From positions 1 to 64,000 of the forward strand of contig CANMWZ010000018.1 of the NCBI GenBank assembly GCA_947501605.1: a DNA stretch of 64,000 nucleotides. The letters are read 5' to 3'. A model generated the notes under the pieces. The model was not told the origin of the DNA. It did not search any database and saw only the letters and a list, made by a program, of their open reading frames with translations. Made by a program: the position numbers and the translations under genes. This document shows, piece by piece, positions 1 through 64,000 of this stretch. How positions within the stretch are numbered: position 1 is the first letter of the stretch; each line of letters begins with the position of its first letter. This DNA is from Planctomycetota bacterium (GTDB lineage: Bacteria > Planctomycetota > UBA1135 > UBA2386).

Positions 1-2
1 GC

Positions 3-65
3 ATCCGTCGCGAGTACGTGAAGACCGGCTCGGCAGGCCACCCCATCCCGGAGTTCCTGCGGTGA
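3..65 (+). CDS. 3' end of an unknown CDS truncated by the window edge (IRREYVKTGSAGHPIPEFLR*), cargo of the integrative element
   Basis: Open frame with high-GC3 codons ending TGA at 63-65, convergent on the integrase. Confidence 0.4.
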   Translation: MRREYVKTGSAGHPIPEFLR

Positions 66-70
66 GTCGT

Positions 71-1390
71 TCATGCACCGCCAGCAGCGGCCGAGGTCGC
101 GGCACCCGCAGACTCGTCTTCGATCAGGTGCGCGAGAGGGTCCAGGTGATCGGCCACCATCTGCCGCAGGTTGGCGAACGTGGCGTGTTCGTAGCGCGAC
201 GCGGCATCTCTACGGCTGCGGGTGTGGCCGCTGTAGGCGTCGCTCTTGAAGGGCGCCACGTCCCTCTCGGCGAGGTACGTCTTGATTGCGTGGCGGAAGC
301 TGTGTGGGTGCAGTCGAAGCAGCAGCCTCTGGTGGGTGTGGGTGGCTTCGGCCGCGGCCCTCTTGTCGAGCTTGGCTCGATCGCTGGCCCACAGGTCCTC
401 GAGATGGCCGCGGTAGCGGTGGATCGAGTTGCCGATCCAGTCGATGCGGCGTTGTTCGTCGCTGCGCGCGCCGTGCTTCGGTCGCTTGGACTTCGACGGC
501 ATGCCCTTGTGCACCAAGTGGCCGTCCGAGTCCGCGTCTTCCATCAGTCGGTCCAGAACCGTCATCATCGGGCGGCAGATGGGGATCGTGCGAGGTCCGG
601 TCTTACCGACGATGCTCAACCGACCCGCCTTTCGATCGACATCTGCTGCGCGCAGGCGCGCGAGTTCCGACTTGCGGATGCCGCTGAAGAACAGCAACGC
701 GAGCACGTCGTGGAAGCGCATCGCCGTCGGCAACTTCAGTCTGCGGATGGACTGCAGGATCACGCCGATCTCCTCCACGTCGTAGAAGTGAGCTTCCTTG
801 ACCGGCACCTTGGCGAGGCGGACGCGGGAGCACGGGTTCTGACCCGGGAAGTGTCCCTGCTGCACCGCGAGCCGGAAGATGTGGTTCAGCCGTGCGAGGT
901 CCTTGTTGATCCGCAGGTCGGTGATCGGCTTGCCGCGATGTCGTTGGGCCCGGCGGTGGTCGCGGAATGCCTCGATCCGCGCGGGCGTGATCTCGTGCAG
1001 CGGAACGTTGCCGAAGAACGTGATCAGGGTGCGGAAGTGTTCTTTGTAGCTCCGGATCGTTCCGTCCTTGGTGACGAGCGAGAGCACCGACTGCATCCCC
1101 TGCTCCAAGGTGGCCATCGGACCGTCAGCGCTTCGCTGGGCGAGTTCGCGCATCCGCAGGTAGTCGCCAGCGGCTGCTTCGCGGTCGGCCCACTTCCCGT
1201 AGACGAGCTTGCCGTTGACCATCGTCTTCGCCCGGAAGCGCCACCCGAGGTCTTTGGAGTAGCGGGCTTGGCAACCGAGCGGCGCCTTCTGGGGGCGGCC
1301 TGCGGGTCGCCTGTTTTCTCGGGGATTTGGGGCGCGGGTGTGGCCACGGAGTGTGGCCACGGCGTCCTTCGGTGTTTCCGGCGAATGCAT
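71..1390 (-). CDS. Tyrosine recombinase / phage-type integrase
   Basis: Catalytic signature R (SGIRKSE), K (GKTG), HxxR (HSFRH), H (SGH), Y (SRYEH); SAM-like domain (PLHEITPARIEAFRD). Start at ATG 1390 uncertain; the longer ORF runs into the tRNA fragment. Confidence 0.9.
   Translation of the reverse strand: MHSPETPKDAVATLRGHTRAPNPRENRRPAGRPQKAPLGCQARYSKDLGWRFRAKTMVNGKLVYGKWADREAAAGDYLRMRELAQRSADGPMATLEQGMQSVLSLVTKDGTIRSYKEHFRTLITFFGNVPLHEITPARIEAFRDHRRAQRHRGKPITDLRINKDLARLNHIFRLAVQQGHFPGQNPCSRVRLAKVPVKEAHFYDVEEIGVILQSIRRLKLPTAMRFHDVLALLFFSGIRKSELARLRAADVDRKAGRLSIVGKTGPRTIPICRPMMTVLDRLMEDADSDGHLVHKGMPSKSKRPKHGARSDEQRRIDWIGNSIHRYRGHLEDLWASDRAKLDKRAAAEATHTHQRLLLRLHPHSFRHAIKTYLAERDVAPFKSDAYSGHTRSRRDAASRYEHATFANLRQMVADHLDPLAHLIEDESAGAATSAAAGGA
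1338..1362. repeat. Tandem 12-bp direct repeat GTGTGGCCACGG x2 (possible integrase arm-type sites)
   Basis: Copies at 1338-1349 and 1351-1362, about 90 bp from the att core. Confidence 0.5.
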
Positions 1391-1452
1391 CGTGCGGCCG
1401 ACAATATGGCGTTTAGAGGCCAAATGCAACTCATGCACATCAGCGTCCAAAT

Positions 1453-1502
<50 letters not shown>

Positions 1503-1505
1503 TCC

Positions 1506-1542
1506 AAAGCTCGGCGGCAACGTTCCGTTGTCGTCGGGCTTT
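1506..1542 (+). terminator. Intrinsic terminator downstream of the tRNA fragment
   Basis: AAAGCTCGGCGGCAAC-gttcc-GTTGTCGTCGGGCTTT hairpin followed by a T-rich tail. Confidence 0.7.
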
Positions 1543-1556
1543 GTCGTTTCTGGCGG

Positions 1557-1595
1557 CCACCCCAGCGCCAGGCTCCACCCCAGCGCCAGGCTCCA
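1557..1595. repeat. 18-bp tandem duplication CCACCCCAGCGCCAGGCT x2
   Basis: Directly visible in the sequence. Confidence 0.8.
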
Positions 1596-1770
1596 GGATG
1601 AGGCACTCCTAGGGAAGCGGACCACCACCCGCGGCGGGGCGAGCCAGACGTGCGGGGCCAGAATCGCGGGCTCGACGCCTATGCCTACTGGTGGAGGCAC
1701 GTCTTGGTTGGCGCGCGGCTGCCATGTTGGTCGCACAGTGCGACGGTGAGGCAGGGCCGAAGATGTGTGC

Positions 1771-2268
1771 ATGAGGAACCTGACCAAGAACCGCCTCTCG
1801 GAGCTCAAGGCTCGACCGACTACCTTGCCAAAGCAGGACCCGTACGCAGACGCGCACAAGCCGTCCGGGGTGGTGACATGCACCGCCTGCCATGCGTTCC
1901 ACGAGCGCGGTCACTGGAAGTGGGGCGCAGTTCCGTCCGGGGCCTCGACGGCGCTTTGCCCGGCGTGCCGGCGGATCAAGGATCGCTGTCCAGCGCACGT
2001 GCTCAGGCTCGACGGCGTGCCGAAGGACCGGCGGCAGGAACTGGTCGCTCTGGTCCATCGCGTTGCGGAGGAAGAGTGCCGCGACCACCCGCTTGAACGG
2101 CTGATGAGCCTCGAGGACGCCGCGGACCTGATCGAGATCCGGACCACGGGAGCGCAGTTGCCGCGGCGTTTGCGGGCTTCGATCGCGCGTGCGTTCCGGC
2201 AACGCTTTGCGTCGAAGTTCAGCGCGGAACACAGTGCGATGACCTGGAAGGCCGCAGCCCCACACTGA
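1771..2268 (+). CDS. BCAM0308-family zinc-ribbon protein
   Basis: DPY...CTAC...GHWKW...CPACRRIKD...HPLERLM...TTGxQLxRRL pattern. Confidence 0.75.
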   Translation: MRNLTKNRLSELKARPTTLPKQDPYADAHKPSGVVTCTACHAFHERGHWKWGAVPSGASTALCPACRRIKDRCPAHVLRLDGVPKDRRQELVALVHRVAEEECRDHPLERLMSLEDAADLIEIRTTGAQLPRRLRASIARAFRQRFASKFSAEHSAMTWKAAAPH

Positions 2269-2291
2269 GGGCGCGGTGGCTTCCGGGTGAT

Positions 2292-4682
2292 TCAGCGCCG
2301 ACGCTTGCCGCGTCCCTTCTTGCCTGGCGAAGCGGCGGCCTCGGTGGCGGCGGCGATTTGCTTTTGTGCGAGCTCCAGCAGCACCACTTGGCTTCGAAGC
2401 AAGGGTTCGCCTGCCTTTGGCACGAGGCGCTCACTGCGACCATCCGGCAGCACTCGGTGCGACTTGATGTTGTCGGCGAGTGAGATGCCGAGGACTTCGT
2501 CGATGAGTCGCTTCTTCAGGGCCGGCTCCGTCACCTGCACGGCGACTTCCACGCGGCGATCGAGATTGCGGACCATCCAGTCGGCTGACGACAGGTAGAC
2601 GAGTGGAACACCTGCATTCTCGAAGTAGTAGATGCGGCTGTGTTCCAGGAAGCGGTCGACAAGGGCCCTCACCTGGATGTTGTCGCTGAGCCCTGGCACA
2701 CCAGGGCGCAGGATGCAGATGCCGCGCACACACAGCTGGATCTCGACGCCGGCGCGCGAGGCCTCGTACAGCGCGAGGATGATCTGGGGGTCGGCGAGGT
2801 TGTTCAGCTTGGCGCGGATCGCGGCCGGCTTGCCCGCCTTCTTGTTGTCGATCTCCTTCTGGATCAGCGCCACGATGCGGTCGCGCATCGTGAACGGTGC
2901 AACCAACAAGTGCTCCATCGGCGGCACTCGGGCGTAGCCGGTGATCATGTTGAGCGTTTCGGCGACTTCCTCACCGACGTCCGCGCGCGCAGTCAAGACA
3001 CCGACGTCGGTGTAGAGGCGCGCCGAGGTCGGGTTGTAGTTGCCGGTGCCGATGTGGCAATAACGCTTCATGCCGTCATCCTCGCGGCGGACGACCAGCG
3101 TGACCTTGGCGTGCGTCTTCATGCCGACGATGCCGTAGACGACGTGCACGCCCGCCTTCTCCATCCGCCGCGCCCATTGGATGTTGGCTTCTTCGTCGAA
3201 GCGTGCCTTCAGCTCGACGACGACGGTGATCTGCTTGCGTTGCTGCGCCGCCTCGATCAGCGCATCCAGCATCGGGCTCTTGTTGCCAGCGCGATAGATC
3301 GTCTGCTTGATCGCCAGCACCTTGGGGTCGCGCGCTGCGAGGCAGACAAAGTCCTCGACGGACGAGAATGACTCGTACGGATGGTGCAGCAGCACATCGC
3401 CGTCGCGAAGGTCCGAGAACATCTCGTCTGGGTTGGTCCACTGGATCGCCTTCACAGGCTGCACCGGTGGGTCGCGCAGTTCGGGTGCTTCGATGTTCTG
3501 ATACAGCTCCATCAAGCGACCGAGGTTGACCGGGCCGTCGCAGTAGTAGACGTCGTCGTGCTCGATGCCGAACGCGCGAACGAAGCGATCGACGATTTCC
3601 GGGTGCCCGCCGCGGTCGATCTCCATGCGCACTGGTTCGCCCCGGCGACGCTTGACCAGTTCGCGCTCGATCGAGCTCATCAAGTCAGTTGCTTGCACTT
3701 CATCGACGTCGATGTTGCTGTCGCGCGTGACGCGGAAACTGCACGAATGCAGCACTTCAAGGCCCGGGAACAGCTCGCGCAGGTGGGCCTGCACGATGTC
3801 GGCCGTGAAGACGTAGACGCGCTTGCCATCCTGGTCGGGAAGTCGCGTGATGCGCGGCAGAACGCGCGGCACCTGCACGACGGCGATGCGATGCGTCTTG
3901 CGCGCCTGACGCGGGTCGAGCAGCAGAACCGCAAGGTTCAGCGACTTGTTGAGCAACACCGGAAACGGGTGCGACGGATCGACCGCGAGCGGCGTCAGCA
4001 CGGGGTAGATCTCGCGCTGGAACTGCGTATCGACCCATTCGCGTTGTGCTGCAGTCAGCCCACGCATTGGCTTGATGTCGATTCCGGACCGGGCCAGCGC
4101 GGGTACGAGTTGTTCGAGCCAGGTGCGATGCAGATCCGCCGAGAAGGTGCGCGCTTGATCCCGTATCCGTTCGAGTTCGTCGAGCGGCTTCAGACCATCG
4201 GGGTTCTCGCCCTGCAAGTTGGCATCGAGCAGTTCCATGATGCCCGCGACGCGGACTTCGAAGAACTCGTCGAGGTTCTGGCTGGCGATCGCGAGGAACT
4301 TCACGCGTTCGAGCAGCGGCACCGTCTCGTTGCTGGCCTCGGCGAGTACCCGGCGATTGAACGCAAGCCACGACAACTCGCGGTTGCCGAACAGCATCGA
4401 CCGCTCCATCGACGCGAGCGGCATCGACTCTGGCGGGACGTGGTTCTTTGGCGGGCTCCCATCGCCGCCAATGGGTGGCGCCAGACCGACGCCACTGGCA
4501 CCGGCATCGCCGCCGACGACGACCGGGAGTGAGCTCGGGCTAGGCTCGCCACTGCCCGGCGCTCCATTGGCACCCTGAGGACCGACGCCATGCCCGCTCG
4601 GCGAATCAGGTTGGCGGAAGAGACGCGGCGCCTCCTCTGGGATGCGCGTGCGTGGCTCAAACTCGAAGCTGGCGTCGGTCAT
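2292..4682 (-). CDS. ppk1: Polyphosphate kinase 1
   Basis: NRELSWLAFNRRVL, NLDEFFEVRVAG, HHPYESF, ELKARFDEEANI, GTGNYN, RFLEHSR, SADWMxRNLDRRVE; low-complexity N-terminal extension, start uncertain. Confidence 0.95.
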   Translation of the reverse strand: MTDASFEFEPRTRIPEEAPRLFRQPDSPSGHGVGPQGANGAPGSGEPSPSSLPVVVGGDAGASGVGLAPPIGGDGSPPKNHVPPESMPLASMERSMLFGNRELSWLAFNRRVLAEASNETVPLLERVKFLAIASQNLDEFFEVRVAGIMELLDANLQGENPDGLKPLDELERIRDQARTFSADLHRTWLEQLVPALARSGIDIKPMRGLTAAQREWVDTQFQREIYPVLTPLAVDPSHPFPVLLNKSLNLAVLLLDPRQARKTHRIAVVQVPRVLPRITRLPDQDGKRVYVFTADIVQAHLRELFPGLEVLHSCSFRVTRDSNIDVDEVQATDLMSSIERELVKRRRGEPVRMEIDRGGHPEIVDRFVRAFGIEHDDVYYCDGPVNLGRLMELYQNIEAPELRDPPVQPVKAIQWTNPDEMFSDLRDGDVLLHHPYESFSSVEDFVCLAARDPKVLAIKQTIYRAGNKSPMLDALIEAAQQRKQITVVVELKARFDEEANIQWARRMEKAGVHVVYGIVGMKTHAKVTLVVRREDDGMKRYCHIGTGNYNPTSARLYTDVGVLTARADVGEEVAETLNMITGYARVPPMEHLLVAPFTMRDRIVALIQKEIDNKKAGKPAAIRAKLNNLADPQIILALYEASRAGVEIQLCVRGICILRPGVPGLSDNIQVRALVDRFLEHSRIYYFENAGVPLVYLSSADWMVRNLDRRVEVAVQVTEPALKKRLIDEVLGISLADNIKSHRVLPDGRSERLVPKAGEPLLRSQVVLLELAQKQIAAATEAAASPGKKGRGKRRR

Positions 4683-4861
4683 GGTTGCAGCGGGAGATTG
4701 CACCCGCCGCCATCCTCGGTTGGGAGGGGGGGATGCTATCTTCATCGACGCTTCTTGTTCCAGATGGGGACTACCGTAATCAAGAAGTCCCAAACCCTGG
4801 TCGATCCCGGGGTTCTGGATCTGGGTCGGTTTCGATCGCGAAACTGGGAGGAAGCGTTTCG

Positions 4862-6049
4862 GTGTCACTCAGCATTCAGCAAATTTTGCAGGACATGGTT
4901 CGTGGCGGGGCCTCAGACCTCCATCTCAAGGCCGGCAACTTCCCGGGCTTCCGCGTCGACGGGGAGATCCGAGCACAACCGAGCTACGGTCAGATCACGC
5001 CGGAGCTTGCGGCCGAACTGGTCCGCCAGTTGATGAACGAGGAGCAGTGGGAGCGGTTCGAGAAGGACCACGACCTCGACTTCTCCTACGCGCTCCCCGG
5101 GGTTGCCCGCTTCCGCGTCAACGCGTTGATGCAGCGCGAAGCGTGCGGTCTGGTGGTTCGCCAGATTCCGGACCGCATCCCGAATGCGCGGCAGCTCGGT
5201 TTGCCGCAGATCTGCCTCGATCTCGCCGGTAAGCCGCGCGGTCTCGTGCTCGTGACCGGTCCGACCGGCTCGGGCAAGTCGACGACGTTGGCAGCAATGC
5301 TCGACTACATCAATGAGAACGAGAGCGGCCACATCCTCACGATGGAGGATCCACTCGAGTTCGTGCACAACGACAAGAAGTGCTACATCACGCAACGTCA
5401 GGTCGGTCAGGACACGGCGTCCTTCCGCGAAGGCCTGCGTCGCGCCCTGCGCCAGGATCCAGATGTGATTCTGATCGGTGAGATGCGCGACCTCGAGACC
5501 ATCTCGATGGCGATCACCGCGGCCGAGACGGGACACTTGGTGTTCGGAACGCTGCACACGACCAGCGCGATTTCCACCATCGACCGCATCGTCGATGTGT
5601 TTCCGACCGATGCGCAGCAGCAGGTTCGCGTCCAACTGTCCTCGACGCTGCAGGGCGTCATCAGTCAGACGCTGGTGTCCAAAGTCGGCGGTGGTCGCGT
5701 GGCAGCCCGCGAGATCCTGGTGGCGACCGATGCCGTTCGGTCGCTGATTCGCGAGGCCAAGACCGCGCAGATGCTCAACATAATGCAGACCGGCCGCGCC
5801 TACGGCATGGGCACGTTGGAGGACGAGCTGCTGAAGCTGGTCGCCGACGGGTTGGTCACGCCTGACGATGCGATTGGCAAGGCCAACCGGCCAGAAGACG
5901 TGCGTCGCCGCCTCGGAGAATCGCCGCAGCGTGCAGGCCAGCCGGCCGCCGCGGGCGCCGCGACGACGCCGCGGACCGGGGCCGCTGCGCCCGCGGCTCC
6001 GACCACTCCCGCCGGCCGCCCGATGGGCGTGATCGGCGTTCGCCGCTGA
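4862..6049 (+). CDS. pilT: Type IV pilus retraction ATPase PilT/PilU family
   Basis: ASDLHL, GPTGSGKSTT, EDPLEF, ALRQDPDVILIGEMRD, AAETGHLVFGTLHT; GTG start after GGAGG. Confidence 0.93.
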   Translation: MSLSIQQILQDMVRGGASDLHLKAGNFPGFRVDGEIRAQPSYGQITPELAAELVRQLMNEEQWERFEKDHDLDFSYALPGVARFRVNALMQREACGLVVRQIPDRIPNARQLGLPQICLDLAGKPRGLVLVTGPTGSGKSTTLAAMLDYINENESGHILTMEDPLEFVHNDKKCYITQRQVGQDTASFREGLRRALRQDPDVILIGEMRDLETISMAITAAETGHLVFGTLHTTSAISTIDRIVDVFPTDAQQQVRVQLSSTLQGVISQTLVSKVGGGRVAAREILVATDAVRSLIREAKTAQMLNIMQTGRAYGMGTLEDELLKLVADGLVTPDDAIGKANRPEDVRRRLGESPQRAGQPAAAGAATTPRTGAAAPAAPTTPAGRPMGVIGVRR

Positions 6050-6425
6050 ACGACAGCGGCGCCAGGTCACATTCCATGCACCCGTAGAGGTCGCTGCGCT
6101 GTGCGCTTGTTGAGCGCGGCGCAGGGCCTCGTCAAGGCGGCGGGCGACATCGTCTTCGATGTCGCCCGCCTGAGCGAGCTGATCGCGCAGCCCGCTGATT
6201 GTGGCCGCAAACGCACCGCCGAACCGCGAGCACGGGTCACCGTCGCGAGCCTGCAACTCGGGGGTGCGGCGATGAACCACGTCGAGCTCGCCGTCGGGCC
6301 GGAGTGACACGTCGGTGTCTGATGGGGTCGCGTCCCGAGCAGCGGAACCCGAGGCGACGCTGGTCTCTACCGCTGACTACAGAATGCCGTCTGCGTACCG
6401 GGTGAGTCCTTGATCGAGGCCAGCG

Positions 6426-7052
6426 TCAGTTCGCCAGCAGCGGTGGGTCCTGCTGCAGTCGCTGTAGCAGCTCTCTCAGGGCATTGCCGCGGTGGCTGAG
6501 AGCGTCTTTGCGGCTGGCGTCGAGCTCCGCAAAGGTTGTGGGCGTGGCGTCCTTGTGGAATGCGAGCGGTACGAACGCCGGGTCGTAGCCGAAGCCGCCG
6601 TGGCCGTGCGGCGAGCGCAACAACACGCCGTCGCAGCGGCCTTCGACTGCGAGTCGCACCGCGCCGTCCTTGCCGCAGAGGCAAAGGCTGCAGACGAAGT
6701 GCGCGCCGCGCTGCTCGTCTGGAACCGCGCGCAGTTCGTCGAGGAGGCGCAGCAGGCGGCCGCGGTCATCGAGCCCCTCGCCCCCGTAGCGCGCGCTGAG
6801 CACACCGGGACGGCCACCGAGTGCGTCGACGCAGAGCCCAGAGTCGTCAGCGAGGGCTACTCCGCCGGCTGCAATCGCCAAGCTCTGCGCTTTCTTGCGC
6901 GCGTTGCCGGCGAAGTCCGGTTGGTCCTCGATCGGGTTCCACGGCCTCGTCAGCTCCTGCGGTGTGCGCAAGCGGACACCAAGTGGCGCCAGCATGCGCT
7001 CGAGCTCGGCGAGCTTCTTCTTGTTGCCGGTGGCGATCCAGAGTTCGCGCAT
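6426..7052 (-). CDS. rdgB: Non-canonical purine NTP pyrophosphatase (RdgB/HAM1)
   Basis: ATGNxxK, DDSGLCVDALGGRPGVLSARY, GFGYDP, SHRG. Confidence 0.95.
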   Translation of the reverse strand: MRELWIATGNKKKLAELERMLAPLGVRLRTPQELTRPWNPIEDQPDFAGNARKKAQSLAIAAGGVALADDSGLCVDALGGRPGVLSARYGGEGLDDRGRLLRLLDELRAVPDEQRGAHFVCSLCLCGKDGAVRLAVEGRCDGVLLRSPHGHGGFGYDPAFVPLAFHKDATPTTFAELDASRKDALSHRGNALRELLQRLQQDPPLLAN

Positions 7053-7069
7053 CGCCACCCTGTCGCGGC

Positions 7070-7795
7070 TCAGAGCCCGAGAATCTGCTTCTGCGCAGCG
7101 ACGATCTGGGCGCAGCCGGCTTGGCCCATCGCCAGCATGGCCTGGAATTGATCGATCGCGAACGGCCGTCGCTCGGCGGCACCTTGGACTTCGACGATGC
7201 GGCCATCGGCGGCGCAGACGATGTTGAGGTCGACGTCGGCCGTGCTGTCTTCCCCGAAATCGAGGTCGGCGACGATCTGGTCGTCGACGAGTCCGACCGA
7301 GGTCGCGCCTACGAGTCCGCGCAGCGGCCAGGTGCGCAGTTGGCGTTGTTCCTCCATCCACAGCAGCGCGTCGTAGAGCGCCACGATCGAGCCGTTGATC
7401 GCGGTCGTGCGCGTGCCGCCGTCGGCTGAGAGCACGTCGCAGTCGACCCACAGTGTCACTTCCGGGAGCACTGCGAGGTCGAGTGCACAACGCAGCGCGC
7501 GACCAACCATGCGCTGGATCTCCTGAGTGCGACCGTCGAGCGGGCGGCCCGTGCGACCTTCACGTGGCTTTCGCGGTTGGCCAGCCGACGGCAGCATCGA
7601 GTACTCTGCCGTGAGCCAACCGCCAGGCTGTTTCTTGTACATCCACGGCGGCACTTGCTCCTGAACGCTGACCGTGCAGAGCACGCGCGTGCGGCCGCAT
7701 TCGGCGAGTACTGAGCCAGGAATCTGGTCCGTGAAGGCGCGGGTGAAAGTGATCGGCCGGAGCTGATCCAGCAGGCGTCCGTTCTTGCGAGTCAG
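7070..7795 (-). CDS. rph: Ribonuclease PH (probable CTG start)
   Basis: GWLTAEYSMLP, GRTQEIQRMVGR, DCDVLSADGGTRT, EVQG; rph-rdgB synteny. Confidence 0.93.
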   Translation of the reverse strand: MTRKNGRLLDQLRPITFTRAFTDQIPGSVLAECGRTRVLCTVSVQEQVPPWMYKKQPGGWLTAEYSMLPSAGQPRKPREGRTGRPLDGRTQEIQRMVGRALRCALDLAVLPEVTLWVDCDVLSADGGTRTTAINGSIVALYDALLWMEEQRQLRTWPLRGLVGATSVGLVDDQIVADLDFGEDSTADVDLNIVCAADGRIVEVQGAAERRPFAIDQFQAMLAMGQAGCAQIVAAQKQILGL

Positions 7796-7919
7796 GGCAG
7801 GGTCCTCGGCGAGGTCGTGGCGGCGTGAAGTGGGCCGGGCACAGTAGCGATCTGGCGACGGCCGTCCACGCTGCGGTGGCGTTGCGTCCGCCGGGCCGGT
7901 TGGACCATTGGCGACGGTC

Positions 7920-9419
7920 TCAGGGCAATAGCGCGGCGGCCAGGGCGCGCCGCAGTTCATGCACGCCGAATGGCTTACGGATCTGCGTGACGCGCTGCAG
8001 GAGGTCCGGCGCCAACACGAGTTGCTGGTCGAGTTCGGACAAAACGAACACGCGCATATCCGGGCAGAGTCTGGCGACCGTGCTGGCCAGCAAGTCACCA
8101 GCGTCAAGGCGCGCGGCCTGGTCGACCACAAGCACTTCGAAGCGGTCCGGCGTCGCCTGGATCAGCGATCGTGCTGCGGCGCCATCGGAGCAGGCAAACA
8201 CCGAGCGGCCCTGTGCCTTCAGTTCGCTGGCCAACATCGAACGAACGGCGGGATCCCCTTCGATCACCAGGACGCCGCCATAGCGGTGGCGACGCGGGAT
8301 CGACACCGTCCGGTCCGCGTCCACTTTGGTCATGCCGAAGGCCGCGGGTGCCGCGGCGAGATCGGCGGCGAGATCCATCTCGTGCTGCGCTTGTTCCGTC
8401 GCCGATCGCTCGTCGGACGCTGGCACAACATCTGCGGTGGGCGCGGTTGCCGGAGTTGCGGCCGCCCAGTCCGGGGTCTGCAGCGGGATGCGTAGCAGTG
8501 CGCGTGCTTCATGCCCAGGCTCGTGTACGAAGGCAACGGTGCCGCCGAGCGCGCGGAGCACGTTTTGGGCAGCGCAGCGAGCGACGAGGAACCCGACCGT
8601 CGGTGCGGTTGCTGACGCCATCGAATCCGGGGCTTCGTCGCGTTCGAGGGTCAGTTCGATCAAGGCGAGTGGCATGTCGCTATCGAAGCCCGGCTCGACT
8701 TGGATCGACAACCGCATCGCCGGGCGTTCCAGGTGGCGCAGAGCCTTGCAGGTAAACGTCAGCGCAGCGACGAGTTCGTCCTGACTGCCGCGGAGGGACA
8801 GTGAGGTCTGCGGCAGATTCCATGCGATCTGGAGGCCGAGTGCGGTGGTGCTGAGTTCATCGCGAAGATCGGTCAGCAGGAGGTCGATCGCTGTGACTCC
8901 CACAGTCGGCGGCAGCGCGCGCGCGTAGGCTTGGACCTTGTCGTGAAATCGGCGCAGGCGCCGGACGGCGAGCCAGAGACTCTCGACGCCATAGGTCTCC
9001 GCCCTGAGGACGGGCGCGGACTCGATCAACTGAAACGTGCCGCCCTCGATGCCCGAGACGATCGTGGCCAGTTCCTTCGACAGCCATTGCGCCAGGTCGC
9101 GAGGTGCGGGTGCGAGCGAAGTCTGCTCGGCGGTGGCCTCGTGGGCGCGTCGCGCCCGATCGTCGGAGGCGTCGTGGGCTGCGTCCGTTGCCGCTTGCCG
9201 CAGTGCCGAGATCTCTGCCTTGAGGCTGGCGACCATGCGGGCCGTTCGCTCGCGCTGGGCCGCGAGTTCGGCGGTGGCATCGGCCTGCTGCGTAGCTGTT
9301 GCCCGGCCGAGTTCGAGCGAGGCCTGCTCACGGACTCGAGCGACCCTGCGGCGCGCGAGCCCCAAAGCGGCGACGGCCGCGAGGATCGCGCCGGCGAGCG
9401 AGTAGGCCAATTCGATCAC
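7920..9419 (-). CDS. Membrane-anchored degenerate hybrid histidine kinase with C-terminal receiver domain
   Basis: N-terminal TM plus coiled coil, HisKA-like helix lacking His (WLSKELATIVSGIEG), decayed HATPase, REC domain (VLVIEGD...VLVVD...KPF). Confidence 0.65.
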   Translation of the reverse strand: MIELAYSLAGAILAAVAALGLARRRVARVREQASLELGRATATQQADATAELAAQRERTARMVASLKAEISALRQAATDAAHDASDDRARRAHEATAEQTSLAPAPRDLAQWLSKELATIVSGIEGGTFQLIESAPVLRAETYGVESLWLAVRRLRRFHDKVQAYARALPPTVGVTAIDLLLTDLRDELSTTALGLQIAWNLPQTSLSLRGSQDELVAALTFTCKALRHLERPAMRLSIQVEPGFDSDMPLALIELTLERDEAPDSMASATAPTVGFLVARCAAQNVLRALGGTVAFVHEPGHEARALLRIPLQTPDWAAATPATAPTADVVPASDERSATEQAQHEMDLAADLAAAPAAFGMTKVDADRTVSIPRRHRYGGVLVIEGDPAVRSMLASELKAQGRSVFACSDGAAARSLIQATPDRFEVLVVDQAARLDAGDLLASTVARLCPDMRVFVLSELDQQLVLAPDLLQRVTQIRKPFGVHELRRALAAALLP

Positions 9420-9498
9420 GGGAGAGTCGGGAGAACGCAGCAACCTACAGAGCGAGTTGCTGCGTGTCGACCGCCACGTCGTTCATGGCCGTCACGGC

Positions 9499-11955
9499 TC
9501 AGCGCCTCAAGAGTGCGTAGAGCGCAGCGAGTTCTGGGTCGGTGCCGGTGAACAGATCCTCGGGCACTTCGAAGTCCGCGTGGATCGCCGCGTAGATCTC
9601 GTGGTCGCGGTAGACGTCGAGGGCCAGTCCAGCGAGGTACTGCAGGCGCAGACTCACGTCGACGTTGCGTTCAGCGTCTGTCAGCCAGGTCGAGAGCGAA
9701 CGCGCATCGCCAGCATAGGTCGACAGCAGCGAGATGGCGGAACCGAGGTCGGCCTCGCCGAGCGCACCGCGAACGCGCGGCTGGTTGTCGATCGCTGTCT
9801 GTATCGCAGTGACATCGATGTGCATCGGCGCCAACTGAGCCATCAGCACGAGGTCATAGCCCTTCTGGGTCGGATCGCTGTTCCACACGGTGCCGTGCGG
9901 GAACGCGTCGAGGAAGGTCGCGAGCTGACTCTTCACTGCTGCGGCCCCGGTCTGGTACAGCGGCACCCACTGAGTGAGGATGCCGCCTGGCCGCAATCGG
10001 GCGCGCACGAGATCGTAGTACTCAGCGGAATAGAGTGCCGCGGCGCCGCGAACCCAGGGGTGGATCGGGTCCGACGTGATCACGTCAAAGGTATCGGTCG
10101 TTGTCGCTAGGTAGTGCCGCGCATCGTCGATCACGATCTCCGTTCGCGGATCGCGCAGCACGTCGTGGTTGGCGTCGCCAAGATAGGCCCGCGCCGCGGC
10201 GACGACCTTTGGCTCGATCTCGCAGACGACGATGCGTTCGACGCTGGGCCAATCGACGAAGCAGCCGGCCGTGATCCCGGCGCCACAGCCGACGACGAGC
10301 ACGGTGCGCGGCTTTTCTTGCACGAGGCACGGCAGGTGACCGAGCATGCGTTGCAGTCGCATGTCCAGGTGCTGGGTCGAGGCGACGACCTTGCCACTGA
10401 CGTGAAAACTGCGGTAGCCCTCGAAATCACTGACCGCCACCGACGCGTTGATGCCCTCGGCGACGCAGAGGTACTCCACCGGAGCGTTCCAGTCATCGAC
10501 GCTGCGGCCGAACGCGATGAGGCCGTCGGGCAAGCGCGGCACGAGCACGGCGCCGAACGCCGCCACCAGCAGGACGCCAGTAGCCGCGAGCGTTCGCAGG
10601 GCGCGCCGCGACGTGGCCAGAGAACTCGGCTCTGCCCGAGCGCCGAGCAGCAGCACTGCCGCAGCGCCTGCGATCAGCACCAGCACGCGCTGGGCGTTCT
10701 GCGTGCCGATCGACGGGATCGCGTGCAGGCCCGTGCCCAGCGCCCCAAGGATCGCACCGACGGTGTTGGCGGCATAGAGCCCGCCGACGAGCCGTCCTGG
10801 TTCGGTGTGGCCTCGCCCTGCGGCCGCCATGGCGAGCGGAAAGGACGCGCCCCAAAGAAGCGACGCCGGCAGCAATGCCAACAGACACCGCGCGAAGTCC
10901 CACGCGTAGTGAATCGGCATGTTGAGGTAGACGCGCGCTTGGAAGATCCATGTGGGCTCGCCGTACGGCACCACGTGCGCGATCGCAAAAGCACCCCAGA
11001 GAATCGCGGGCACCAAGGCGAGCTGACACAGGCCAAACCAGGTCTGCGGCTGCTCTGTTCGGCGAACGCAGCGCGTAGCGAGCGAGGTGCCGAGGCCGAT
11101 TCCGACCAGGAAGACGGCGAGGATCAGCGAGAACGTGTAGGTGGTGGCTCCGAGCAGCAAGGACAACTGTCGCGTCCACACGATCTCGGCACCGAGCGCG
11201 GTGCATCCGGACAGGGCGATCGCTGCGGTGATGGGCGCGATGCGCTTGCGATGTTCGCGGTCGGCGAGCGCAGTCGCCGCGGTCACGACCGCTACAGGTC
11301 CTGGGTCGTGACGTCGCAACGCCGCAACCGCGATCGCGGCAACGGCGATCAGCGCATTGGCGAATGCAGCGGCGTAGCTCGCCGTGGTCACGTCGAAGAC
11401 GCGCATCAGCCAGAAGCCAGCGAGCAACGTGCCGAGCACGGCGCCCAGGATGTTGGCGCCGTAGAACAAGCCGAGTCGGCTGAGTCCCGCTGGCGACGTA
11501 TCAAACCAGCGCGCGATCGCCGGCAGCGTCCCGCCCATGAGCATCGTCGGTGGCAGCAGGCCGGCCGCGGCGATGGCGCCGCGCCAAACCAGAGTCGATG
11601 TGCTGCTGCTGTGTTGCGCGACGTAGAGCTTGCCGAGGTGAGGCAGTAGCCACGGCATCGCGGCGCCGAATGCGCCGATGCCCAGTTCGAGCGCGGCGTA
11701 GACCAACAGTGGGTGCCAGCCGCGCCGCGTGCAGCGCGGCAGGAGCCAGCTGCCGAGGCACATGCCGCCCATGAAGCTGCCCAAGAGGAATGCGACCGAT
11801 ACCGCTGACGACCCGATGGCGAGGCGCAGCAGGTGGAACCACGCGACTTCGTAGATCAGGGCGCAGGCGCCGCTGAGTGCAAACAGCGTGAGCAGCACCG
11901 GCATCGCGCGGCGAGCGCCGGGTGCGTTCGCGAGGGACGCGGCGTTGATGGTCAT
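9499..11955 (-). CDS. Fused MFS-like membrane / spermidine synthase-like methyltransferase
   Basis: SGACALIYEVAW, LYGANILGA repeats, VLVVGCGAGIT, EIEP, DDARHYL, DVITSDPIHPW. Confidence 0.85.
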   Translation of the reverse strand: MTINAASLANAPGARRAMPVLLTLFALSGACALIYEVAWFHLLRLAIGSSAVSVAFLLGSFMGGMCLGSWLLPRCTRRGWHPLLVYAALELGIGAFGAAMPWLLPHLGKLYVAQHSSSTSTLVWRGAIAAAGLLPPTMLMGGTLPAIARWFDTSPAGLSRLGLFYGANILGAVLGTLLAGFWLMRVFDVTTASYAAAFANALIAVAAIAVAALRRHDPGPVAVVTAATALADREHRKRIAPITAAIALSGCTALGAEIVWTRQLSLLLGATTYTFSLILAVFLVGIGLGTSLATRCVRRTEQPQTWFGLCQLALVPAILWGAFAIAHVVPYGEPTWIFQARVYLNMPIHYAWDFARCLLALLPASLLWGASFPLAMAAAGRGHTEPGRLVGGLYAANTVGAILGALGTGLHAIPSIGTQNAQRVLVLIAGAAAVLLLGARAEPSSLATSRRALRTLAATGVLLVAAFGAVLVPRLPDGLIAFGRSVDDWNAPVEYLCVAEGINASVAVSDFEGYRSFHVSGKVVASTQHLDMRLQRMLGHLPCLVQEKPRTVLVVGCGAGITAGCFVDWPSVERIVVCEIEPKVVAAARAYLGDANHDVLRDPRTEIVIDDARHYLATTTDTFDVITSDPIHPWVRGAAALYSAEYYDLVRARLRPGGILTQWVPLYQTGAAAVKSQLATFLDAFPHGTVWNSDPTQKGYDLVLMAQLAPMHIDVTAIQTAIDNQPRVRGALGEADLGSAISLLSTYAGDARSLSTWLTDAERNVDVSLRLQYLAGLALDVYRDHEIYAAIHADFEVPEDLFTGTDPELAALYALLRR

Positions 11956-12041
11956 GACGAGCGCGCGAGTATGAGCCGCACCCGTCGGCATGGCACGGAG
12001 GGACTCGCGAGGAACTCACTCTCGCCAACCGCAGCGACGAG

Positions 12042-13115
12042 TCACTCCGCCGCGGTCTTCTTCGACGGCAGCAGGGAGAGAGTCAGCAGCACGCCACACA
12101 CCGGCAACGCGACCCACAGTAGCGCCCACTGCAACGTTGCTAGCGCCGCGTGCTGCTGCGCTGCAAGAACGCTCCAAGCGGTATAGGCGACGTAGGAGGC
12201 GAGGAGGAAGAAGCCTTCCCAACGCGCGATGCGGCGGCCGGTGAAGAACAGTGGTAGGCACAGGAAGGCGACCGCGAGCATCACCCAGAGGTCGAACGAG
12301 AGCATGCTGTCAGCGATCGGCAACCCGTTCTTCGCGACCATGCCGGTAGCGCCTAGGCAACCCAGGATGTTGAAGGTGTTGCTGCCAATGACGTTGCCGA
12401 TGGCGATGTCGCGCTGGCCGCGGATCGCGGCGGTGATCGAAGTTGCGACTTCGGGAAGTGATGTGCCGGCGGCGACGATGGTCAATCCGATCACTAGGTC
12501 ACTGACGCCGAGTTCGCGCGCAAAGTGGGTGGCCGAAGCAACCAGCCAGTCGGCGCCGAGCACCAGGAATCCGAGGCCGACGATGACGAGCACGACTTGG
12601 ATGCTCCAGTGGCCATGCGCGCGAGCCGCGGGCTCGGCGTTTGCCGTCAGCTCAGCCTTCATCGCCGCGGTTTGGCGGCGCGACTGTCGGATCAAGAAGA
12701 CGGTGTAGGCGACCAACAGAATTGCGAATGCGGCCGACTCGCCAAAGCTCAAGTTGCCGTCGGCTGCGAAGGCCAGGAGCAGCAGCGAGGAGGCGATCAT
12801 GATCGGCACTTCCTGGCGCAGGATCTGTGCGTGCACCACGAGGGGCGTGATCAGCGCCGATACTCCGAGGATGAACAGGACGTTGAAGATGTTGCTACCG
12901 ACGACGTTGCCGATGGCGATGTCGCTGTTGCCGTGGATCGCCGAGCCGACTGAGACCGCTACTTCGGGTGCGCTGGTGCCAAAGGCGACAATCGTCAGTC
13001 CGACCACAAGCGGCGAAACGCCGCAGGACAGCGCCAGTCGGCTGCTGCCGCGAACGAGCAGTTCGGCGCCGATGACAAGAGCAACGAGACCAAGGCAGAA
13101 GTAGAGGGTTTCCAC
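12042..13115 (-). CDS. Calcium/sodium antiporter (YrbG/CaCA family)
   Basis: Two alpha repeats GTSAPE...GNVVGSNIFN and GTSLPE...GNVIGSNTFN. Confidence 0.93.
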   Translation of the reverse strand: METLYFCLGLVALVIGAELLVRGSSRLALSCGVSPLVVGLTIVAFGTSAPEVAVSVGSAIHGNSDIAIGNVVGSNIFNVLFILGVSALITPLVVHAQILRQEVPIMIASSLLLLAFAADGNLSFGESAAFAILLVAYTVFLIRQSRRQTAAMKAELTANAEPAARAHGHWSIQVVLVIVGLGFLVLGADWLVASATHFARELGVSDLVIGLTIVAAGTSLPEVATSITAAIRGQRDIAIGNVIGSNTFNILGCLGATGMVAKNGLPIADSMLSFDLWVMLAVAFLCLPLFFTGRRIARWEGFFLLASYVAYTAWSVLAAQQHAALATLQWALLWVALPVCGVLLTLSLLPSKKTAAE

Positions 13116-13181
13116 GGCGCCGGATGCTACTCAGGTGCCGAGTGCGTGCCCGGGCAAAATGGCGCGGCTCACGCACTCGCG

Positions 13182-14141
13182 TCAGTCGCGCACGCCGGCG
13201 TCGCTACCGAGTCGGAAGGTGTGCTCGACCACGCCGCGACATTGGGCGCCGGGCACGGCTACTTCGGTGCCGGAGACCAGCAGGCGGCCACAGGCGCGAA
13301 TCAGCGTGAACGCAACAAAGCCGCCGGCCGCATTCTCGACTTCCTCGTGCACGTCAGTGCAGTCGTGGTGCAGCAAGCTTGACGGTACGCCGAGGAAGCG
13401 CGCCCGCAGACGGTGGTCGTCGTGGCGGTTGTCGATGCGGATGCGCATGCGTACAAACGGCTCGTCAGCGCTGCCGGTGAACTGCAGCAGGCAGTCGAAA
13501 CCCGCCGAAGTGCGCCCGAGGCGGCCGCCGAGCAGCAAGTCGAACCAGCCGGCGCCGGCGACGTAGCGCACTGGGTCCAAGAACTGGGCGGAGAAGATGC
13601 GCGGGCGCTCGTTCTCATCGCCGGCAAAGCCGTCGAGGGTGCCGCGATCGCTGCGCGCTTCGAAGCGAAGGCTGTTGGGCGAGTTGACGCCGGCATCGCG
13701 GTCGACAAAGAGGACGCCTTCTTTGCGCGAAAAGCGAATGCGTGACCCCTTGCTCTCGACGACGAGGTCGCGCTTCTTGCGCAACTGCGAACCGGTGAAC
13801 GTCTGCATTCGCGTCGGATCGTCCGGCGCTTCCTGAGGCGGCGCTGCGTTCGGACCGAGCGCAACCGCCTCTTCGAGTGCCACCATGAAGCCGCGCGCCG
13901 TGCCGTCCTGCACGGTGCCGGCCCACAGGTCGGGCCGCATCATCGGGTCGAATGCGTCGAGGCGCGCGCGTGCCGCAGCGCTGCGGCCAGCGGCTCGCAG
14001 GGCGCGCCACTGCAGCAGCTTGAGGTCGATCCGGCAGTCATGCGCGCCGCGGCCTGGCGGCTGCAGCGCCAGTTCCTGGTGGTGGTCGTCGGCAGGGATG
14101 GTGGCGAGCGTTGTGGCCCGGCGGTCGAGATGAGACCTCAA
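13182..14141 (-). CDS. Hypothetical protein resembling C-terminal beta domains of GH38 alpha-mannosidase/mannosylglycerate hydrolase
   Basis: IDNRHDDHRLRARF and TLIRACGRL...PGAQCRG motifs; overlaps the upstream stop codon (TTGA). Confidence 0.5.
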   Translation of the reverse strand: MRSHLDRRATTLATIPADDHHQELALQPPGRGAHDCRIDLKLLQWRALRAAGRSAAARARLDAFDPMMRPDLWAGTVQDGTARGFMVALEEAVALGPNAAPPQEAPDDPTRMQTFTGSQLRKKRDLVVESKGSRIRFSRKEGVLFVDRDAGVNSPNSLRFEARSDRGTLDGFAGDENERPRIFSAQFLDPVRYVAGAGWFDLLLGGRLGRTSAGFDCLLQFTGSADEPFVRMRIRIDNRHDDHRLRARFLGVPSSLLHHDCTDVHEEVENAAGGFVAFTLIRACGRLLVSGTEVAVPGAQCRGVVEHTFRLGSDAGVRD

Positions 14142-14794
14142 CGCGCGATCTCGATCGAATAGTGCCGGTCGCTGTTCATCTCGACGCGAGCGTGGCCGAT
14201 TCCAGCCGACTTCGCCAGAGCGCGCGCCTCGTCCAACGTCAGTGCGGCGCAGAGTGACTGCAGCAGCAGTTGCTGTTGATCGGCCGGTGCCTGTCCCGCG
14301 TGCAGTGCCACCAGTCGCTTCGCCTCGGCCATGGTTTCGGGCCGATAGAGGTCGCGGATCAGCAGCACGCCGCCTTTCTGGAGAATGCGCGCGGCCTCGC
14401 GTACGAAGTCGATTGGCTCTGGGATGTGGTGCAGGATCGTGTTGCTGAACACCCCGTCGAACGAGCCGTCGGGATAGGGCAGCGCTTTCACATCTCCCTG
14501 CGCGAAGGTCACTCGTCGCGCCAACCCGAGCCGGGCTGCCTTCGGACTGGCCAAGGCCAGCATGGTGGCAGCAGCATCGACGCCGACGATGTGGGCGATC
14601 GAGCTCTGCTGGGCCAGCAACATGGGGATGTCACCCGGCCCGGTTCCGAGGTCCACGACGCGAGAGCAAGCTCCACCGCCGAGCTGGAGAAATCGGTCGA
14701 CCACGGCGGCATTGACCACCGAGTGGTCCATGGCGGCGTAGCTGTTCGCCTCGTCCGGGGTGTCCATGTATTCAGGCTCGAGCACGCGTTGCAT
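14138..14794 (-). CDS. Class I SAM-dependent methyltransferase
   Basis: MxRVLEPEYMD, VVDLGTGPG, GVDAA, SFDGVFSNTILHH. Confidence 0.88.
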   Translation of the reverse strand: MQRVLEPEYMDTPDEANSYAAMDHSVVNAAVVDRFLQLGGGACSRVVDLGTGPGDIPMLLAQQSSIAHIVGVDAAATMLALASPKAARLGLARRVTFAQGDVKALPYPDGSFDGVFSNTILHHIPEPIDFVREAARILQKGGVLLIRDLYRPETMAEAKRLVALHAGQAPADQQQLLLQSLCAALTLDEARALAKSAGIGHARVEMNSDRHYSIEIAR

Positions 14795-14862
14795 CCGTGC
14801 GATCTTGGCGAAGCGACCTTCGGGTTCCAGTTCTGGCACGGAAATGCCGATGGCACCGCCTG

Positions 14863-17103
14863 ATGAAGCCTCTTCGCCTCTACGGGGATCCGTTCGCGAG
14901 CGGCAGTGCCGCCTCGGCGCTGCGCGCTGTGCTCGAGCTCAGTTTTCGGCGCGGGTTCCGCCCGAGCCTCTGTCTCTCGGCGATTCGCGCCGAAAAGGGC
15001 ACCGGTCAGAGCGTCGTTGAACTTGGCAACGGCGTGCGCACGTTTGCCGTTGCGACCGAATTGACGCCAGCGCAGATCGAACTGCTGCAGCGCGCCGCGT
15101 CGACCCCGATTCCGGCGACAGCGCCGGTCGTGGTGTTCGCCCCGCGCCGGTTTGGCGACGAGATGATGTCGATGGCAGGCTTGGAGTGGCCGCGCGCCTG
15201 CACGGTGCGCAACGGCACGCTCGACTCGGCAACTGCGACGCTCGACCGCATCGAGGCAGAGCTGCGTTGGGCCGGAACCGAGGATCCTGCGATCGCCAGC
15301 GATCTCGCCGAACTCGAGGCCTGGGCGGCTCTGTCCGAGCCGCCCGAGGACGGGCCCGTTCTGCACGTCGGCGCCGAGGATCCAGCGGCCGGCAGCGACA
15401 TCGCGGTGCGCGCGTTCCTGGCCGCCTGCCCTGATGGCGATCGCATGCTGCGCCTCGTGTTGCCGATCGGTGCCGAAGAAACGGCCGCACGGTTGGCAGC
15501 ACTCGCCAACGAACTCGGTGGCCTTGCCGCCGTGGCGCGCCTCGACTTCGTGCTGTCGCCGCTCGACCCCATGCATGCGGCAGGCTGCTCGGTCATTCTG
15601 CAACCGCTGCGTCGACTATTTGCCGGCGACGTACTGGCGCAGCTCCTGGCTTCTGGGCGTCCCGTGGTCGCGACCCGCTATCACGCGACGGCGCCGGCCC
15701 TCGGAGCACCTGGCACCTGCATCCCGGTCGGCGGGATGCTCGTCACGGGTGACGACGGTTTGCCATTGTGTGAGCCGGATCTCGACAACGTGATCTGTGG
15801 TTTGCAGAAGGCACTCGGCGATGCCGTTGCCGCCCGTTCCATCGGCCTGCGCGCTCGATCGCACGCAGTCGCGGAGTTGTCCGCGGACCGCCCGGCCGCG
15901 CCGCCGCGAAAGCTGCCTGCGGTGGCGAAGGGAGAAGCGAAGCCCGTGGTCGTGCTCGAAGCGCCGTTCTTCGAAGTCTCGTCGTCCGCCGAACTCAGCA
16001 TCGAGACCGCGCGCGCACTGCTGCGTCGCGGCGAAGTCGATCTGCGTCTGGTGCCGACGGCGCCGTTCGTCGCCGACCTCGACATGTTGCGACAGCGCGC
16101 GCCGGAGCTGTGCTCGAGCCTGGCACGCGATCCGAAGGACGTCGATCTGTGGCTGTCGACCGGTTGGCCGCCGCGTTCTGAACGTCCGGACTGCCGCACC
16201 TTCGCGCTGCGCATCGACTGGGAGTACGGCGCGCTGCCAACCGAGCTGGTGCCGCTGGTGGCGCAGGAAGCCGACCTCGTCGTCGTTCACAGTCGTCACG
16301 TCGAGAAGACCGTCGTTGCAGCTGGCTGTGCGCCGTCGCGAATCGTGCGCATCCCGCACGGTGTCGATGCTGCGCTGTTCAGCGAGCAAGGCGCCGCGGA
16401 TCAAGAGCTGCTCGCCTGGAAGGGCGACCTCCCGCTCGTGCTGTTCGTCGGTGGGATGGTGTTCCGCAAGGGCTTCGACCTGTTGTTGCGGATGGCGCTC
16501 GATGCCGCGAGTCGCGGCGCGCGCTTTGTGCTCTGTGCCAAGACTGTGGGGCATGCCCAGCACTACGCGGGCTATCACATGGCGGACTTGGCCGAGCGCT
16601 TCTGCAAGGCAAAGGGAGCGCCGCCGATGCGCATCCTGAACGGCGATCTCACGCGCGAACAGCTCGCCGGGATCTACCGCGCGTCCGACCTGCTGTGTCA
16701 TCCGTATCGCGGCGAGGGCTTTGGCATGCCGGTGCTCGAGGCGCGCGCTTGCGGCGTCCCCGTGCTGGTCACGCGCGGCGGCTCGACCGACGACTTCGCC
16801 ACCGGCGAAGGAACGGTCGGCATCCCGTCGGTGCGTCGCGCCATCGAACTCAACGGGGCGCACCTTGGGCAGCCCTGGGTGCTGGAGCCAAATGCCGGGC
16901 GCGCTGGCGAGTTGCTCGAGCAGAGTCTGCGGACTCTGCCGCAATTGCGCGCGAGTGCGCGGCAGGCGGCGGCGTCGGTGCAGAGGACGTTCTCGTGGGA
17001 CGCTGCGGCGATTGCAATCGAGCGCTTGGCCGCGGCGAAGGCACCCCTTGCTGCGCCGGTCGACGTGCAACTGTCGCAGAAACCGTCACTCGCAGCGCTT
17101 TAG
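14863..17103 (+). CDS. Glycosyltransferase family 4 (GT-B), tandem degenerate plus intact domains
   Basis: WEYGALP, IPHGVD, FVGGMVFRKGFD, HPYRGEGFGMPVLEARACGVPV; a degenerate N-terminal copy (LLASGRPVVAT). Confidence 0.85.
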   Translation: MKPLRLYGDPFASGSAASALRAVLELSFRRGFRPSLCLSAIRAEKGTGQSVVELGNGVRTFAVATELTPAQIELLQRAASTPIPATAPVVVFAPRRFGDEMMSMAGLEWPRACTVRNGTLDSATATLDRIEAELRWAGTEDPAIASDLAELEAWAALSEPPEDGPVLHVGAEDPAAGSDIAVRAFLAACPDGDRMLRLVLPIGAEETAARLAALANELGGLAAVARLDFVLSPLDPMHAAGCSVILQPLRRLFAGDVLAQLLASGRPVVATRYHATAPALGAPGTCIPVGGMLVTGDDGLPLCEPDLDNVICGLQKALGDAVAARSIGLRARSHAVAELSADRPAAPPRKLPAVAKGEAKPVVVLEAPFFEVSSSAELSIETARALLRRGEVDLRLVPTAPFVADLDMLRQRAPELCSSLARDPKDVDLWLSTGWPPRSERPDCRTFALRIDWEYGALPTELVPLVAQEADLVVVHSRHVEKTVVAAGCAPSRIVRIPHGVDAALFSEQGAADQELLAWKGDLPLVLFVGGMVFRKGFDLLLRMALDAASRGARFVLCAKTVGHAQHYAGYHMADLAERFCKAKGAPPMRILNGDLTREQLAGIYRASDLLCHPYRGEGFGMPVLEARACGVPVLVTRGGSTDDFATGEGTVGIPSVRRAIELNGAHLGQPWVLEPNAGRAGELLEQSLRTLPQLRASARQAAASVQRTFSWDAAAIAIERLAAAKAPLAAPVDVQLSQKPSLAAL

Positions 17104-17110
17104 CTCATTC

Positions 17111-17165
17111 TCGAGGTGAATCGCCAACTGCCGACCTCAAGGCAGGATCCGCTCCACGCCGATGT
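17111..17165 (+). promoter_or_regulatory. Putative sigma28-like promoter(s) upstream of flgB
   Basis: TCGAG-N14-GCCGACCT and TCAAG-N16-GCCGATGT. Confidence 0.35.
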
Positions 17166-17187
17166 GCAGTTTGCAGGCAGAGGAACC

Positions 17188-17535
17188 ATGATTGACTTCG
17201 ATCGCGACACCGCGCTCTCGCAGAAGCTGCTCGACGCACTCGATGCGCGAGCCAAGGCTTCGATGCAGAACATCGCGAACCAAAACACTCCTGGCTACAA
17301 GCGCCACGAAGTGCGGTTCGAGGAGTTGCTGCGCAAGGAGCTCGCCGGCGGTGGTTCCATCGAGAACGTGAGCCCCGTCACGACCCGCGACGAGTCCGGC
17401 GGGCCTGGCGAGAACAATGTGTCGCTCGTCGAGGAGACGGCACTGCTCGACAAGACCAAGCTGATGCACGAGTTCGCCACCAGGCGAGTCGGCAGCTACT
17501 TCAACTCGCTCAACAAAGCGATCTTCGGCAGGTGA
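17188..17535 (+). CDS. flgB: Flagellar basal-body rod protein FlgB
   Basis: NIANQNTPGYK, NNVSL, RBS AGGAA. Confidence 0.88.
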   Translation: MIDFDRDTALSQKLLDALDARAKASMQNIANQNTPGYKRHEVRFEELLRKELAGGGSIENVSPVTTRDESGGPGENNVSLVEETALLDKTKLMHEFATRRVGSYFNSLNKAIFGR

Positions 17536-17543
17536 GGTGAACC

Positions 17544-18002
17544 ATGGCAGACCCCACGCAAGGCGTTTTCCAGGGCTTCGACATCGCCGCATCTGGGCTC
17601 CGTGCCGAGATGATGCGCAGCGAAGTCGCCGCCGCGAACATCGGCAACATGCACCGCACGGGCAACGCAACCAAGGAGCCCTACCGGCGCAAGTCGGTGG
17701 TCTTCGAGGAGATGCTCGATCGTGTGCAGTCGGCAAGCGGTGTTCCTGGTGGCGAAGAGCTGGCGCAGGGCGTCCGTGTGAAGGAAGTCGTCGAAGATCG
17801 TGAGACCGCTTTCCCGCGGTTCCGCAATCCGGGCCATCCCGATGCCGACGCCGACGGTTGGGTTTGGGGCAGCAACGTCGACGTCTTCCAGGAGTTGGTG
17901 GACCTCTCCGTGATCGAACGCAGCTTCGAGGCGAACCTCGCCTCCATGCGCTCGTACCGGACGATGTTGCAGAACACGCTGAACAACATGCGGTCATCGT
18001 GA
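17544..18002 (+). CDS. flgC: Flagellar basal-body rod protein FlgC
   Basis: IAASGLRAE...ANIGN, PYRRK, PGHPDAD, NVD...RSFEAN. Confidence 0.93.
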   Translation: MADPTQGVFQGFDIAASGLRAEMMRSEVAAANIGNMHRTGNATKEPYRRKSVVFEEMLDRVQSASGVPGGEELAQGVRVKEVVEDRETAFPRFRNPGHPDADADGWVWGSNVDVFQELVDLSVIERSFEANLASMRSYRTMLQNTLNNMRSS

Positions 18003-18030
18003 CCCACTCCTTCGAGTCTGAGGTGATCCA

Positions 18031-18408
18031 ATGAGCAGCTTCGGCATCGAAGGCATGGTGAGCCCGGCGACGTCCGGGACATTCGCAGACATGCTGCAGA
18101 ACCCAGGTCTCGCCAATCGGCGCGTCCAAGGTCCGGCAGAAGGTGAGAAGGTCAGTCCGAAGATCGCTGGTGGGTCGAGCGGCCCTCAGCTCGATTTCGG
18201 CGGCACGCTGGCGGACGCGATCGATCGCGTGGACAGCCTTCAGGGTGAAGTGGCGAGCAAGACGCAGGCACTCGCGACCGGCGAACCGGTTGCACTGCAC
18301 GACGTGATGGTGTCGATGGGCAAGAGCGAAGTCGCGTTCAACCTCCTCCTGGAGGTCCGCAACAAGCTCATCGACGCCTGGGAAAAGTTGTCGCGATCGG
18401 TGGTTTGA
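18031..18408 (+). CDS. fliE: Flagellar hook-basal body protein FliE
   Basis: LHDVMVSMGKSEVAFNLLLEVRNKLIDAWEKL. Confidence 0.9.
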   Translation: MSSFGIEGMVSPATSGTFADMLQNPGLANRRVQGPAEGEKVSPKIAGGSSGPQLDFGGTLADAIDRVDSLQGEVASKTQALATGEPVALHDVMVSMGKSEVAFNLLLEVRNKLIDAWEKLSRSVV

Positions 18409-18411
18409 TCC

Positions 18412-19941
18412 ATGCGTCACTTCTTCAGTGAGCTCCAGAAGAACCTCGCGGGCATCTGGGCCCGTCTCGACGGTGGCCAGCGGCTGATCGTGATGTCGGT
18501 CATGGCTGCTGCCATGGTCGGCCTCGGCGCGATCCTCTGGTTTGCCGGCCAGCCGAGCTACGTAACCGTGCTCGAGCCTGCAAGCAGCGAGGAGATGCGC
18601 GATGCCAAGCGTGTGCTCAGCCAAGCCGGCGTGCCCACCGTGCCCGACGAAACCGGCCGCGGCATCCTCGTCGATCGGTCGCGCTACGGGCTTGCCCGCA
18701 GTGCGCTGATCGAAGGCGGCCTGCTCGACAAGAGCCAGCGCGGCCTGCTCGATTCGAGCCTCGTAGAGGACGCGGACACCAAGCGCTTCAAGCTCGAAGC
18801 CGCGACCCGATCGCAGACCGAAGCGGCGATCGCCTCGCTCGCCGGCGTCCAGAGCGCAACCGTCACCGCGAGCCGACCCAAGCGTGCCGTGTTCCTGGAC
18901 CAGGAAGCCGGATCGCAGGCGCAGGCGACGATCGCGCTGCGACTGCGCGCCGATGCCTCGTTCGAAGCCATTGCTCGTAGCGCAGCTTCGCTGGCCGCCT
19001 CGCAACTCGGCATCCCGATGACCAATGTCGAGGTCTTCGATGCTGGCAACCCCAGTCAGCGATGGCGCTACGACGCCGACCGCGAAGCCGGCGGCGGTTC
19101 GGCCGAGTTCCTGGCGATGCAACGTCGCATCGCCAGCGAACGCACTCGGCAGGCGCAGGAAGCACTCGATGCGATCCACCCCGGCAAGACGATGGTCAGG
19201 GTCGGCATCGAGCTCGACCCGCTGTGGGAAATCACCAATCAGAAGGTCCTACCGGAGACGCCGATCGTCATCACCGATGACATGACGAAGGACGAGACCG
19301 ACACGAGTCAGCGCACGCGCGCGGGCGGCGATCCGAGTCTCGCTTCGAACGGCGTCGACCAACCGGGCAACTCGAACACGAGCAAGAAGGAGACGCGCAA
19401 GCGGACCTACCTCCCCGAGCTCGGCGAGCGCCGCAGTGGCCGGCACGCACCGGACATCAAACGCCTGTCGGTGGCGTTGCTCTACGACCGAACCCTGGAG
19501 CAGCGAGAGGGCTTCGACAAGGAGAGCCTCAAGAACATCGTCAAGTCGATCGTCGGCTGGGATCCAACACGCGACAACGACACCACGTTCAGTTCGATCG
19601 TCGGCGACTTCGCCGCGGAGGAACTCGCCGTCGCCGAATCGGGACCTGGCTTTGGGGCGCTCGCCACCCAGTGGGGGCCAGTCGTCGGTCAAGTCGTCGG
19701 TGTCGTGCTCGTGCTGATGTTCTTGAAGAGTCTCATGCGAACCACGACGACACGCAGCGGTGGCGCCAGCGACTCGAATCCAGGGACCGCTCCGAGTGGC
19801 AGCGGCGACGGGTCCGAACCGAATCTCACGCCAGAAGAACAACAGAAGCGGATGCGACGCGAGATCGAACGCGCCATCACCAGTGATCCCGCCACGTTGG
19901 CGAAGATGCTGGAGAGTTGGCTCGCCGAACAGAAGGCCTGA
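18412..19941 (+). CDS. fliF: Flagellar M-ring protein FliF
   Basis: Two TM segments, YscJ/FliF-like core (GVQSATV), IKRLSVALL, C-terminal DPATLAKMLESWL; operon position. Confidence 0.85.
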   Translation: MRHFFSELQKNLAGIWARLDGGQRLIVMSVMAAAMVGLGAILWFAGQPSYVTVLEPASSEEMRDAKRVLSQAGVPTVPDETGRGILVDRSRYGLARSALIEGGLLDKSQRGLLDSSLVEDADTKRFKLEAATRSQTEAAIASLAGVQSATVTASRPKRAVFLDQEAGSQAQATIALRLRADASFEAIARSAASLAASQLGIPMTNVEVFDAGNPSQRWRYDADREAGGGSAEFLAMQRRIASERTRQAQEALDAIHPGKTMVRVGIELDPLWEITNQKVLPETPIVITDDMTKDETDTSQRTRAGGDPSLASNGVDQPGNSNTSKKETRKRTYLPELGERRSGRHAPDIKRLSVALLYDRTLEQREGFDKESLKNIVKSIVGWDPTRDNDTTFSSIVGDFAAEELAVAESGPGFGALATQWGPVVGQVVGVVLVLMFLKSLMRTTTTRSGGASDSNPGTAPSGSGDGSEPNLTPEEQQKRMRREIERAITSDPATLAKMLESWLAEQKA

Positions 19942-19947
19942 TCCGCC

Positions 19948-20979
19948 ATGGAAGAGGAAGTAAAGAAGGAGACGCGCGCGATGTCGGCCGATCGGGCCAT
20001 CGCCACGCTGCTGCTGACGATCGACCAAGAGTTGTCGGCGAAGGTCCTCCGGCACTTCTCCGATGACGCCGTCGACCGCGTCACCCGGGCGATGCAGGAG
20101 CTGCAGGAGCTTGCGATCGATCGCGAGAGCGTGCGGTTGGTGTATGTCGCGGCGGTGCAGCGACTGCGCCAAGGCAACATCGCGCTCGGCGACGTCGGCG
20201 GGCTCATGCACAACGTCCTCATCAAGGCGTTCGGCGAGAACCGCGGTGCGGACGTCAACAAGCGGGCCAACAGCGACATCCTGGCAAAGAAGCCGTTCGC
20301 GATGTTCGAGGCGCTGACGCCCGAGGACCTCGCCAATCTTCTCACCGAAGAACACCCGCAGATTGCCGCGGTGTTCATGGCGCACCTTGATCGCAAGAAG
20401 GGTGGTGAAGTGCTGCGCTTCCTCGAAGAAGACATGCGCGCCGATCTCGTGAGTCGAGTGGCCAATCTCGACCGAACGCCCCCTGACGTAGTGCAGCGAG
20501 TGCTCGACGTGATGCGCAAGAAGGTCAAGGACCTTGGCCTCACCACGCTGCGTGCCGAGCCGAAAGCGTGGGTCAAGGCCGCAGCTCAAATACTGAACAA
20601 CGTCGGCGGTGGCGAGAAGGCGATCCTCGAGAAGATCGAGGCCTCTGACGCCGAGATGGCTGCTGCGATCCGCGAAGAGATGTTCACCTTCGAGGACATC
20701 CAGAAGCTCGACAAGAAGTCGATCCAGAAGATCCTCGCCAGCGTCGACTCGCGCAATCTCGCGGTGTCGCTGAAGGCAACGACCCCGGGCGTCGAGGCCA
20801 ACGTGCTCAACAACCTCAGCAAGCGCGCTGCGGACATGGTCCGTGAAGAGCGCGACTCACTGGGGCCAACTCCGCTCTCCGATGTGCTGGCGGCGCAGAA
20901 CGAGATCCTGAAGCTCATCCGCGACCTCGTCGACAAGGGCGATATCGCCGTCGGCGGCGCTGCCGAGCAACTGGTCTGA
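19948..20979 (+). CDS. fliG: Flagellar motor switch protein FliG
   Basis: EHPQIAA, GGG linker, MFTFED, NLSKRAADMVREE. Confidence 0.95.
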   Translation: MEEEVKKETRAMSADRAIATLLLTIDQELSAKVLRHFSDDAVDRVTRAMQELQELAIDRESVRLVYVAAVQRLRQGNIALGDVGGLMHNVLIKAFGENRGADVNKRANSDILAKKPFAMFEALTPEDLANLLTEEHPQIAAVFMAHLDRKKGGEVLRFLEEDMRADLVSRVANLDRTPPDVVQRVLDVMRKKVKDLGLTTLRAEPKAWVKAAAQILNNVGGGEKAILEKIEASDAEMAAAIREEMFTFEDIQKLDKKSIQKILASVDSRNLAVSLKATTPGVEANVLNNLSKRAADMVREERDSLGPTPLSDVLAAQNEILKLIRDLVDKGDIAVGGAAEQLV

Positions 20980-20986
20980 ATCCACC

Positions 20987-21592
20987 ATGACGACGACTCA
21001 CTCGGCCATTGCGCTCGACGCGCCGATGCGCAGCGTGCGCCTGCAGTCACGCGCCGCCACGACCGATGCCGCATCCCAAGCGAAGGTCGAGTGGCTGGTC
21101 CAACTCGGCGACCGACAAGCGCGTCGCGATGCGGAAACCAAGGCACTGCAGGTGACCGTTCAGGCAATTCAGCGAACTCTGCAGGCGATGAATGCGACCG
21201 TTGCGAGTCGTCTCGACGAGATTGCCGCCTTGGTCGTCGACCTCGGGTTGGCCGTTGCCCGCGAGATTGTCGGCAACGCTCTCGACCGCGGTCAGGTCGA
21301 TCCGACGCCGACCGTGATTCACTGTCTGCGCGACTGCGTGCACGGCACCAGCGGCGCCGATCTGTCGATCGCGCTCAATCCCGACGACCTTGCCTCGGTG
21401 CTGGCCAAACTTGCCGAACGAGTGGATCTGCAGCGGGAAGTCGCCGCCGCCGAGATCGTGGCCGACCCCGCCCTCGCTCGTGGTGCGGTGCGCGCGGAGA
21501 CCGGCACGGGTCGCTTGCGCTATGACCCACGCGAGACGTTTGAACGCATCGCCGCAGCCGTTCGTAGCAGTGCGCAGGGCGGCACGACGTGA
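20987..21592 (+). CDS. fliH: Flagellar assembly protein FliH
   Basis: LAVAREIV, LNPDD, ADPALARG; located between fliG and fliI. Confidence 0.8.
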   Translation: MTTTHSAIALDAPMRSVRLQSRAATTDAASQAKVEWLVQLGDRQARRDAETKALQVTVQAIQRTLQAMNATVASRLDEIAALVVDLGLAVAREIVGNALDRGQVDPTPTVIHCLRDCVHGTSGADLSIALNPDDLASVLAKLAERVDLQREVAAAEIVADPALARGAVRAETGTGRLRYDPRETFERIAAAVRSSAQGGTT

Positions 21593-22914
21593 TTGGTCGT
21601 CCACCGTTGCCGGCGCACCTAGAAGCCGCTCTCGCTGCAGGTCGCGCGCAGAACCGCATGATCGCTGAGGGTCGCGTGAAGGCGATCTCTGGCATCGCCA
21701 TTCGCGTCAGCGGACTGCGAGCTGCGATCGGCGATGTCTGCACCATTCACTCGCAGAACGGTCGCGAGACGCTGCCGGCGGAGGTCGTCGGCTTCGACGG
21801 GGGCGAGGCCGTCGTGCTCGCACTCGGCGACCAGCATGGCGTCGCGCCATGGGATCTCGTGCGCAACGACCATCGCTCGCTGCAAGTGCCCGTCGGACCG
21901 GCCTTGCTGGGTCGGGTCCTCGACGCGCTCGGTCGTCCCATCGATGGCGGTCCGCCGCTCGAAGCGCCGACCCGATCGATCACGGCGACGGCGCCGACTC
22001 CACTCGAACGCGCCCCGATCCACGAGCCTCTGGTCACCGGCGTGGCGGCGATCGACGGCTTTGCGACCTGCGGCAAGGGGCAGCGTATCGGCATCTTCGC
22101 GGGTTCCGGCGTCGGCAAGTCGACGCTCATGGGCACCATCGCCAAGAGCGGCTCGGCGGCGGTCAACGTCATTGCGATGATCGGTGAGCGCGGCCGCGAA
22201 GTCGGTGAGTTTCTCACCGAGTCGCTGGGGCGCGAGGGCATGGCCAAGTCGGTCGTCATCGCGTGCACCTCCGACCAGGCGCCGATGTTGCGGCTGAAGG
22301 CGCCAATGGTCGCAGTCACCATTGCAGAGGCGTTTCGCGAGCAGGGCCAAGACGTGCTGTTCTTGATGGACAGCGTCACGCGCTTCGCGATGGCCGCTCG
22401 CGAAGTCGGCCTCGCCGCCGGCGAGCCGCCGACGTTGCGCGGCTACCCGCCGTCCTTGTTCGCCAAGCTGCCGCAGCTGGTCGAACGTCTCGGCAACGAC
22501 GGGCGCGGTTCGATCACGGGCATGCTGACCGTGCTGGTCGACGGCGACGACATGAACGAACCGGTCGCCGATGCTCTGCGCGGCTACCTCGACGGTCACA
22601 TCGTGCTGTCGCGCAAGCTGGCGGAACGCGGGCGCTTTCCGGCAATCGACGTGCTGGCGTCGATCAGCCGTTTGATGCCGAAGGTCACGACCAAGGAGCA
22701 CCAGCAGCGGGTGCGCAAGGTGCGCGAGTGGATGGCGCACTACGAGGAGAACCGCGATCTCATCACCGTCGGTGCCTACAAGAAGGGCGGCGACCAGTTG
22801 CTGGACCAGGCGATTGCCCGTTTGCCGGCAATCGAGGAACTGCTGTTCCATGGCGCCACCCCGCGCCCGCTGGCGGAGACCCAGAAGCGACTGCAGCAGC
22901 TGGCCGGGAGCTGA
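21589..22914 (+). CDS. fliI: Flagellar export ATPase FliI
   Basis: GQRIGIFAGSGVGKS, IGERGREV, MDSVTRFAMAAREVGL, DGHIVLSR. Confidence 0.96.
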   Translation: MIGRPPLPAHLEAALAAGRAQNRMIAEGRVKAISGIAIRVSGLRAAIGDVCTIHSQNGRETLPAEVVGFDGGEAVVLALGDQHGVAPWDLVRNDHRSLQVPVGPALLGRVLDALGRPIDGGPPLEAPTRSITATAPTPLERAPIHEPLVTGVAAIDGFATCGKGQRIGIFAGSGVGKSTLMGTIAKSGSAAVNVIAMIGERGREVGEFLTESLGREGMAKSVVIACTSDQAPMLRLKAPMVAVTIAEAFREQGQDVLFLMDSVTRFAMAAREVGLAAGEPPTLRGYPPSLFAKLPQLVERLGNDGRGSITGMLTVLVDGDDMNEPVADALRGYLDGHIVLSRKLAERGRFPAIDVLASISRLMPKVTTKEHQQRVRKVREWMAHYEENRDLITVGAYKKGGDQLLDQAIARLPAIEELLFHGATPRPLAETQKRLQQLAGS

Positions 22915-22966
22915 GGCGAAGGGGCGACCGGTAGGCGCCCGTTCCACTTCGGTGGAGTTCGCCTCA

Positions 22967-22996
22967 TCAAGAGCCCATGCCATGGCCGATAGACGA
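22967..22996 (+). promoter_or_regulatory. Putative sigma28-like internal promoter before fliJ
   Basis: TCAAG-N13-GCCGATAG(ACGA). Confidence 0.4.
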
Positions 22997-23000
22997 GACC

Positions 23001-23444
23001 ATGGGTCGGTTCCAGTTCCGTTTGGCAGGTCTGCTCCGTCTGCGCACGCAGATGGAGAAGACTGCGCGGCGCACTCTCGCAGCGGCGATGGGCAACGTCG
23101 CCAACGTCGAGCAGCGCATGGCGACGGCCACGATTGGTCTGGCCGAGTGCGAGCAACTGGGATGCGGCACTGACGCGCATGCACCGCTGGCGCGCGCCCT
23201 GGCGCAGGGCCTCGCGCGGCATCGGTTGCGGCTCCAGAACGAGCTGCGCGCAGCGCATGCGCAACTCGAGCGCACCCGCGGGGACTGGATCGAACGACGG
23301 CGCGAGCAACGCACGCTCGATGTCCTGCGCGACAAGCAGCGCGAAGAATGGCAGATGGAACGGCAGCGCGCCGAACAGCACGAACTCGAAGAACTGGCAC
23401 GCGGCCGCAAGGTCCTCGCGCCCGCTGAGGAGACGCAAGAATGA
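23001..23444 (+). CDS. fliJ: Flagellar export protein FliJ
   Basis: FQFRLAGLLRLR start, coiled coil, EQHELEE end; follows fliI. Confidence 0.85.
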   Translation: MGRFQFRLAGLLRLRTQMEKTARRTLAAAMGNVANVEQRMATATIGLAECEQLGCGTDAHAPLARALAQGLARHRLRLQNELRAAHAQLERTRGDWIERRREQRTLDVLRDKQREEWQMERQRAEQHELEELARGRKVLAPAEETQE

Positions 23445-24538
23445 AGGGGCTCATCGTCAACGTCTTGGTAGGTGTCGGTCTGTTTGCCGGAGCTCTGGTG
23501 GGGGGGCTGATGGCCACGGGTCGCTGGAACAACGCGGGTGTCGCCAACATCCCCGTGCTCAACGGCATGTTCCCGGCACCACCTGAGGGCGAAGGCTCGA
23601 CTGCGGATGGTCACGCCGGCGCGCCGAAGGGCGAGGTTGGCAACAACGGCGGCAACGATGCCCACGGTGCGCCGAGCGACGCCAATGCGACGCCGCACGA
23701 CGGGGCACCCGTCGATGGTGCGCACGCGCAGGACCCGCAGAAGCCGCAAGAGCCACCGCTCGCGCCGCTGAAGCGTGGGCGTTCCATCGTGCAGAAGGAC
23801 GAGCCAAAGGGTGGTGGTCACGGCGAGGCGCCCGCGAGCGGGCACGGCGAGAAGCCAGCAGCGCACGGGGCCGAGAAGCCGAAGAACGAGCACGCTACCC
23901 CCGAGCATGGCTCGGCGACCGAGCCTGACGCGAGCCACGGCTCGCTGCCAGACAAGGACTTCGCGCACCTGTCGAACCAGCTGAAGCAAGAACCCGACAT
24001 CCGCTATTCGCCAGGGGCCTACTTCCGCTTTGACGGGATGCCTGCTGGGGTGACGCCCGACCAACTCAACGACGCCTGGAAGAGAGTTCAGGAGGCCGTC
24101 GGCGAACTGGAACGCCGCACCAAGGCGCTGGAGCTGCGCGAGCAGGAGTTGCGCGAGTTCTCCGACGACATCGCACGTCGCCAGACCGAGGTCGGTAAGG
24201 AGCGCGCCGAGATCGAAGCGATGCAACGTCGCCTCGACGAACGTGTCGAGCAGTTCCAGGACCAGGTCAAACTGATCAAGAACGACGAGATCGCCAGCTT
24301 GCAGAAGAACGCGAAGAGCTACGAGATCTTCGAACCCAGCAAGGCGGCCGAGCTCATCAAAGACCAGTGGAAGACCGACGCTGGCCAGATCGAGATGCTC
24401 AAGATGATGGAGTTCATGAGCAAGGAGACGGTGGACCAGATTCTGGCGGCAATGCCCAACGAGCTGGTGCTCGACGTGATGGCGAAGCGGCGAAAGATCA
24501 GCAGGGAGACGGTGCCACCGGCTGCTCCGCGCAAGTGA
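23441..24538 (+). CDS. MotE/YlxF/FlbB-like flagellar protein with His-Gly-rich linker
   Basis: N-terminal TM, long coiled coil, C-terminal AKSYE.FEPSKAA...QILAAM; position after fliJ. Confidence 0.65.
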   Translation: MKGLIVNVLVGVGLFAGALVGGLMATGRWNNAGVANIPVLNGMFPAPPEGEGSTADGHAGAPKGEVGNNGGNDAHGAPSDANATPHDGAPVDGAHAQDPQKPQEPPLAPLKRGRSIVQKDEPKGGGHGEAPASGHGEKPAAHGAEKPKNEHATPEHGSATEPDASHGSLPDKDFAHLSNQLKQEPDIRYSPGAYFRFDGMPAGVTPDQLNDAWKRVQEAVGELERRTKALELREQELREFSDDIARRQTEVGKERAEIEAMQRRLDERVEQFQDQVKLIKNDEIASLQKNAKSYEIFEPSKAAELIKDQWKTDAGQIEMLKMMEFMSKETVDQILAAMPNELVLDVMAKRRKISRETVPPAAPRK

Positions 24539-24567
24539 AGATCTTTTGAACACCGTGAGCGGATCGA

Positions 24568-24579
24568 GTCGATAGACGA
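24568..24579 (+). promoter_or_regulatory. Putative sigma28-like -10 element before fliL
   Basis: GTCGATAGACGA, 11/12 identical to the motif before fliJ. Confidence 0.35.
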
Positions 24580-24612
24580 ACCGAAGGATCGGCGGCGAGG
24601 GAGTGACGCAGA

Positions 24613-25134
24613 GTGGCTGACGACAAGAAGAAAGAAGCAGACGCCAAAGCCGAGGACGGCAAGAAGAAGAAGAAGGGCTTGCCGCCCGTCCTTTTGATCG
24701 CCGTCGGTGCTGCCTTGGGCGGTGTCGGCGTCGTGTTCGGAGTGCCGCCAAAGCAGGTGGAAGTCCACGTGCCCGAGGTGGTGCACACGTTCACGCCGAT
24801 CCAGCATCCAGACCTCCTCGAGTTCCAATTCAACCCGCGCGCGCAAGCCGGCAAGGCCTACGCGAGCGTGTCGTTCTACTTCGTCTACGTCGCCCGCGAC
24901 GACCGCGAAGAAGCGGCGTTCGAGGCGATCAAGACCAACTGGGATCGCATTCGTTCGCGCGTGCTGGAACTGCTCAGCAACACCAGCGTGAGCGATCTCA
25001 ACGCCGAGAACGGCAAACGCATGCTGGCGAAGGCCTTGGTCGACGACCTCGACGCGACCATCTTCCCCGGCAAGGCAGATGAGAAAGTGGCCAAGGTGAG
25101 CGAAGTGCTCTGGGCCAAGTGGATCCTTCAGTAG
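24613..25134 (+). CDS. fliL: Flagellar basal body-associated protein FliL
   Basis: Lys-rich N-terminus, TM, RIRSRVLELLS...GKRMLAKAL...VSEVLW...ILQ. Confidence 0.85.
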   Translation: MADDKKKEADAKAEDGKKKKKGLPPVLLIAVGAALGGVGVVFGVPPKQVEVHVPEVVHTFTPIQHPDLLEFQFNPRAQAGKAYASVSFYFVYVARDDREEAAFEAIKTNWDRIRSRVLELLSNTSVSDLNAENGKRMLAKALVDDLDATIFPGKADEKVAKVSEVLWAKWILQ

Positions 25135-25153
25135 CAACCAACCGGACAACTGC

Positions 25154-26134
25154 GTGAACGAGATCCTCAGCAACGAAGAGATCGACACCCTGCTCGACAT
25201 GTTTCGAGCCGGAGCGGGCGAGGACGAAGTCCCCGTTGCCGCGCCGAAGCTCGAAACGGTCGTCGACGACCGCATCAGCGAGGTCGATCTCCTGAAGCCC
25301 AACCGCCTCGCGCGCGAGCAGCTGCGCGGGATGGAGCGCTACTTCGAGAGCGCGGGCAAGCTGCTGTCGGCAACGATCTCGGACAAGCTCCGCATCGACA
25401 CGCGCTGCGATTGCGTTGCGGTCGAACAGCAGCGATTCGGCACGTGGCTCGAACAGCTCCCCGGACCGGTCGCGATCTACGTCTGCAAGATGGAACCGTT
25501 CCGGACGCCGGTCTTGCTCACCGCCAGCACCAGTCTGCTGTACGGCGCCGTCGACCGCATCCTCGGGGGTTCTGGTCGCGTGTCGAGGGTTCCGAAGGAC
25601 TTCACGCAGGCCGAGTACACCGTTGCCGACGCGCTGATGGGGCCTTGCCTCGATCGCATCGTCGAGAGTCTCGAAGACGTCATCCCCTTGAAGTGGCAGA
25701 TCGAGAATCGATTCTGCAACCCGTCGATGGCGCAGATCCTGCCGTCGCAGGATGTGGTGCTCTCGGTCTACTTCCAGGTTGCGGGCGAGTTCCTGATTGG
25801 CGACCTGCGACTGCTGGTGCCGTTCCAGTCGATCGAGCCCTACCTCGACAAGTTCGCCAAAGACAGCGTCACGCGCATGGAGCCAGGAACGATGCGCGAA
25901 CAGGTTGCACGAACGGTCAAGAGCGTGCCGCTCGACCTAGCCGTCGAACTCGGCAACGCGCGCATCACGTTGCGTCAACTGCTCGATCTTCAGCAAGGCG
26001 ACGTGATCCCGCTCGATACCCGCTTTGGCAGCCCCGCGGTCGTGCCAGTGATGGGGCGCCCCAAGTTCCTCGGTCAGATCGGCCGGATCGGCAACAGGTT
26101 GGGTGTGCAGGTTGCCGATGTCATCGGGGCGTAG
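25154..26134 (+). CDS. fliM: Flagellar motor switch protein FliM
   Basis: CheY-binding ILSNEEIDTLL, DRILGGSG, SpoA domain LQQGDVIPL. Confidence 0.92.
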   Translation: MNEILSNEEIDTLLDMFRAGAGEDEVPVAAPKLETVVDDRISEVDLLKPNRLAREQLRGMERYFESAGKLLSATISDKLRIDTRCDCVAVEQQRFGTWLEQLPGPVAIYVCKMEPFRTPVLLTASTSLLYGAVDRILGGSGRVSRVPKDFTQAEYTVADALMGPCLDRIVESLEDVIPLKWQIENRFCNPSMAQILPSQDVVLSVYFQVAGEFLIGDLRLLVPFQSIEPYLDKFAKDSVTRMEPGTMREQVARTVKSVPLDLAVELGNARITLRQLLDLQQGDVIPLDTRFGSPAVVPVMGRPKFLGQIGRIGNRLGVQVADVIGA

Positions 26135-26137
26135 AGC

Positions 26138-26533
26138 ATGAGCGACTCGTCGATGAATCCTGGTGACGCATGGGAAGCCGCGGGCGAACTCGCGCGCGCC
26201 TCGGCAGAAATGGCCGCGGCGGCCGTGCAGCCGGTTGCGTTCGGCCAGCTTGGCCCGAGCGTGCGCGGCAATGCCCGCAACCTCGATCTGCTGCTCGACG
26301 TCGAGATCCCGATCTCGGTCGAAGTCGGTCGTGCCCAGATGAGCCTCGAAGAGGTTCTCAAGCTCGTGCCTGGCAGCGTCGTCGCCCTCGACAAGAAGGC
26401 CGAAGAGCCGGTCGATCTGCGAGTGAATGGCAAGCTCGTAGCGCGCGGCGAAGTCGTGCTCGTCGACGACACCTACGGACTGCGCATCACGCAGATCGTG
26501 GACGCTTCCGGTCGCATCGAAAGCCTGCGCTGA
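26138..26533 (+). CDS. fliN: Flagellar motor switch protein FliN
   Basis: LDLLLDVEIPISVEVG, GSVVALDK, VNGKLVARGEVV, GLRITQI. Confidence 0.95.
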   Translation: MSDSSMNPGDAWEAAGELARASAEMAAAAVQPVAFGQLGPSVRGNARNLDLLLDVEIPISVEVGRAQMSLEEVLKLVPGSVVALDKKAEEPVDLRVNGKLVARGEVVLVDDTYGLRITQIVDASGRIESLR

Positions 26534-26894
26534 GGCTACGGGCCCGGTGCCGGTGACTGTCGTTGGGTCTGCCACCGAGCAGATCGTTCGAGCCTCGCGA
26601 ACTCTGCGCCCTCGAGGTGAGCTGGATCGACAGCAAAGAACGCTCTGCATTGCCGATGCGCGGACGTAGTCGCGGTGAAGACCGCAAGGCATCGGCTTGC
26701 GCCTCGGACCGTTCCGCTGCCTCGGGGGTCGCGCCGATCGTCGGTGCGATCGGGTCTGGCCGGCAAGCGTCGTCCCGGACTCCCGCGTCAGGCGTCGGAA
26801 CGAGCGGGCTCATTCCACCGGCCAGAAGCTCTCAGACCGCGGTTGGTTCCTGCGGCTCGCCATCACCGCTCCCAACCCAGCTATCTTCTGCACG

Positions 26895-27398
26895 ATGTCC
26901 CCGCTCGAGGCCCGTCTGCTCGTTACCTACCACCACTGGGCGCGCGATCGCGCGACCGAAGCCGTTGCTCGCCTCACAGCGGCGCAGTTCACCCAGCCTC
27001 TCGGCAATTCCTTTGCCTCCGTGCGCGACACGCTCGCGCATCTCTACGGTGCGGACGTCGTCTGGCTGCAGCGCTTCTGCGGCAGCAGCCCGAGCGGTCT
27101 CCCGCCTGCCGAACAGTTTCTAGACCTTGCCGCGCTGCAGGCCGCGTGGAGCGAAGTCGACGACCGCCTTCGTACCTTCGTCGCGAGCCTCGACGAACCA
27201 GCGCTTGCGACATCGATCACCTACCGCGCCTTCAACGGCCAGGACGCCACGCTGCCCTACTGGCAGATGCTCCAGCACCTCGTCAACCACGGCAGCTACC
27301 ACCGCGGCCAGGTCACGACCCTGCTGCGACAACTCGGCGCGCCAGCACCGCGCGGCATGGACCTCGTCGCGTTCTATCGCGAACGGCAAGTGCACTGA
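26895..27398 (+). CDS. DinB-family protein
   Basis: YHHWAR, SVRDTLAH, HLVNHGSYHRGQVTTLLRQLG, MDL. Confidence 0.9.
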   Translation: MSPLEARLLVTYHHWARDRATEAVARLTAAQFTQPLGNSFASVRDTLAHLYGADVVWLQRFCGSSPSGLPPAEQFLDLAALQAAWSEVDDRLRTFVASLDEPALATSITYRAFNGQDATLPYWQMLQHLVNHGSYHRGQVTTLLRQLGAPAPRGMDLVAFYRERQVH

Positions 27399-27624
27399 CC
27401 TGCGCCCCGGTGGAGCAGACTAGCGGGTGCCCTGGTCGCGCGCGGTGTCGTTCGATCGAGCTAGCCGCCTGTTGCAGCACGCATCCTGCCTGCTTGCGCG
27501 GTAGCTGGTCCGATCTCTGCGCCGCGCGAACGGCGTCGAATCTGCAGATCCGACACAGTTTGCGCCACTTGATCTGAAACCAGATCCTGAGCCATCGGCG
27601 ACGGAGCCGTTCGTCAGCAGGCTG

Positions 27625-27804
27625 CTAACGCAGCTTCGCGATCAGCAGCTTGTCGAGCTTGGCCCGGATCTTCACGGACTCCTCGCTGCGCGTGAGGGAG
27701 TTGCAGATGGCTTTGAGGCTCATGCCTTTGTTGGCCATCTGGTGGAGCTTCTGGATCTCGGTCGGCGTCCACGGCTGACGGTGGCGTTCGAAGCGTTCGG
27801 TCAT
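27625..27804 (-). CDS. Small HTH-like hypothetical protein (59 aa)
   Basis: MTERFERHRQPWTPTEIQKL...SLKAICNSLTRSEESVK; high-GC3 codon usage. Confidence 0.75.
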   Translation of the reverse strand: MTERFERHRQPWTPTEIQKLHQMANKGMSLKAICNSLTRSEESVKIRAKLDKLLIAKLR

Positions 27805-27842
27805 GGTGAGGTGGTCGGTCAGTGCGGAGAAGGCGGCCAAGC

Positions 27843-27875
27843 CTAGAAGTGGTTTGTCAAAGCGCCAGCGGCTGC
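27843..27875. repeat. Partial copy (left end) of the 165-bp palindromic element
   Basis: CTAGAAGTGGTTTGTCAAAGCGCCAGCGGCTGC matches the start of the element at 28844. Confidence 0.7.
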
Positions 27876-28038
27876 ACCGGTCCTCGGTCGTCGCCGGGGT
27901 CGCGGAAGCGAACGATCGGCCCCTGACCGGTCGCCCATGCGGCCGCGGCGCTGCGTGGCAGGCAACGCCGACGATGGTCAGGCTCGACGACTGGATCTGC
28001 TCGCCCTGGCGCCAAAGCCGCGGCATGCTGCGGGCATC

Positions 28039-28731
28039 TTGCGCACCACTTCGCTGCTGCTCGCGGTTGCCTTCTCGATCGCTGGTTGCCACACGGCAGA
28101 GGCGAACGTCGACGCCGCTCCCTACACGTTGGTCTATCTCAAGACCGGCCCGACCAAGGGCCTGAGCAAAGAGCGGCAGCAGGAGGTGTTTGCCGGGCAC
28201 TTCGCGAACATGGAACGGCTCGCGCAGCAAGGCCACTTGGTGCTCGCGGGTCCGTTCGGCACGCGCAAGACCGACGCGTCCCTGCGCGGCATCTTCGTGC
28301 TCGCGACCGGCGACGAGGCGAAAGCGCGCGCGCTGGCCGAGACCGATCCCGGCGTGGTGGCGGGCGTGTTCGTGTTGGAGTACCACGCGCTCGCGACCGC
28401 GGCAGCTCTGCCGAAGTGGGTCGCTGCGGAGATGGCGCGCGACGCGGCGTTGAAGGCGACGGGGAAGACGCCAAAGCCTGGCGAGTTTGGGCGCGGATTT
28501 GTGCTCTTGATTGGCGAGGATGGAGCGAGCGTTCGCCGCGAGTTGACCGGGCAGAAGGGCGTGTTGCTGCTGGCGAGCTATGACGAGAAGGGCGCCTTTG
28601 CGGTGCTCGATGCGGTCGATTGCGGTGCGGCAACGACGAAGTTCGGTGCAGTCTTGCCAAAGGTCGGCGCGCATCGGCTGGAAGACTGGTTTGCCAGTCG
28701 CGGGCTCGAGCAGTTGCCGCTCATGAAGTGA
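28039..28731 (+). CDS. YciI-family putative lipoprotein
   Basis: Lipobox-like SIAGC; GHFANMERL..GHLVLAGPFG..RGIFV..TDPGV; start uncertain. Confidence 0.75.
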   Translation: MRTTSLLLAVAFSIAGCHTAEANVDAAPYTLVYLKTGPTKGLSKERQQEVFAGHFANMERLAQQGHLVLAGPFGTRKTDASLRGIFVLATGDEAKARALAETDPGVVAGVFVLEYHALATAAALPKWVAAEMARDAALKATGKTPKPGEFGRGFVLLIGEDGASVRRELTGQKGVLLLASYDEKGAFAVLDAVDCGAATTKFGAVLPKVGAHRLEDWFASRGLEQLPLMK

Positions 28732-28843
28732 CCACGGCACCAAGCCGAGCCCGCAACGCGACTGCTCCCGTGTAGACACGCACGTGGAGCGGCCAAGCCT
28801 TGGCAAAGACGGCGCATCTTCACGGTTCCTGCGGAGTCGCAGG

Positions 28844-29008
28844 CTAGGAGTGGTTTCTCAAAGCGCCAGCGCCTGCGGCCGGCACGTCGGTCGATGGCTG
28901 TGTCGCGAACTCCCAGCGGAATCCACGGATCCCGCCATCAGTCCGCTCCTTGTCCTCAACTGTCGTGGCTCGGTCGCGCGCGCAGGCCATTTGGGCAACC
29001 ACTCCGTG
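28844..29008. repeat. ~165-bp palindromic element (MITE-like or structured leader), copy 1
   Basis: Terminal inverted repeats GGAGTGGTT..AACCACTCC with an internal long imperfect hairpin. Confidence 0.75.
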
Positions 29009-29080
29009 GAAGGCGCCTCGTCGCCCTGCCATGCGGTGGTGCTGCTTCCTCTTCTCCACACAGACTTCGCGATTCCTCCA

Positions 29081-30190
29081 ATGCGTCATCTCACTATCCC
29101 CACGGGGCTCCTTCTCAGTCTTTCCGTTGCCAGCATGTCGGTCTCGGCTGCGGCCCAAGTCTTGGCCAGCGACAGCTTTTCCTATGCCGGGGCGCTGACG
29201 GCCAACGGTTGGGCGGCACACAGCGGTGCTGGCGCGAAGCTGATTCTCTCGAATGGCTCCATCGCGACGTTGAACCAGGGCCCGGGCTCGGGCGAAGACG
29301 TCAACTTGGCGTTCCCCGCGCTGACCGCGACCGACACGGTGTTCGCCTCGTTCACGTTGAATGTGCCGTCGGGCACCCCGGTCACGCCGCCCGCCGCCGG
29401 TCTCTACTTCGCGCACTTCAAGGACACGACGACACTGTTCCGCGCCCGCACCGGCGTCGTGGCGCCAACTGCTGGCGGCAACTTCCGTATCGCGATCCAT
29501 GCCGACAACGCCAACCTCTCGCTCGGCACGTCGTGGCCGACGGAGCAGGTGTTCAATACCGACTACAAGGTCGTCATCAGCTGGAACGCGGCGACCGGTC
29601 AGTCGCAGCTGTGGATCGATCCGACGGCTGTGACGGATCCGTCGATCTCCCACACGGGCACGTTGGTCGGCACGATCATCTCGCAGTTCGCGCTGCGTCA
29701 GGCGAGTGACTACACCGGCTTCCTCACCATCGACGACGTGCTCGTCGGCCGCACGTTCGCCGATGTCTGTGGAACTCCGGGTAGCTACACCACCTTCGGC
29801 GCCGGCTGCGCCAGCTCGGTCGGTGTCGCAACCAACACGGCGAGCCCGGTCCCCGCGATCGGTGTCACCACGGTGGTCACGCTCTCGCCGGTGCCGAACC
29901 CCGGCGTCGGGCTGCTCCTGATCGGCTCGAGCAACACGTTCTCGAACTCGTTCGGCCCGCTGCCGCTCGACCTCACGTTCTTCGGTGCGCCTGGCTGCAG
30001 TGGTCGCGTCAGCGATGACGTCGCGCAGTTCTTCGGCATTGGTGCGGGCAGCATCAGCTTCAACGTCGGCATCCCGAACGACCCGTTCTTCGTCGGCCTC
30101 CAGCTCTACACCCAGGGCCTCGTGTTCGAGAACGTGAACGCGCTCGGCATCGTGTTCTCGGATGCCGCGACGATGGTGATCGGCGGTTGA
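29081..30190 (+). CDS. Secreted beta-sandwich (lectin/LamG-like) protein with conserved C-terminal domain, paralog A
   Basis: Signal peptide ending AAA-Q; CTD FGAGC...GAPGC...IPND...GLQLYTQ...SDA...IGG. Confidence 0.8.
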   Translation: MRHLTIPTGLLLSLSVASMSVSAAAQVLASDSFSYAGALTANGWAAHSGAGAKLILSNGSIATLNQGPGSGEDVNLAFPALTATDTVFASFTLNVPSGTPVTPPAAGLYFAHFKDTTTLFRARTGVVAPTAGGNFRIAIHADNANLSLGTSWPTEQVFNTDYKVVISWNAATGQSQLWIDPTAVTDPSISHTGTLVGTIISQFALRQASDYTGFLTIDDVLVGRTFADVCGTPGSYTTFGAGCASSVGVATNTASPVPAIGVTTVVTLSPVPNPGVGLLLIGSSNTFSNSFGPLPLDLTFFGAPGCSGRVSDDVAQFFGIGAGSISFNVGIPNDPFFVGLQLYTQGLVFENVNALGIVFSDAATMVIGG

Positions 30191-30259
30191 GCCCAAAGCG
30201 GAGAGTTGGCAACGCCTGCGTCCAACGGACGTAGGCGCACAATCGCCATACTGCGGGCC

Positions 30260-30425
30260 GTAGACGTGGTTTCTCAAAGCGTCTGCGGCTGTGGCCGATC
30301 CCGACGGCCGATGGCTGTGTCGCGAACTCGCCGCGGAATCCACGGATCCCGCCACGAGTCCGCTCGTGGTCCTCGACTGTCGTGGCTCGGCCGCGCCCGC
30401 AGGTCCTTTGGGAAACCGCTTCTGG
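30260..30425. repeat. ~166-bp palindromic element, copy 2
   Basis: GGTTTCTCAAAG...CTTTGGGAAACC ends; colinear with copy 1. Confidence 0.75.
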
Positions 30426-30499
30426 CGACTGCGGCCGCGCTAGAACGCCCAGTCAGCGGCCCGATCCCCTATCCTGCGTCGCTACCCAGACGATCCAGA

Positions 30500-31597
30500 A
30501 TGCGCCACTTCGCCACCACATTCCTCAGTGCGGCTCTCGCCCTTTCGACCGCCGCTTCGGCTCAGCAACTGCTGCGCGACGACTTCGCCTACGCCGGCCC
30601 GCTGACCAGCAACGGCTGGTTTGCACACAGCTCGGGCGGCCAGCGTACCATCGTGTCGTTCGGCGACTACGCGATCTTGAGCCAGGGCACGGGCGCCGGC
30701 GAGGACCTCAGCCGCGGGTTCCCGCAGCTTGCGGCGACGGACTCGGTCTACGCCGCGTTTCGACTCAACGTGCCGTCAGGCAACGCGGTCAATCCGGCAT
30801 CCGCCGGGCTCTACTTCATCCACTTCAAGGACGGTACCACGGGCTTCCGTGCGCGCACGGGTGTGCTCGCGCCGGCGTCAGGTGGTGCGTTTCGGTTGGC
30901 GATTCATGCCGACAGTGCCAATCTCGGCCTCGGCGCTGCGTGGCCATCGGATCTTGCGTTCGACACCGACTACCTGGTCGTCATCGGCTTCGATGGCGCG
31001 CTCAATCGAGCGACGCTTTGGGTCGATCCGATCACTGCAGCCTCGCCTTCGATCGGACACACCGGGACGCTGCCGACCCCGTTCGTGACCGCCATCGCGC
31101 TGCGGCAGAGCAGTGAATACACCGGCTCGCTCCGCATCGACAACCTGATCGTCGGGCGCACCTTTGTGGATGTCGCCGGCGCCGGCCGTAGCTACGTGAC
31201 GTTCGGCGCGGGCTGCTCCGGCTCGGTCGGGGTTCCGTCCAACACCGCGAGCCCGCTGCCTCGCCTTGGTCGCACGACGACGATCACCATCGGCAACGTG
31301 ACGGTGCCCGCCATCGCGCTGCTGCTGGTCGGCACCAGCAACACGTTCTCGCCGTCGTTCGGTCCGCTGCCGATCGACCTCACGGCGTTTGGTGCGCCGG
31401 GCTGCTCAGGCCGCGTCAGTGATGACGTAACGCAGTTCTTCGCTCTTGGCTTTGCCGGCGTGCCCTTTGACGTGGCGATTCCCAATGACACCTACTTCAT
31501 GGGGCTGCAGCTCTACACGCAGGCACTGGTGTTCGAGAACGTGAACCCGTTGGGGCTCGTGCTCTCGGACGCTGCGACGTTCGTCATCGGCGGCTGA
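30500..31597 (+). CDS. Secreted beta-sandwich protein with conserved C-terminal domain, paralog B
   Basis: Signal peptide ending ASA-Q; colinear with paralog A over its full length. Confidence 0.8.
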   Translation: MRHFATTFLSAALALSTAASAQQLLRDDFAYAGPLTSNGWFAHSSGGQRTIVSFGDYAILSQGTGAGEDLSRGFPQLAATDSVYAAFRLNVPSGNAVNPASAGLYFIHFKDGTTGFRARTGVLAPASGGAFRLAIHADSANLGLGAAWPSDLAFDTDYLVVIGFDGALNRATLWVDPITAASPSIGHTGTLPTPFVTAIALRQSSEYTGSLRIDNLIVGRTFVDVAGAGRSYVTFGAGCSGSVGVPSNTASPLPRLGRTTTITIGNVTVPAIALLLVGTSNTFSPSFGPLPIDLTAFGAPGCSGRVSDDVTQFFALGFAGVPFDVAIPNDTYFMGLQLYTQALVFENVNPLGLVLSDAATFVIGG

Positions 31598-31732
31598 CCG
31601 GCGCATATCGCCGACGCGCTGCAGGCGAACGCTCGTCCGCTGCAGGTGCGGAACCGCGCCGTCCCGGACCGAGTCGTTCCGGGCAGGGGACGGCGGCGAG
31701 CCCACGCTAGGTGGCGCGGGCTCGCGGGGCCA

Positions 31733-32728
31733 TCAGCCCTTGGTCGAGAACTTCCCCAGCATCTCCTCGGCCTGCTGGGCGGCGTGCGTACCGGCGTACT
31801 TCTTGGTGCTCTTGAACTTCTCTAGTTCTTCGACCAGCTTGCGTCGTTGCGCGACCTTGCCGGCGTCGAACTTGCCGACCACCTTCTCGAGCGCCTTCGA
31901 GGCCGCGATCTCGTCCTTGACGTGCGCGTCCTTGGCAAAGCGTTCGAGCTCTGACTTGGCCGCGTCGGCGGGCGGCAGGCCGGCCCAGTCCTTTTGCAGG
32001 CGCTCCAGCTGATTCAAGGCGGTGTAGAAGTCCGGACCCTTGCCCAGCGTCTGCACGCGAGCCGTCGCGCGCTCCATCCGCTTCTGCAGCTCCGCTTGCT
32101 GGCTTTCGTAGACTGTCCGCAGTTCCGCGTCGACGGTCGGTTGCCCCAGCATCTTGGTGAGGTAGTCACCGAGCTTCTTGAACTCCTTCTTCTGCCAGAG
32201 GCTGCGAATCGCGTCGAAACGCGAATCCACCGGCATCTTGGGCGAGAGCGAGACGTTTGCGAGCTGCTCCTCGATGAATGCCTCCGTCGGCATGCGATCG
32301 TCGGGCACAGTCAGGATCGTGCCATCGGGCGCAATGCAGTAGACGCTGGGGAAGAAACCGATGCGGTACTGCTCGTTGACGCCCTTGGCGCAGACGAACG
32401 GGTACTTGGCACCGAGTTTGGTGATGAAGGTCTCTTCGATCAGGCTTTCGTTCTCATCGGACACGCCGATGAGTAGCAACCCCCGCTCCGCGTACTTCTC
32501 GTGAAGTTCGTTGAGGTGCGGGACGGCTGCCTTACACGGGCCTCACCAGGTCTGGGCGAAGTCGAGGATGACCAGCTTGCCTTCGAACTCGTCGAACTTG
32601 GCGGGGCCGTCGTTCCAGACCTTGGCGATCTCGAAGGCCGGAGCCGGCGAGCCCTTCGCGAGCTGGGCTGGCGCCGCGGCGGCAAACAGCAGCGTTGCGG
32701 CGGTGGCGAAATGGATGTTCTTGTTCAT
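31733..32728 (-). CDS. Secreted TlpA/peroxiredoxin-like thioredoxin-fold selenoprotein (UxxC) with helical C-terminal domain
   Basis: Two in-frame ORFs joined at TGA 32543-32545: GKLVILDFAQTW-U-GPCKAAVPHLNELHEKY; signal peptide, GSPAPAF. Confidence 0.85.
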
Positions 32729-32866
32729 GGTAATGGCGGCCCCGCAGCGGGAGCCGAGCGGCGGAGGATACTCGTTCATCCGTCGATGCCCAAGGTGTCC
32801 CTCTTGCTCGTCGGCAAATGACCCGTCCCAAGTCCGTAGCCTTGCTATGCTCTCCGCCCGCTTCGC

Positions 32867-35800
32867 ATGACCCCAGCCTTCGACCCATTCGAGCGTCAGG
32901 ACCGTTTCCCCATCCTCCGAACGCTGCGCGATCGCGTGCTCGTGTTCGACGGCGGCATGGGGACGATGATTCAGCGCGCCACCCTCACCCTTGACGACTT
33001 CCACGGCAAGGAGGGCTGCAACGAGATCCTCGTCCGCACCCGCCCCGATGTCATCGAGGACATTCACTCGGCCTACTTTGCCGCGGGGGCGGATGTCGTC
33101 GAGACCAACACCTTCGGCGGCATGCCCTACGTGCTGGGCGAGTTCGACATGGCCGACGAGGCCTTCGAACTGAACCGCATCGGCGCCGAAGTCGCGCGCC
33201 GAGCCGCTGACAAGTTCAGCACCAAGGCGAGGCCGCGCTTTGTTGCCGGTTCGATGGGGCCCGGCACGCGCCTCGTGACGCTCGGTCACATCTCGGTCGA
33301 CGAGCTGTACGACGCGTATCGAGTGTTTGCCAAAGGCCTCATCGCTGGCGGCGTCGACTGTCTCAACATCGAGACCTGCCAGGACATCCTCCAGGTCAAG
33401 ATGGCGATCCTGGCGTCGCGCGACGCCATGGCCGAACTCGGCCGCGAGGTGCCGATCTTCTGCACAGTGACCATCGAGACGACCGGAACGATGCTGGTCG
33501 GCAGTGACATCGCTGCCGCGCTGACGACACTGGAGCATCTGCCGGTGGACGTGGTCGGCCTCAACTGCGCCACGGGTCCAGACTTGATGCAGGAGTCGGT
33601 GCGCCACCTCGGCAAGTTGTCGACGCGTTCGGTGATGGTGATGCCCAATGCCGGCTTGCCGCGCAATGTGGGCGGCGTCGCGGTCTATGACCTCACGCCC
33701 GAGGAGCTCGGCGCGTTTCATGCTCGCTTCGTCCGCGAGTTTGGCGTCAGCATCGTCGGCGGCTGCTGCGGCACCACGCCGGAGCACATCGCCGCGGTGC
33801 AGAAGGCGGTTCAGGGACTCGTGCCCTCGGAGCGCCCCCGCGACTACTTGCCGCAGGTCGCGAGCCTGTTTCACTCGGTGCCGTTGACGCAGGACCAGGG
33901 GCCGCTGCTCATCGGCGAGCGCACCAATGCGAACGGCAGCAGGAAGTTCAAGGAGCTGATGCTGGCTCAAGACATCGAGGGCATGCTGCAGATTGCCAAG
34001 GAGCAGTCACACGAAGGCGCGCACGTTCTCGACGTCTGCACTGCCTACGTCGGCCGCAATGAAGTTGCGGACATGACCAACCTGCTCCGGCCGCTGGTCC
34101 AGAAGGTCACCGCGCCGGTGATGATCGACAGCACGCAGCTCGACGTCGTCGAGGCCGCGCTCAAAGTCACGCCCGGTCGCGCGATCATCAACTCGATCAA
34201 CCTCGAAGACGGCGAAGAGCGCGCTGACGCGCTGTGCCGGCTCGCCGTCCGCTACGGCGCGATGTTCGTCGCCCTGACCATCGACGAGGAGGGCATGGCG
34301 AAGACTGCGCAGCGCAAGCTGGAGGTCGCGCAGCGAATTCACGACATCGTCGTCAAGCGGCACGGCATGAAGCCGCAGGACCTGATCTTCGACCCGTTGA
34401 CCTTCACGATCGGGTCCGGCGACGAAGCCTCGCGTGACGCGGGCGTTCAGACACTGCTCGGCATCAAGCTGATCAAGGAACAGATTCCGGGGGTCCGCAC
34501 GATCCTTGGTCTCTCCAACATCAGCTTTGGTCTCGATCCGTATCCGCGGCAGATCCTCAACTCGGTCTACCTCGCCGAAGCGATCCGTCACGGGCTCGAC
34601 GCCGCGATCGTGCACGCGAGCAAGATCGTGCCGATCCACAAGCTCGACGAAGACGACCGCGTGGTCACTCTCGATCTGATCCACGACCGTCGCCGCGAAG
34701 GCTACGACCCGCTGTTCAAGTTCATCGAGCGGTTCTCCGGCCAGAAGCGCATCGAGTTCGGCAAGGGCCAGAACGAGATGGACGTCGCGGTCGAGGAGCG
34801 GCTGAAGCGACGCATCATCGACGGCAATCGCATCGGCATCGAGAAGCACCTCGAAGAGGCGATGACGAAGCACAAGCCCCTGGAGATCATCAACGAGATC
34901 CTGCTCGATGGCATGAAAGTCGTCGGCGACCTGTTCGGCAGCGGTGAGATGCAGTTGCCGTTCGTGTTGCAGAGCGCCGAGGCCATGAAGGCTGCGGTCG
35001 GTTACTTGCAGCAGTTCATGGAGAAGCTCGACGGCGAAGAGAAGGGCACCCTCGTGCTCGCGACCGTGCGCGGCGACGTGCACGACATCGGCAAGAACCT
35101 CGTCGACATCGTCGTCAGCAACAACGGCTACCGCGTCGTGAACCTCGGTATCAAGGTCCCGATCGAGCGGATCCTCGAGGCGGCGCGCACGGAGAAGGCC
35201 AACGCAATCGGCATGAGCGGCCTGTTGGTCAAGTCGACTGTCGTGATGAAGGAGAACCTCGAGCTGATGAGCCAGCGCGGGATCGCGACGCCGGTCATCT
35301 GCGGCGGCGCAGCGCTCAATCGCGCCTACGTCGAACTCGACCTTCGCGCGGCGTACACCACTGGCCCGGTCTATTACGGGCAGGACGCGTTTGCCGGGCT
35401 GCACATCATGGACGAGCTCACGGGCCGTTCGAAGGTGCCGACGCTCACCGAATCCAAGGAGCCGCAGGTACGGGCGACCAATCGCCGCAGAATGACGCGC
35501 GCCGACAAAGAGAAGATGTTGGAGCACGCTTACACCGAGTTCGCCGACAGCGGCGTTCCGCGTGCAGAGCGGGTGCCGACACCGCCGTTCTGGGGGCCGC
35601 AGCTCGTCAGCACCGCGGAGCTCGATCTCGGCACGGTGCTTCAATACGTCAACAAGAAGGCTCTCTTCCGCCTGCAGTGGCAGTATCGCCAGGGCAAGCG
35701 CAGCGAAGAGGACTACAAGAAGTTCGTCGCCGAACACGTCGAGCCGAGATTCCGCGAATGGCAGAAGCGTGTGCGGGAGAACGCCATGCTCGAGCCTCGT

Positions 35801-36382
35801 GTCGTCTACGGCTATTGGCCGTGCTACAGCGAGCGCAACGCGCTCGTGGTGCTCGATCCCAAGGATCACGCCCGCGAACTGTGCCGCTTCGACTTCCCGC
35901 GCCAGCCGGGCGGTCGCCGGCTGTGCATGTCGGACTTCTACCGCCGTCGCGACGACGGTCCGGATGTGGTCGGGTTCTCGCTCGTGACGATGGGTGCGCG
36001 CGCGACCATCGAGAGCGAGCGCTTGTTCAAGGAGAACCGCTACGACGAGTACCTCCACTTCCACGGCCTCGCGGTCGAGGGCGCCGAGGCACTCGCGGAG
36101 TACTGGCACAAGCGCATGCGCCAGCAGTTGTCGATCGCGGCCAATGACGCCCCGGACGTCGACGATCTGTTCAAGCAGCGCTATCAGGGCAGCCGCTACT
36201 CGTTCGGTTACCCGGCCTGCCCGAACCTCGAAGATCAGGACAAGCTACTGCGGCTGCTCGAGGCAACCCGCATCGGTGTGACGTTGAGCGAGGAGTCGCA
36301 GCTGGTGCCCGAGCAGAGCACTTCGGCGGTCATCTGCCACCACCCGGCAGCGAAGTACTTCAACGTCAGCGTCACGACCTGA
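32867..36382 (+). CDS. metH: Cobalamin-dependent methionine synthase
   Basis: DGGMGT, GLNCATGP, GGCCGT, IGERTNANGS, GDVHDIGKN, MSGLL, RYSFGYPACP, PEQSTSA. Confidence 0.97.
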   Translation: MTPAFDPFERQDRFPILRTLRDRVLVFDGGMGTMIQRATLTLDDFHGKEGCNEILVRTRPDVIEDIHSAYFAAGADVVETNTFGGMPYVLGEFDMADEAFELNRIGAEVARRAADKFSTKARPRFVAGSMGPGTRLVTLGHISVDELYDAYRVFAKGLIAGGVDCLNIETCQDILQVKMAILASRDAMAELGREVPIFCTVTIETTGTMLVGSDIAAALTTLEHLPVDVVGLNCATGPDLMQESVRHLGKLSTRSVMVMPNAGLPRNVGGVAVYDLTPEELGAFHARFVREFGVSIVGGCCGTTPEHIAAVQKAVQGLVPSERPRDYLPQVASLFHSVPLTQDQGPLLIGERTNANGSRKFKELMLAQDIEGMLQIAKEQSHEGAHVLDVCTAYVGRNEVADMTNLLRPLVQKVTAPVMIDSTQLDVVEAALKVTPGRAIINSINLEDGEERADALCRLAVRYGAMFVALTIDEEGMAKTAQRKLEVAQRIHDIVVKRHGMKPQDLIFDPLTFTIGSGDEASRDAGVQTLLGIKLIKEQIPGVRTILGLSNISFGLDPYPRQILNSVYLAEAIRHGLDAAIVHASKIVPIHKLDEDDRVVTLDLIHDRRREGYDPLFKFIERFSGQKRIEFGKGQNEMDVAVEERLKRRIIDGNRIGIEKHLEEAMTKHKPLEIINEILLDGMKVVGDLFGSGEMQLPFVLQSAEAMKAAVGYLQQFMEKLDGEEKGTLVLATVRGDVHDIGKNLVDIVVSNNGYRVVNLGIKVPIERILEAARTEKANAIGMSGLLVKSTVVMKENLELMSQRGIATPVICGGAALNRAYVELDLRAAYTTGPVYYGQDAFAGLHIMDELTGRSKVPTLTESKEPQVRATNRRRMTRADKEKMLEHAYTEFADSGVPRAERVPTPPFWGPQLVSTAELDLGTVLQYVNKKALFRLQWQYRQGKRSEEDYKKFVAEHVEPRFREWQKRVRENAMLEPRVVYGYWPCYSERNALVVLDPKDHARELCRFDFPRQPGGRRLCMSDFYRRRDDGPDVVGFSLVTMGARATIESERLFKENRYDEYLHFHGLAVEGAEALAEYWHKRMRQQLSIAANDAPDVDDLFKQRYQGSRYSFGYPACPNLEDQDKLLRLLEATRIGVTLSEESQLVPEQSTSAVICHHPAAKYFNVSVTT

Positions 36383-36413
36383 GTCGTCCGCAGCACGCGC
36401 CGTAGAAATGCAG

Positions 36414-36448
36414 ACGCCGGTGATGCCGACCTGCGGCACCACCGGCGT
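36414..36448. terminator. Hairpin between convergent metH and array gene 1
   Basis: ACGCCGGTG...CACCGGCGT inverted repeat. Confidence 0.6.
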
Positions 36449-36478
36449 TGCTGTTGATCTACTCGCGAGCGCGCGGCG

Positions 36479-38224
36479 TCAGATCCCGATCGTCCAACGA
36501 ACGCCGTTGGAGACGCGGTAGCCAAACGCATTGGCCGTGAGGTCGTCGCTGATCGCTTGCGACATCAGTTGCACGCCGACGAAGGCGGGCGTGTTGGGGA
36601 TCGCGATCAGGTAGGTCGTGGTTGGCGCGCCGAGCGTCAGGTTGAAGTACGAGAGCAGCTCCGGCAGCGCGATGTAGGCCGTGCAGCCAGTGAGGCCGAA
36701 GCCATCGAGCGGGAAGCCGCCGGGGAGTTCGTTGCTGATCAACAAGATGCTGAAGACACCGTTGGGCAGGCTCGCGATGTTGTTGGTATCCAGCGTGTAG
36801 TTGCTGCCGATGGTCGGAACCGAGCCGGTTGGGACCGACAGGGTCAGCGGGAACACCTGGGTGCCCGGTACGGTGAGACCATTGACGGTTGACAGGTCGG
36901 CGGCGCCGGAGTTCTGCACGTTGCCGCCGCGCGAGTATCCCGCCAGGAAGAAGCCGGTGTTCAGCGACACGTTCTGCCAGCGGATCGTGAACTGACCCGT
37001 CGGGCTGAGCGCGATCTGGACGTTGATGGGGGTCGCCGCGCCGTACTCCGGCACGTTGCGCCAGCTGATAACGAATTCGCCAGTGCCGGCGTCGAGCGCG
37101 TGCTCAACCGTGCCGCCAGAGGTCGGATCGAGGTCTTCCCACCAAGCTGCAATGCGAGCCGGTCCGCTGACGAGCACAGCAGGGTCTCCCGTGCAGCACC
37201 CGTCACCCGGATCCGTACCGCCGATGGTCAAGAAGCCGTTCGACGACACATAGATCGAGGTCTCGTTGGCGCCGTTGAACGGGAACGCGAACGGCAAGGG
37301 GACCAAGTGCGAACTGTCATCGAGTGCCAGCAGTGGGGTTCCAGCGCCAGCGAACCACACCGGCGAAAGGCCGGGCAGCGCGATGTAGTCGTTGCCCGAC
37401 GGCAAGAAGCTGAGGTTGAGGCCGCTGAGGTCGGGGGCGTTGTTGGCGCTGAACTGCTCATAGAGCGTGGGCGAAGCCGCAGCCGGGCAGCCAGCGCCGA
37501 CTACGGTCGAGGTGGCGACGTTCGACGTGCACGTGACGTCGGTGACGACGTAGCCAGGGTTGGTCGGCGTGAACAGCCACTTCGAGTTGGCGTAGGGCAG
37601 GAGCTGGCCGGGAGCACGCGTGATCACTTGGGCAAATGCGTTGGTCGCGATGTTCAGCGGGCGCGTGGCGAAGTTGACGGTCGGTGTCGCCACACCAGGA
37701 CTCGCGCCGATGATCGCGGTGTTGGCCTGGAACGTCGACGTCGTGCCCAACGTGCCGTAGGCCACCGTGAAGGTGTTGTTGGCGAAGAGCGAGATCTGCA
37801 TCGTGCCTGGCAACGTCGTGCCGTAGGTGTAGACGCGGATCCACGAAACGCGCGCGACGCCCGGCGTCGAGTTGTCGAAGTAGACCTGGCCGCTGCCCGC
37901 AATCGTGGGGTTGAAGTCGTTCCAGTAGGGGCAGATGCGCGCGCCGCCGGTCGCCATCTCAGCGAGCGTTGGCGAGTAGTCGCCGCCGTTCAGCGTCGAC
38001 ACGTTGGTGGAGCCGAGCACGAGGTAGCCGTTGGCGCACACCGAGATGCTGCTGTGGACAACACCGTTGTAGGTGAACGAGAACCCGAGGGGCAGCGGTG
38101 CCGTGACCTGGTCGTCACCGAGTGCGAGGCTGGGCCCGAAGTTGGTGTCGAAGCACGGACTCTGGGCCAACAGAGATGCAGCAAAGCTGGCTGCGAGAGC
38201 GGACGAGAGAAGGCTGCGGAGCAT
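36479..38224 (-). CDS. Secreted double nidogen(NIDO)-like domain protein with CTD, array gene 1
   Basis: Signal peptide; two DD..LxFxF...SxNGxL...RIxxxWxDxxP repeats; CTD ending ANAFGYRVSNGVRWTIGI. Confidence 0.8.
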   Translation of the reverse strand: MLRSLLSSALAASFAASLLAQSPCFDTNFGPSLALGDDQVTAPLPLGFSFTYNGVVHSSISVCANGYLVLGSTNVSTLNGGDYSPTLAEMATGGARICPYWNDFNPTIAGSGQVYFDNSTPGVARVSWIRVYTYGTTLPGTMQISLFANNTFTVAYGTLGTTSTFQANTAIIGASPGVATPTVNFATRPLNIATNAFAQVITRAPGQLLPYANSKWLFTPTNPGYVVTDVTCTSNVATSTVVGAGCPAAASPTLYEQFSANNAPDLSGLNLSFLPSGNDYIALPGLSPVWFAGAGTPLLALDDSSHLVPLPFAFPFNGANETSIYVSSNGFLTIGGTDPGDGCCTGDPAVLVSGPARIAAWWEDLDPTSGGTVEHALDAGTGEFVISWRNVPEYGAATPINVQIALSPTGQFTIRWQNVSLNTGFFLAGYSRGGNVQNSGAADLSTVNGLTVPGTQVFPLTLSVPTGSVPTIGSNYTLDTNNIASLPNGVFSILLISNELPGGFPLDGFGLTGCTAYIALPELLSYFNLTLGAPTTTYLIAIPNTPAFVGVQLMSQAISDDLTANAFGYRVSNGVRWTIGI

Positions 38225-38356
38225 GGGACTCCTGAGAGGGGTGTATGGCCAGTGGGGGACAATGGGAGCTGGCCGGGGTGGATTGCGACGAACGCTGTCC
38301 CCTTGGGGTTCCATCTTGCCATACCCGCGATCCCGTGCCTGTGGGGTTGCAGCACA

Positions 38357-38403
38357 AATGACGACGCCCGGCCGACCGCGAGGGTCGTCCGGGCGTCGTC
38401 GTT
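38357..38403 (-). terminator. Terminator of array gene 2
   Basis: AATGACGACGCCCGG...CCGGGCGTCGTCGTT hairpin. Confidence 0.7.
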
Positions 38404-38418
38404 CGGGCGCGAGCTAGA

Positions 38419-40179
38419 TCACAGACCGAGGATCCAGCGGACGCCGTTCGACACGCGGTAGCCGAAGGCATTTGCGGTCAGGTCATCGCTGATCGCCTGC
38501 GACATGAGCGTCACGCCGGCGAAGGCGGGGACGTTTGGGATCGGGATCGAGAACGTCGTGGTTGGCGCGCCAAGCGTCAGGTTGAAGTACGACAGCAGCT
38601 CTGGCAGCGCGATGTAGGCCGTGCAGCCAGTGAGGCCGAAGCCATCGAGCGGGAAGCCGCCGGGGAACTCGGTGCTGATCAACAGGATGCAGAAGATGCC
38701 GTTCGGCAGGCTCTGGATGTTGGTCGCATCGAGCGTCATGGTCTGGCCGAGCTGCGGCAGGCCCGTCGGGGTCAGTTCGAGCGGAACCGAGATCAGGCCG
38801 CTGACCAGCTGGCCGCTGACCGCCGAAATGTCGGTGACACCCGGATCCCCCGTGTTGCTGCCGGCGGAGTAGCCGGAGATCCACGTGTGACCTTGGTCGC
38901 TCACCGACTGCCAACGGATGGTGAACAGGCCGCTCGGGTTCAGCGCGATCTGGAAGGTCTCTAGCGGGCCTGCAAAGAACTCGGGGACCTGATTCCAGGT
39001 GATGACGTACTCTCCAGTCGCGACGTCGAAATCGGCGAAGACGCCGCCGCCGGGGCCGGCGCCCGGAGGATAGATGTCCGCCCAGAAGCCCGAAATGCGC
39101 GGTGGCCCGGAGAGCATCGTCAAGACGTCGCCTGAGCAGCAGCCGCTGAACGGATCCGTAGCACCCAGCGTGAGGAAGCCGTTCGACGAGACGTAGATCT
39201 GGGTCTCGACCCCGCCGTTGTATGGGAACGGGAACGGCAACGTGATCTGGATCGTCTCGTCGTCGTTCATCAGGAGGTTGTTGGTGAACCCGGCGTACCA
39301 CGTCGGGGCCACGTTCGGCAGGGCTAGGTAGTCGATAGCCCCCGAGGGCACGAAGCTCAGGTTGAGGCCGCTCAGGTCCGGCTGGTTGCCGAAGGTGTCG
39401 AAGATCTCGTAGAGCGACGGGCCGCTGCGACCAGGGCAGCCGCTACCGACGACCTCCGTCGAAGCGGGGCCGGGGAACGAGTTCGGCGTGCAGGTGAGGT
39501 CCGAGACTACGTAGCCTGGGGACGTCGGCGACCACAGCATCTTGAAGCCGAAGGGGATCGGCAGGCCGGGCGTTGTGCCGACGAAATCGCTGAACGAGTT
39601 CGAGGCGGTGACGACGGGCCGGGTCGCCAGCGAGATGGGATTCGAGACCGCGCCGAAGCCCGGGCTCGCGCCGATCAGGTAGTCCGTGCTGAACGCACCG
39701 ATCTCGAGGGTCGGGCCGTAGGCGATGGTGACGCTGTTGCTGGCGTCGAGTGTGAGCTGGAAGCTGTTCGGCGTCGTGGTTGCGAATGCGAACACGCCAG
39801 CCCAAGAGATTCGGGCGACACCGGGCGTCGAGTTGTCGAAGTAGACGTGGCCGCTGCCGGTGGCACCTGGATTGAGGTCGGTCCAAAAGGCGCAGATGCG
39901 TGGATCACCGGCCAGCAGCTCCGCTTCGGTCGGGGTGTAATCGCCGCCGAACTGAGGGTTGACGCTGCCGAGCCAGATGTACCCATTCGAGCACACCTGA
40001 ATGTCCGTGTAGGTGACGCCGTTGTAGGTGAAGTTGAAGCCGAGCGGCAACGGTGCCGACGTGTCGTCGTCGAAGAGATTCAGGTCGGTGCCGATCGTGA
40101 GATCGAAGCACGGGCCCTGCGCAGGGAGCGTCGCGAAGAGAGTCGTCGCGATCGCGGCAGTCAGAATGCTGCGAAGCAT
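38419..40179 (-). CDS. Secreted double NIDO-like protein with CTD, array gene 2
   Basis: Same architecture as gene 1; RBS AAGGA. Confidence 0.8.
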   Translation of the reverse strand: MLRSILTAAIATTLFATLPAQGPCFDLTIGTDLNLFDDDTSAPLPLGFNFTYNGVTYTDIQVCSNGYIWLGSVNPQFGGDYTPTEAELLAGDPRICAFWTDLNPGATGSGHVYFDNSTPGVARISWAGVFAFATTTPNSFQLTLDASNSVTIAYGPTLEIGAFSTDYLIGASPGFGAVSNPISLATRPVVTASNSFSDFVGTTPGLPIPFGFKMLWSPTSPGYVVSDLTCTPNSFPGPASTEVVGSGCPGRSGPSLYEIFDTFGNQPDLSGLNLSFVPSGAIDYLALPNVAPTWYAGFTNNLLMNDDETIQITLPFPFPYNGGVETQIYVSSNGFLTLGATDPFSGCCSGDVLTMLSGPPRISGFWADIYPPGAGPGGGVFADFDVATGEYVITWNQVPEFFAGPLETFQIALNPSGLFTIRWQSVSDQGHTWISGYSAGSNTGDPGVTDISAVSGQLVSGLISVPLELTPTGLPQLGQTMTLDATNIQSLPNGIFCILLISTEFPGGFPLDGFGLTGCTAYIALPELLSYFNLTLGAPTTTFSIPIPNVPAFAGVTLMSQAISDDLTANAFGYRVSNGVRWILGL

Positions 40180-40304
40180 GGGTTCCTTGAAAGATGGGGG
40201 GCGTTCACCTCTGCGACGTCGGGAGCCGTGCGCAGGTGCAGTCGATCCTAGAGATAATGGCACACTTAGCGATGAGGCCACCGGCGGCAGTGTGTCGCCA
40301 AAAT

Positions 40305-40348
40305 GCAAAACGCCCGGGGCACCGGCGAGCGGGCCACGGGCGTTTTGC
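40305..40348 (-). terminator. Terminator of array gene 3
   Basis: GCAAAACGCCC...GGGCGTTTTGC hairpin. Confidence 0.7.
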
Positions 40349-40395
40349 GGACGGGCGCGCGAGCCGCGTCCGTCACCGTCCTCAGAGCGCTTGGC

Positions 40396-42162
40396 TCAGA
40401 GGCCGAAGTTCCAGCGGAGACCGTTCGACACGCGGTAGCCGAAGGCGTTCGCGGTGAGGTCGTCGCTGACGGCCTGCGACATCAGGCTGACGCCGTAGAA
40501 GGCGTTGTCGTTCGGGATGCTGATCGGCCACGACGTGGTCGCTGCGCCCAGCGTCAAGTTGAAGAACGACGCGATCTCTGGCAGCGCGACGTAGGCCGTG
40601 CAACCTGTGAGGCCGAAGCCGTCGAGCGGGAAGCCGCCCGGGACTTCGGTGCTGATCAGCAGGATGCAGAACACGCCGTTCGGCAGGGTCTGGACGCCGG
40701 TCGCATTGACCGTGAACGTGCCGCCGACTTGCGGGCGCGAGTTCAGGGCCGCCGCGATCGACAGCGGCGTGACCGTCGCCGGGATGTTGTTCGAGTAGTA
40801 GCCCAACGGCTGCGTCAGCACCAAGTAGTCGAGGCCGGTGTTGAACATCACGACTTCGAGGCCAGTCATGTCGATCGGCGACGCGTTGTTCGCGAACGTC
40901 TGGTACATCGTCGTGGCGTTGACGCCGGCGACGCCCGAGATGTCCGTGACACCCGGATCCGCAGCGCCGCCACCGACCGAGAAGCCGGTGAGCGCCACGC
41001 GCGTGGCGCTGACGATGCCGACGTTCAGGAAGCGCATCGTGACGGTGCCCGTCGGCGACAGCGCGATCTGGAAGTTGTTCGCCGGCTGCGGGGTGGCGCC
41101 GAACTCACCAGCGGAGACCCAGTTGATCACGTACTCGCCCGTGATCGCATCGACGTAGGCGTTGACTTCGCCGTTGCCGGTCGCCGACAGGTTGAGGTCC
41201 TGCCAGAAGGCCGCGAGGCGCGTCGGGCCCGTAAGCAGCGTGGCGGGGCTACCGGCGCAGCAGCCAGAGCCTGGGTTGGTCGTGCCGAGGGTCAGGAAGC
41301 CGTTCGACGAGACGACGATGTTGTTGAACGTGCCCGTCGGTGCCGGGAACGCGAACGGCAGGGTGAGTGCATGCGTGGTGTCGTCACCGGCGTTGAGGGC
41401 CGGGCTCACAAGGGCTGGGCAACCGACGCCGACGACTGCCGAGCTGGCCGGGGGCGGCAGCTGGTTCGGCGTGCAGGTGACATCCGAGATCACGAAGCCG
41501 GGGTTGGTCGGGGTCCACAGCATCTTGAAGTTGCCGTAGGGGATCGGGACGCCGTTCACTGCCGGAATCGCTTCCGAGAACGTGTTCGACGTCGAGATGA
41601 TCGGGCGCGTGGCGAACGAGACCGGGTTGGCCACCGAGGCAGCACCGGGGCTGGCGCCGATGAGGACGGTCGTGTTCAGCGTGCCGGGAACGGCCGCGGC
41701 GCCGTAGGTGACCGTGACGCTGTTGCTGGCATCGAAGCTGACCTGGAAGTTGATGCCAGTCGTCGTGCCGAAGGCGAACACACCGGCCCAAGTGACCGTG
41801 GCGACGCCCGGCGTCGAGTTGTCGAACCAGACTTTGCCGCTGCCGACCGCGCCCGGGTTGAAGTCGCTCCAGAGCGGGCAGATGCGCGGCGCACCGGCGA
41901 GCAGTTCGGCCTCGGTCGGCGAGAAGTCACCGCCGGCGATGCCGGTCGTGCCGAGCCAGATGTAGCCGTTCGAGCACACGCTTACCTGCGTGTAGGCGAC
42001 ACCGTTGTAGGTGAACGTGAAGCCGAGGTTCTGGGCCGCCGACGTGGAGTCGTCGATCAGCGCGAGATCGGTGCCGAGAGGGAGGCTGAAGCACGGGGCC
42101 TGGGCGCCGAGTGAGGCGGCGAGGGCCGTTGCAACGGCGGTCGTGAACAAACTACGAATCAT
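40396..42162 (-). CDS. Secreted double NIDO-like protein with CTD, array gene 3 (internally permuted)
   Basis: Same architecture, but a ~45-aa module is relocated after the second NIDO-like core. Confidence 0.8.
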   Translation of the reverse strand: MIRSLFTTAVATALAASLGAQAPCFSLPLGTDLALIDDSTSAAQNLGFTFTYNGVAYTQVSVCSNGYIWLGTTGIAGGDFSPTEAELLAGAPRICPLWSDFNPGAVGSGKVWFDNSTPGVATVTWAGVFAFGTTTGINFQVSFDASNSVTVTYGAAAVPGTLNTTVLIGASPGAASVANPVSFATRPIISTSNTFSEAIPAVNGVPIPYGNFKMLWTPTNPGFVISDVTCTPNQLPPPASSAVVGVGCPALVSPALNAGDDTTHALTLPFAFPAPTGTFNNIVVSSNGFLTLGTTNPGSGCCAGSPATLLTGPTRLAAFWQDLNLSATGNGEVNAYVDAITGEYVINWVSAGEFGATPQPANNFQIALSPTGTVTMRFLNVGIVSATRVALTGFSVGGGAADPGVTDISGVAGVNATTMYQTFANNASPIDMTGLEVVMFNTGLDYLVLTQPLGYYSNNIPATVTPLSIAAALNSRPQVGGTFTVNATGVQTLPNGVFCILLISTEVPGGFPLDGFGLTGCTAYVALPEIASFFNLTLGAATTSWPISIPNDNAFYGVSLMSQAVSDDLTANAFGYRVSNGLRWNFGL

Positions 42163-42305
42163 GGTTTCCTCGATGTACAGGGGGCTGCATTGGCCGGAAA
42201 CGGTGCATAGGGCTCCGGTTCTGGGGGCTTTGCTTGGATGAAGCCTACGCGCGAGAGGTTCCCTCACAATGGCCCGATGTAACTGCGGAGTCTCCCCGAA
42301 ATGCG

Positions 42306-42344
42306 GAACGCCGGTAGTGCTGGCGACCAGCACTACCGGCGTTC
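42306..42344 (-). terminator. Terminator of array gene 4
   Basis: Perfect 18-bp stem GAACGCCGGTAGTGCTGG-cga-CCAGCACTACCGGCGTTC. Confidence 0.75.
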
Positions 42345-42382
42345 AGGACGCAGGGCGCAGCAGGCGCGCCCGATCTGGCCGA

Positions 42383-44137
42383 TCAGAGGCCGCCGATGTT
42401 CCAGCGGAGGCCGTTCGACACGCGGTAGCCAAAGGCGTTGGCCGTCAGGTCGTCACTGATCGCCTGGGTCATGAGCGACAGGCCCAGGAACGCATTGTCG
42501 TTCGGGATGCCGATCGTGAAGGTCGTGCTCGGGGCGCCGATCGTCAGGTTGAAGAACGACGCGATCTCTGGCAGCGCGACGTAGGCCGTGCAGCCCGTGA
42601 GACCAAAGCCGTCGAGCGGGACGCCGCCCGGGATCTCGGTGCTGATCAGGAGGATGCAGAACACGCCGTTCGGCAGGCTCTGGATACCGCTGGCGGTGGA
42701 GCTGAAGGACAGACCGATGGTCGGGCGGGTGCCCGAGGCAAAGCCGAGCGACAGCGGAATGGTGCGGCAACCGAGGTTGACGCCATTGAGTGCCGACACG
42801 TCACTGCTGCCGGGGTTCGTCGCACCGCCACCGCTGCTGTAGCCAGTGAGTTGGGTGCCGCCGGCGAATGCCAAGGCGACCCAGCGGATCGTGAACTGGC
42901 CCGACGGGCTCAGGGCGATCTGGAAGGTCTCGGTGTTGGTTTGGCCGAACTCGCGGACCGCGTTCCATGTGATGCAGAACTCACCCGTCACGGTGTCGAG
43001 GTCGGCAAAGACCGCACCGCCAGCGGCGGGGTTCAGGTCTTCCCACATGCCAGCGATGCGCGGCGAGCCGGCGAGCAGCGCCACGGGGTCACCCGCGCAG
43101 CAGCCCGAGCCCGGATCCGTGCCATCCAGCGTGATGAAGCCGTTCGACGAGACCCAGACGTTACTGACCGTGCCGCCGCCGTGCGGGAAGGCGAAGGGCA
43201 GCGCGACATTGCTCGTGCTGTCGTCGGTGAGCAACAGGTTGTTGGCGGCGCCAGTGAAGAACGTCGGCGAGATGCCGGGGACCACGAAGTAGCCGCCGCA
43301 GCCGTTCGGGACGAACGACTTGTCGAGGCCGGCGAGGTCGATCGAGGCCGGGACCGTGAACGTCTCGTAGACCGAGACGCTGGTCGCGGTCGGGCAACCG
43401 GTGCCGACGACCGCTGCGCTACCAGGAAGCGGCAGCGGGATCGCCGTGCACGCGACGTCGGTGATCACGAAGCCCGGGGACGTCGGGGTCCACTGCATCT
43501 TCGTGTTGGCGTACGGCGCCACGGTGCCCGTGGGATTGAGGATGACCTGATAGGTCGTGTCCGAAGCGCTGATGATCGGACGCGGCGTCAGCACGATGTT
43601 GTTGGCAACCGCGCCGCCACCCGTCGTGGCACCGATGATCGTCGTGCCGCCCTGGGCCGTCGACGACGGGCCGAGCTGACCGATCGTGACCGTCACGCTA
43701 TTGGTGAGGTCCAACGTGATCTGCATGTCGGTCTTGATCGTCGTGCCGAACGTGTAGACGCCGGCCCACGTGACGCGGGCGAAACCCGGGGTCGAGTTGT
43801 CGAAGTAGACGTGGCCGCTACCGACGATAGTGGGGTTGAAGTCCATCCACGCGCCGCAGATGCGCGGGCCCTGCGCCAGCAGTTCGGCTTCGGTCGGGTT
43901 CCAATCGGCAACGGCATTGGCCGCGCCAAGCCACACGTAGCCGTTCGAGCAGACGCGGACTTGCGTGTAGGCAACGCCGCCGTAGGTGAACGTGAAGCCG
44001 AGATTCAGAGCTGAAGACGTGGTGTCGTCACCCAGGTTGAGATCGGTGCCGGCCGGCAAGTCGAAGCACGGGGCCTGGGACGTGAGACCAGCAGCAAAGG
44101 TTGCTGCAACAAACGTAGTGAGCAAGGTACGGAGCAT
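42383..44137 (-). CDS. Secreted double NIDO-like protein with CTD, array gene 4
   Basis: Same architecture; leader TACATCGAGGAA shared with gene 3. Confidence 0.8.
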   Translation of the reverse strand: MLRTLLTTFVAATFAAGLTSQAPCFDLPAGTDLNLGDDTTSSALNLGFTFTYGGVAYTQVRVCSNGYVWLGAANAVADWNPTEAELLAQGPRICGAWMDFNPTIVGSGHVYFDNSTPGFARVTWAGVYTFGTTIKTDMQITLDLTNSVTVTIGQLGPSSTAQGGTTIIGATTGGGAVANNIVLTPRPIISASDTTYQVILNPTGTVAPYANTKMQWTPTSPGFVITDVACTAIPLPLPGSAAVVGTGCPTATSVSVYETFTVPASIDLAGLDKSFVPNGCGGYFVVPGISPTFFTGAANNLLLTDDSTSNVALPFAFPHGGGTVSNVWVSSNGFITLDGTDPGSGCCAGDPVALLAGSPRIAGMWEDLNPAAGGAVFADLDTVTGEFCITWNAVREFGQTNTETFQIALSPSGQFTIRWVALAFAGGTQLTGYSSGGGATNPGSSDVSALNGVNLGCRTIPLSLGFASGTRPTIGLSFSSTASGIQSLPNGVFCILLISTEIPGGVPLDGFGLTGCTAYVALPEIASFFNLTIGAPSTTFTIGIPNDNAFLGLSLMTQAISDDLTANAFGYRVSNGLRWNIGGL

Positions 44138-44357
44138 GGGTTCCTCGATGTACGGGGGGTAGGCACGCGAGGCGCGCACTCCGCCATGAGCCGGAGTGCG
44201 GGACTGCGAGCGCCGGAGGATACCAGCGGATCGCTGTCTCGCTAGTGGGGCCTCCCCATCCCCAGCCGAGGCAGAGGTTGCCCGCGAGGGACGCGGACTT
44301 GCGGCGCTACGGACCTGCTGCGAACTTCGTAGGGCTCAGATGCGCCGTAGCGAACCG

Positions 44358-46112
44358 TCAGAGGCCGAGGTTCCAGCGCAGGCCGTTGGAGACGCGGAAA
44401 CCAAAAGCGTTGGCGCCGAGATCGTCACTCACCGCCTGTGACACCAGGGACACGCCGGCGAAGGCTGGGTTGGACGGGATCGCAATCGAGTAGGCAGTCG
44501 TTGGCGCGCCAAGCGTCAGGTTGAAGTAGGACAGCAACTCCGGGAGGGCGACGTAGGCGGTGCAGCCGGTGAGGCCGAGCCCGTCGAGCGGGACACCGAC
44601 CGGAACCTCGAGGCTGATCAAGAGGATGCAGAAGACGCCGTCTGGCAGCGGCTGGATGCCGCCAGCGTTGACGGTGAAGGTCGTGCCGATCGAGGGGCGC
44701 GAGTTGGCGGCAGCCGCGATCGTCAGCGGCGCCCGGACCGTGGCACTGATGGTGCGGCCATTGACGGCAGTCAGGTCCGTCGAGCCGGTGTCGGGAGTGC
44801 CGGTGCCGCGCGAGTAGCCAGCGAGGTAGCTGCCGCTCGTGCGCGCCACGTTTTGCCAGCGCGTTGTCATCATGCCGCTTGGGCTGAACGCGATTTGGAA
44901 GGTGTTGGGGCTGCTCGTGCCGTACTCGACCACCGCGTTCCAGGTGACCACAAAGTCACCGGACGTGGCGTCGAAGTCGGCGTAGACCGCGCCGCCGGCG
45001 GCGGGGTTCAGGTCTTCCCACCAGCCGCACAAGCGTGGCGAGCCCGCGAGCATCGTGGCGACGTTCGGCGTGCAGCAGCCACTGCCGGGACTGGCGCCGC
45101 CAATCGTCAAGAAGCCGTTCGATGACACGTAAATCGTCGACTCGCTGGAGCCGTTGAACGGCAGCGGGAAGGGCAGCGTGATCGGCACGGCCGCGTCGTC
45201 ACCAAGGAACAGGTTGTTGCTGAAGCCCGCGAACCACGTCGGTGAGATGTTGGGGATCGCGATGTAGTCCGTGGCGCCGGCCGGCAGCAAGCTGAGGTTG
45301 AAGCCATTCAGGTCCGCGGCGTTCGTTGGCGTGAACAGCTCGTAGAGCGAAGGGCCGCTGCGGCCAGGGCAGCCGTCACCGAGGATCTGCGAGCTCGCCG
45401 GCACCGGCAACGAGTTCTGTGTGCAACTGACATCAGTGATGACGAAGCCCGGGCTGGTCGGCGTCCACAACAGCTTGACGTTGCCGTAGGGGATCGGAAC
45501 GCCGCTCACCACCGCGAGGGCTTCATGGAACGTGTCCGAGGTCGAGATCATCGGTCGCGTGGCCAGCGAGACCGGGTTCGAGAGCGCGGCGGCACCAGGA
45601 CTGGCGCCGATGACGATCGTCGTGTTCAGCGTGCCGGGGACGGCCGGGGCGCCATACGCGATCTGGATACTGTTGGTCTGATCGAACGTGACCTGGAAGC
45701 TCGCTGGCGTTGTGGAGCCGAACGGATAGACCCCAGCCCACGTCACGCGGGCGCTGCCTGGCGTGGCGTTGTCGAAGTAAATGTGGCCGCTGCCGGGCGC
45801 ACTGGGATCAAAGTCGCTCCACATCGGGCAGATGCGCGGCGCGCCGGCGAGCAGCTCGGCGGCAGTCGGCGAGAAGTCACCGCCGGCGATGCCGGTCGTG
45901 CCGAGCCAGATGTAGCCGTTCGAGCAGACACTGATCTGCGTGTAGACGACGCCGTTGTAGGTGAACGGGAAGCCGAGACTCAGAGCGGGCGACGTCATGT
46001 CGTCGGTCAGAGCGAGGTCGGTGCCGAGCGCGAGATCGAAGCACGGGCTCTGGGCTGCGAGCGCGGCGGCGACGCCCATGGCGAGCACAGAAGCGGCGAT
46101 TTGACGGATCAT
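44358..46112 (-). CDS. Secreted double NIDO-like protein with CTD, array gene 5
   Basis: Start MIRQIAAS by alignment with the paralogs; the upstream part of the 1198-aa ORF is spurious. Confidence 0.8.
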   Translation of the reverse strand: MIRQIAASVLAMGVAAALAAQSPCFDLALGTDLALTDDMTSPALSLGFPFTYNGVVYTQISVCSNGYIWLGTTGIAGGDFSPTAAELLAGAPRICPMWSDFDPSAPGSGHIYFDNATPGSARVTWAGVYPFGSTTPASFQVTFDQTNSIQIAYGAPAVPGTLNTTIVIGASPGAAALSNPVSLATRPMISTSDTFHEALAVVSGVPIPYGNVKLLWTPTSPGFVITDVSCTQNSLPVPASSQILGDGCPGRSGPSLYELFTPTNAADLNGFNLSLLPAGATDYIAIPNISPTWFAGFSNNLFLGDDAAVPITLPFPLPFNGSSESTIYVSSNGFLTIGGASPGSGCCTPNVATMLAGSPRLCGWWEDLNPAAGGAVYADFDATSGDFVVTWNAVVEYGTSSPNTFQIAFSPSGMMTTRWQNVARTSGSYLAGYSRGTGTPDTGSTDLTAVNGRTISATVRAPLTIAAAANSRPSIGTTFTVNAGGIQPLPDGVFCILLISLEVPVGVPLDGLGLTGCTAYVALPELLSYFNLTLGAPTTAYSIAIPSNPAFAGVSLVSQAVSDDLGANAFGFRVSNGLRWNLGL

Positions 46113-46252
46113 TGGATAGGTGGGTTCGTGGTCACGCCTGCCCGCTGCCGGATGCAGGTCGGAAATGGCGACGAAGCGACTCGCCAATGGAAGGCTACTC
46201 TGGGGCGCACCGGCGGGCGGGCGCGGGCTCCGCGCCGGTTCCTTCGTGGGAC

Positions 46253-47869
46253 TCAGTAGCGGACGCTGGCGCGCGCGTGCGGCCCAACAGCGCCCGTGAC
46301 GTCGGCTGTTCCCCATGGGCGGGCGACGATCAGGTCGATGCCGAGGATCACCGAAACCAGGATCAGGGTCCTTGCGCGCGACCAGTTGGGAATCGTGGGA
46401 ACGAGCGGTGCGAGCGCCGCAGACCAGAGCAAGGCAAGTGCTGGAATGCACAGCGCGCCAAGTCGCGCATAGCCGAAGAACACGGTTGCGACCGCGAGTT
46501 TCGTCAGCAGCCAGAGCGCGAGAGCGGCCGCCGCTGGTTCGCGACGCAGGCGCCATGCGCCCGAAACCGCAAGCAGCAGCAACGAAGTGCGCCAGGCGAC
46601 TGCGAACCAGTTGTCGGCGACGACGAGGTCCACAGGCTCGCGCGTGCCGCTGCGGCCGAGCGGCAGATTGGCGAGACCCAGGCCCGCGGTGGCGCCGCGC
46701 CACGCCTGCGCGATTTTGCGCGTGACGAGATCCAATGCGCCACCGGGGTGCCCGACGACCCAGTCGAGCCCGAGCCGGTAGCCGTCGTTCACGGCCCGCA
46801 AATGTGGTGGGTACGAGAGTTCGAGTTCTCGCGGCAGCACGTTCAGCAATCCCGCTGGATAGCGATCGAGTCCACCAGTGAGCGGCGGTCGGCGATCGAG
46901 TGGTCCGCGCGTGAAGCCGCCGTCGCTCTCGCTGCAGTTGGCGAGGAAGAAGTTGAGCGGGCCGTACAGCGCGATCAGCGGCGTGTGCAACGGCGCGGGC
47001 ATGTAGCCGTAGGCCTCGGTGACGATGCGCAGGTCGCCTGGCGTCACGCGCGCGCCAGCACGGACCCGGACGGTGTCGCCGACGAACGCCGCGGTCGAGA
47101 GTTGCGCAAATGGCGGTAGCGCGCGAACTGCTGCAAGGGCCTCGTCCGCCCAAGGCAACGAACCGGGCAACGGCAGCCTCGGCGCGCTGCTGCCGATCTT
47201 GCCGCTGTTGAAGTCGGCGATCGTGCGATGCACATGCAGTTGCCAGGGCAGCAAGACGAGCACGAAGGTCGCGATCGCCACGCCGAGGTCGCGAGCGCGC
47301 GAGTTCTGCTTTTGCCACAGCAGCCATGCGATGCTGGCGACGAAGCAGAGCAGATGGTCGGCGCGGAACAGGCATGCGACTGCGTGCAGCATGGCCCAGC
47401 GCACGGCCGCCGCTGGCGCCGCCCCGGTGCGCAACCGGTCGAAGTCGGCGAGCGTCAGGACGAACAAGAGCAGATACGGGATCTCGCCGTGCACGCCGTT
47501 GCCGAGGACGATCAAGGCGTTGCTGAGGGCGCAGATCCAACCCGCGGCGAGTGCAATCGGTGCCGCGAAGGTGCGTCGCAAAGCGAGGTAGAGCAGTGGC
47601 GCGACCAGCGCTCCGAGGGCGACCATCAAAGCGCGTGGCAACAGCGCATCCACGCCGCCGTCCCACGTTGCGCGCGCGAGCCAGCCCATCGCCGGTGGGC
47701 GAAACGGGAGCGCTGCTTCGAGGCCCGCGGTGCCGTTCGCGAACTGTTGCCAGTATGGCGCGTCCCCCTGGTACGAGGCTTCGAACGGCGCGCTCCGCTG
47801 CGGTGACGCAAGCCAGTGCACTGCACGCACAGTCAGGCTGGCGGAGAACAACGCAACGGCGTGACGCAT
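46253..47869 (-). CDS. GT-C (ArnT/PMT, family 39-like) membrane glycosyltransferase
   Basis: Multi-TM; GDAPYW, PFRPP, HGEIPYL, PW, GPLNFFLAN, FFGYARL. Confidence 0.7.
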   Translation of the reverse strand: MRHAVALFSASLTVRAVHWLASPQRSAPFEASYQGDAPYWQQFANGTAGLEAALPFRPPAMGWLARATWDGGVDALLPRALMVALGALVAPLLYLALRRTFAAPIALAAGWICALSNALIVLGNGVHGEIPYLLLFVLTLADFDRLRTGAAPAAAVRWAMLHAVACLFRADHLLCFVASIAWLLWQKQNSRARDLGVAIATFVLVLLPWQLHVHRTIADFNSGKIGSSAPRLPLPGSLPWADEALAAVRALPPFAQLSTAAFVGDTVRVRAGARVTPGDLRIVTEAYGYMPAPLHTPLIALYGPLNFFLANCSESDGGFTRGPLDRRPPLTGGLDRYPAGLLNVLPRELELSYPPHLRAVNDGYRLGLDWVVGHPGGALDLVTRKIAQAWRGATAGLGLANLPLGRSGTREPVDLVVADNWFAVAWRTSLLLLAVSGAWRLRREPAAAALALWLLTKLAVATVFFGYARLGALCIPALALLWSAALAPLVPTIPNWSRARTLILVSVILGIDLIVARPWGTADVTGAVGPHARASVRY

Positions 47870-47978
47870 GCAGTGGGGGTGCGGTCTTGAAACGAACCGG
47901 GGCGCGGTTGTACCGCGCCCCGGTCGTCGCGTCAGCGGTGCGCGCAGCAGCCACTTGGCCGCTGCACCGCGCGCTGCA

Positions 47979-50969
47979 TCACGGAACGAACAGACTCTTG
48001 TGCTGGTTCGACAGCGTGAAGCTGCCGTCCGGCTCGAACACCAACACCTGCGTGTAGAGCAGGATGCCCTGCGCGGGCATGCCCGGGAACGACGGGAAGT
48101 TCAGGCTGTAGAGCCCGGTCGGACCTGAGAAGTCAGTGAAGAAATCGAGCGTGCCACCGACCGAGGCGGTCGGGAAACCAGGAGCGCTCGTCGGGCCGCC
48201 AGTGTCACCGAGCACCAGCACGAACAACTTCGCGGCACCGTTGGTGGTGATTGCGATGTTGACGTTCTGGCTGGCGCTGGACTGTTCCGGCGTCATCTGC
48301 AGAGTGGCCGCGAGCGGCGGCACGGTACGCGTGCCGAGTTCGAGGTCGTCGATCGTCCAGCCGCCGAGTTGCAGACCGCCGTCCGTGATCAGGCGGAACT
48401 CGACCTGCACCGATGGATTGTTGTCTGCCATCGGCAGCGCGTACTCGAAGGTCTGCCACGACGTGTCGATCAAGTTGCCGGTGGTCGGGTTCTGCCAGAC
48501 GAGCACCCCGTTCACGTTGATCTGGGCCTGATCGAAGACGGCTTCTTCGACCGTGAGCCAGCGCTTGAAGCGCAGCACGACGCCCGAGCGGCCGGTGCAG
48601 TCGATGATCGGTGACCGCACGAACTCGTTGATGCTCGCCGGGTAGGCACCATTGGCCGTGCCGGTGCCGAGGTCGGTCGCCACCGCGCGCGTGCCGGTCG
48701 GAGCGCCGAGCGGATCGGCCCAGGCGATGCCGAGCGAAGTGCCCAACTTGCCGTTTGGCGCGCCGAACTGCCAGTCGACCGTGCCGGTCGTGCTGGAGCG
48801 GCCAGTGGTCCAACCCGCGGGTGTGCCAGCACCTTCGAAGCCCTGCGAGAAGAACTGGACGTAGGTGCCACCGAGGCTGCCGCTCACCGTGTAGGTGAGT
48901 TCGCCGGTCAGCGGGAAGCGACCTGTTCCAGTCGTGCTCGTGGCTTCGACGTGGTAGCTGATCTGGCCCGAGGACAGGCCCGGCAGCATCGAGCGGTAAC
49001 CCGTCAAGGTGCCGTCCGTCACCATGTTGCGCGTCTGCGTGGGCCCACCGGCGGCCGAGTAGACAAGGCGCATCTGCGTGATCGCGCCGAGGTCGTTGGC
49101 GATGCCCTGGGCGCTGACGAGGCGCGAGTTGTAGCGGTCGCCCGTGTTCGTCAGTGCCGTGTGTACGACGGTCACTGGCTGGAACGTGGGGAACGGGATC
49201 GCCTTGATGTTGGCCGCGGCGCTGAGTTCGGTGTAGTGCGGGACGCCGTTGAACAGGTTGCCGTCGTCGTCATCCGCGATGAACACTTCACGCACGGCGT
49301 CGACGCGCGTCTGCGCGTTGGCGACCAACGTGCCGATGACGATGTCGTTCGTCAGTGCGATTGCTGCAGGGCTGCCAAGGCTCGTGCGCAGTTGCTGACG
49401 CAGTTGCCAGGCAAAGCCCATCCACACCTGTCCCGCTGTGTGCGGCGAAGTGCCGGAGGCCGGCCACAGCAGCGTGTTGTTGCCACTGCGCAGCGCGACG
49501 TTCGCGGTCTGGAAGCCACTGCCGAGCGACGGGCTGTCGACGAGGTAGAGGCCGACGACGTCGCCCCAGCCTTCGCTCAAGCCTTCGGCGTTCGAGTTGA
49601 AGATGCCACCGTAGCGCTCGTCGATGCCGTGGCCCCATTCGTGGGCGATGACCGTCGAGAATGCCGTGTTCGCGCAACCGCCGCCCTGGGCGTAGAAGTT
49701 GATCGTGTTGCCCGTGTAGTAGGCATTGCACGTCGACGCGATGTTGACCGTCGGCGTGATGCCGCTTGCGGTCGCGAGTTGCGCCGAGTTGCCGAGGATC
49801 GAGCGGCAGAACTCGTTGGTCCGGTCGATCCAGTAGCTGGTCGTGACGTCCGAGGCCTGTTCGGGCGTGTCCGTCGAGGCGCCCAGCTGGACCGTGTTCG
49901 GCACGCCTGGCGTGATCGTGAAGGTGCCGCCAGTCGACTGGCCCCCGATCAGCGTGGCGTGGTGGCGACCGTCGAGCGCGCCGATCGTGATGTTGACCGG
50001 TACTGCGATGTCGACCGTGAACTGGCCGTTGTTGTCCGTCGTCACGTTGCCGATGCCCGGAACGTTGACCACGAGGCCGGGGATTCCGGCGTTGCTCAGC
50101 GCGCTGAAGGCGTCGTTGCCGGTGCGGGTCCACTGCTGGACCGTCACCGTCGTCTGGACGAGGGCGCTGCCGTCCTTGCCCTTGATCGAGGCCGCGAGGC
50201 GAGCCGTCTCGGAAAGGCTGCAATTGGCCATGCCGCACTCGTGCTTGTCGGTGCGGAAATGGAGGACGTTGCCGTTCTTGGCGTCGATGTAGTAGCGGCC
50301 GATCGGGCCGAGGCCTTCGGCGTCGACGTTGCTGACCGGGACTTCCCAGGCCAGGTAGATCGGTGCCGCGTCCTGAGCTTCCACGTCGCCCCAGATGACG
50401 AGCCGCAGTTCGCGCGGCTTGCCGGGCTGGGTGACGCCGGTCGGCTGCTGGCCGAGGGCCATCCAGGCACGCGCAGTCGCCTCGGCTTCTGCGATCGTCG
50501 GCATGACGTCGAAGTTGGCGGGGACTTGCCAAGCGGTGCTGCCGATCATGGCGAGCACGCCCTTCATGTTGATGCGGACGTCGGCGCGCCCGTCGATGCA
50601 GGGCAGACTGCGGAAGTACTGGTCAAAGGTGAACGACCAAGTGCGACCCATGCGCGCACCGATGCTCTCGCGAAACTCGGAGACGCCGAGGCCGAGAAGG
50701 TCACCGTGCTCGCCAAGGGCGAGGTTGGCGTGGCGGCGGGCCTCTTCGATCGAGTTGCCGCGCCAACCGGCGAGCGTGGCGCCGGAGCCGTAGATGGCGC
50801 GTGGGGTGTTGGTTGCAACTGTCCATTGCGCCAGCCATTGGCCGCCGAGCCGTTCGCTCAGTGCTGGGAAAGGCATGGGCTGGAAGTTCTTCGAAAGGGG
50901 CACCTGCTTGGTGTCCTGTGCCATGGCGAAGGACGCCAAGATCAGACTGAGAAGCGGCGTGAAACGCAT
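47979..50969 (-). CDS. Secreted M4/M36-type zinc metallopeptidase with propeptide, accessory beta domains and CTD variant
   Basis: CNAYY, HEWGH, LSEGWGD, PH..GQVW; FTP/PepSY-like propeptide (YYIDAKNG); GWTIDD domain; terminal GILLYTQVLVFE...LSN. Confidence 0.85.
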   Translation of the reverse strand: MRFTPLLSLILASFAMAQDTKQVPLSKNFQPMPFPALSERLGGQWLAQWTVATNTPRAIYGSGATLAGWRGNSIEEARRHANLALGEHGDLLGLGVSEFRESIGARMGRTWSFTFDQYFRSLPCIDGRADVRINMKGVLAMIGSTAWQVPANFDVMPTIAEAEATARAWMALGQQPTGVTQPGKPRELRLVIWGDVEAQDAAPIYLAWEVPVSNVDAEGLGPIGRYYIDAKNGNVLHFRTDKHECGMANCSLSETARLAASIKGKDGSALVQTTVTVQQWTRTGNDAFSALSNAGIPGLVVNVPGIGNVTTDNNGQFTVDIAVPVNITIGALDGRHHATLIGGQSTGGTFTITPGVPNTVQLGASTDTPEQASDVTTSYWIDRTNEFCRSILGNSAQLATASGITPTVNIASTCNAYYTGNTINFYAQGGGCANTAFSTVIAHEWGHGIDERYGGIFNSNAEGLSEGWGDVVGLYLVDSPSLGSGFQTANVALRSGNNTLLWPASGTSPHTAGQVWMGFAWQLRQQLRTSLGSPAAIALTNDIVIGTLVANAQTRVDAVREVFIADDDDGNLFNGVPHYTELSAAANIKAIPFPTFQPVTVVHTALTNTGDRYNSRLVSAQGIANDLGAITQMRLVYSAAGGPTQTRNMVTDGTLTGYRSMLPGLSSGQISYHVEATSTTGTGRFPLTGELTYTVSGSLGGTYVQFFSQGFEGAGTPAGWTTGRSSTTGTVDWQFGAPNGKLGTSLGIAWADPLGAPTGTRAVATDLGTGTANGAYPASINEFVRSPIIDCTGRSGVVLRFKRWLTVEEAVFDQAQINVNGVLVWQNPTTGNLIDTSWQTFEYALPMADNNPSVQVEFRLITDGGLQLGGWTIDDLELGTRTVPPLAATLQMTPEQSSASQNVNIAITTNGAAKLFVLVLGDTGGPTSAPGFPTASVGGTLDFFTDFSGPTGLYSLNFPSFPGMPAQGILLYTQVLVFEPDGSFTLSNQHKSLFVP

Positions 50970-51250
50970 TCTTTGGAACCTGGTGGTGGGAGAGACCCGG
51001 CGATGCCGGGCTTGACTGCTCCAGTCCAAAGGGCAGGGTGTGGACCAGATCCGGGCAGGGAGAGGATTAGTCTGGTGGGTTTTCCTAGGTTGTCAAGTTG
51101 GGGCAGTTTCTTGGAGTTGCGCGCAGCAGTGGCGAGCCGCTTCGATCGCTGGCATCGGGAGCAAGGTCATGCCCGACAATCGGCGCGCTGTGCGGTTGCG
51201 GCGCACGGGATAGGCTTCTGCGCCCCACGCCCCGTTGCGCCTCCATCCTG

Positions 51251-52585
51251 ATGACCACCAACCAAGCCCTCGGGCAGCCTCCGGATCCGGCGAGCAACGC
51301 TGGTTTTGGGTCAGTGCTCGGCGTGCGTCTGTGGTTGGAGGAAGCTGGGCTCGCGGCCGCGGCGGGCATCGTCGCCTACCTGCTGTCGTGTCTGATTGAG
51401 CCGGCGCGATCCGTTCCGCACGGCTTCGGCATCCAGTGGGCAACGATGTCGGAGGCGCCGTTCGAGTTCACCGGCCAGCTGCCGCATCGGCTGCTGACCC
51501 CGCTGCTCGCGCATCTCGTCGGCTTGCAGGGCACGAGCTACACCGACTTCACCCGCCTCTCCGGGGCGGCGATGCTGGCGCTGGTCTTCTTCGTTGCCCG
51601 CCGGCGAGGGGCGCTGCGGATCGACGCGTGGTTGATCACGCTGGCGATTGCGGCCACCGGCGCGATCCAGATCTACAAGCGCGGGATGATCGGCTACTGC
51701 GACAACGTCGGCTTCTCGTTGTTCCTGCTCGCCTGGTTGTTCCGCGGTCATGGCCTCGTGTTCTGGCCGCTCTACTTTCTCAATCTCGTCAATCACGACA
51801 TGGCAGCGTTCTTCCTGCCGTGGATGTGGTTTCTGCGGCGCGAGGCCGGCGCCTTGCGCCGGTACGACGCGATCGGCGCTGGGCTCGTGCTGTTCGGCTA
51901 CTACCTGTTCCGGCTCTACGTTTCGCAGCACGCAGCGAGTTGGGAGTACGACGAGGGATACTTCCTGGCGAACTGCTTCTTGCCCTTCAATTTCATCTGG
52001 CTGTGGTACTTGGCTGCATGTCACTTGATGCTGCAGTTCGGCCCGATGCTGACGGTCGTGTTGTGGCATGCGTGGTGGCCGCGACCTGCGCACGAACGGA
52101 TGCACACAGGTCTGATCTTGCTCGGCATGGGCGCGGTGTTCGGCTTCGCCTACGACGTGCATCGCCACGGCAACCTGATCTTCCTGCCGCTGCTGTTCGC
52201 CTCGACACGCTTCCTCGTCGACGCGCGGAGTCGAGCGTTCTACTGCGGCCTGATCGCGCTCCAGATCCTCTGCTATCGCACCTACTCGTGGCGGCCGGCA
52301 TCGGAAGACCCGTGGGCCTTCCAGTCACCGGGGTGGATGTTCGATCAGATCACCGGCGTCATGGTGTTTCAGAACGGCGGCCACCGCATCATTCAGCCGG
52401 AGCATCGGTTTGACTTGTCGGTCCACTGGGACCTGCTGACGCAGTCGTTGCCGATGCTGGCGCGCGAGATGATCGGCTTCGCGTACGGCGCGCTCCTGGT
52501 CGTGGCGCTCAGTCGCTGGTTTGTGCGCGCCAACATCGGCGGTCCACGGTGGCGCGCGCTGCCCCGCCGCCATGCAAACGGGTGA
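51251..52585 (+). CDS. Polytopic membrane protein, possibly GT-C-like
   Basis: Many hydrophobic helices; PHRLLTPLLA motif. Confidence 0.65.
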   Translation: MTTNQALGQPPDPASNAGFGSVLGVRLWLEEAGLAAAAGIVAYLLSCLIEPARSVPHGFGIQWATMSEAPFEFTGQLPHRLLTPLLAHLVGLQGTSYTDFTRLSGAAMLALVFFVARRRGALRIDAWLITLAIAATGAIQIYKRGMIGYCDNVGFSLFLLAWLFRGHGLVFWPLYFLNLVNHDMAAFFLPWMWFLRREAGALRRYDAIGAGLVLFGYYLFRLYVSQHAASWEYDEGYFLANCFLPFNFIWLWYLAACHLMLQFGPMLTVVLWHAWWPRPAHERMHTGLILLGMGAVFGFAYDVHRHGNLIFLPLLFASTRFLVDARSRAFYCGLIALQILCYRTYSWRPASEDPWAFQSPGWMFDQITGVMVFQNGGHRIIQPEHRFDLSVHWDLLTQSLPMLAREMIGFAYGALLVVALSRWFVRANIGGPRWRALPRRHANG

Positions 52586-52597
52586 CGGCGAAGCCGG

Positions 52598-54076
52598 TCA
52601 GGGTTGCCAGCGCGGCGCTAGCAGTCGGCGCTTGCCGTCGCGCGAACGCGAGACATCCTCGTCGCTGAACTGGCGGTCCCAGAGCTGACACGTCACTTCC
52701 TTGTGCTTCTGGTCGAGACCTTCGCAGTAGTTCGTGAACTTGCAGCGGCGCACTTCGTTGCCGCGCCCGAGTTCTGTCTTGCGGAACCAGTCTGGGTCGG
52801 CGAGCGATTGCCGCGCGCTGGCGACGATGTCGGCGTCGCCGTTCGCCAGGATGGCCTCGGCCTGTTCGAACGACGCGATGCCGCCCGCCGCGACGATCGG
52901 CGTCGAGAAGCCAGCCTCGCGCACCGCGCGGCGGACCGCGCTCGCGAACGGCACGTTGCGCGAGAATGGCCCGCGTTCGTCGCTGCGCACTGTCGGCATG
53001 CACTCGTGGCCCGAGGGACCGGTGTACGGATACGCAGCTTCGCCGATGTTCGGCTGCTTGGCGTCGTCGAACTTGCCGCCGCGGCTGATCGACAAGAAGT
53101 CGAAGCCCGCCTTGGCGAACGCCACGCCGTGGTGCGCGGCGTCGGCGACGGTGCTGCCGCCAGCGATCACCTCGTCGCCGAGAAATCGCACGCCGGTGCA
53201 GAAGTCGCGGCCGACTGCCGTCCGCACCGCGGCGAAGACTTCGAGTGGGAGTCGCTGCCGGCCTTCGATCGAGCCGCCATAACCGTCGCTGCGCACGTTG
53301 GTCCGCGACAGCAACGAGGCCATCGTATAGGCGTGCGCGAAATGCAGCTCGACGCCGTCGAAGCCGGCCGTGCGGGCGCGCATGGCGGCGGCGGCGAACA
53401 GCGGTGGTAGGGTCTGCGGCAAGTCGCGCACATGTGCGAGGTGCAGGTCATCGACCTGTTCGCGTTGGCCGAAGTCGAGGTCGCGAAGTTCGCGCTCCGT
53501 GAGTGCTGCGCGCTGTGCCGCTGTTGGCATTGCTGCCAGCGTGGCGCGAACCGCGGCATCGTCCGGCAGCGGCGAGCCTGCGTGCGCCGCGGCGGCCACG
53601 CGATGGCGATCCGTGAGTTGCAGGAATCGTGCGAGGAACTTCTCCGGCTCGGGGCGTCGCCTTATCGACAGGAAGTCGAGGATCTGCACGAAGAGCCGTG
53701 TGCGGCCGCTGCTCCGCTCGCGCACGAGGCGCACGAGTTCGCGAAGGCCATCGAGAAATCGATCGTGGCCGATGCGCAGCAATGGCCCGCTCGGCACATC
53801 GCGGATGCCAGTCGCTTCGACGACGAGCACGCCAGGCTGGCCGTCGGCAAAGCGGCCATACCAGTCGAGCACGTTTTGCGTGACGAACCCATCCTCGCTC
53901 GCCCGCCACGGCACCATTGCCGGGACCCACGTGCGCGTGCGTGCCGTGACCGGACCGAGCTGCACTGGCGAGAACCAGCGCGATGCAGCGGCTTGCTCCG
54001 CTGTCGGCCACTGCGCGTCCGGTAGTTGGTGCCAGACGACTCTGCTGCGTGCGTTCGGATCCGAAGGGGCGCTCAC
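52598..54076 (-). CDS. NADH:flavin oxidoreductase (old yellow enzyme family)
   Basis: GFDGVELHFAHAY, NxRxDGYGGS, AAGGI, ARQSLADPDW, C-terminal CKFTNYC...C. Confidence 0.88.
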   Translation of the reverse strand: MSAPSDPNARSRVVWHQLPDAQWPTAEQAAASRWFSPVQLGPVTARTRTWVPAMVPWRASEDGFVTQNVLDWYGRFADGQPGVLVVEATGIRDVPSGPLLRIGHDRFLDGLRELVRLVRERSSGRTRLFVQILDFLSIRRRPEPEKFLARFLQLTDRHRVAAAAHAGSPLPDDAAVRATLAAMPTAAQRAALTERELRDLDFGQREQVDDLHLAHVRDLPQTLPPLFAAAAMRARTAGFDGVELHFAHAYTMASLLSRTNVRSDGYGGSIEGRQRLPLEVFAAVRTAVGRDFCTGVRFLGDEVIAGGSTVADAAHHGVAFAKAGFDFLSISRGGKFDDAKQPNIGEAAYPYTGPSGHECMPTVRSDERGPFSRNVPFASAVRRAVREAGFSTPIVAAGGIASFEQAEAILANGDADIVASARQSLADPDWFRKTELGRGNEVRRCKFTNYCEGLDQKHKEVTCQLWDRQFSDEDVSRSRDGKRRLLAPRWQP

Positions 54077-54089
54077 GAGGCGCGACAGC

Positions 54090-55178
54090 CTACTTGTCGG
54101 TGCTCGGCACTGCTGCCGTCCATTGCGCGAACGCCATCCCGTCCGGTCCTTTGCCGCCGGGGATGCGGTCCGTGACGGTGAAGGTCTTCAGGTCGATCAC
54201 TGCGAGGAACTCACCGCGCTGGCACGCAATCCAGGCAAACGCCCCGTCGGGCTGCACGCAGATGCCGATCGGCACGGGACTGAGTTCGGTGTTGTCCGCG
54301 AGTAGATCGACCGTGTGGGCGAGAGTCTTGGTTGCGGCGTCAAACACCTGCACACAACCGGCCTCGGCGCACGACACCAGCGCGTGCGCTCCGTCGGCCG
54401 TGAAGGCGACACGGATTGGGAACGACGCGGTCTCGAGTGTGGTGGTCACGGCCCGCTTCTGTGCATCGACGACGCTGATGGTGTTGGCACTGCGGTTGCC
54501 GACCCAGATCGAGCCGTCGCGAGGCGAGATCGCCAGACCTTCGGCGCCGTCGCCGGTCGGCAGCACGCTGGCGGTCTCGGCGCTGCCATCGACTGCAAAC
54601 CAGCCGAGTGAACCGTCCTGGATGCTGGTGCCGTAGGCCGTTCTGCCGTCAGGCGAGAGGTCGACCATGTGGAGTGTTGGCTGCGCGGTCTTCAGTGACC
54701 GAACGACCTTCTGGGTTTCGAGATCGACGACGAGCAGTCGGCGCAGCATCTCGCTGGTGACGACCACGTGGCGTCCATCGGGCAGGAAACGCAGGCCGTG
54801 CGGGCGCAGAAAGGTGCGCTGTTTGACTTTGCCATCGACCGTCTCTGCGTCGCTCAGTCCGATCGTGGCGAGGACGCGCGCATTCGGGATGTCGATCACG
54901 GTCAGCGTGCTACCAGGGCGCTGGTCGCCGTAGTCGCTCACCACCGCGGTGCGGCCGTTGGGTGCCACTGCAACTTCGTGCGGGCCGTTGCCAACCGGCA
55001 CGGTGGCGACCAGCGTGCGGGTGGTTGGGTCGAACAACTGCGCGCGCGCGGCGGACTTCTCCAGCACGATGAGGCGGGATCCGCCTCCGGGTGCTCTCGT
55101 GTCGGTGTTCGGCTCCTGAGCAGTGGCACACAGAAGCAGGCCGGGCGAGAGCAAGAAGACGAACAAGACTGGAAGCAT
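54090..55178 (-). CDS. Secreted YncE/YVTN beta-propeller protein
   Basis: Signal peptide; repeated VGNGPHEV, PHGL, AEGLAISP, PDGM blades. Confidence 0.85.
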   Translation of the reverse strand: MLPVLFVFLLSPGLLLCATAQEPNTDTRAPGGGSRLIVLEKSAARAQLFDPTTRTLVATVPVGNGPHEVAVAPNGRTAVVSDYGDQRPGSTLTVIDIPNARVLATIGLSDAETVDGKVKQRTFLRPHGLRFLPDGRHVVVTSEMLRRLLVVDLETQKVVRSLKTAQPTLHMVDLSPDGRTAYGTSIQDGSLGWFAVDGSAETASVLPTGDGAEGLAISPRDGSIWVGNRSANTISVVDAQKRAVTTTLETASFPIRVAFTADGAHALVSCAEAGCVQVFDAATKTLAHTVDLLADNTELSPVPIGICVQPDGAFAWIACQRGEFLAVIDLKTFTVTDRIPGGKGPDGMAFAQWTAAVPSTDK

Positions 55179-55255
55179 GGAGTTCAAAGCGACGGGCGCG
55201 GCTTGCACAATGCAGCGCGCCTTCGCTCCTCTACCTACGCGCGTCCCCTGCTCTC

Positions 55256-57325
55256 GTGCGAATCCCCACCCGCCATTTTCAGGCTGTGCTGCTGTCTACT
55301 CTTGCCGCCGCCACTGCGGCGCAGCAGCCGAACCCGCCGCGGCCGGCGTCCACCGCACCTGCAGCCAAGCAGCCATGCGAGTCAGACTCAGGGAAGGACC
55401 AGGAGGCGCTGCTCGAGTCTGCACTGCAGCGCTGGGCGGAAGCGTCGAAGAAGCAGGATGCAAAGCGCTTGGCGGCGCTGCGAACGCTGGCGGCGTTTGA
55501 CGACCCGCGCGTGACCGAAGTTCTGCTCGACGCACTTCGACGGTCCGGCGGCGATTGGACGTCATCGCAGATCGCGGATGCAATCGGCCTGAAGCCGCGT
55601 GCCAACGTGCTCACGCCGCTACTCGATCTGCTCGCAGCAAAGGGCACGCAGCCAGGGTTGCGCACGGCGGCGTGCCGCGCCATCGCGCGCCAGGGCAGCC
55701 GCGGCATCGACGCGTTGATCGCGATCGCAGCTGATGACACCGGCACCCAGTCGCACGAACTGAAGGTGGCGGCGATGAATGGACTGAGCGCTTGTGGTGA
55801 GGAGCGTGCGTGGCGCGGCCTCGCGCCACTCGCACTGCGCGGCAACTCCACAGAGCAACTCGCCGTCTTGCGACTTCTGGCCGCGGCCAAGGATGTGAAG
55901 GCGGTGACGCAAGTGCGCCTTCGACTGCTCCAGGACAGCGATGACGTGCTCGCAGCCGCAGCGTGGCGGCAGCTCGCGGCGGAGGGTCATGCCAAATCAC
56001 CGAGCGCGTTCGATGACCTGATCGGGCGGATGGGCGAGTCGCCCAGGCCAGCCGCGTGCGTCGAGTTGATCCAAGGACTCACCTACGGCATGCGACCGTC
56101 GACGTTCGAGGACTTCCTTCGCCTCGCCAGCAACTCTTCGCCGATGGTCTATGCCGTGCTTTCGGCAACGGCCGGCGACTTTGCCAAGGACGGCAAACTC
56201 GTGCATTGGCTGCTCGAGGATGCGATCGACGGTGCGAGCGAGCCGTCGCGGTTGGTGATTCTCGCGATCCTCAGCAAGGCGAGCGTCGAGGACCTGAAGC
56301 CGATGGTCGGCAAGATCCGCGCCGGATTGGCCAAGCCGACGCGAGAAGCAGTCGAACTCGCGATTGCGACGTTGCCGGCACTGATCGCAGATCCCGCTTT
56401 CGAGCAGGACCTGCAGCGTATGGTCGACTCACAGGACCCACCGTTGCGCACGACGGGGCTCACGCTGATGTTGAACCTCGGCATCGACAGTGCTGTTCCG
56501 ATTGCGCAGAGGCAGCTCGCCGCCAAGGAATGGGAGCTGCGCTCGGTGTGCTACCGCTACCTGGGCAAGTTCCGCAGTCTCGGGTCCATTCCGCTGCTGA
56601 TCGATCGATTTGGCAAGGAGGACGGCCGCTTGCTGGCCGAGTTGTCCGAGGCCTTGTTCGTTCATGCTGGCGTCCGTTGCTGGAGCCGCGACGAGTGGGA
56701 CGACTGGTGGCAGAAGAGCAAAGCCGGTCACGCACTGCCAGCCTGGGAGAGCGTGCACACGGCCAAGAAGAGTGCGTCAGGCGGCGGCTCGACGGCGGCG
56801 TACTACGGCATCCCGATGGTCAGCCGACGCGCCGTGTTCTTGATCGATACCTCAGGGTCGATGAGCGCGCCGATCGGGACCGATCGCAAGAGGACGCGGC
56901 TCGACGAAGTGAAGAAGCAGTTGCGCGCGTCGGTCGAGAAGTTGCCCGATGACCAGCTGTTCAACATCTACTTCTATGCCGGCGGCGTGAACCCGATGTG
57001 GCCGCAGCTGCAGAAGGCGGTCGGCGCCGATCGCAAGGCGGTGCTCGAGCGAGTCGAGAAGACCGCGATCGGCGATGGCGGCACCAACATCTTCGATTCG
57101 ATCGAGCGCGCGTTCGCCGATCTCGAGGTCGACACGATCTATCTGCTCAGCGATGGTGCGCCGACGGCGGGTCGCGTCATCGAGCCATCGCAGCTTGCCG
57201 ATCAGGTGCGCCGCTGGAACTACGCGCGTCAGATCGTGATCCACTGTGTGGCCGTCGGCACCCGTTCGGAGTTGCTCGAGCGCCTCGCCAAGGAGTCTGG
57301 CGGCGAGTACGTGTTCGTGCAGTGA
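55256..57325 (+). CDS. Secreted HEAT-repeat protein with C-terminal vWA domain
   Basis: HEAT-like helices; YYGIP, FLIDTSGSM (MIDAS), GGTN, LLSDGAPT, LAKESGGEY; start uncertain. Confidence 0.82.
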   Translation: MRIPTRHFQAVLLSTLAAATAAQQPNPPRPASTAPAAKQPCESDSGKDQEALLESALQRWAEASKKQDAKRLAALRTLAAFDDPRVTEVLLDALRRSGGDWTSSQIADAIGLKPRANVLTPLLDLLAAKGTQPGLRTAACRAIARQGSRGIDALIAIAADDTGTQSHELKVAAMNGLSACGEERAWRGLAPLALRGNSTEQLAVLRLLAAAKDVKAVTQVRLRLLQDSDDVLAAAAWRQLAAEGHAKSPSAFDDLIGRMGESPRPAACVELIQGLTYGMRPSTFEDFLRLASNSSPMVYAVLSATAGDFAKDGKLVHWLLEDAIDGASEPSRLVILAILSKASVEDLKPMVGKIRAGLAKPTREAVELAIATLPALIADPAFEQDLQRMVDSQDPPLRTTGLTLMLNLGIDSAVPIAQRQLAAKEWELRSVCYRYLGKFRSLGSIPLLIDRFGKEDGRLLAELSEALFVHAGVRCWSRDEWDDWWQKSKAGHALPAWESVHTAKKSASGGGSTAAYYGIPMVSRRAVFLIDTSGSMSAPIGTDRKRTRLDEVKKQLRASVEKLPDDQLFNIYFYAGGVNPMWPQLQKAVGADRKAVLERVEKTAIGDGGTNIFDSIERAFADLEVDTIYLLSDGAPTAGRVIEPSQLADQVRRWNYARQIVIHCVAVGTRSELLERLAKESGGEYVFVQ

Positions 57326-57343
57326 CCAGCGGGTGGCGCGGGC

Positions 57344-58381
57344 TCAGGCCTGCGCGCGGTCTCGTATTGCTGTGACGATTCGCTGCAGCAACACCCAGCC
57401 GGCCTCGAGTTCTGCACCGGTGATGCGTTCTTCGTCGGTGTGTGCGAGCGTGATGCTGCCGGGGCCAGCGAGCACGATGGCGCGGTTGCGAGCAAACTGC
57501 CGGAGACGGGGCGCATCGCTGCCAAACGGCACCGGCTTGTGGGTGAAGCCCTGCAGCGGCGGATAGTGGTCGGCTTCGCAGGCGCCAAGCAGTTCGACCT
57601 CCGCATGCTCGGGCGCGAAAGCGCGGGCGGTCGACTCGAATTCGCAGCCGGGCAGGGTGCGGACGAACACCTCCGCCGCCGCGAATGCAGCCACGACGTT
57701 GGGGGCGGCGCCGCCAGTGACGGTGCCAAGGTTCCAAGTCTCGGCGCCGAGTTCTGAGTCTTCACGCCCGGCGAAGGAGCGCAGTCGTTGCAGCCAGTCG
57801 ATCAGCTCCCAAAGTGCGGAGCGGCCGAGTTCGGGTGTGCCCGAGTGTGCTGGCACGCCATTGGTCTTGAGTCGCAGGTGCAGTGTGCCGCGCTGTCCGG
57901 TCGCCAGCACGTTATCGGTCGGTTCGCCGTTGATGACACCAAGGACATCGCCGCAGCGCGCGCGCAAGTCGAGAGCCGCCTTCGCACCAATGCTGTCGGT
58001 CTCCTCGCCAACGACGCCGAGCCAAGCGACGTCGGTTTGTCCGGCAGCGAGCATCGAGCGGATCGCGGCGAGTTGCGTGACGATCTGCCCCTTGGCGTCG
58101 CAGGCGCCGCGGCCGTGCAGCAGGTCGCGCTGCAACCTTGGCTCGATGTAGGGCGGCACCGTGTCGAGGTGCGTGCTGAACAAGACCGATGGTTTGTTGC
58201 ACCAACGCGCGAGCACGTTGCTGCGACCGGGCGCAACGCGCTGCAGTTCGACGTCAGCGCCGAGTTCGCGCAGTACAGCGTGCAGCGCGGCGAGTCCGCG
58301 GTCCTCGTGCCCCGTGGTGGTGTCGTCGGCACACAGCGCCTCGAGACGGTCGAGCATCCAGCCTCGCAGACCGTCTGTCAT
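57344..58381 (-). CDS. M20/M25/M40 metallohydrolase (ArgE-like)
   Basis: THLDTVPP, GRGACDAKG, GEET, GEPT, AHSGTPELG, GPGS..AHT. Confidence 0.9.
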   Translation of the reverse strand: MTDGLRGWMLDRLEALCADDTTTGHEDRGLAALHAVLRELGADVELQRVAPGRSNVLARWCNKPSVLFSTHLDTVPPYIEPRLQRDLLHGRGACDAKGQIVTQLAAIRSMLAAGQTDVAWLGVVGEETDSIGAKAALDLRARCGDVLGVINGEPTDNVLATGQRGTLHLRLKTNGVPAHSGTPELGRSALWELIDWLQRLRSFAGREDSELGAETWNLGTVTGGAAPNVVAAFAAAEVFVRTLPGCEFESTARAFAPEHAEVELLGACEADHYPPLQGFTHKPVPFGSDAPRLRQFARNRAIVLAGPGSITLAHTDEERITGAELEAGWVLLQRIVTAIRDRAQA

Positions 58382-58391
58382 GGCAACTGGT

Positions 58392-58745
58392 TCAGGCGAG
58401 CTTGGTGATGCCGGCGTAGGCCGCGAAACCAGCGATCGCGAGCGCGACGATCCACCCCAGTGGGCGGGGGATGACTCCGCGACGGACCAGCACAGGCAGG
58501 ACTGCGGCGAAGACCCAGGCGCCGATCTTGGCCCAGATCCAACTTTGCCAGTCATTGGGTGCGGAAAGTCCGAGCCGCGAGAGCATGCCAAAACCGGCGA
58601 CCAGCAGCAGCAGCAGGCCGACGCCGTGGAAGATCATCGATGCCTTGTGCGGCGCGTCCTTCGGCGACGCCAGCGCCACGCCGGTCGAGATCATCAACAG
58701 GGCGAGGCCCAGGACGTGGAGGACCCTGTACAGTTCGAGCGTCAT
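58392..58745 (-). CDS. Small 4-TM membrane protein (SirB2-like)
   Basis: YRVLHVLG, HGVGLLLLLVAGFG, WIWAKI. Confidence 0.7.
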   Translation of the reverse strand: MTLELYRVLHVLGLALLMISTGVALASPKDAPHKASMIFHGVGLLLLLVAGFGMLSRLGLSAPNDWQSWIWAKIGAWVFAAVLPVLVRRGVIPRPLGWIVALAIAGFAAYAGITKLA

Positions 58746-58808
58746 GCGCCGCAGGGTAGATGTGTCGCGTGGCGAAGTCGAGCCCGCAGCACGAGCTGCA
58801 TGGCGGGT

Positions 58809-59927
58809 TCAGCGAGTGAACTTGGCGATCGCTCCGACTACGTCGATCTGCTCGGCCTCCGTCAGGCCCTGGAAGATCGGCAGGGCAAGGCTGGTAGCTG
58901 CGGCCTTCTCGGCGACCGGGAAGTCCCCGGGCTTGCCGTTCAGGTAGCGGAAGCACGGCTGCAGATGGAACGGGATCGGATAGTAGACCGCACTGCCGAT
59001 GCCCTGTTCGCGCAGGTGCTGCAACAGGTCGTCGCGATGCTCTTGCGGCACGCGCATGACGAACTGGTGGTAGGCGTGTCGATCGCCGACGTCGGTTGGC
59101 AGTTGCAGCCACTCGGTCACTGTCGTCTTGGCGAAGAGGGTCCGATAGCGCGCGGCGTTGTCGCGGCGCGTCGCCGTGATCTTCTCGATGTCGCGCAGCC
59201 GAACGCGCAGGGCCGCCGCCTGGATGGCGTCCATGCGGAAGTTGCCGCCGACGATGTTGTGCTTGTAGAGCTCGGCCTGGCCGTGGTTCCGCAGCATCTT
59301 GCAGCGGTCGTAGAAGTCCCTGTCGTTGGTTGTCAGGAAGCCGCCATCGCCGATGCCGCCGAGGTTCTTGGTCGGGAACGTCGACCAGCCCGAGCACAGG
59401 CCGTCGTTGCCGCACATGCGGCCCTTGTACTTGGTGCCGATCGCTTGCGCGGCGTCTTCGATCAGTGGCACGCCTGCCTTGCGGCAGATCGCGCTGATCG
59501 AGTCCACGTCGAACGGAGCGCCGAACAGGTGCACGGCCATGACGGCCTTGACCTTCTTCGAGCGCTTCAGTGCCTCTTCGAGCCGTTGTGGGTCGATGCC
59601 CAAGAACGTGGGCTCGACATCGACGAACACTGGCGTCGCACCCGTTCGCGCGACGACGCCGGCCGTAGCGAAGAACGAATACGTCGGCAGCAGCACTTCG
59701 TCCCCTGGGCCGATGCCGAGTGCCATGAGCGGGCACAGCAACGCATCGGTGCCGGACGACATCGAAAGGGCATGGGCACACCCGAGGTAGGCGCAGAGCT
59801 CTTGCTCGAAGCGCTCGACCTCGGGTCCGAGGATGTACTGGCCGCTTCTGACGACGGCGCTGATGACGGCTTCGATCTGGGCGAGCTGTGCCTTGTCGCG
59901 GCACAGGTCGATCATTGGCACGGGCAT
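58809..59927 (-). CDS. DegT/DnrJ/EryC1/StrS sugar aminotransferase
   Basis: SSGTDAL, IEDAAQAIG, FPTKNLGGIGDGG, NFRMDAIQAA, YYPIP. Confidence 0.95.
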   Translation of the reverse strand: MPVPMIDLCRDKAQLAQIEAVISAVVRSGQYILGPEVERFEQELCAYLGCAHALSMSSGTDALLCPLMALGIGPGDEVLLPTYSFFATAGVVARTGATPVFVDVEPTFLGIDPQRLEEALKRSKKVKAVMAVHLFGAPFDVDSISAICRKAGVPLIEDAAQAIGTKYKGRMCGNDGLCSGWSTFPTKNLGGIGDGGFLTTNDRDFYDRCKMLRNHGQAELYKHNIVGGNFRMDAIQAAALRVRLRDIEKITATRRDNAARYRTLFAKTTVTEWLQLPTDVGDRHAYHQFVMRVPQEHRDDLLQHLREQGIGSAVYYPIPFHLQPCFRYLNGKPGDFPVAEKAAATSLALPIFQGLTEAEQIDVVGAIAKFTR

Positions 59928-60000
59928 GGGCGGGCAGGATAGGGGCCCGCCGCGCGCATGGAAGAGCGGGCAGCGGGTTGCGTCGGCAGCCCGCGGTGCG

Positions 60001-62808
60001 TCACTGCGCGCGCAAGTTCGTCTGCAGGCCGTCCGACGACGACAGGCCTTGCGGCTGGCAGGCGTCGAACCACGCGAACTGCGTGTAGATCGGCAAGCCG
60101 TCGTAGAGCAGCAGGCTCGGCAGCGGCAGCAACCGTGCGGCCGTGCCCTGCGCGTCAGCCGCGAGGAACTCAACCCACGCCGAGGGGTTGGCGAGATCGA
60201 CCAGCACGGTGACTCCGGCGATCGGCACGTTTGCCGAGGCGAAGCCGAGTGCGAAGAAGCCGGCGCCGCTTGCGGGGGCGTTGTCGCCGACAAGGGCAAA
60301 CGTCGCGCTGCCGAGGCGGGCTTCGCTGTTGGCGCGAATGCGCGGTGCACCTGGACAACCGTTGGTCGCGATGCCGTACTGGATCGACTGCTCGTCGCCA
60401 TCCAGTGCGTTGTCGAGGTCGCGATCGCGCGCCATGCGCTGGCCCGCACCCGGCGGCACGCCGGTGAAGGTCAGCGCGGCATTGCCTGCCTGCGCCAGTG
60501 CGACGAGCTGCGTGCGCGTCTGCGCCACGAAGCCCGTGGCGTTGCCCTGGAAGGAGCCAAGTGAGGTCGAGTAGAGCAGGCCGCGGACGACGCTCGAAAC
60601 CGTGCCTTGGGCGACGACGTCAAGGTCTCCGGCGATCGCGCGCGCGATCAGCAGATCCAGGTCGGCAAGGGCCGCCGCGTTGGTCGCGTTCGATTGGTCG
60701 ATCGTGACCTGCAGGCCGACGGCCGGCGCCGTGCCGGTGTCCATGGCCATGACGAAGGGGACGATCTTCGACATCACGTTCGCGCCCAGCGCCGAGCGCC
60801 ACGGGTTGAACACTGGCAGGGCGAGGAAGTCCGCGACGGTGCCCACCGAGCCATCGTGCGTGTAGCCAAAGCCGCTCTTCTGCGGACCCGCCGTCCGCGT
60901 CAAGCCGACCTTGCGGTACATGTTGCGCAACTGTGCGACCTTCATCTGCTGCGGCTCTTGCAGGATCGAGCCAGTGACAACCTGTCGGTTCGTGCCGGTG
61001 AGGTTGCCGACGTCGTGGGTGTGGCAGGTGTTGCAGCTGATCGTGACGAATCCGCCAAGGTTGCTGGCGGTCGCGTCAAACGCCACCTGGCCTTCGGACT
61101 CGCTGGCGCCAGCCGGCGTGGTGCGCAGCGTGCGCGTCTTCAGCTGGTTCGGGTTCGGCGGGAACGCGATGCTGGTCGCGAACTGCGCGTAGAGGTTCAT
61201 GTCTGCAGTCGACAGCAGCGAGCCGCCCATCAGCGAGTTGAAGGCGCCATTGAACGCCTGGAAGTTGACGCGATCGCCGCGCCAGTGGAACGGCGCAGTT
61301 GCCGACAGACCCTTCAGAGTCTGCGTCGTCATCGCGCCCTTCATCGGGTGGAACGACGACAGCGGCAGAAGGTTGAACGGGCTGACGGTGTTCACCGGCG
61401 CCGAAGCCATGGTGCCGCTCGGATCGCCGAGGTCCCATGAGAGGCCGTCGAGGTCGCCATCGGTGTGGCACGAAGCGCAGCTCATCGTGCCGTTACCGGC
61501 GAGCTTGGCGTCGTAGAGGAACTTGCGGCCGTCGCGGATATTGGTCGGCGTCGGGTCGTAGGAGCCGAGCGCCACTTCGCCTAGCAGTGCATTGCTGCTG
61601 GTGTCGATCACACTGATCGACGACGAGAGCTTGTTGTGCACGTAGAGGCGCTGGGTTGCTGTTGCCAGTGCGAGGCCACGCGGGCCGCGCTTGTTGATGG
61701 TGTTGATGAGCGCGCCCGGCGTGCCGCCCATTTCGATGCGCGCGAGCACATTGCCACTGCCGTCGAGCACGCCGATGCGGTCGGTGCCCTGCGCGGCGAC
61801 GTAGATGCGACCGACGGCGGCGTCGATGGCGACGCCGTAGGGTTCGGCAAGGGCCGTCGACAGCGCTGCGTTGTTCGGCAGCAATGCGTAGTTGATGCCC
61901 GGGTTGAGGTCGATCGGCGTGACCACCGGCGAGGCGCCCGTGGTGATGCGCGTGATCCGGCTGTCGATCGCGTGGCCCTTGAGCACCGGCTCGAACGCGA
62001 CCAGGTTGCGCGCTTCGGTATTGGCAACCCAGAGATCGCCGGTCAGAGGGTTCACAGCGATGCCGGTGTTGGTGGTCCCGACGGCGCGGAAGTTGCGCGT
62101 GACAGTCAGCGACGCGACGTCGATTTCGGCGATGTCGTTGTCAGGCAACGTGAACGGGATCTGCGCGGCCCACGCTGGGTCGTCGGCGCGGACGATCTTG
62201 CTGGTCAGCGGCGCGGCCGGCAGCGACGTATTGGTGGGCGCCGGTTGTGACTGGTTTGGAACCGTGGTGGTGCCGTTACCCGAGCGCTGCACGACGGCGT
62301 AGACCTTGGTTCCGGCAGCGTTGACCGCGAGGTTGCGCGGGTCCTTGCCGAATACCGCGACAGAGCCCAGCGACGCGCGAGACGTCGCATCGAACACGGC
62401 GACGCGATCGCTGGCTGCCGCTGTCACGAAGGCTTTGCCGCCCGCGAACACGACGTCCGATGGCTCGTCGGCGACTTGCAGAGTGGCGACGACGCGACCC
62501 TGAGCCAGCGACACGATGCTGACCGAGTCAGAGAGGTGGTTGACAACCCAGACTTCGTCGCTGGTGCGCGGATTGACGGATACTGGCTCGAGGCCGACGG
62601 GGATCTCGTGCAGCAGCACCGGCGCGTTCGGGTTCTGCAGGCTGTAGACGCAGAGCCGTTGGTCGGCAGTGTGCGCTGCAAACAGCCGCGTGCCATCGGC
62701 GGAGAGGCGGATCGAGCTGACGATCGGACTCTCGTAGTTGACGAACGACTGCGCATTGGCCGCGACCGTCAGGAGCACTGCTGCCGCGAGGACATGGGAT
62801 CGATGCAT
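60001..62808 (-). CDS. Secreted YVTN beta-propeller + di-heme cytochrome c (CcP/MauG-like) protein with CTD variant
   Basis: Signal peptide; propeller blades; CASCH and CNTCH; HPMKG, PFHWRGDR; terminal GLPIYTQ...SSDG. Confidence 0.85.
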   Translation of the reverse strand: MHRSHVLAAAVLLTVAANAQSFVNYESPIVSSIRLSADGTRLFAAHTADQRLCVYSLQNPNAPVLLHEIPVGLEPVSVNPRTSDEVWVVNHLSDSVSIVSLAQGRVVATLQVADEPSDVVFAGGKAFVTAAASDRVAVFDATSRASLGSVAVFGKDPRNLAVNAAGTKVYAVVQRSGNGTTTVPNQSQPAPTNTSLPAAPLTSKIVRADDPAWAAQIPFTLPDNDIAEIDVASLTVTRNFRAVGTTNTGIAVNPLTGDLWVANTEARNLVAFEPVLKGHAIDSRITRITTGASPVVTPIDLNPGINYALLPNNAALSTALAEPYGVAIDAAVGRIYVAAQGTDRIGVLDGSGNVLARIEMGGTPGALINTINKRGPRGLALATATQRLYVHNKLSSSISVIDTSSNALLGEVALGSYDPTPTNIRDGRKFLYDAKLAGNGTMSCASCHTDGDLDGLSWDLGDPSGTMASAPVNTVSPFNLLPLSSFHPMKGAMTTQTLKGLSATAPFHWRGDRVNFQAFNGAFNSLMGGSLLSTADMNLYAQFATSIAFPPNPNQLKTRTLRTTPAGASESEGQVAFDATASNLGGFVTISCNTCHTHDVGNLTGTNRQVVTGSILQEPQQMKVAQLRNMYRKVGLTRTAGPQKSGFGYTHDGSVGTVADFLALPVFNPWRSALGANVMSKIVPFVMAMDTGTAPAVGLQVTIDQSNATNAAALADLDLLIARAIAGDLDVVAQGTVSSVVRGLLYSTSLGSFQGNATGFVAQTRTQLVALAQAGNAALTFTGVPPGAGQRMARDRDLDNALDGDEQSIQYGIATNGCPGAPRIRANSEARLGSATFALVGDNAPASGAGFFALGFASANVPIAGVTVLVDLANPSAWVEFLAADAQGTAARLLPLPSLLLYDGLPIYTQFAWFDACQPQGLSSSDGLQTNLRAQ

Positions 62809-63145
62809 GGGAGAGGCCTGGGGGGAGAAGAGAATCGTAGACTCGTGGGCGTGGACGGTTTCGCGGCCGTCCGCGGTCCCGCGAGCAGGCTGGGCGGAGG
62901 CACAGGAGCATAACTCCTGACCAGCGATTTGGGGCCCGTGCGAGTGGCGCTTCGTTGCCGTCCGTTCGGTCGACCGCCTTGCCGGCCGGGCGAGGCCTCT
63001 CGCGCCGAGTGAATGACCGGTGGCGCCGCAGTCGTGGGGCGAGACGACCGTGCTGGTGGCATGTGCCAGTGCGCCGATCCTAGAACGGGACTCTGCGACC
63101 CGGCAGCGAAGCCGCCTGCTTCCGCTGGTCCGATAGGTCGTGACG

Positions 63146-63892
63146 ATGCCCGACCCTCGGCCAGTCCGTCGCCTTGCCCTCGCCGCGATGGCGACCGCTC
63201 TTGCGTTCGTTGCCGTGCACTGCCTGTTCTTCCTGACGTGGACCATTCAGCGGCGAACGCCGATGGCAGTGAAGAACTGGTTTGACCTGCGCAATGACTA
63301 CAGCCTGCCGTCGTGGTTTGGCTTCCTGTGCCTGTCTGCCGCTGGCATTGCCTGCCTGCGTTGGGGGCAGCGCTCGGGCCGGCGAGGCATCCTCACGACA
63401 GGCGTGTTGTTCCTATTCCTCACCGTCGACGACCTGTTGATGCTGCACGAGCGCATCGGTGGGCTGTTTGCCGAGAGCCTGAGTCGGACGGGCACCTACG
63501 CCTGGGTTCTGGTGCTCGTCATTCCGCTCTGCCTCTCCGGGCTGGTCGCTGCATGGTCCTGCTGGTCGGCGCTCGCTGGCGACCGTCCAGCGCGAAGGAT
63601 GCTGTTTGGGGGCTTTGCCTGCCTCGGCACTTCGATGGTGATCGAGGCCTTCGAGCAGAAAGTGACGCACTCAGGGCTCCGTTGGCGCGAGCTCGATCTG
63701 GTGCTCTACACCCAGGTCGTCGAAGAGACCTTGGAGATGGTCGGCCCACTGTTGGTTGCATGGGCTGCCGCCGAAGCGTGGCGGAGAACTCCGCAGCGGC
63801 CGCGGCGTGCACCGCGGACGATGGCCGCGGCCGCGGCCGTGCTGGTGGCAGCGCCGCAGGAGCAAGAACAAGAGGTTGGTTGCGGCGTGTGA
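63146..63892 (+). CDS. Membrane protein of unknown function
   Basis: Multiple TMs; FDL..DYSLPSWF, LTVDD..LHERIG, VEETLEM. Confidence 0.7.
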   Translation: MPDPRPVRRLALAAMATALAFVAVHCLFFLTWTIQRRTPMAVKNWFDLRNDYSLPSWFGFLCLSAAGIACLRWGQRSGRRGILTTGVLFLFLTVDDLLMLHERIGGLFAESLSRTGTYAWVLVLVIPLCLSGLVAAWSCWSALAGDRPARRMLFGGFACLGTSMVIEAFEQKVTHSGLRWRELDLVLYTQVVEETLEMVGPLLVAWAAAEAWRRTPQRPRRAPRTMAAAAAVLVAAPQEQEQEVGCGV

Positions 63893-63895
63893 GCC

Positions 63896-64000
63896 TCAGG
63901 ATGGCCCAGACGAGTTGGCGCGCGCTTGCCGGTCGAGGTCCCTCTTGAACTCGGCAATGCGCATGCGCCGCATGCCCATGACGACGCCGAAGCCAGCGCC
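63896..64000 (-). CDS. 3' end of a CDS truncated by the window edge
   Basis: Open frame GAGFGVVMGMRRMRIAEFKRDLDRQARANSSGPS*. Confidence 0.45.
   Translation of the reverse strand, partial: GAGFGVVMGMRRMRIAEFKRDLDRQARANSSGPS

Follow-up and report, generated by a model that had tools for sequence, protein, structure and literature searches.

The nine proteins considered here carry different passengers but end in a similar domain, which raises the question of whether this domain routes its carriers across the envelope or anchors them to it. The window, i.e. the whole 64,000 nt stretch analysed (GCA_947501605.1, contig CANMWZ010000018.1, positions 1 to 64,000 of the forward strand; source genome labelled G000), contains all nine ORFs with signal-peptide-like N-termini at the coordinates reported in an earlier note on this DNA.

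The domain and its copies in the window

Two of the nine genes lie on the + strand: g1 (29081..30190) encodes a signal peptide, a passenger of ~210 aa without a Pfam family, and the domain (~29783-30190), and g2 (30500..31597; domain ~31205-31597) is its paralogue (62% identity). The other seven lie on the - strand. Five form an array and are 46-58% identical to one another: a1 (36479..38224, 581 aa, NIDO-like passenger; domain ~36479-36880), a2 (38419..40179, 586 aa; ~38419-38811), a3 (40396..42162, 588 aa; ~40396-40794), a4 (42383..44137, 584 aa; ~42383-42778) and a5 (44358..46112, 584 aa; ~44358-44750); the NIDO match of the array passenger in a2 and a4 is under the Pfam cut-off. The remaining two encode an M36/M4-like metallopeptidase (47979..50969, 996 aa, Pfam match below cut-off), with a divergent domain copy lacking the Cys pair (~47979-48338), and a beta-propeller and di-haem cytochrome c peroxidase-like protein (60001..62808, 935 aa; domain ~60001-60375). 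Rather than being nine unrelated proteins, as had been claimed, these represent four passenger types, with g1/g2 and the array genes forming two paralogue sets; one common domain of ~125-135 aa was confirmed in 9/9. Reads from two sediment RNA runs (X1 and X2) were spread evenly over the region, in a DNA-like pattern.

The first HMM was seeded with g1, g2 and the five array genes only. It found the propeller-cytochrome unprompted (E 1e-6, and 1e-20 in the next round) and gave no match to reversed-ORF decoys. The metallopeptidase was missed by the first models (5 bits) and caught by a broader model (last 150 aa, all genes) with an E value of 1.9e-5 before joining the training set and 1e-9 finally (best reversed decoy 0.22); a direct homologue search with its tail returned just four near-identical proteins. 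The metallopeptidase is a divergent member of the family. A loose HMM iteration with envelope coordinates was set aside due to drift, as the model reached 212 columns. The strict terminal motif proposed earlier holds for 8/9 window proteins but occurs in just 9/138 domain genes of the genome, and GxGC, said to be present in most of the nine, occurs in two; across the family as a whole, P (92%) and Q (93%) are the only residues close to invariant, and the mean column identity between copies inside one genome is ~21%. The reported absence of a C-terminal TM helix or basic tail was borne out, with 3/130 domains having a 19-aa window of KD >= 2.0.

No family match for the domain was found in Pfam, NCBIfam or PDB sequences, and its nearest ESM Atlas clusters were unnamed in 30/30 cases and all from Planctomycetota. 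With 30,439 domain-bearing clusters at 50% identity, it is one of the largest bacterial domain families encountered here that no catalogue lists; the family itself is new, whereas the kind of tag is already known. AlphaFold predicted an Ig-like beta-sandwich (pLDDT 96.6), for which the closest structures were generic Ig/FN3/MG domains (best Z 8.1); a PorU chain (Z 7.0, rmsd 3.4) was tied with unrelated Ig domains. The domain is more hydrophobic than passenger windows (GRAVY 0.52 vs 0.05) and has fewer charged residues (7.3% vs 12.6%), and some of this hydrophobicity may sit buried under a loop subdomain.

Abundance, passengers and position of the domain

The iterated HMM placed the domain on 138 of the 3,663 called genes of G000 (about 4%), with a single copy per gene in 138/138 and in 149/150 of the top 150 library hits. 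Across the genomes checked (the phylum sample plus 11 outside positive lineages reached via g1 homologues) the pattern was all-or-none: every one of the 61 genomes from the class had the domain, as did 32/151 from the phylum, mostly in many copies each, and about 4% of genes carried it in every genome of the class. The expected co-occurrence with signal peptides was also found, a signal-peptide-like start, as called by a home-made heuristic, being present in 110/132 domain genes (83%) vs 915/3,207 other genes (29%). Among the 80 domain ORFs scanned, passengers included S8, trypsin, M12, M14, sulfatase and GHL10 families as well as FG-GAP, Kelch, CHRD, LTD, NIDO, PKD, laminin B and cytochrome c peroxidase; judged by these matches, the passengers are typical extracellular enzymes and adhesion modules.

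The domain was C-terminal in 122 of the 138 genes, was followed by 13-60 aa in 10 (about three of which are probable false positives or fragments) and was N-terminal in six; it was C-terminal in all of the top 150 library hits. At least seven proteins of 135-186 aa consist of a signal peptide and the domain only. In other proteins the domain is inserted, as the tail behind it matches the final part of the passenger domain in its uninterrupted form (E 4e-5); in an AlphaFold model of this architecture, which is kept in 192 proteins, residues 1..327 form a single jelly-roll (Z 10.7, 149 aligned, rmsd 3.1) with the domain at 166-297, so that sequence and model agree on the insertion. A strictly C-terminal location, which the earlier note set as a check, does not hold, since ~1 in 9 copies is N-terminal, inserted or stand-alone.

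Exchange of tails on the g1 passenger

Exchange of the domain was followed on the g1 passenger. A scan for related loci was based on the g1 family, as domain model A1 was too diverse for it. Among the 120 g1-passenger homologues listed, the domain formed the tail of between 34 (A1 model) and 54 (broad model, partly trained on g1-passenger homologues that it then counted), and the other tails were TM+basic (37), PVEL..F (10), WGxxK (6), HYR (3), T9SS (2) and unclassified (8). All of these tails, the domain included, attach at the same junction, example tails were assigned by NCBIfam to PEP-CTERM, IPTL-CTERM and T9SS type A, and the g1-passenger tree requires at least seven changes between the domain and other tails. 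As the domain is exchanged here with known cell-surface tags, it is likely to be a retained surface holder itself.

The reading of the domain as an ordinary accessory module binding carbohydrate, peptidoglycan or lipid, spread by domain shuffling with no sorting role, would suit its generic Ig-like fold, its flexible position and the weak Foldseek matches of its model to the ML-type lipid binders GM2A, NPC2 and MD-2 (TM 0.3-0.45, rmsd 6-13), although ML chains were absent from the top 50 of a wide structure search. It is nevertheless highly improbable, because the domain is never repeated within a G000 protein, rides peroxidases, sulfatases, proteases and adhesins alike at a constant share of genes throughout the class, and is exchanged for sorting tags, not CBMs.

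The exosortase tags PEP-CTERM (TIGR02595) and IPTL-CTERM (TIGR04174), compared using the available text of PMC1569441, resemble the domain in occupying the same site on the same passenger and in being numerous per genome. They differ in consisting of a short motif, a TM helix and a basic tail, whereas the domain is a folded unit of 130 aa lacking these elements, in agreement with the statement that it is not PEP-CTERM. Exosortase (PF09721) was found in 3/4 domain-bearing genomes tested and gave no match in G029 (89% complete), which has 39 domain copies; G000 has a single exosortase, encoded within a cluster for exopolysaccharide, and a scan of this genome showed one PEP-CTERM protein. At locus L095, a g1-type passenger has a TM tail and an exosortase-family gene lies two ORFs downstream, in a genome carrying at least 150 domain copies. 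The sorting tags and the domain are not strictly exclusive, since 4/5 genomes with a TM-tailed g1 homologue also have the domain.

Docking, translocation and assembly

Like T9SS CTDs, the domain occurs once per protein, as a tail, on tens to hundreds of proteins that have a Sec signal and varied passengers; it is predicted to be Ig-like, is all-or-none by lineage and is swapped on the same passenger (P0265). Unlike them, it is Lys-poor, hydrophobic, not strictly terminal and without a sequence match, and its 130 aa compare with about 75 aa for the T9SS model. Neither PF18962 nor TIGR04183 matched in eight window proteins, 80 genome ORFs or five genomes, while the true T9SS tail P0265 scored 2e-15. 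SprA_N and PorP/SprF were found in 0/4 domain-bearing genomes with a positive Hymenobacter (Bacteroidota) control, although very divergent homologues could escape; PorV (weak controls) and peptidase C25 (for which no control gave a signal) were not found in G000.

These data bear on the proposal that the domain is a translocation signal, cleaved or not, for a dedicated outer-membrane secretion machine analogous to the T9SS, non-terminal copies being machine parts or exceptions. Such a signal would equally explain the C-terminal position of ~88% of copies and accords with the single copy per protein, the predicted fold, the swap with a T9SS type A tail and the all-or-none distribution. It is unlikely, however, given the N-terminal, stand-alone and inserted copies, the missing T9SS components and swap partners that are mostly anchors; a strictly terminal, T9SS-like routing signal is not supported, in view of the non-terminal copies and of SprA and PorP/SprF not being found in the four genomes. 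Of the "routes or anchors" suggested earlier, anchoring fits better and routing less well.

The domain is probably a retained, non-covalent docking module by which several lineages of uncultured Planctomycetota keep enzymes and adhesins, exported by Sec, on the outer cell surface, and by analogy its job would likely be that performed elsewhere by dockerins, exosortase tags and T9SS tails. T9SS type B and PorZ tails, which according to the available text of PMC10202324 are uncleaved and dock on beta-barrels, provide a precedent for this kind of retention. Judging from the signal-peptide-like starts, carriers would be exported by Sec and would then fold in the periplasm into the predicted Ig-like sandwich, which may also contain a Cys-paired loop subdomain. 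Outer-membrane passage would use a general pathway, most likely a type II secretion system, because six secretins are present and T9SS parts were not found; secretins also occur in the domain-negative genome G027. The domain would remain on the protein, as suggested by the existence of N-terminal, stand-alone and inserted copies, and its hydrophobic, near-uncharged surface would dock on a candidate envelope component, namely an outer-membrane protein, a lipid or fellow copies. Domain proteins may instead be held in the periplasm.

Four candidate partners were rejected: the large lipoprotein family A3 (11/46 genomes, order-wide including G027), lipoprotein family A4 (8/12 positive and 1/12 negative genomes, the latter being G027), barrel L074 (of five genomes, only in G027) and L085 (2,114 aa; 0/5 genomes, carrying little information). 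The neighbourhoods of stand-alone and N-terminal copies had no common neighbour gene. That none of the four is co-distributed with the domain would be expected if it were a self-assembling coat subunit, with copies packing into a hydrophobic layer or fibre that displays fused passengers and needs no separate partner, and the domain-only proteins, position tolerance, high hydrophobicity and few charges point the same way. This is improbable, since copies within a genome are less alike than a common lattice interface would lead one to expect, the residues that are conserved (P, G, Q and S) look structural and there is one copy per chain.

Taking the docking module further, the domain could, tentatively, serve as an address label in a so far undescribed system for surface display in deep-branching Planctomycetota. 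Carried by 4% or more of all genes, it would plug any exported protein, from any chain position and without cleavage, into a common receptor on the outer surface or into a coat that it builds itself. If so, it would be a third solution, with its own envelope component, beside sortase-type anchoring and cohesin-dockerin assembly, and a cleavage-free, position-tolerant anchor would serve as a display tag. In an entire class of planctomycetes that are common in freshwater and sediment, the domain marks most predicted extracellular enzymes; its model would let thousands of 'hypothetical' proteins be annotated as surface-exposed, and opens to testing the way in which planctomycetes lacking a T9SS present their degradative enzymes.

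Dockerin type I tails (PF00404) in other Planctomycetota underlie the 'planctosome' hypothesis, in the available text of bioRxiv 10.1101/388082. As in dockerin type I, the proposed module would be single, retained, non-covalent and position-flexible on diverse exported proteins; unlike it, the domain is all-beta, twice as large and without EF-hand repeats. PF00404 had 0 matches in G000, and a tandem-repeat scan of its proteins >500 aa for a cohesin-like scaffold gave nothing scaffold-like at E 1e-4. All 24 domain-positive genomes had four or fewer dockerin I copies, whereas expansions of 12-95 copies were present in 4/21 domain-negative genomes, including the only domain-negative one of the same order; the domain and dockerin expansions are complementary across genomes, although 17/21 domain-negative genomes have no dockerin expansion either.

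A terminal domain shared by nine predicted exported proteins

All nine open reading frames for which the earlier note had claimed a common C-terminal domain were present, each with a signal-peptide-like N-terminus: g1 (29081..30190, +), g2 (30500..31597, +), five tandem paralogues a1-a5 (36479-46112, -; period about 1.97 kb, 46-58% protein identity), an M36/M4-like metallopeptidase (47979..50969, -) and a beta-propeller and cytochrome c peroxidase-like protein (60001..62808, -). The tails of g1, g2 and the array genes showed significant pairwise similarity (E 1e-4 to 1e-10); similarity of the propeller and metallopeptidase tails to the others was marginal. An HMM seeded with the seven tails and iterated over 32,843 six-frame ORFs of the source genome (4.65 Mb, 66% GC, 91% complete) retrieved the propeller protein unprompted, together with about 100-110 further ORFs, and matched none of the reversed ORFs used as decoys. 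The metallopeptidase was retrieved solely by a later, broad model applied to the C-terminal 150 residues of each of 3,663 called genes (E 1.9e-5 prior to its inclusion and 1e-9 with the final model; best decoy E 0.22), and the domain is therefore shared by nine of nine. The proteins carry four passenger types, as had been claimed, but are not unrelated, g1 and g2 being 62% identical and the array a tandem duplication. The terminal motif proposed earlier is window-specific, occurring in eight of the nine but in 9 of 138 domain genes genome-wide, and GxGC, thought to be present in most, was found in two. In the array genes a NIDO-like module is duplicated internally, the order of modules differing in a3, and nearby inverted repeats (38352-38408 and 36414-36449/42307-42342) may be terminators.

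The 138 domain genes detected by the broad model, among them a few fragments or likely false positives, have a single copy each, which is C-terminal in 122, followed by 13-60 residues in 10 and N-terminal in six (three FGE-sulfatase-domain and three Kelch proteins). The former are paralogues (C5:37845, C2:121930, C40:32010) that lack a lipoprotein cysteine and have the domain before an FGE-sulfatase (SUMF1-like) domain, a fold that is also that of T9SS GldK/GldJ. At least seven proteins (135-186 aa) consist of signal peptide and domain alone. Co-occurrence with signal peptides was scored with a home-made rule (110/132 complete domain genes versus 915/3,207 other genes), and many of the 22 genes missed have a visible signal peptide on reading. 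Passengers fall into 63 components among 107 domain proteins and, in 80 scanned ORFs, include S8, trypsin-like, M12 and M14 peptidases, sulfatase, GHL10 and cytochrome c peroxidases, besides FG-GAP, Kelch, RCC1, CHRD, LTD, NIDO, PKD and laminin B modules.

Only a proline (92%) and a glutamine (93%) of the domain are near-invariant, and a cysteine pair (G-x-P-G-C and GxGC) is optional. An AlphaFold model (62-sequence alignment, pLDDT 96.6) was all-beta and Ig-like, with best matches (Z 8.1) tied between generic Ig, FN3 and macroglobulin domains and weak Foldseek matches only. Such folds would also suit an ordinary ligand-binding module, a reading we consider improbable for a tail shared by so many passengers. 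The absence of a C-terminal TM helix, noted earlier, was upheld by analysis of the domain copies, which are unusually hydrophobic (GRAVY 0.52, n=130, against 0.05 for 267 windows taken from passengers, of which 2% attain the domain value) and poor in D+E+K+R (7.3% versus 12.6%).

Copies inserted within a jelly-roll

In six or seven proteins of the source genome, the domain is followed by 31-45 residues that correspond to the closing part of the same passenger domain in its uninterrupted form (E 4e-5). In a predicted model of one (111 sequences, pLDDT 94.1), residues 1..327 could be aligned with jelly-roll/CBM-like domains that are each single and contiguous (Z 10.7, 9.1, 8.7 and 8.4; 140-149 residues aligned, rmsd 3.1-3.8), and Ig domains aligned to residues 166-297, indicating, partly by prediction, that the domain is inserted in a jelly-roll. 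The architecture is kept by 192 proteins, with identities reaching 86%; these are homologues of a 348-aa protein (L039, C58:1323-2360; 55-86% identity among matches listed), which is unusually conserved and is possibly a core envelope part, not cargo. A strictly C-terminal position is contradicted by these copies and the six N-terminal ones. The inserted domain would therefore not depend on a free C-terminus, and cutting it out would break the fold of the passenger in two, a point in favour of its retention. That the domain is a dedicated translocation signal is unlikely in our reading.

Tail exchange and distribution

The g1 passenger (210 aa) has 137 homologues, and tails were read in the 120 listed. 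At the same junction the domain was found in 34 (earlier, narrower A1 model) or 54 (broad model, trained in part on these tails), other tails being TM+basic (37), PVEL..F (10), WGxxK (6), HYR (3) and T9SS (2). NCBIfam confirmed PEP-CTERM, IPTL-CTERM and T9SS type A among example tails and named none of the domain variants. A FastTree passenger tree of 112 rows (eight unclassified homologues omitted) required seven switches between this domain and another tail type; rows with TM tails branch from among domain-bearing rows (clade support 95-99). Locus L095 lies in a genome that has 150 or more copies of the domain; its g1-type passenger ends in a TM segment of that tail type, and two ORFs further on comes a gene of the exosortase family (signature model above cut-off; XrtH model 74 bits, below its cut-off of 86). 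Loci L090 and L091 come from a single assembly and between them carry two paralogues, one with each type of tail. The PVEL..F and WGxxK tails (P0246-P0262) are short C-terminal tags of the patterns PVEL..F.[VI]E and WG.[IVL]K.LY[RK], and neither has an NCBIfam name. Eleven genomes with other tails on g1 homologues (Bacteroidota, Verrucomicrobiota, Pirellulales and others) had no domain copies.

The domain is real, large and uncatalogued. It was found in 40/41 relatives, most with at least 105 matches, in 61/61 genomes of a class sample (5 to at least 70 matches each) and in 32/151 of a phylum sample (besides the source genome, 30 with six or more matches and one with one), the other 119 having none. 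Among 1.84 billion 50%-identity representatives, 30,439 matched at E <= 0.001, and in each of the best 150 a copy stops no more than 7 residues short of the C-terminus. Named homologues are 'hypothetical proteins' of Planctomycetota MAGs, and divergent variants ending Q-W-Y-R-D presumably resemble proteins of the OM190/Saltatorellus clade. A literature search, largely outside subscription papers, found no description, though a supplement or newer database entry may mention the domain; the terms searched in bioRxiv 10.1101/817700 found nothing on such a domain. Dockerin I is expanded in G027 (39 matches), the order's sole domain-negative genome, and in three more of 21 domain-negative genomes (12, 34 and 95), versus at most four matches in 24 domain-positive genomes. 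Contigs from freshwater RNA libraries of two studies (X3, X4) covered a1-a4, the metallopeptidase and the propeller protein near-fully at 99% identity, a weak hint of transcription.

Secretion machinery, proposed docking and neighbouring genes

SprA_N and PorP/SprF were not found in the source genome or in domain-bearing genomes G014, G029 and G180 (Hymenobacter control positive), and PorV, peptidase C25 and PF18962 were not found in the source genome (weak controls). It has six secretins and one exosortase, within an exopolysaccharide cluster, and one PEP-CTERM protein was seen. We favour, with moderate confidence, a retained, non-covalent surface-docking module: proteins would be exported by Sec, fold in the periplasm and cross the outer membrane, likely through a T2SS, and a hydrophobic face of the domain would dock on an outer-membrane protein, lipid or neighbouring copies. 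That the domain is a self-assembling coat subunit appears quite unlikely. The docking module would work as dockerins or uncleaved T9SS tails do, but membership tests place the domain with neither, nor with exosortase tags; the comparison draws on accounts of the rules for T9SS CTDs and of type B/PorZ tails that stay uncleaved (PMC10202324), the dockerin/cohesin 'planctosome' hypothesis for Planctomycetota (bioRxiv 10.1101/388082) and PEP-CTERM exosortase tags (PMC1569441).

Four partner candidates were rejected, as the distribution of none tracks the domain. Predicted Big_5-like lipoproteins of 600-1,300 aa cluster at C1:174953-188411 (L067), C20:9217-11952 (L069) and C2:21881-24859 (L068); they occur across the order and in several other domain-positive families, were not found in the more distant domain-negative genomes tested, and share a jelly-roll module with domain-bearing proteins. 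The cluster is a possible general surface scaffold.

Elsewhere in the window, an exported AhpC/TSA-thioredoxin gene (31733-32728, -) has an in-frame TGA at the first cysteine of CxxC (W-U-G-P-C); read through, it gives a 331-aa protein (AhpC-TSA E 1e-13), likely a predicted UxxC selenoprotein whose gene annotation would split. A run at 17188-26533 (+), which we take from resemblance of the translations to be flagellar basal-body/switch genes (flgB-flgC-fliE-fliF-fliG-fliH-fliI-fliJ...fliM-fliN), and a tyrosine integrase at the start of the contig (74-1222, -) were also seen.
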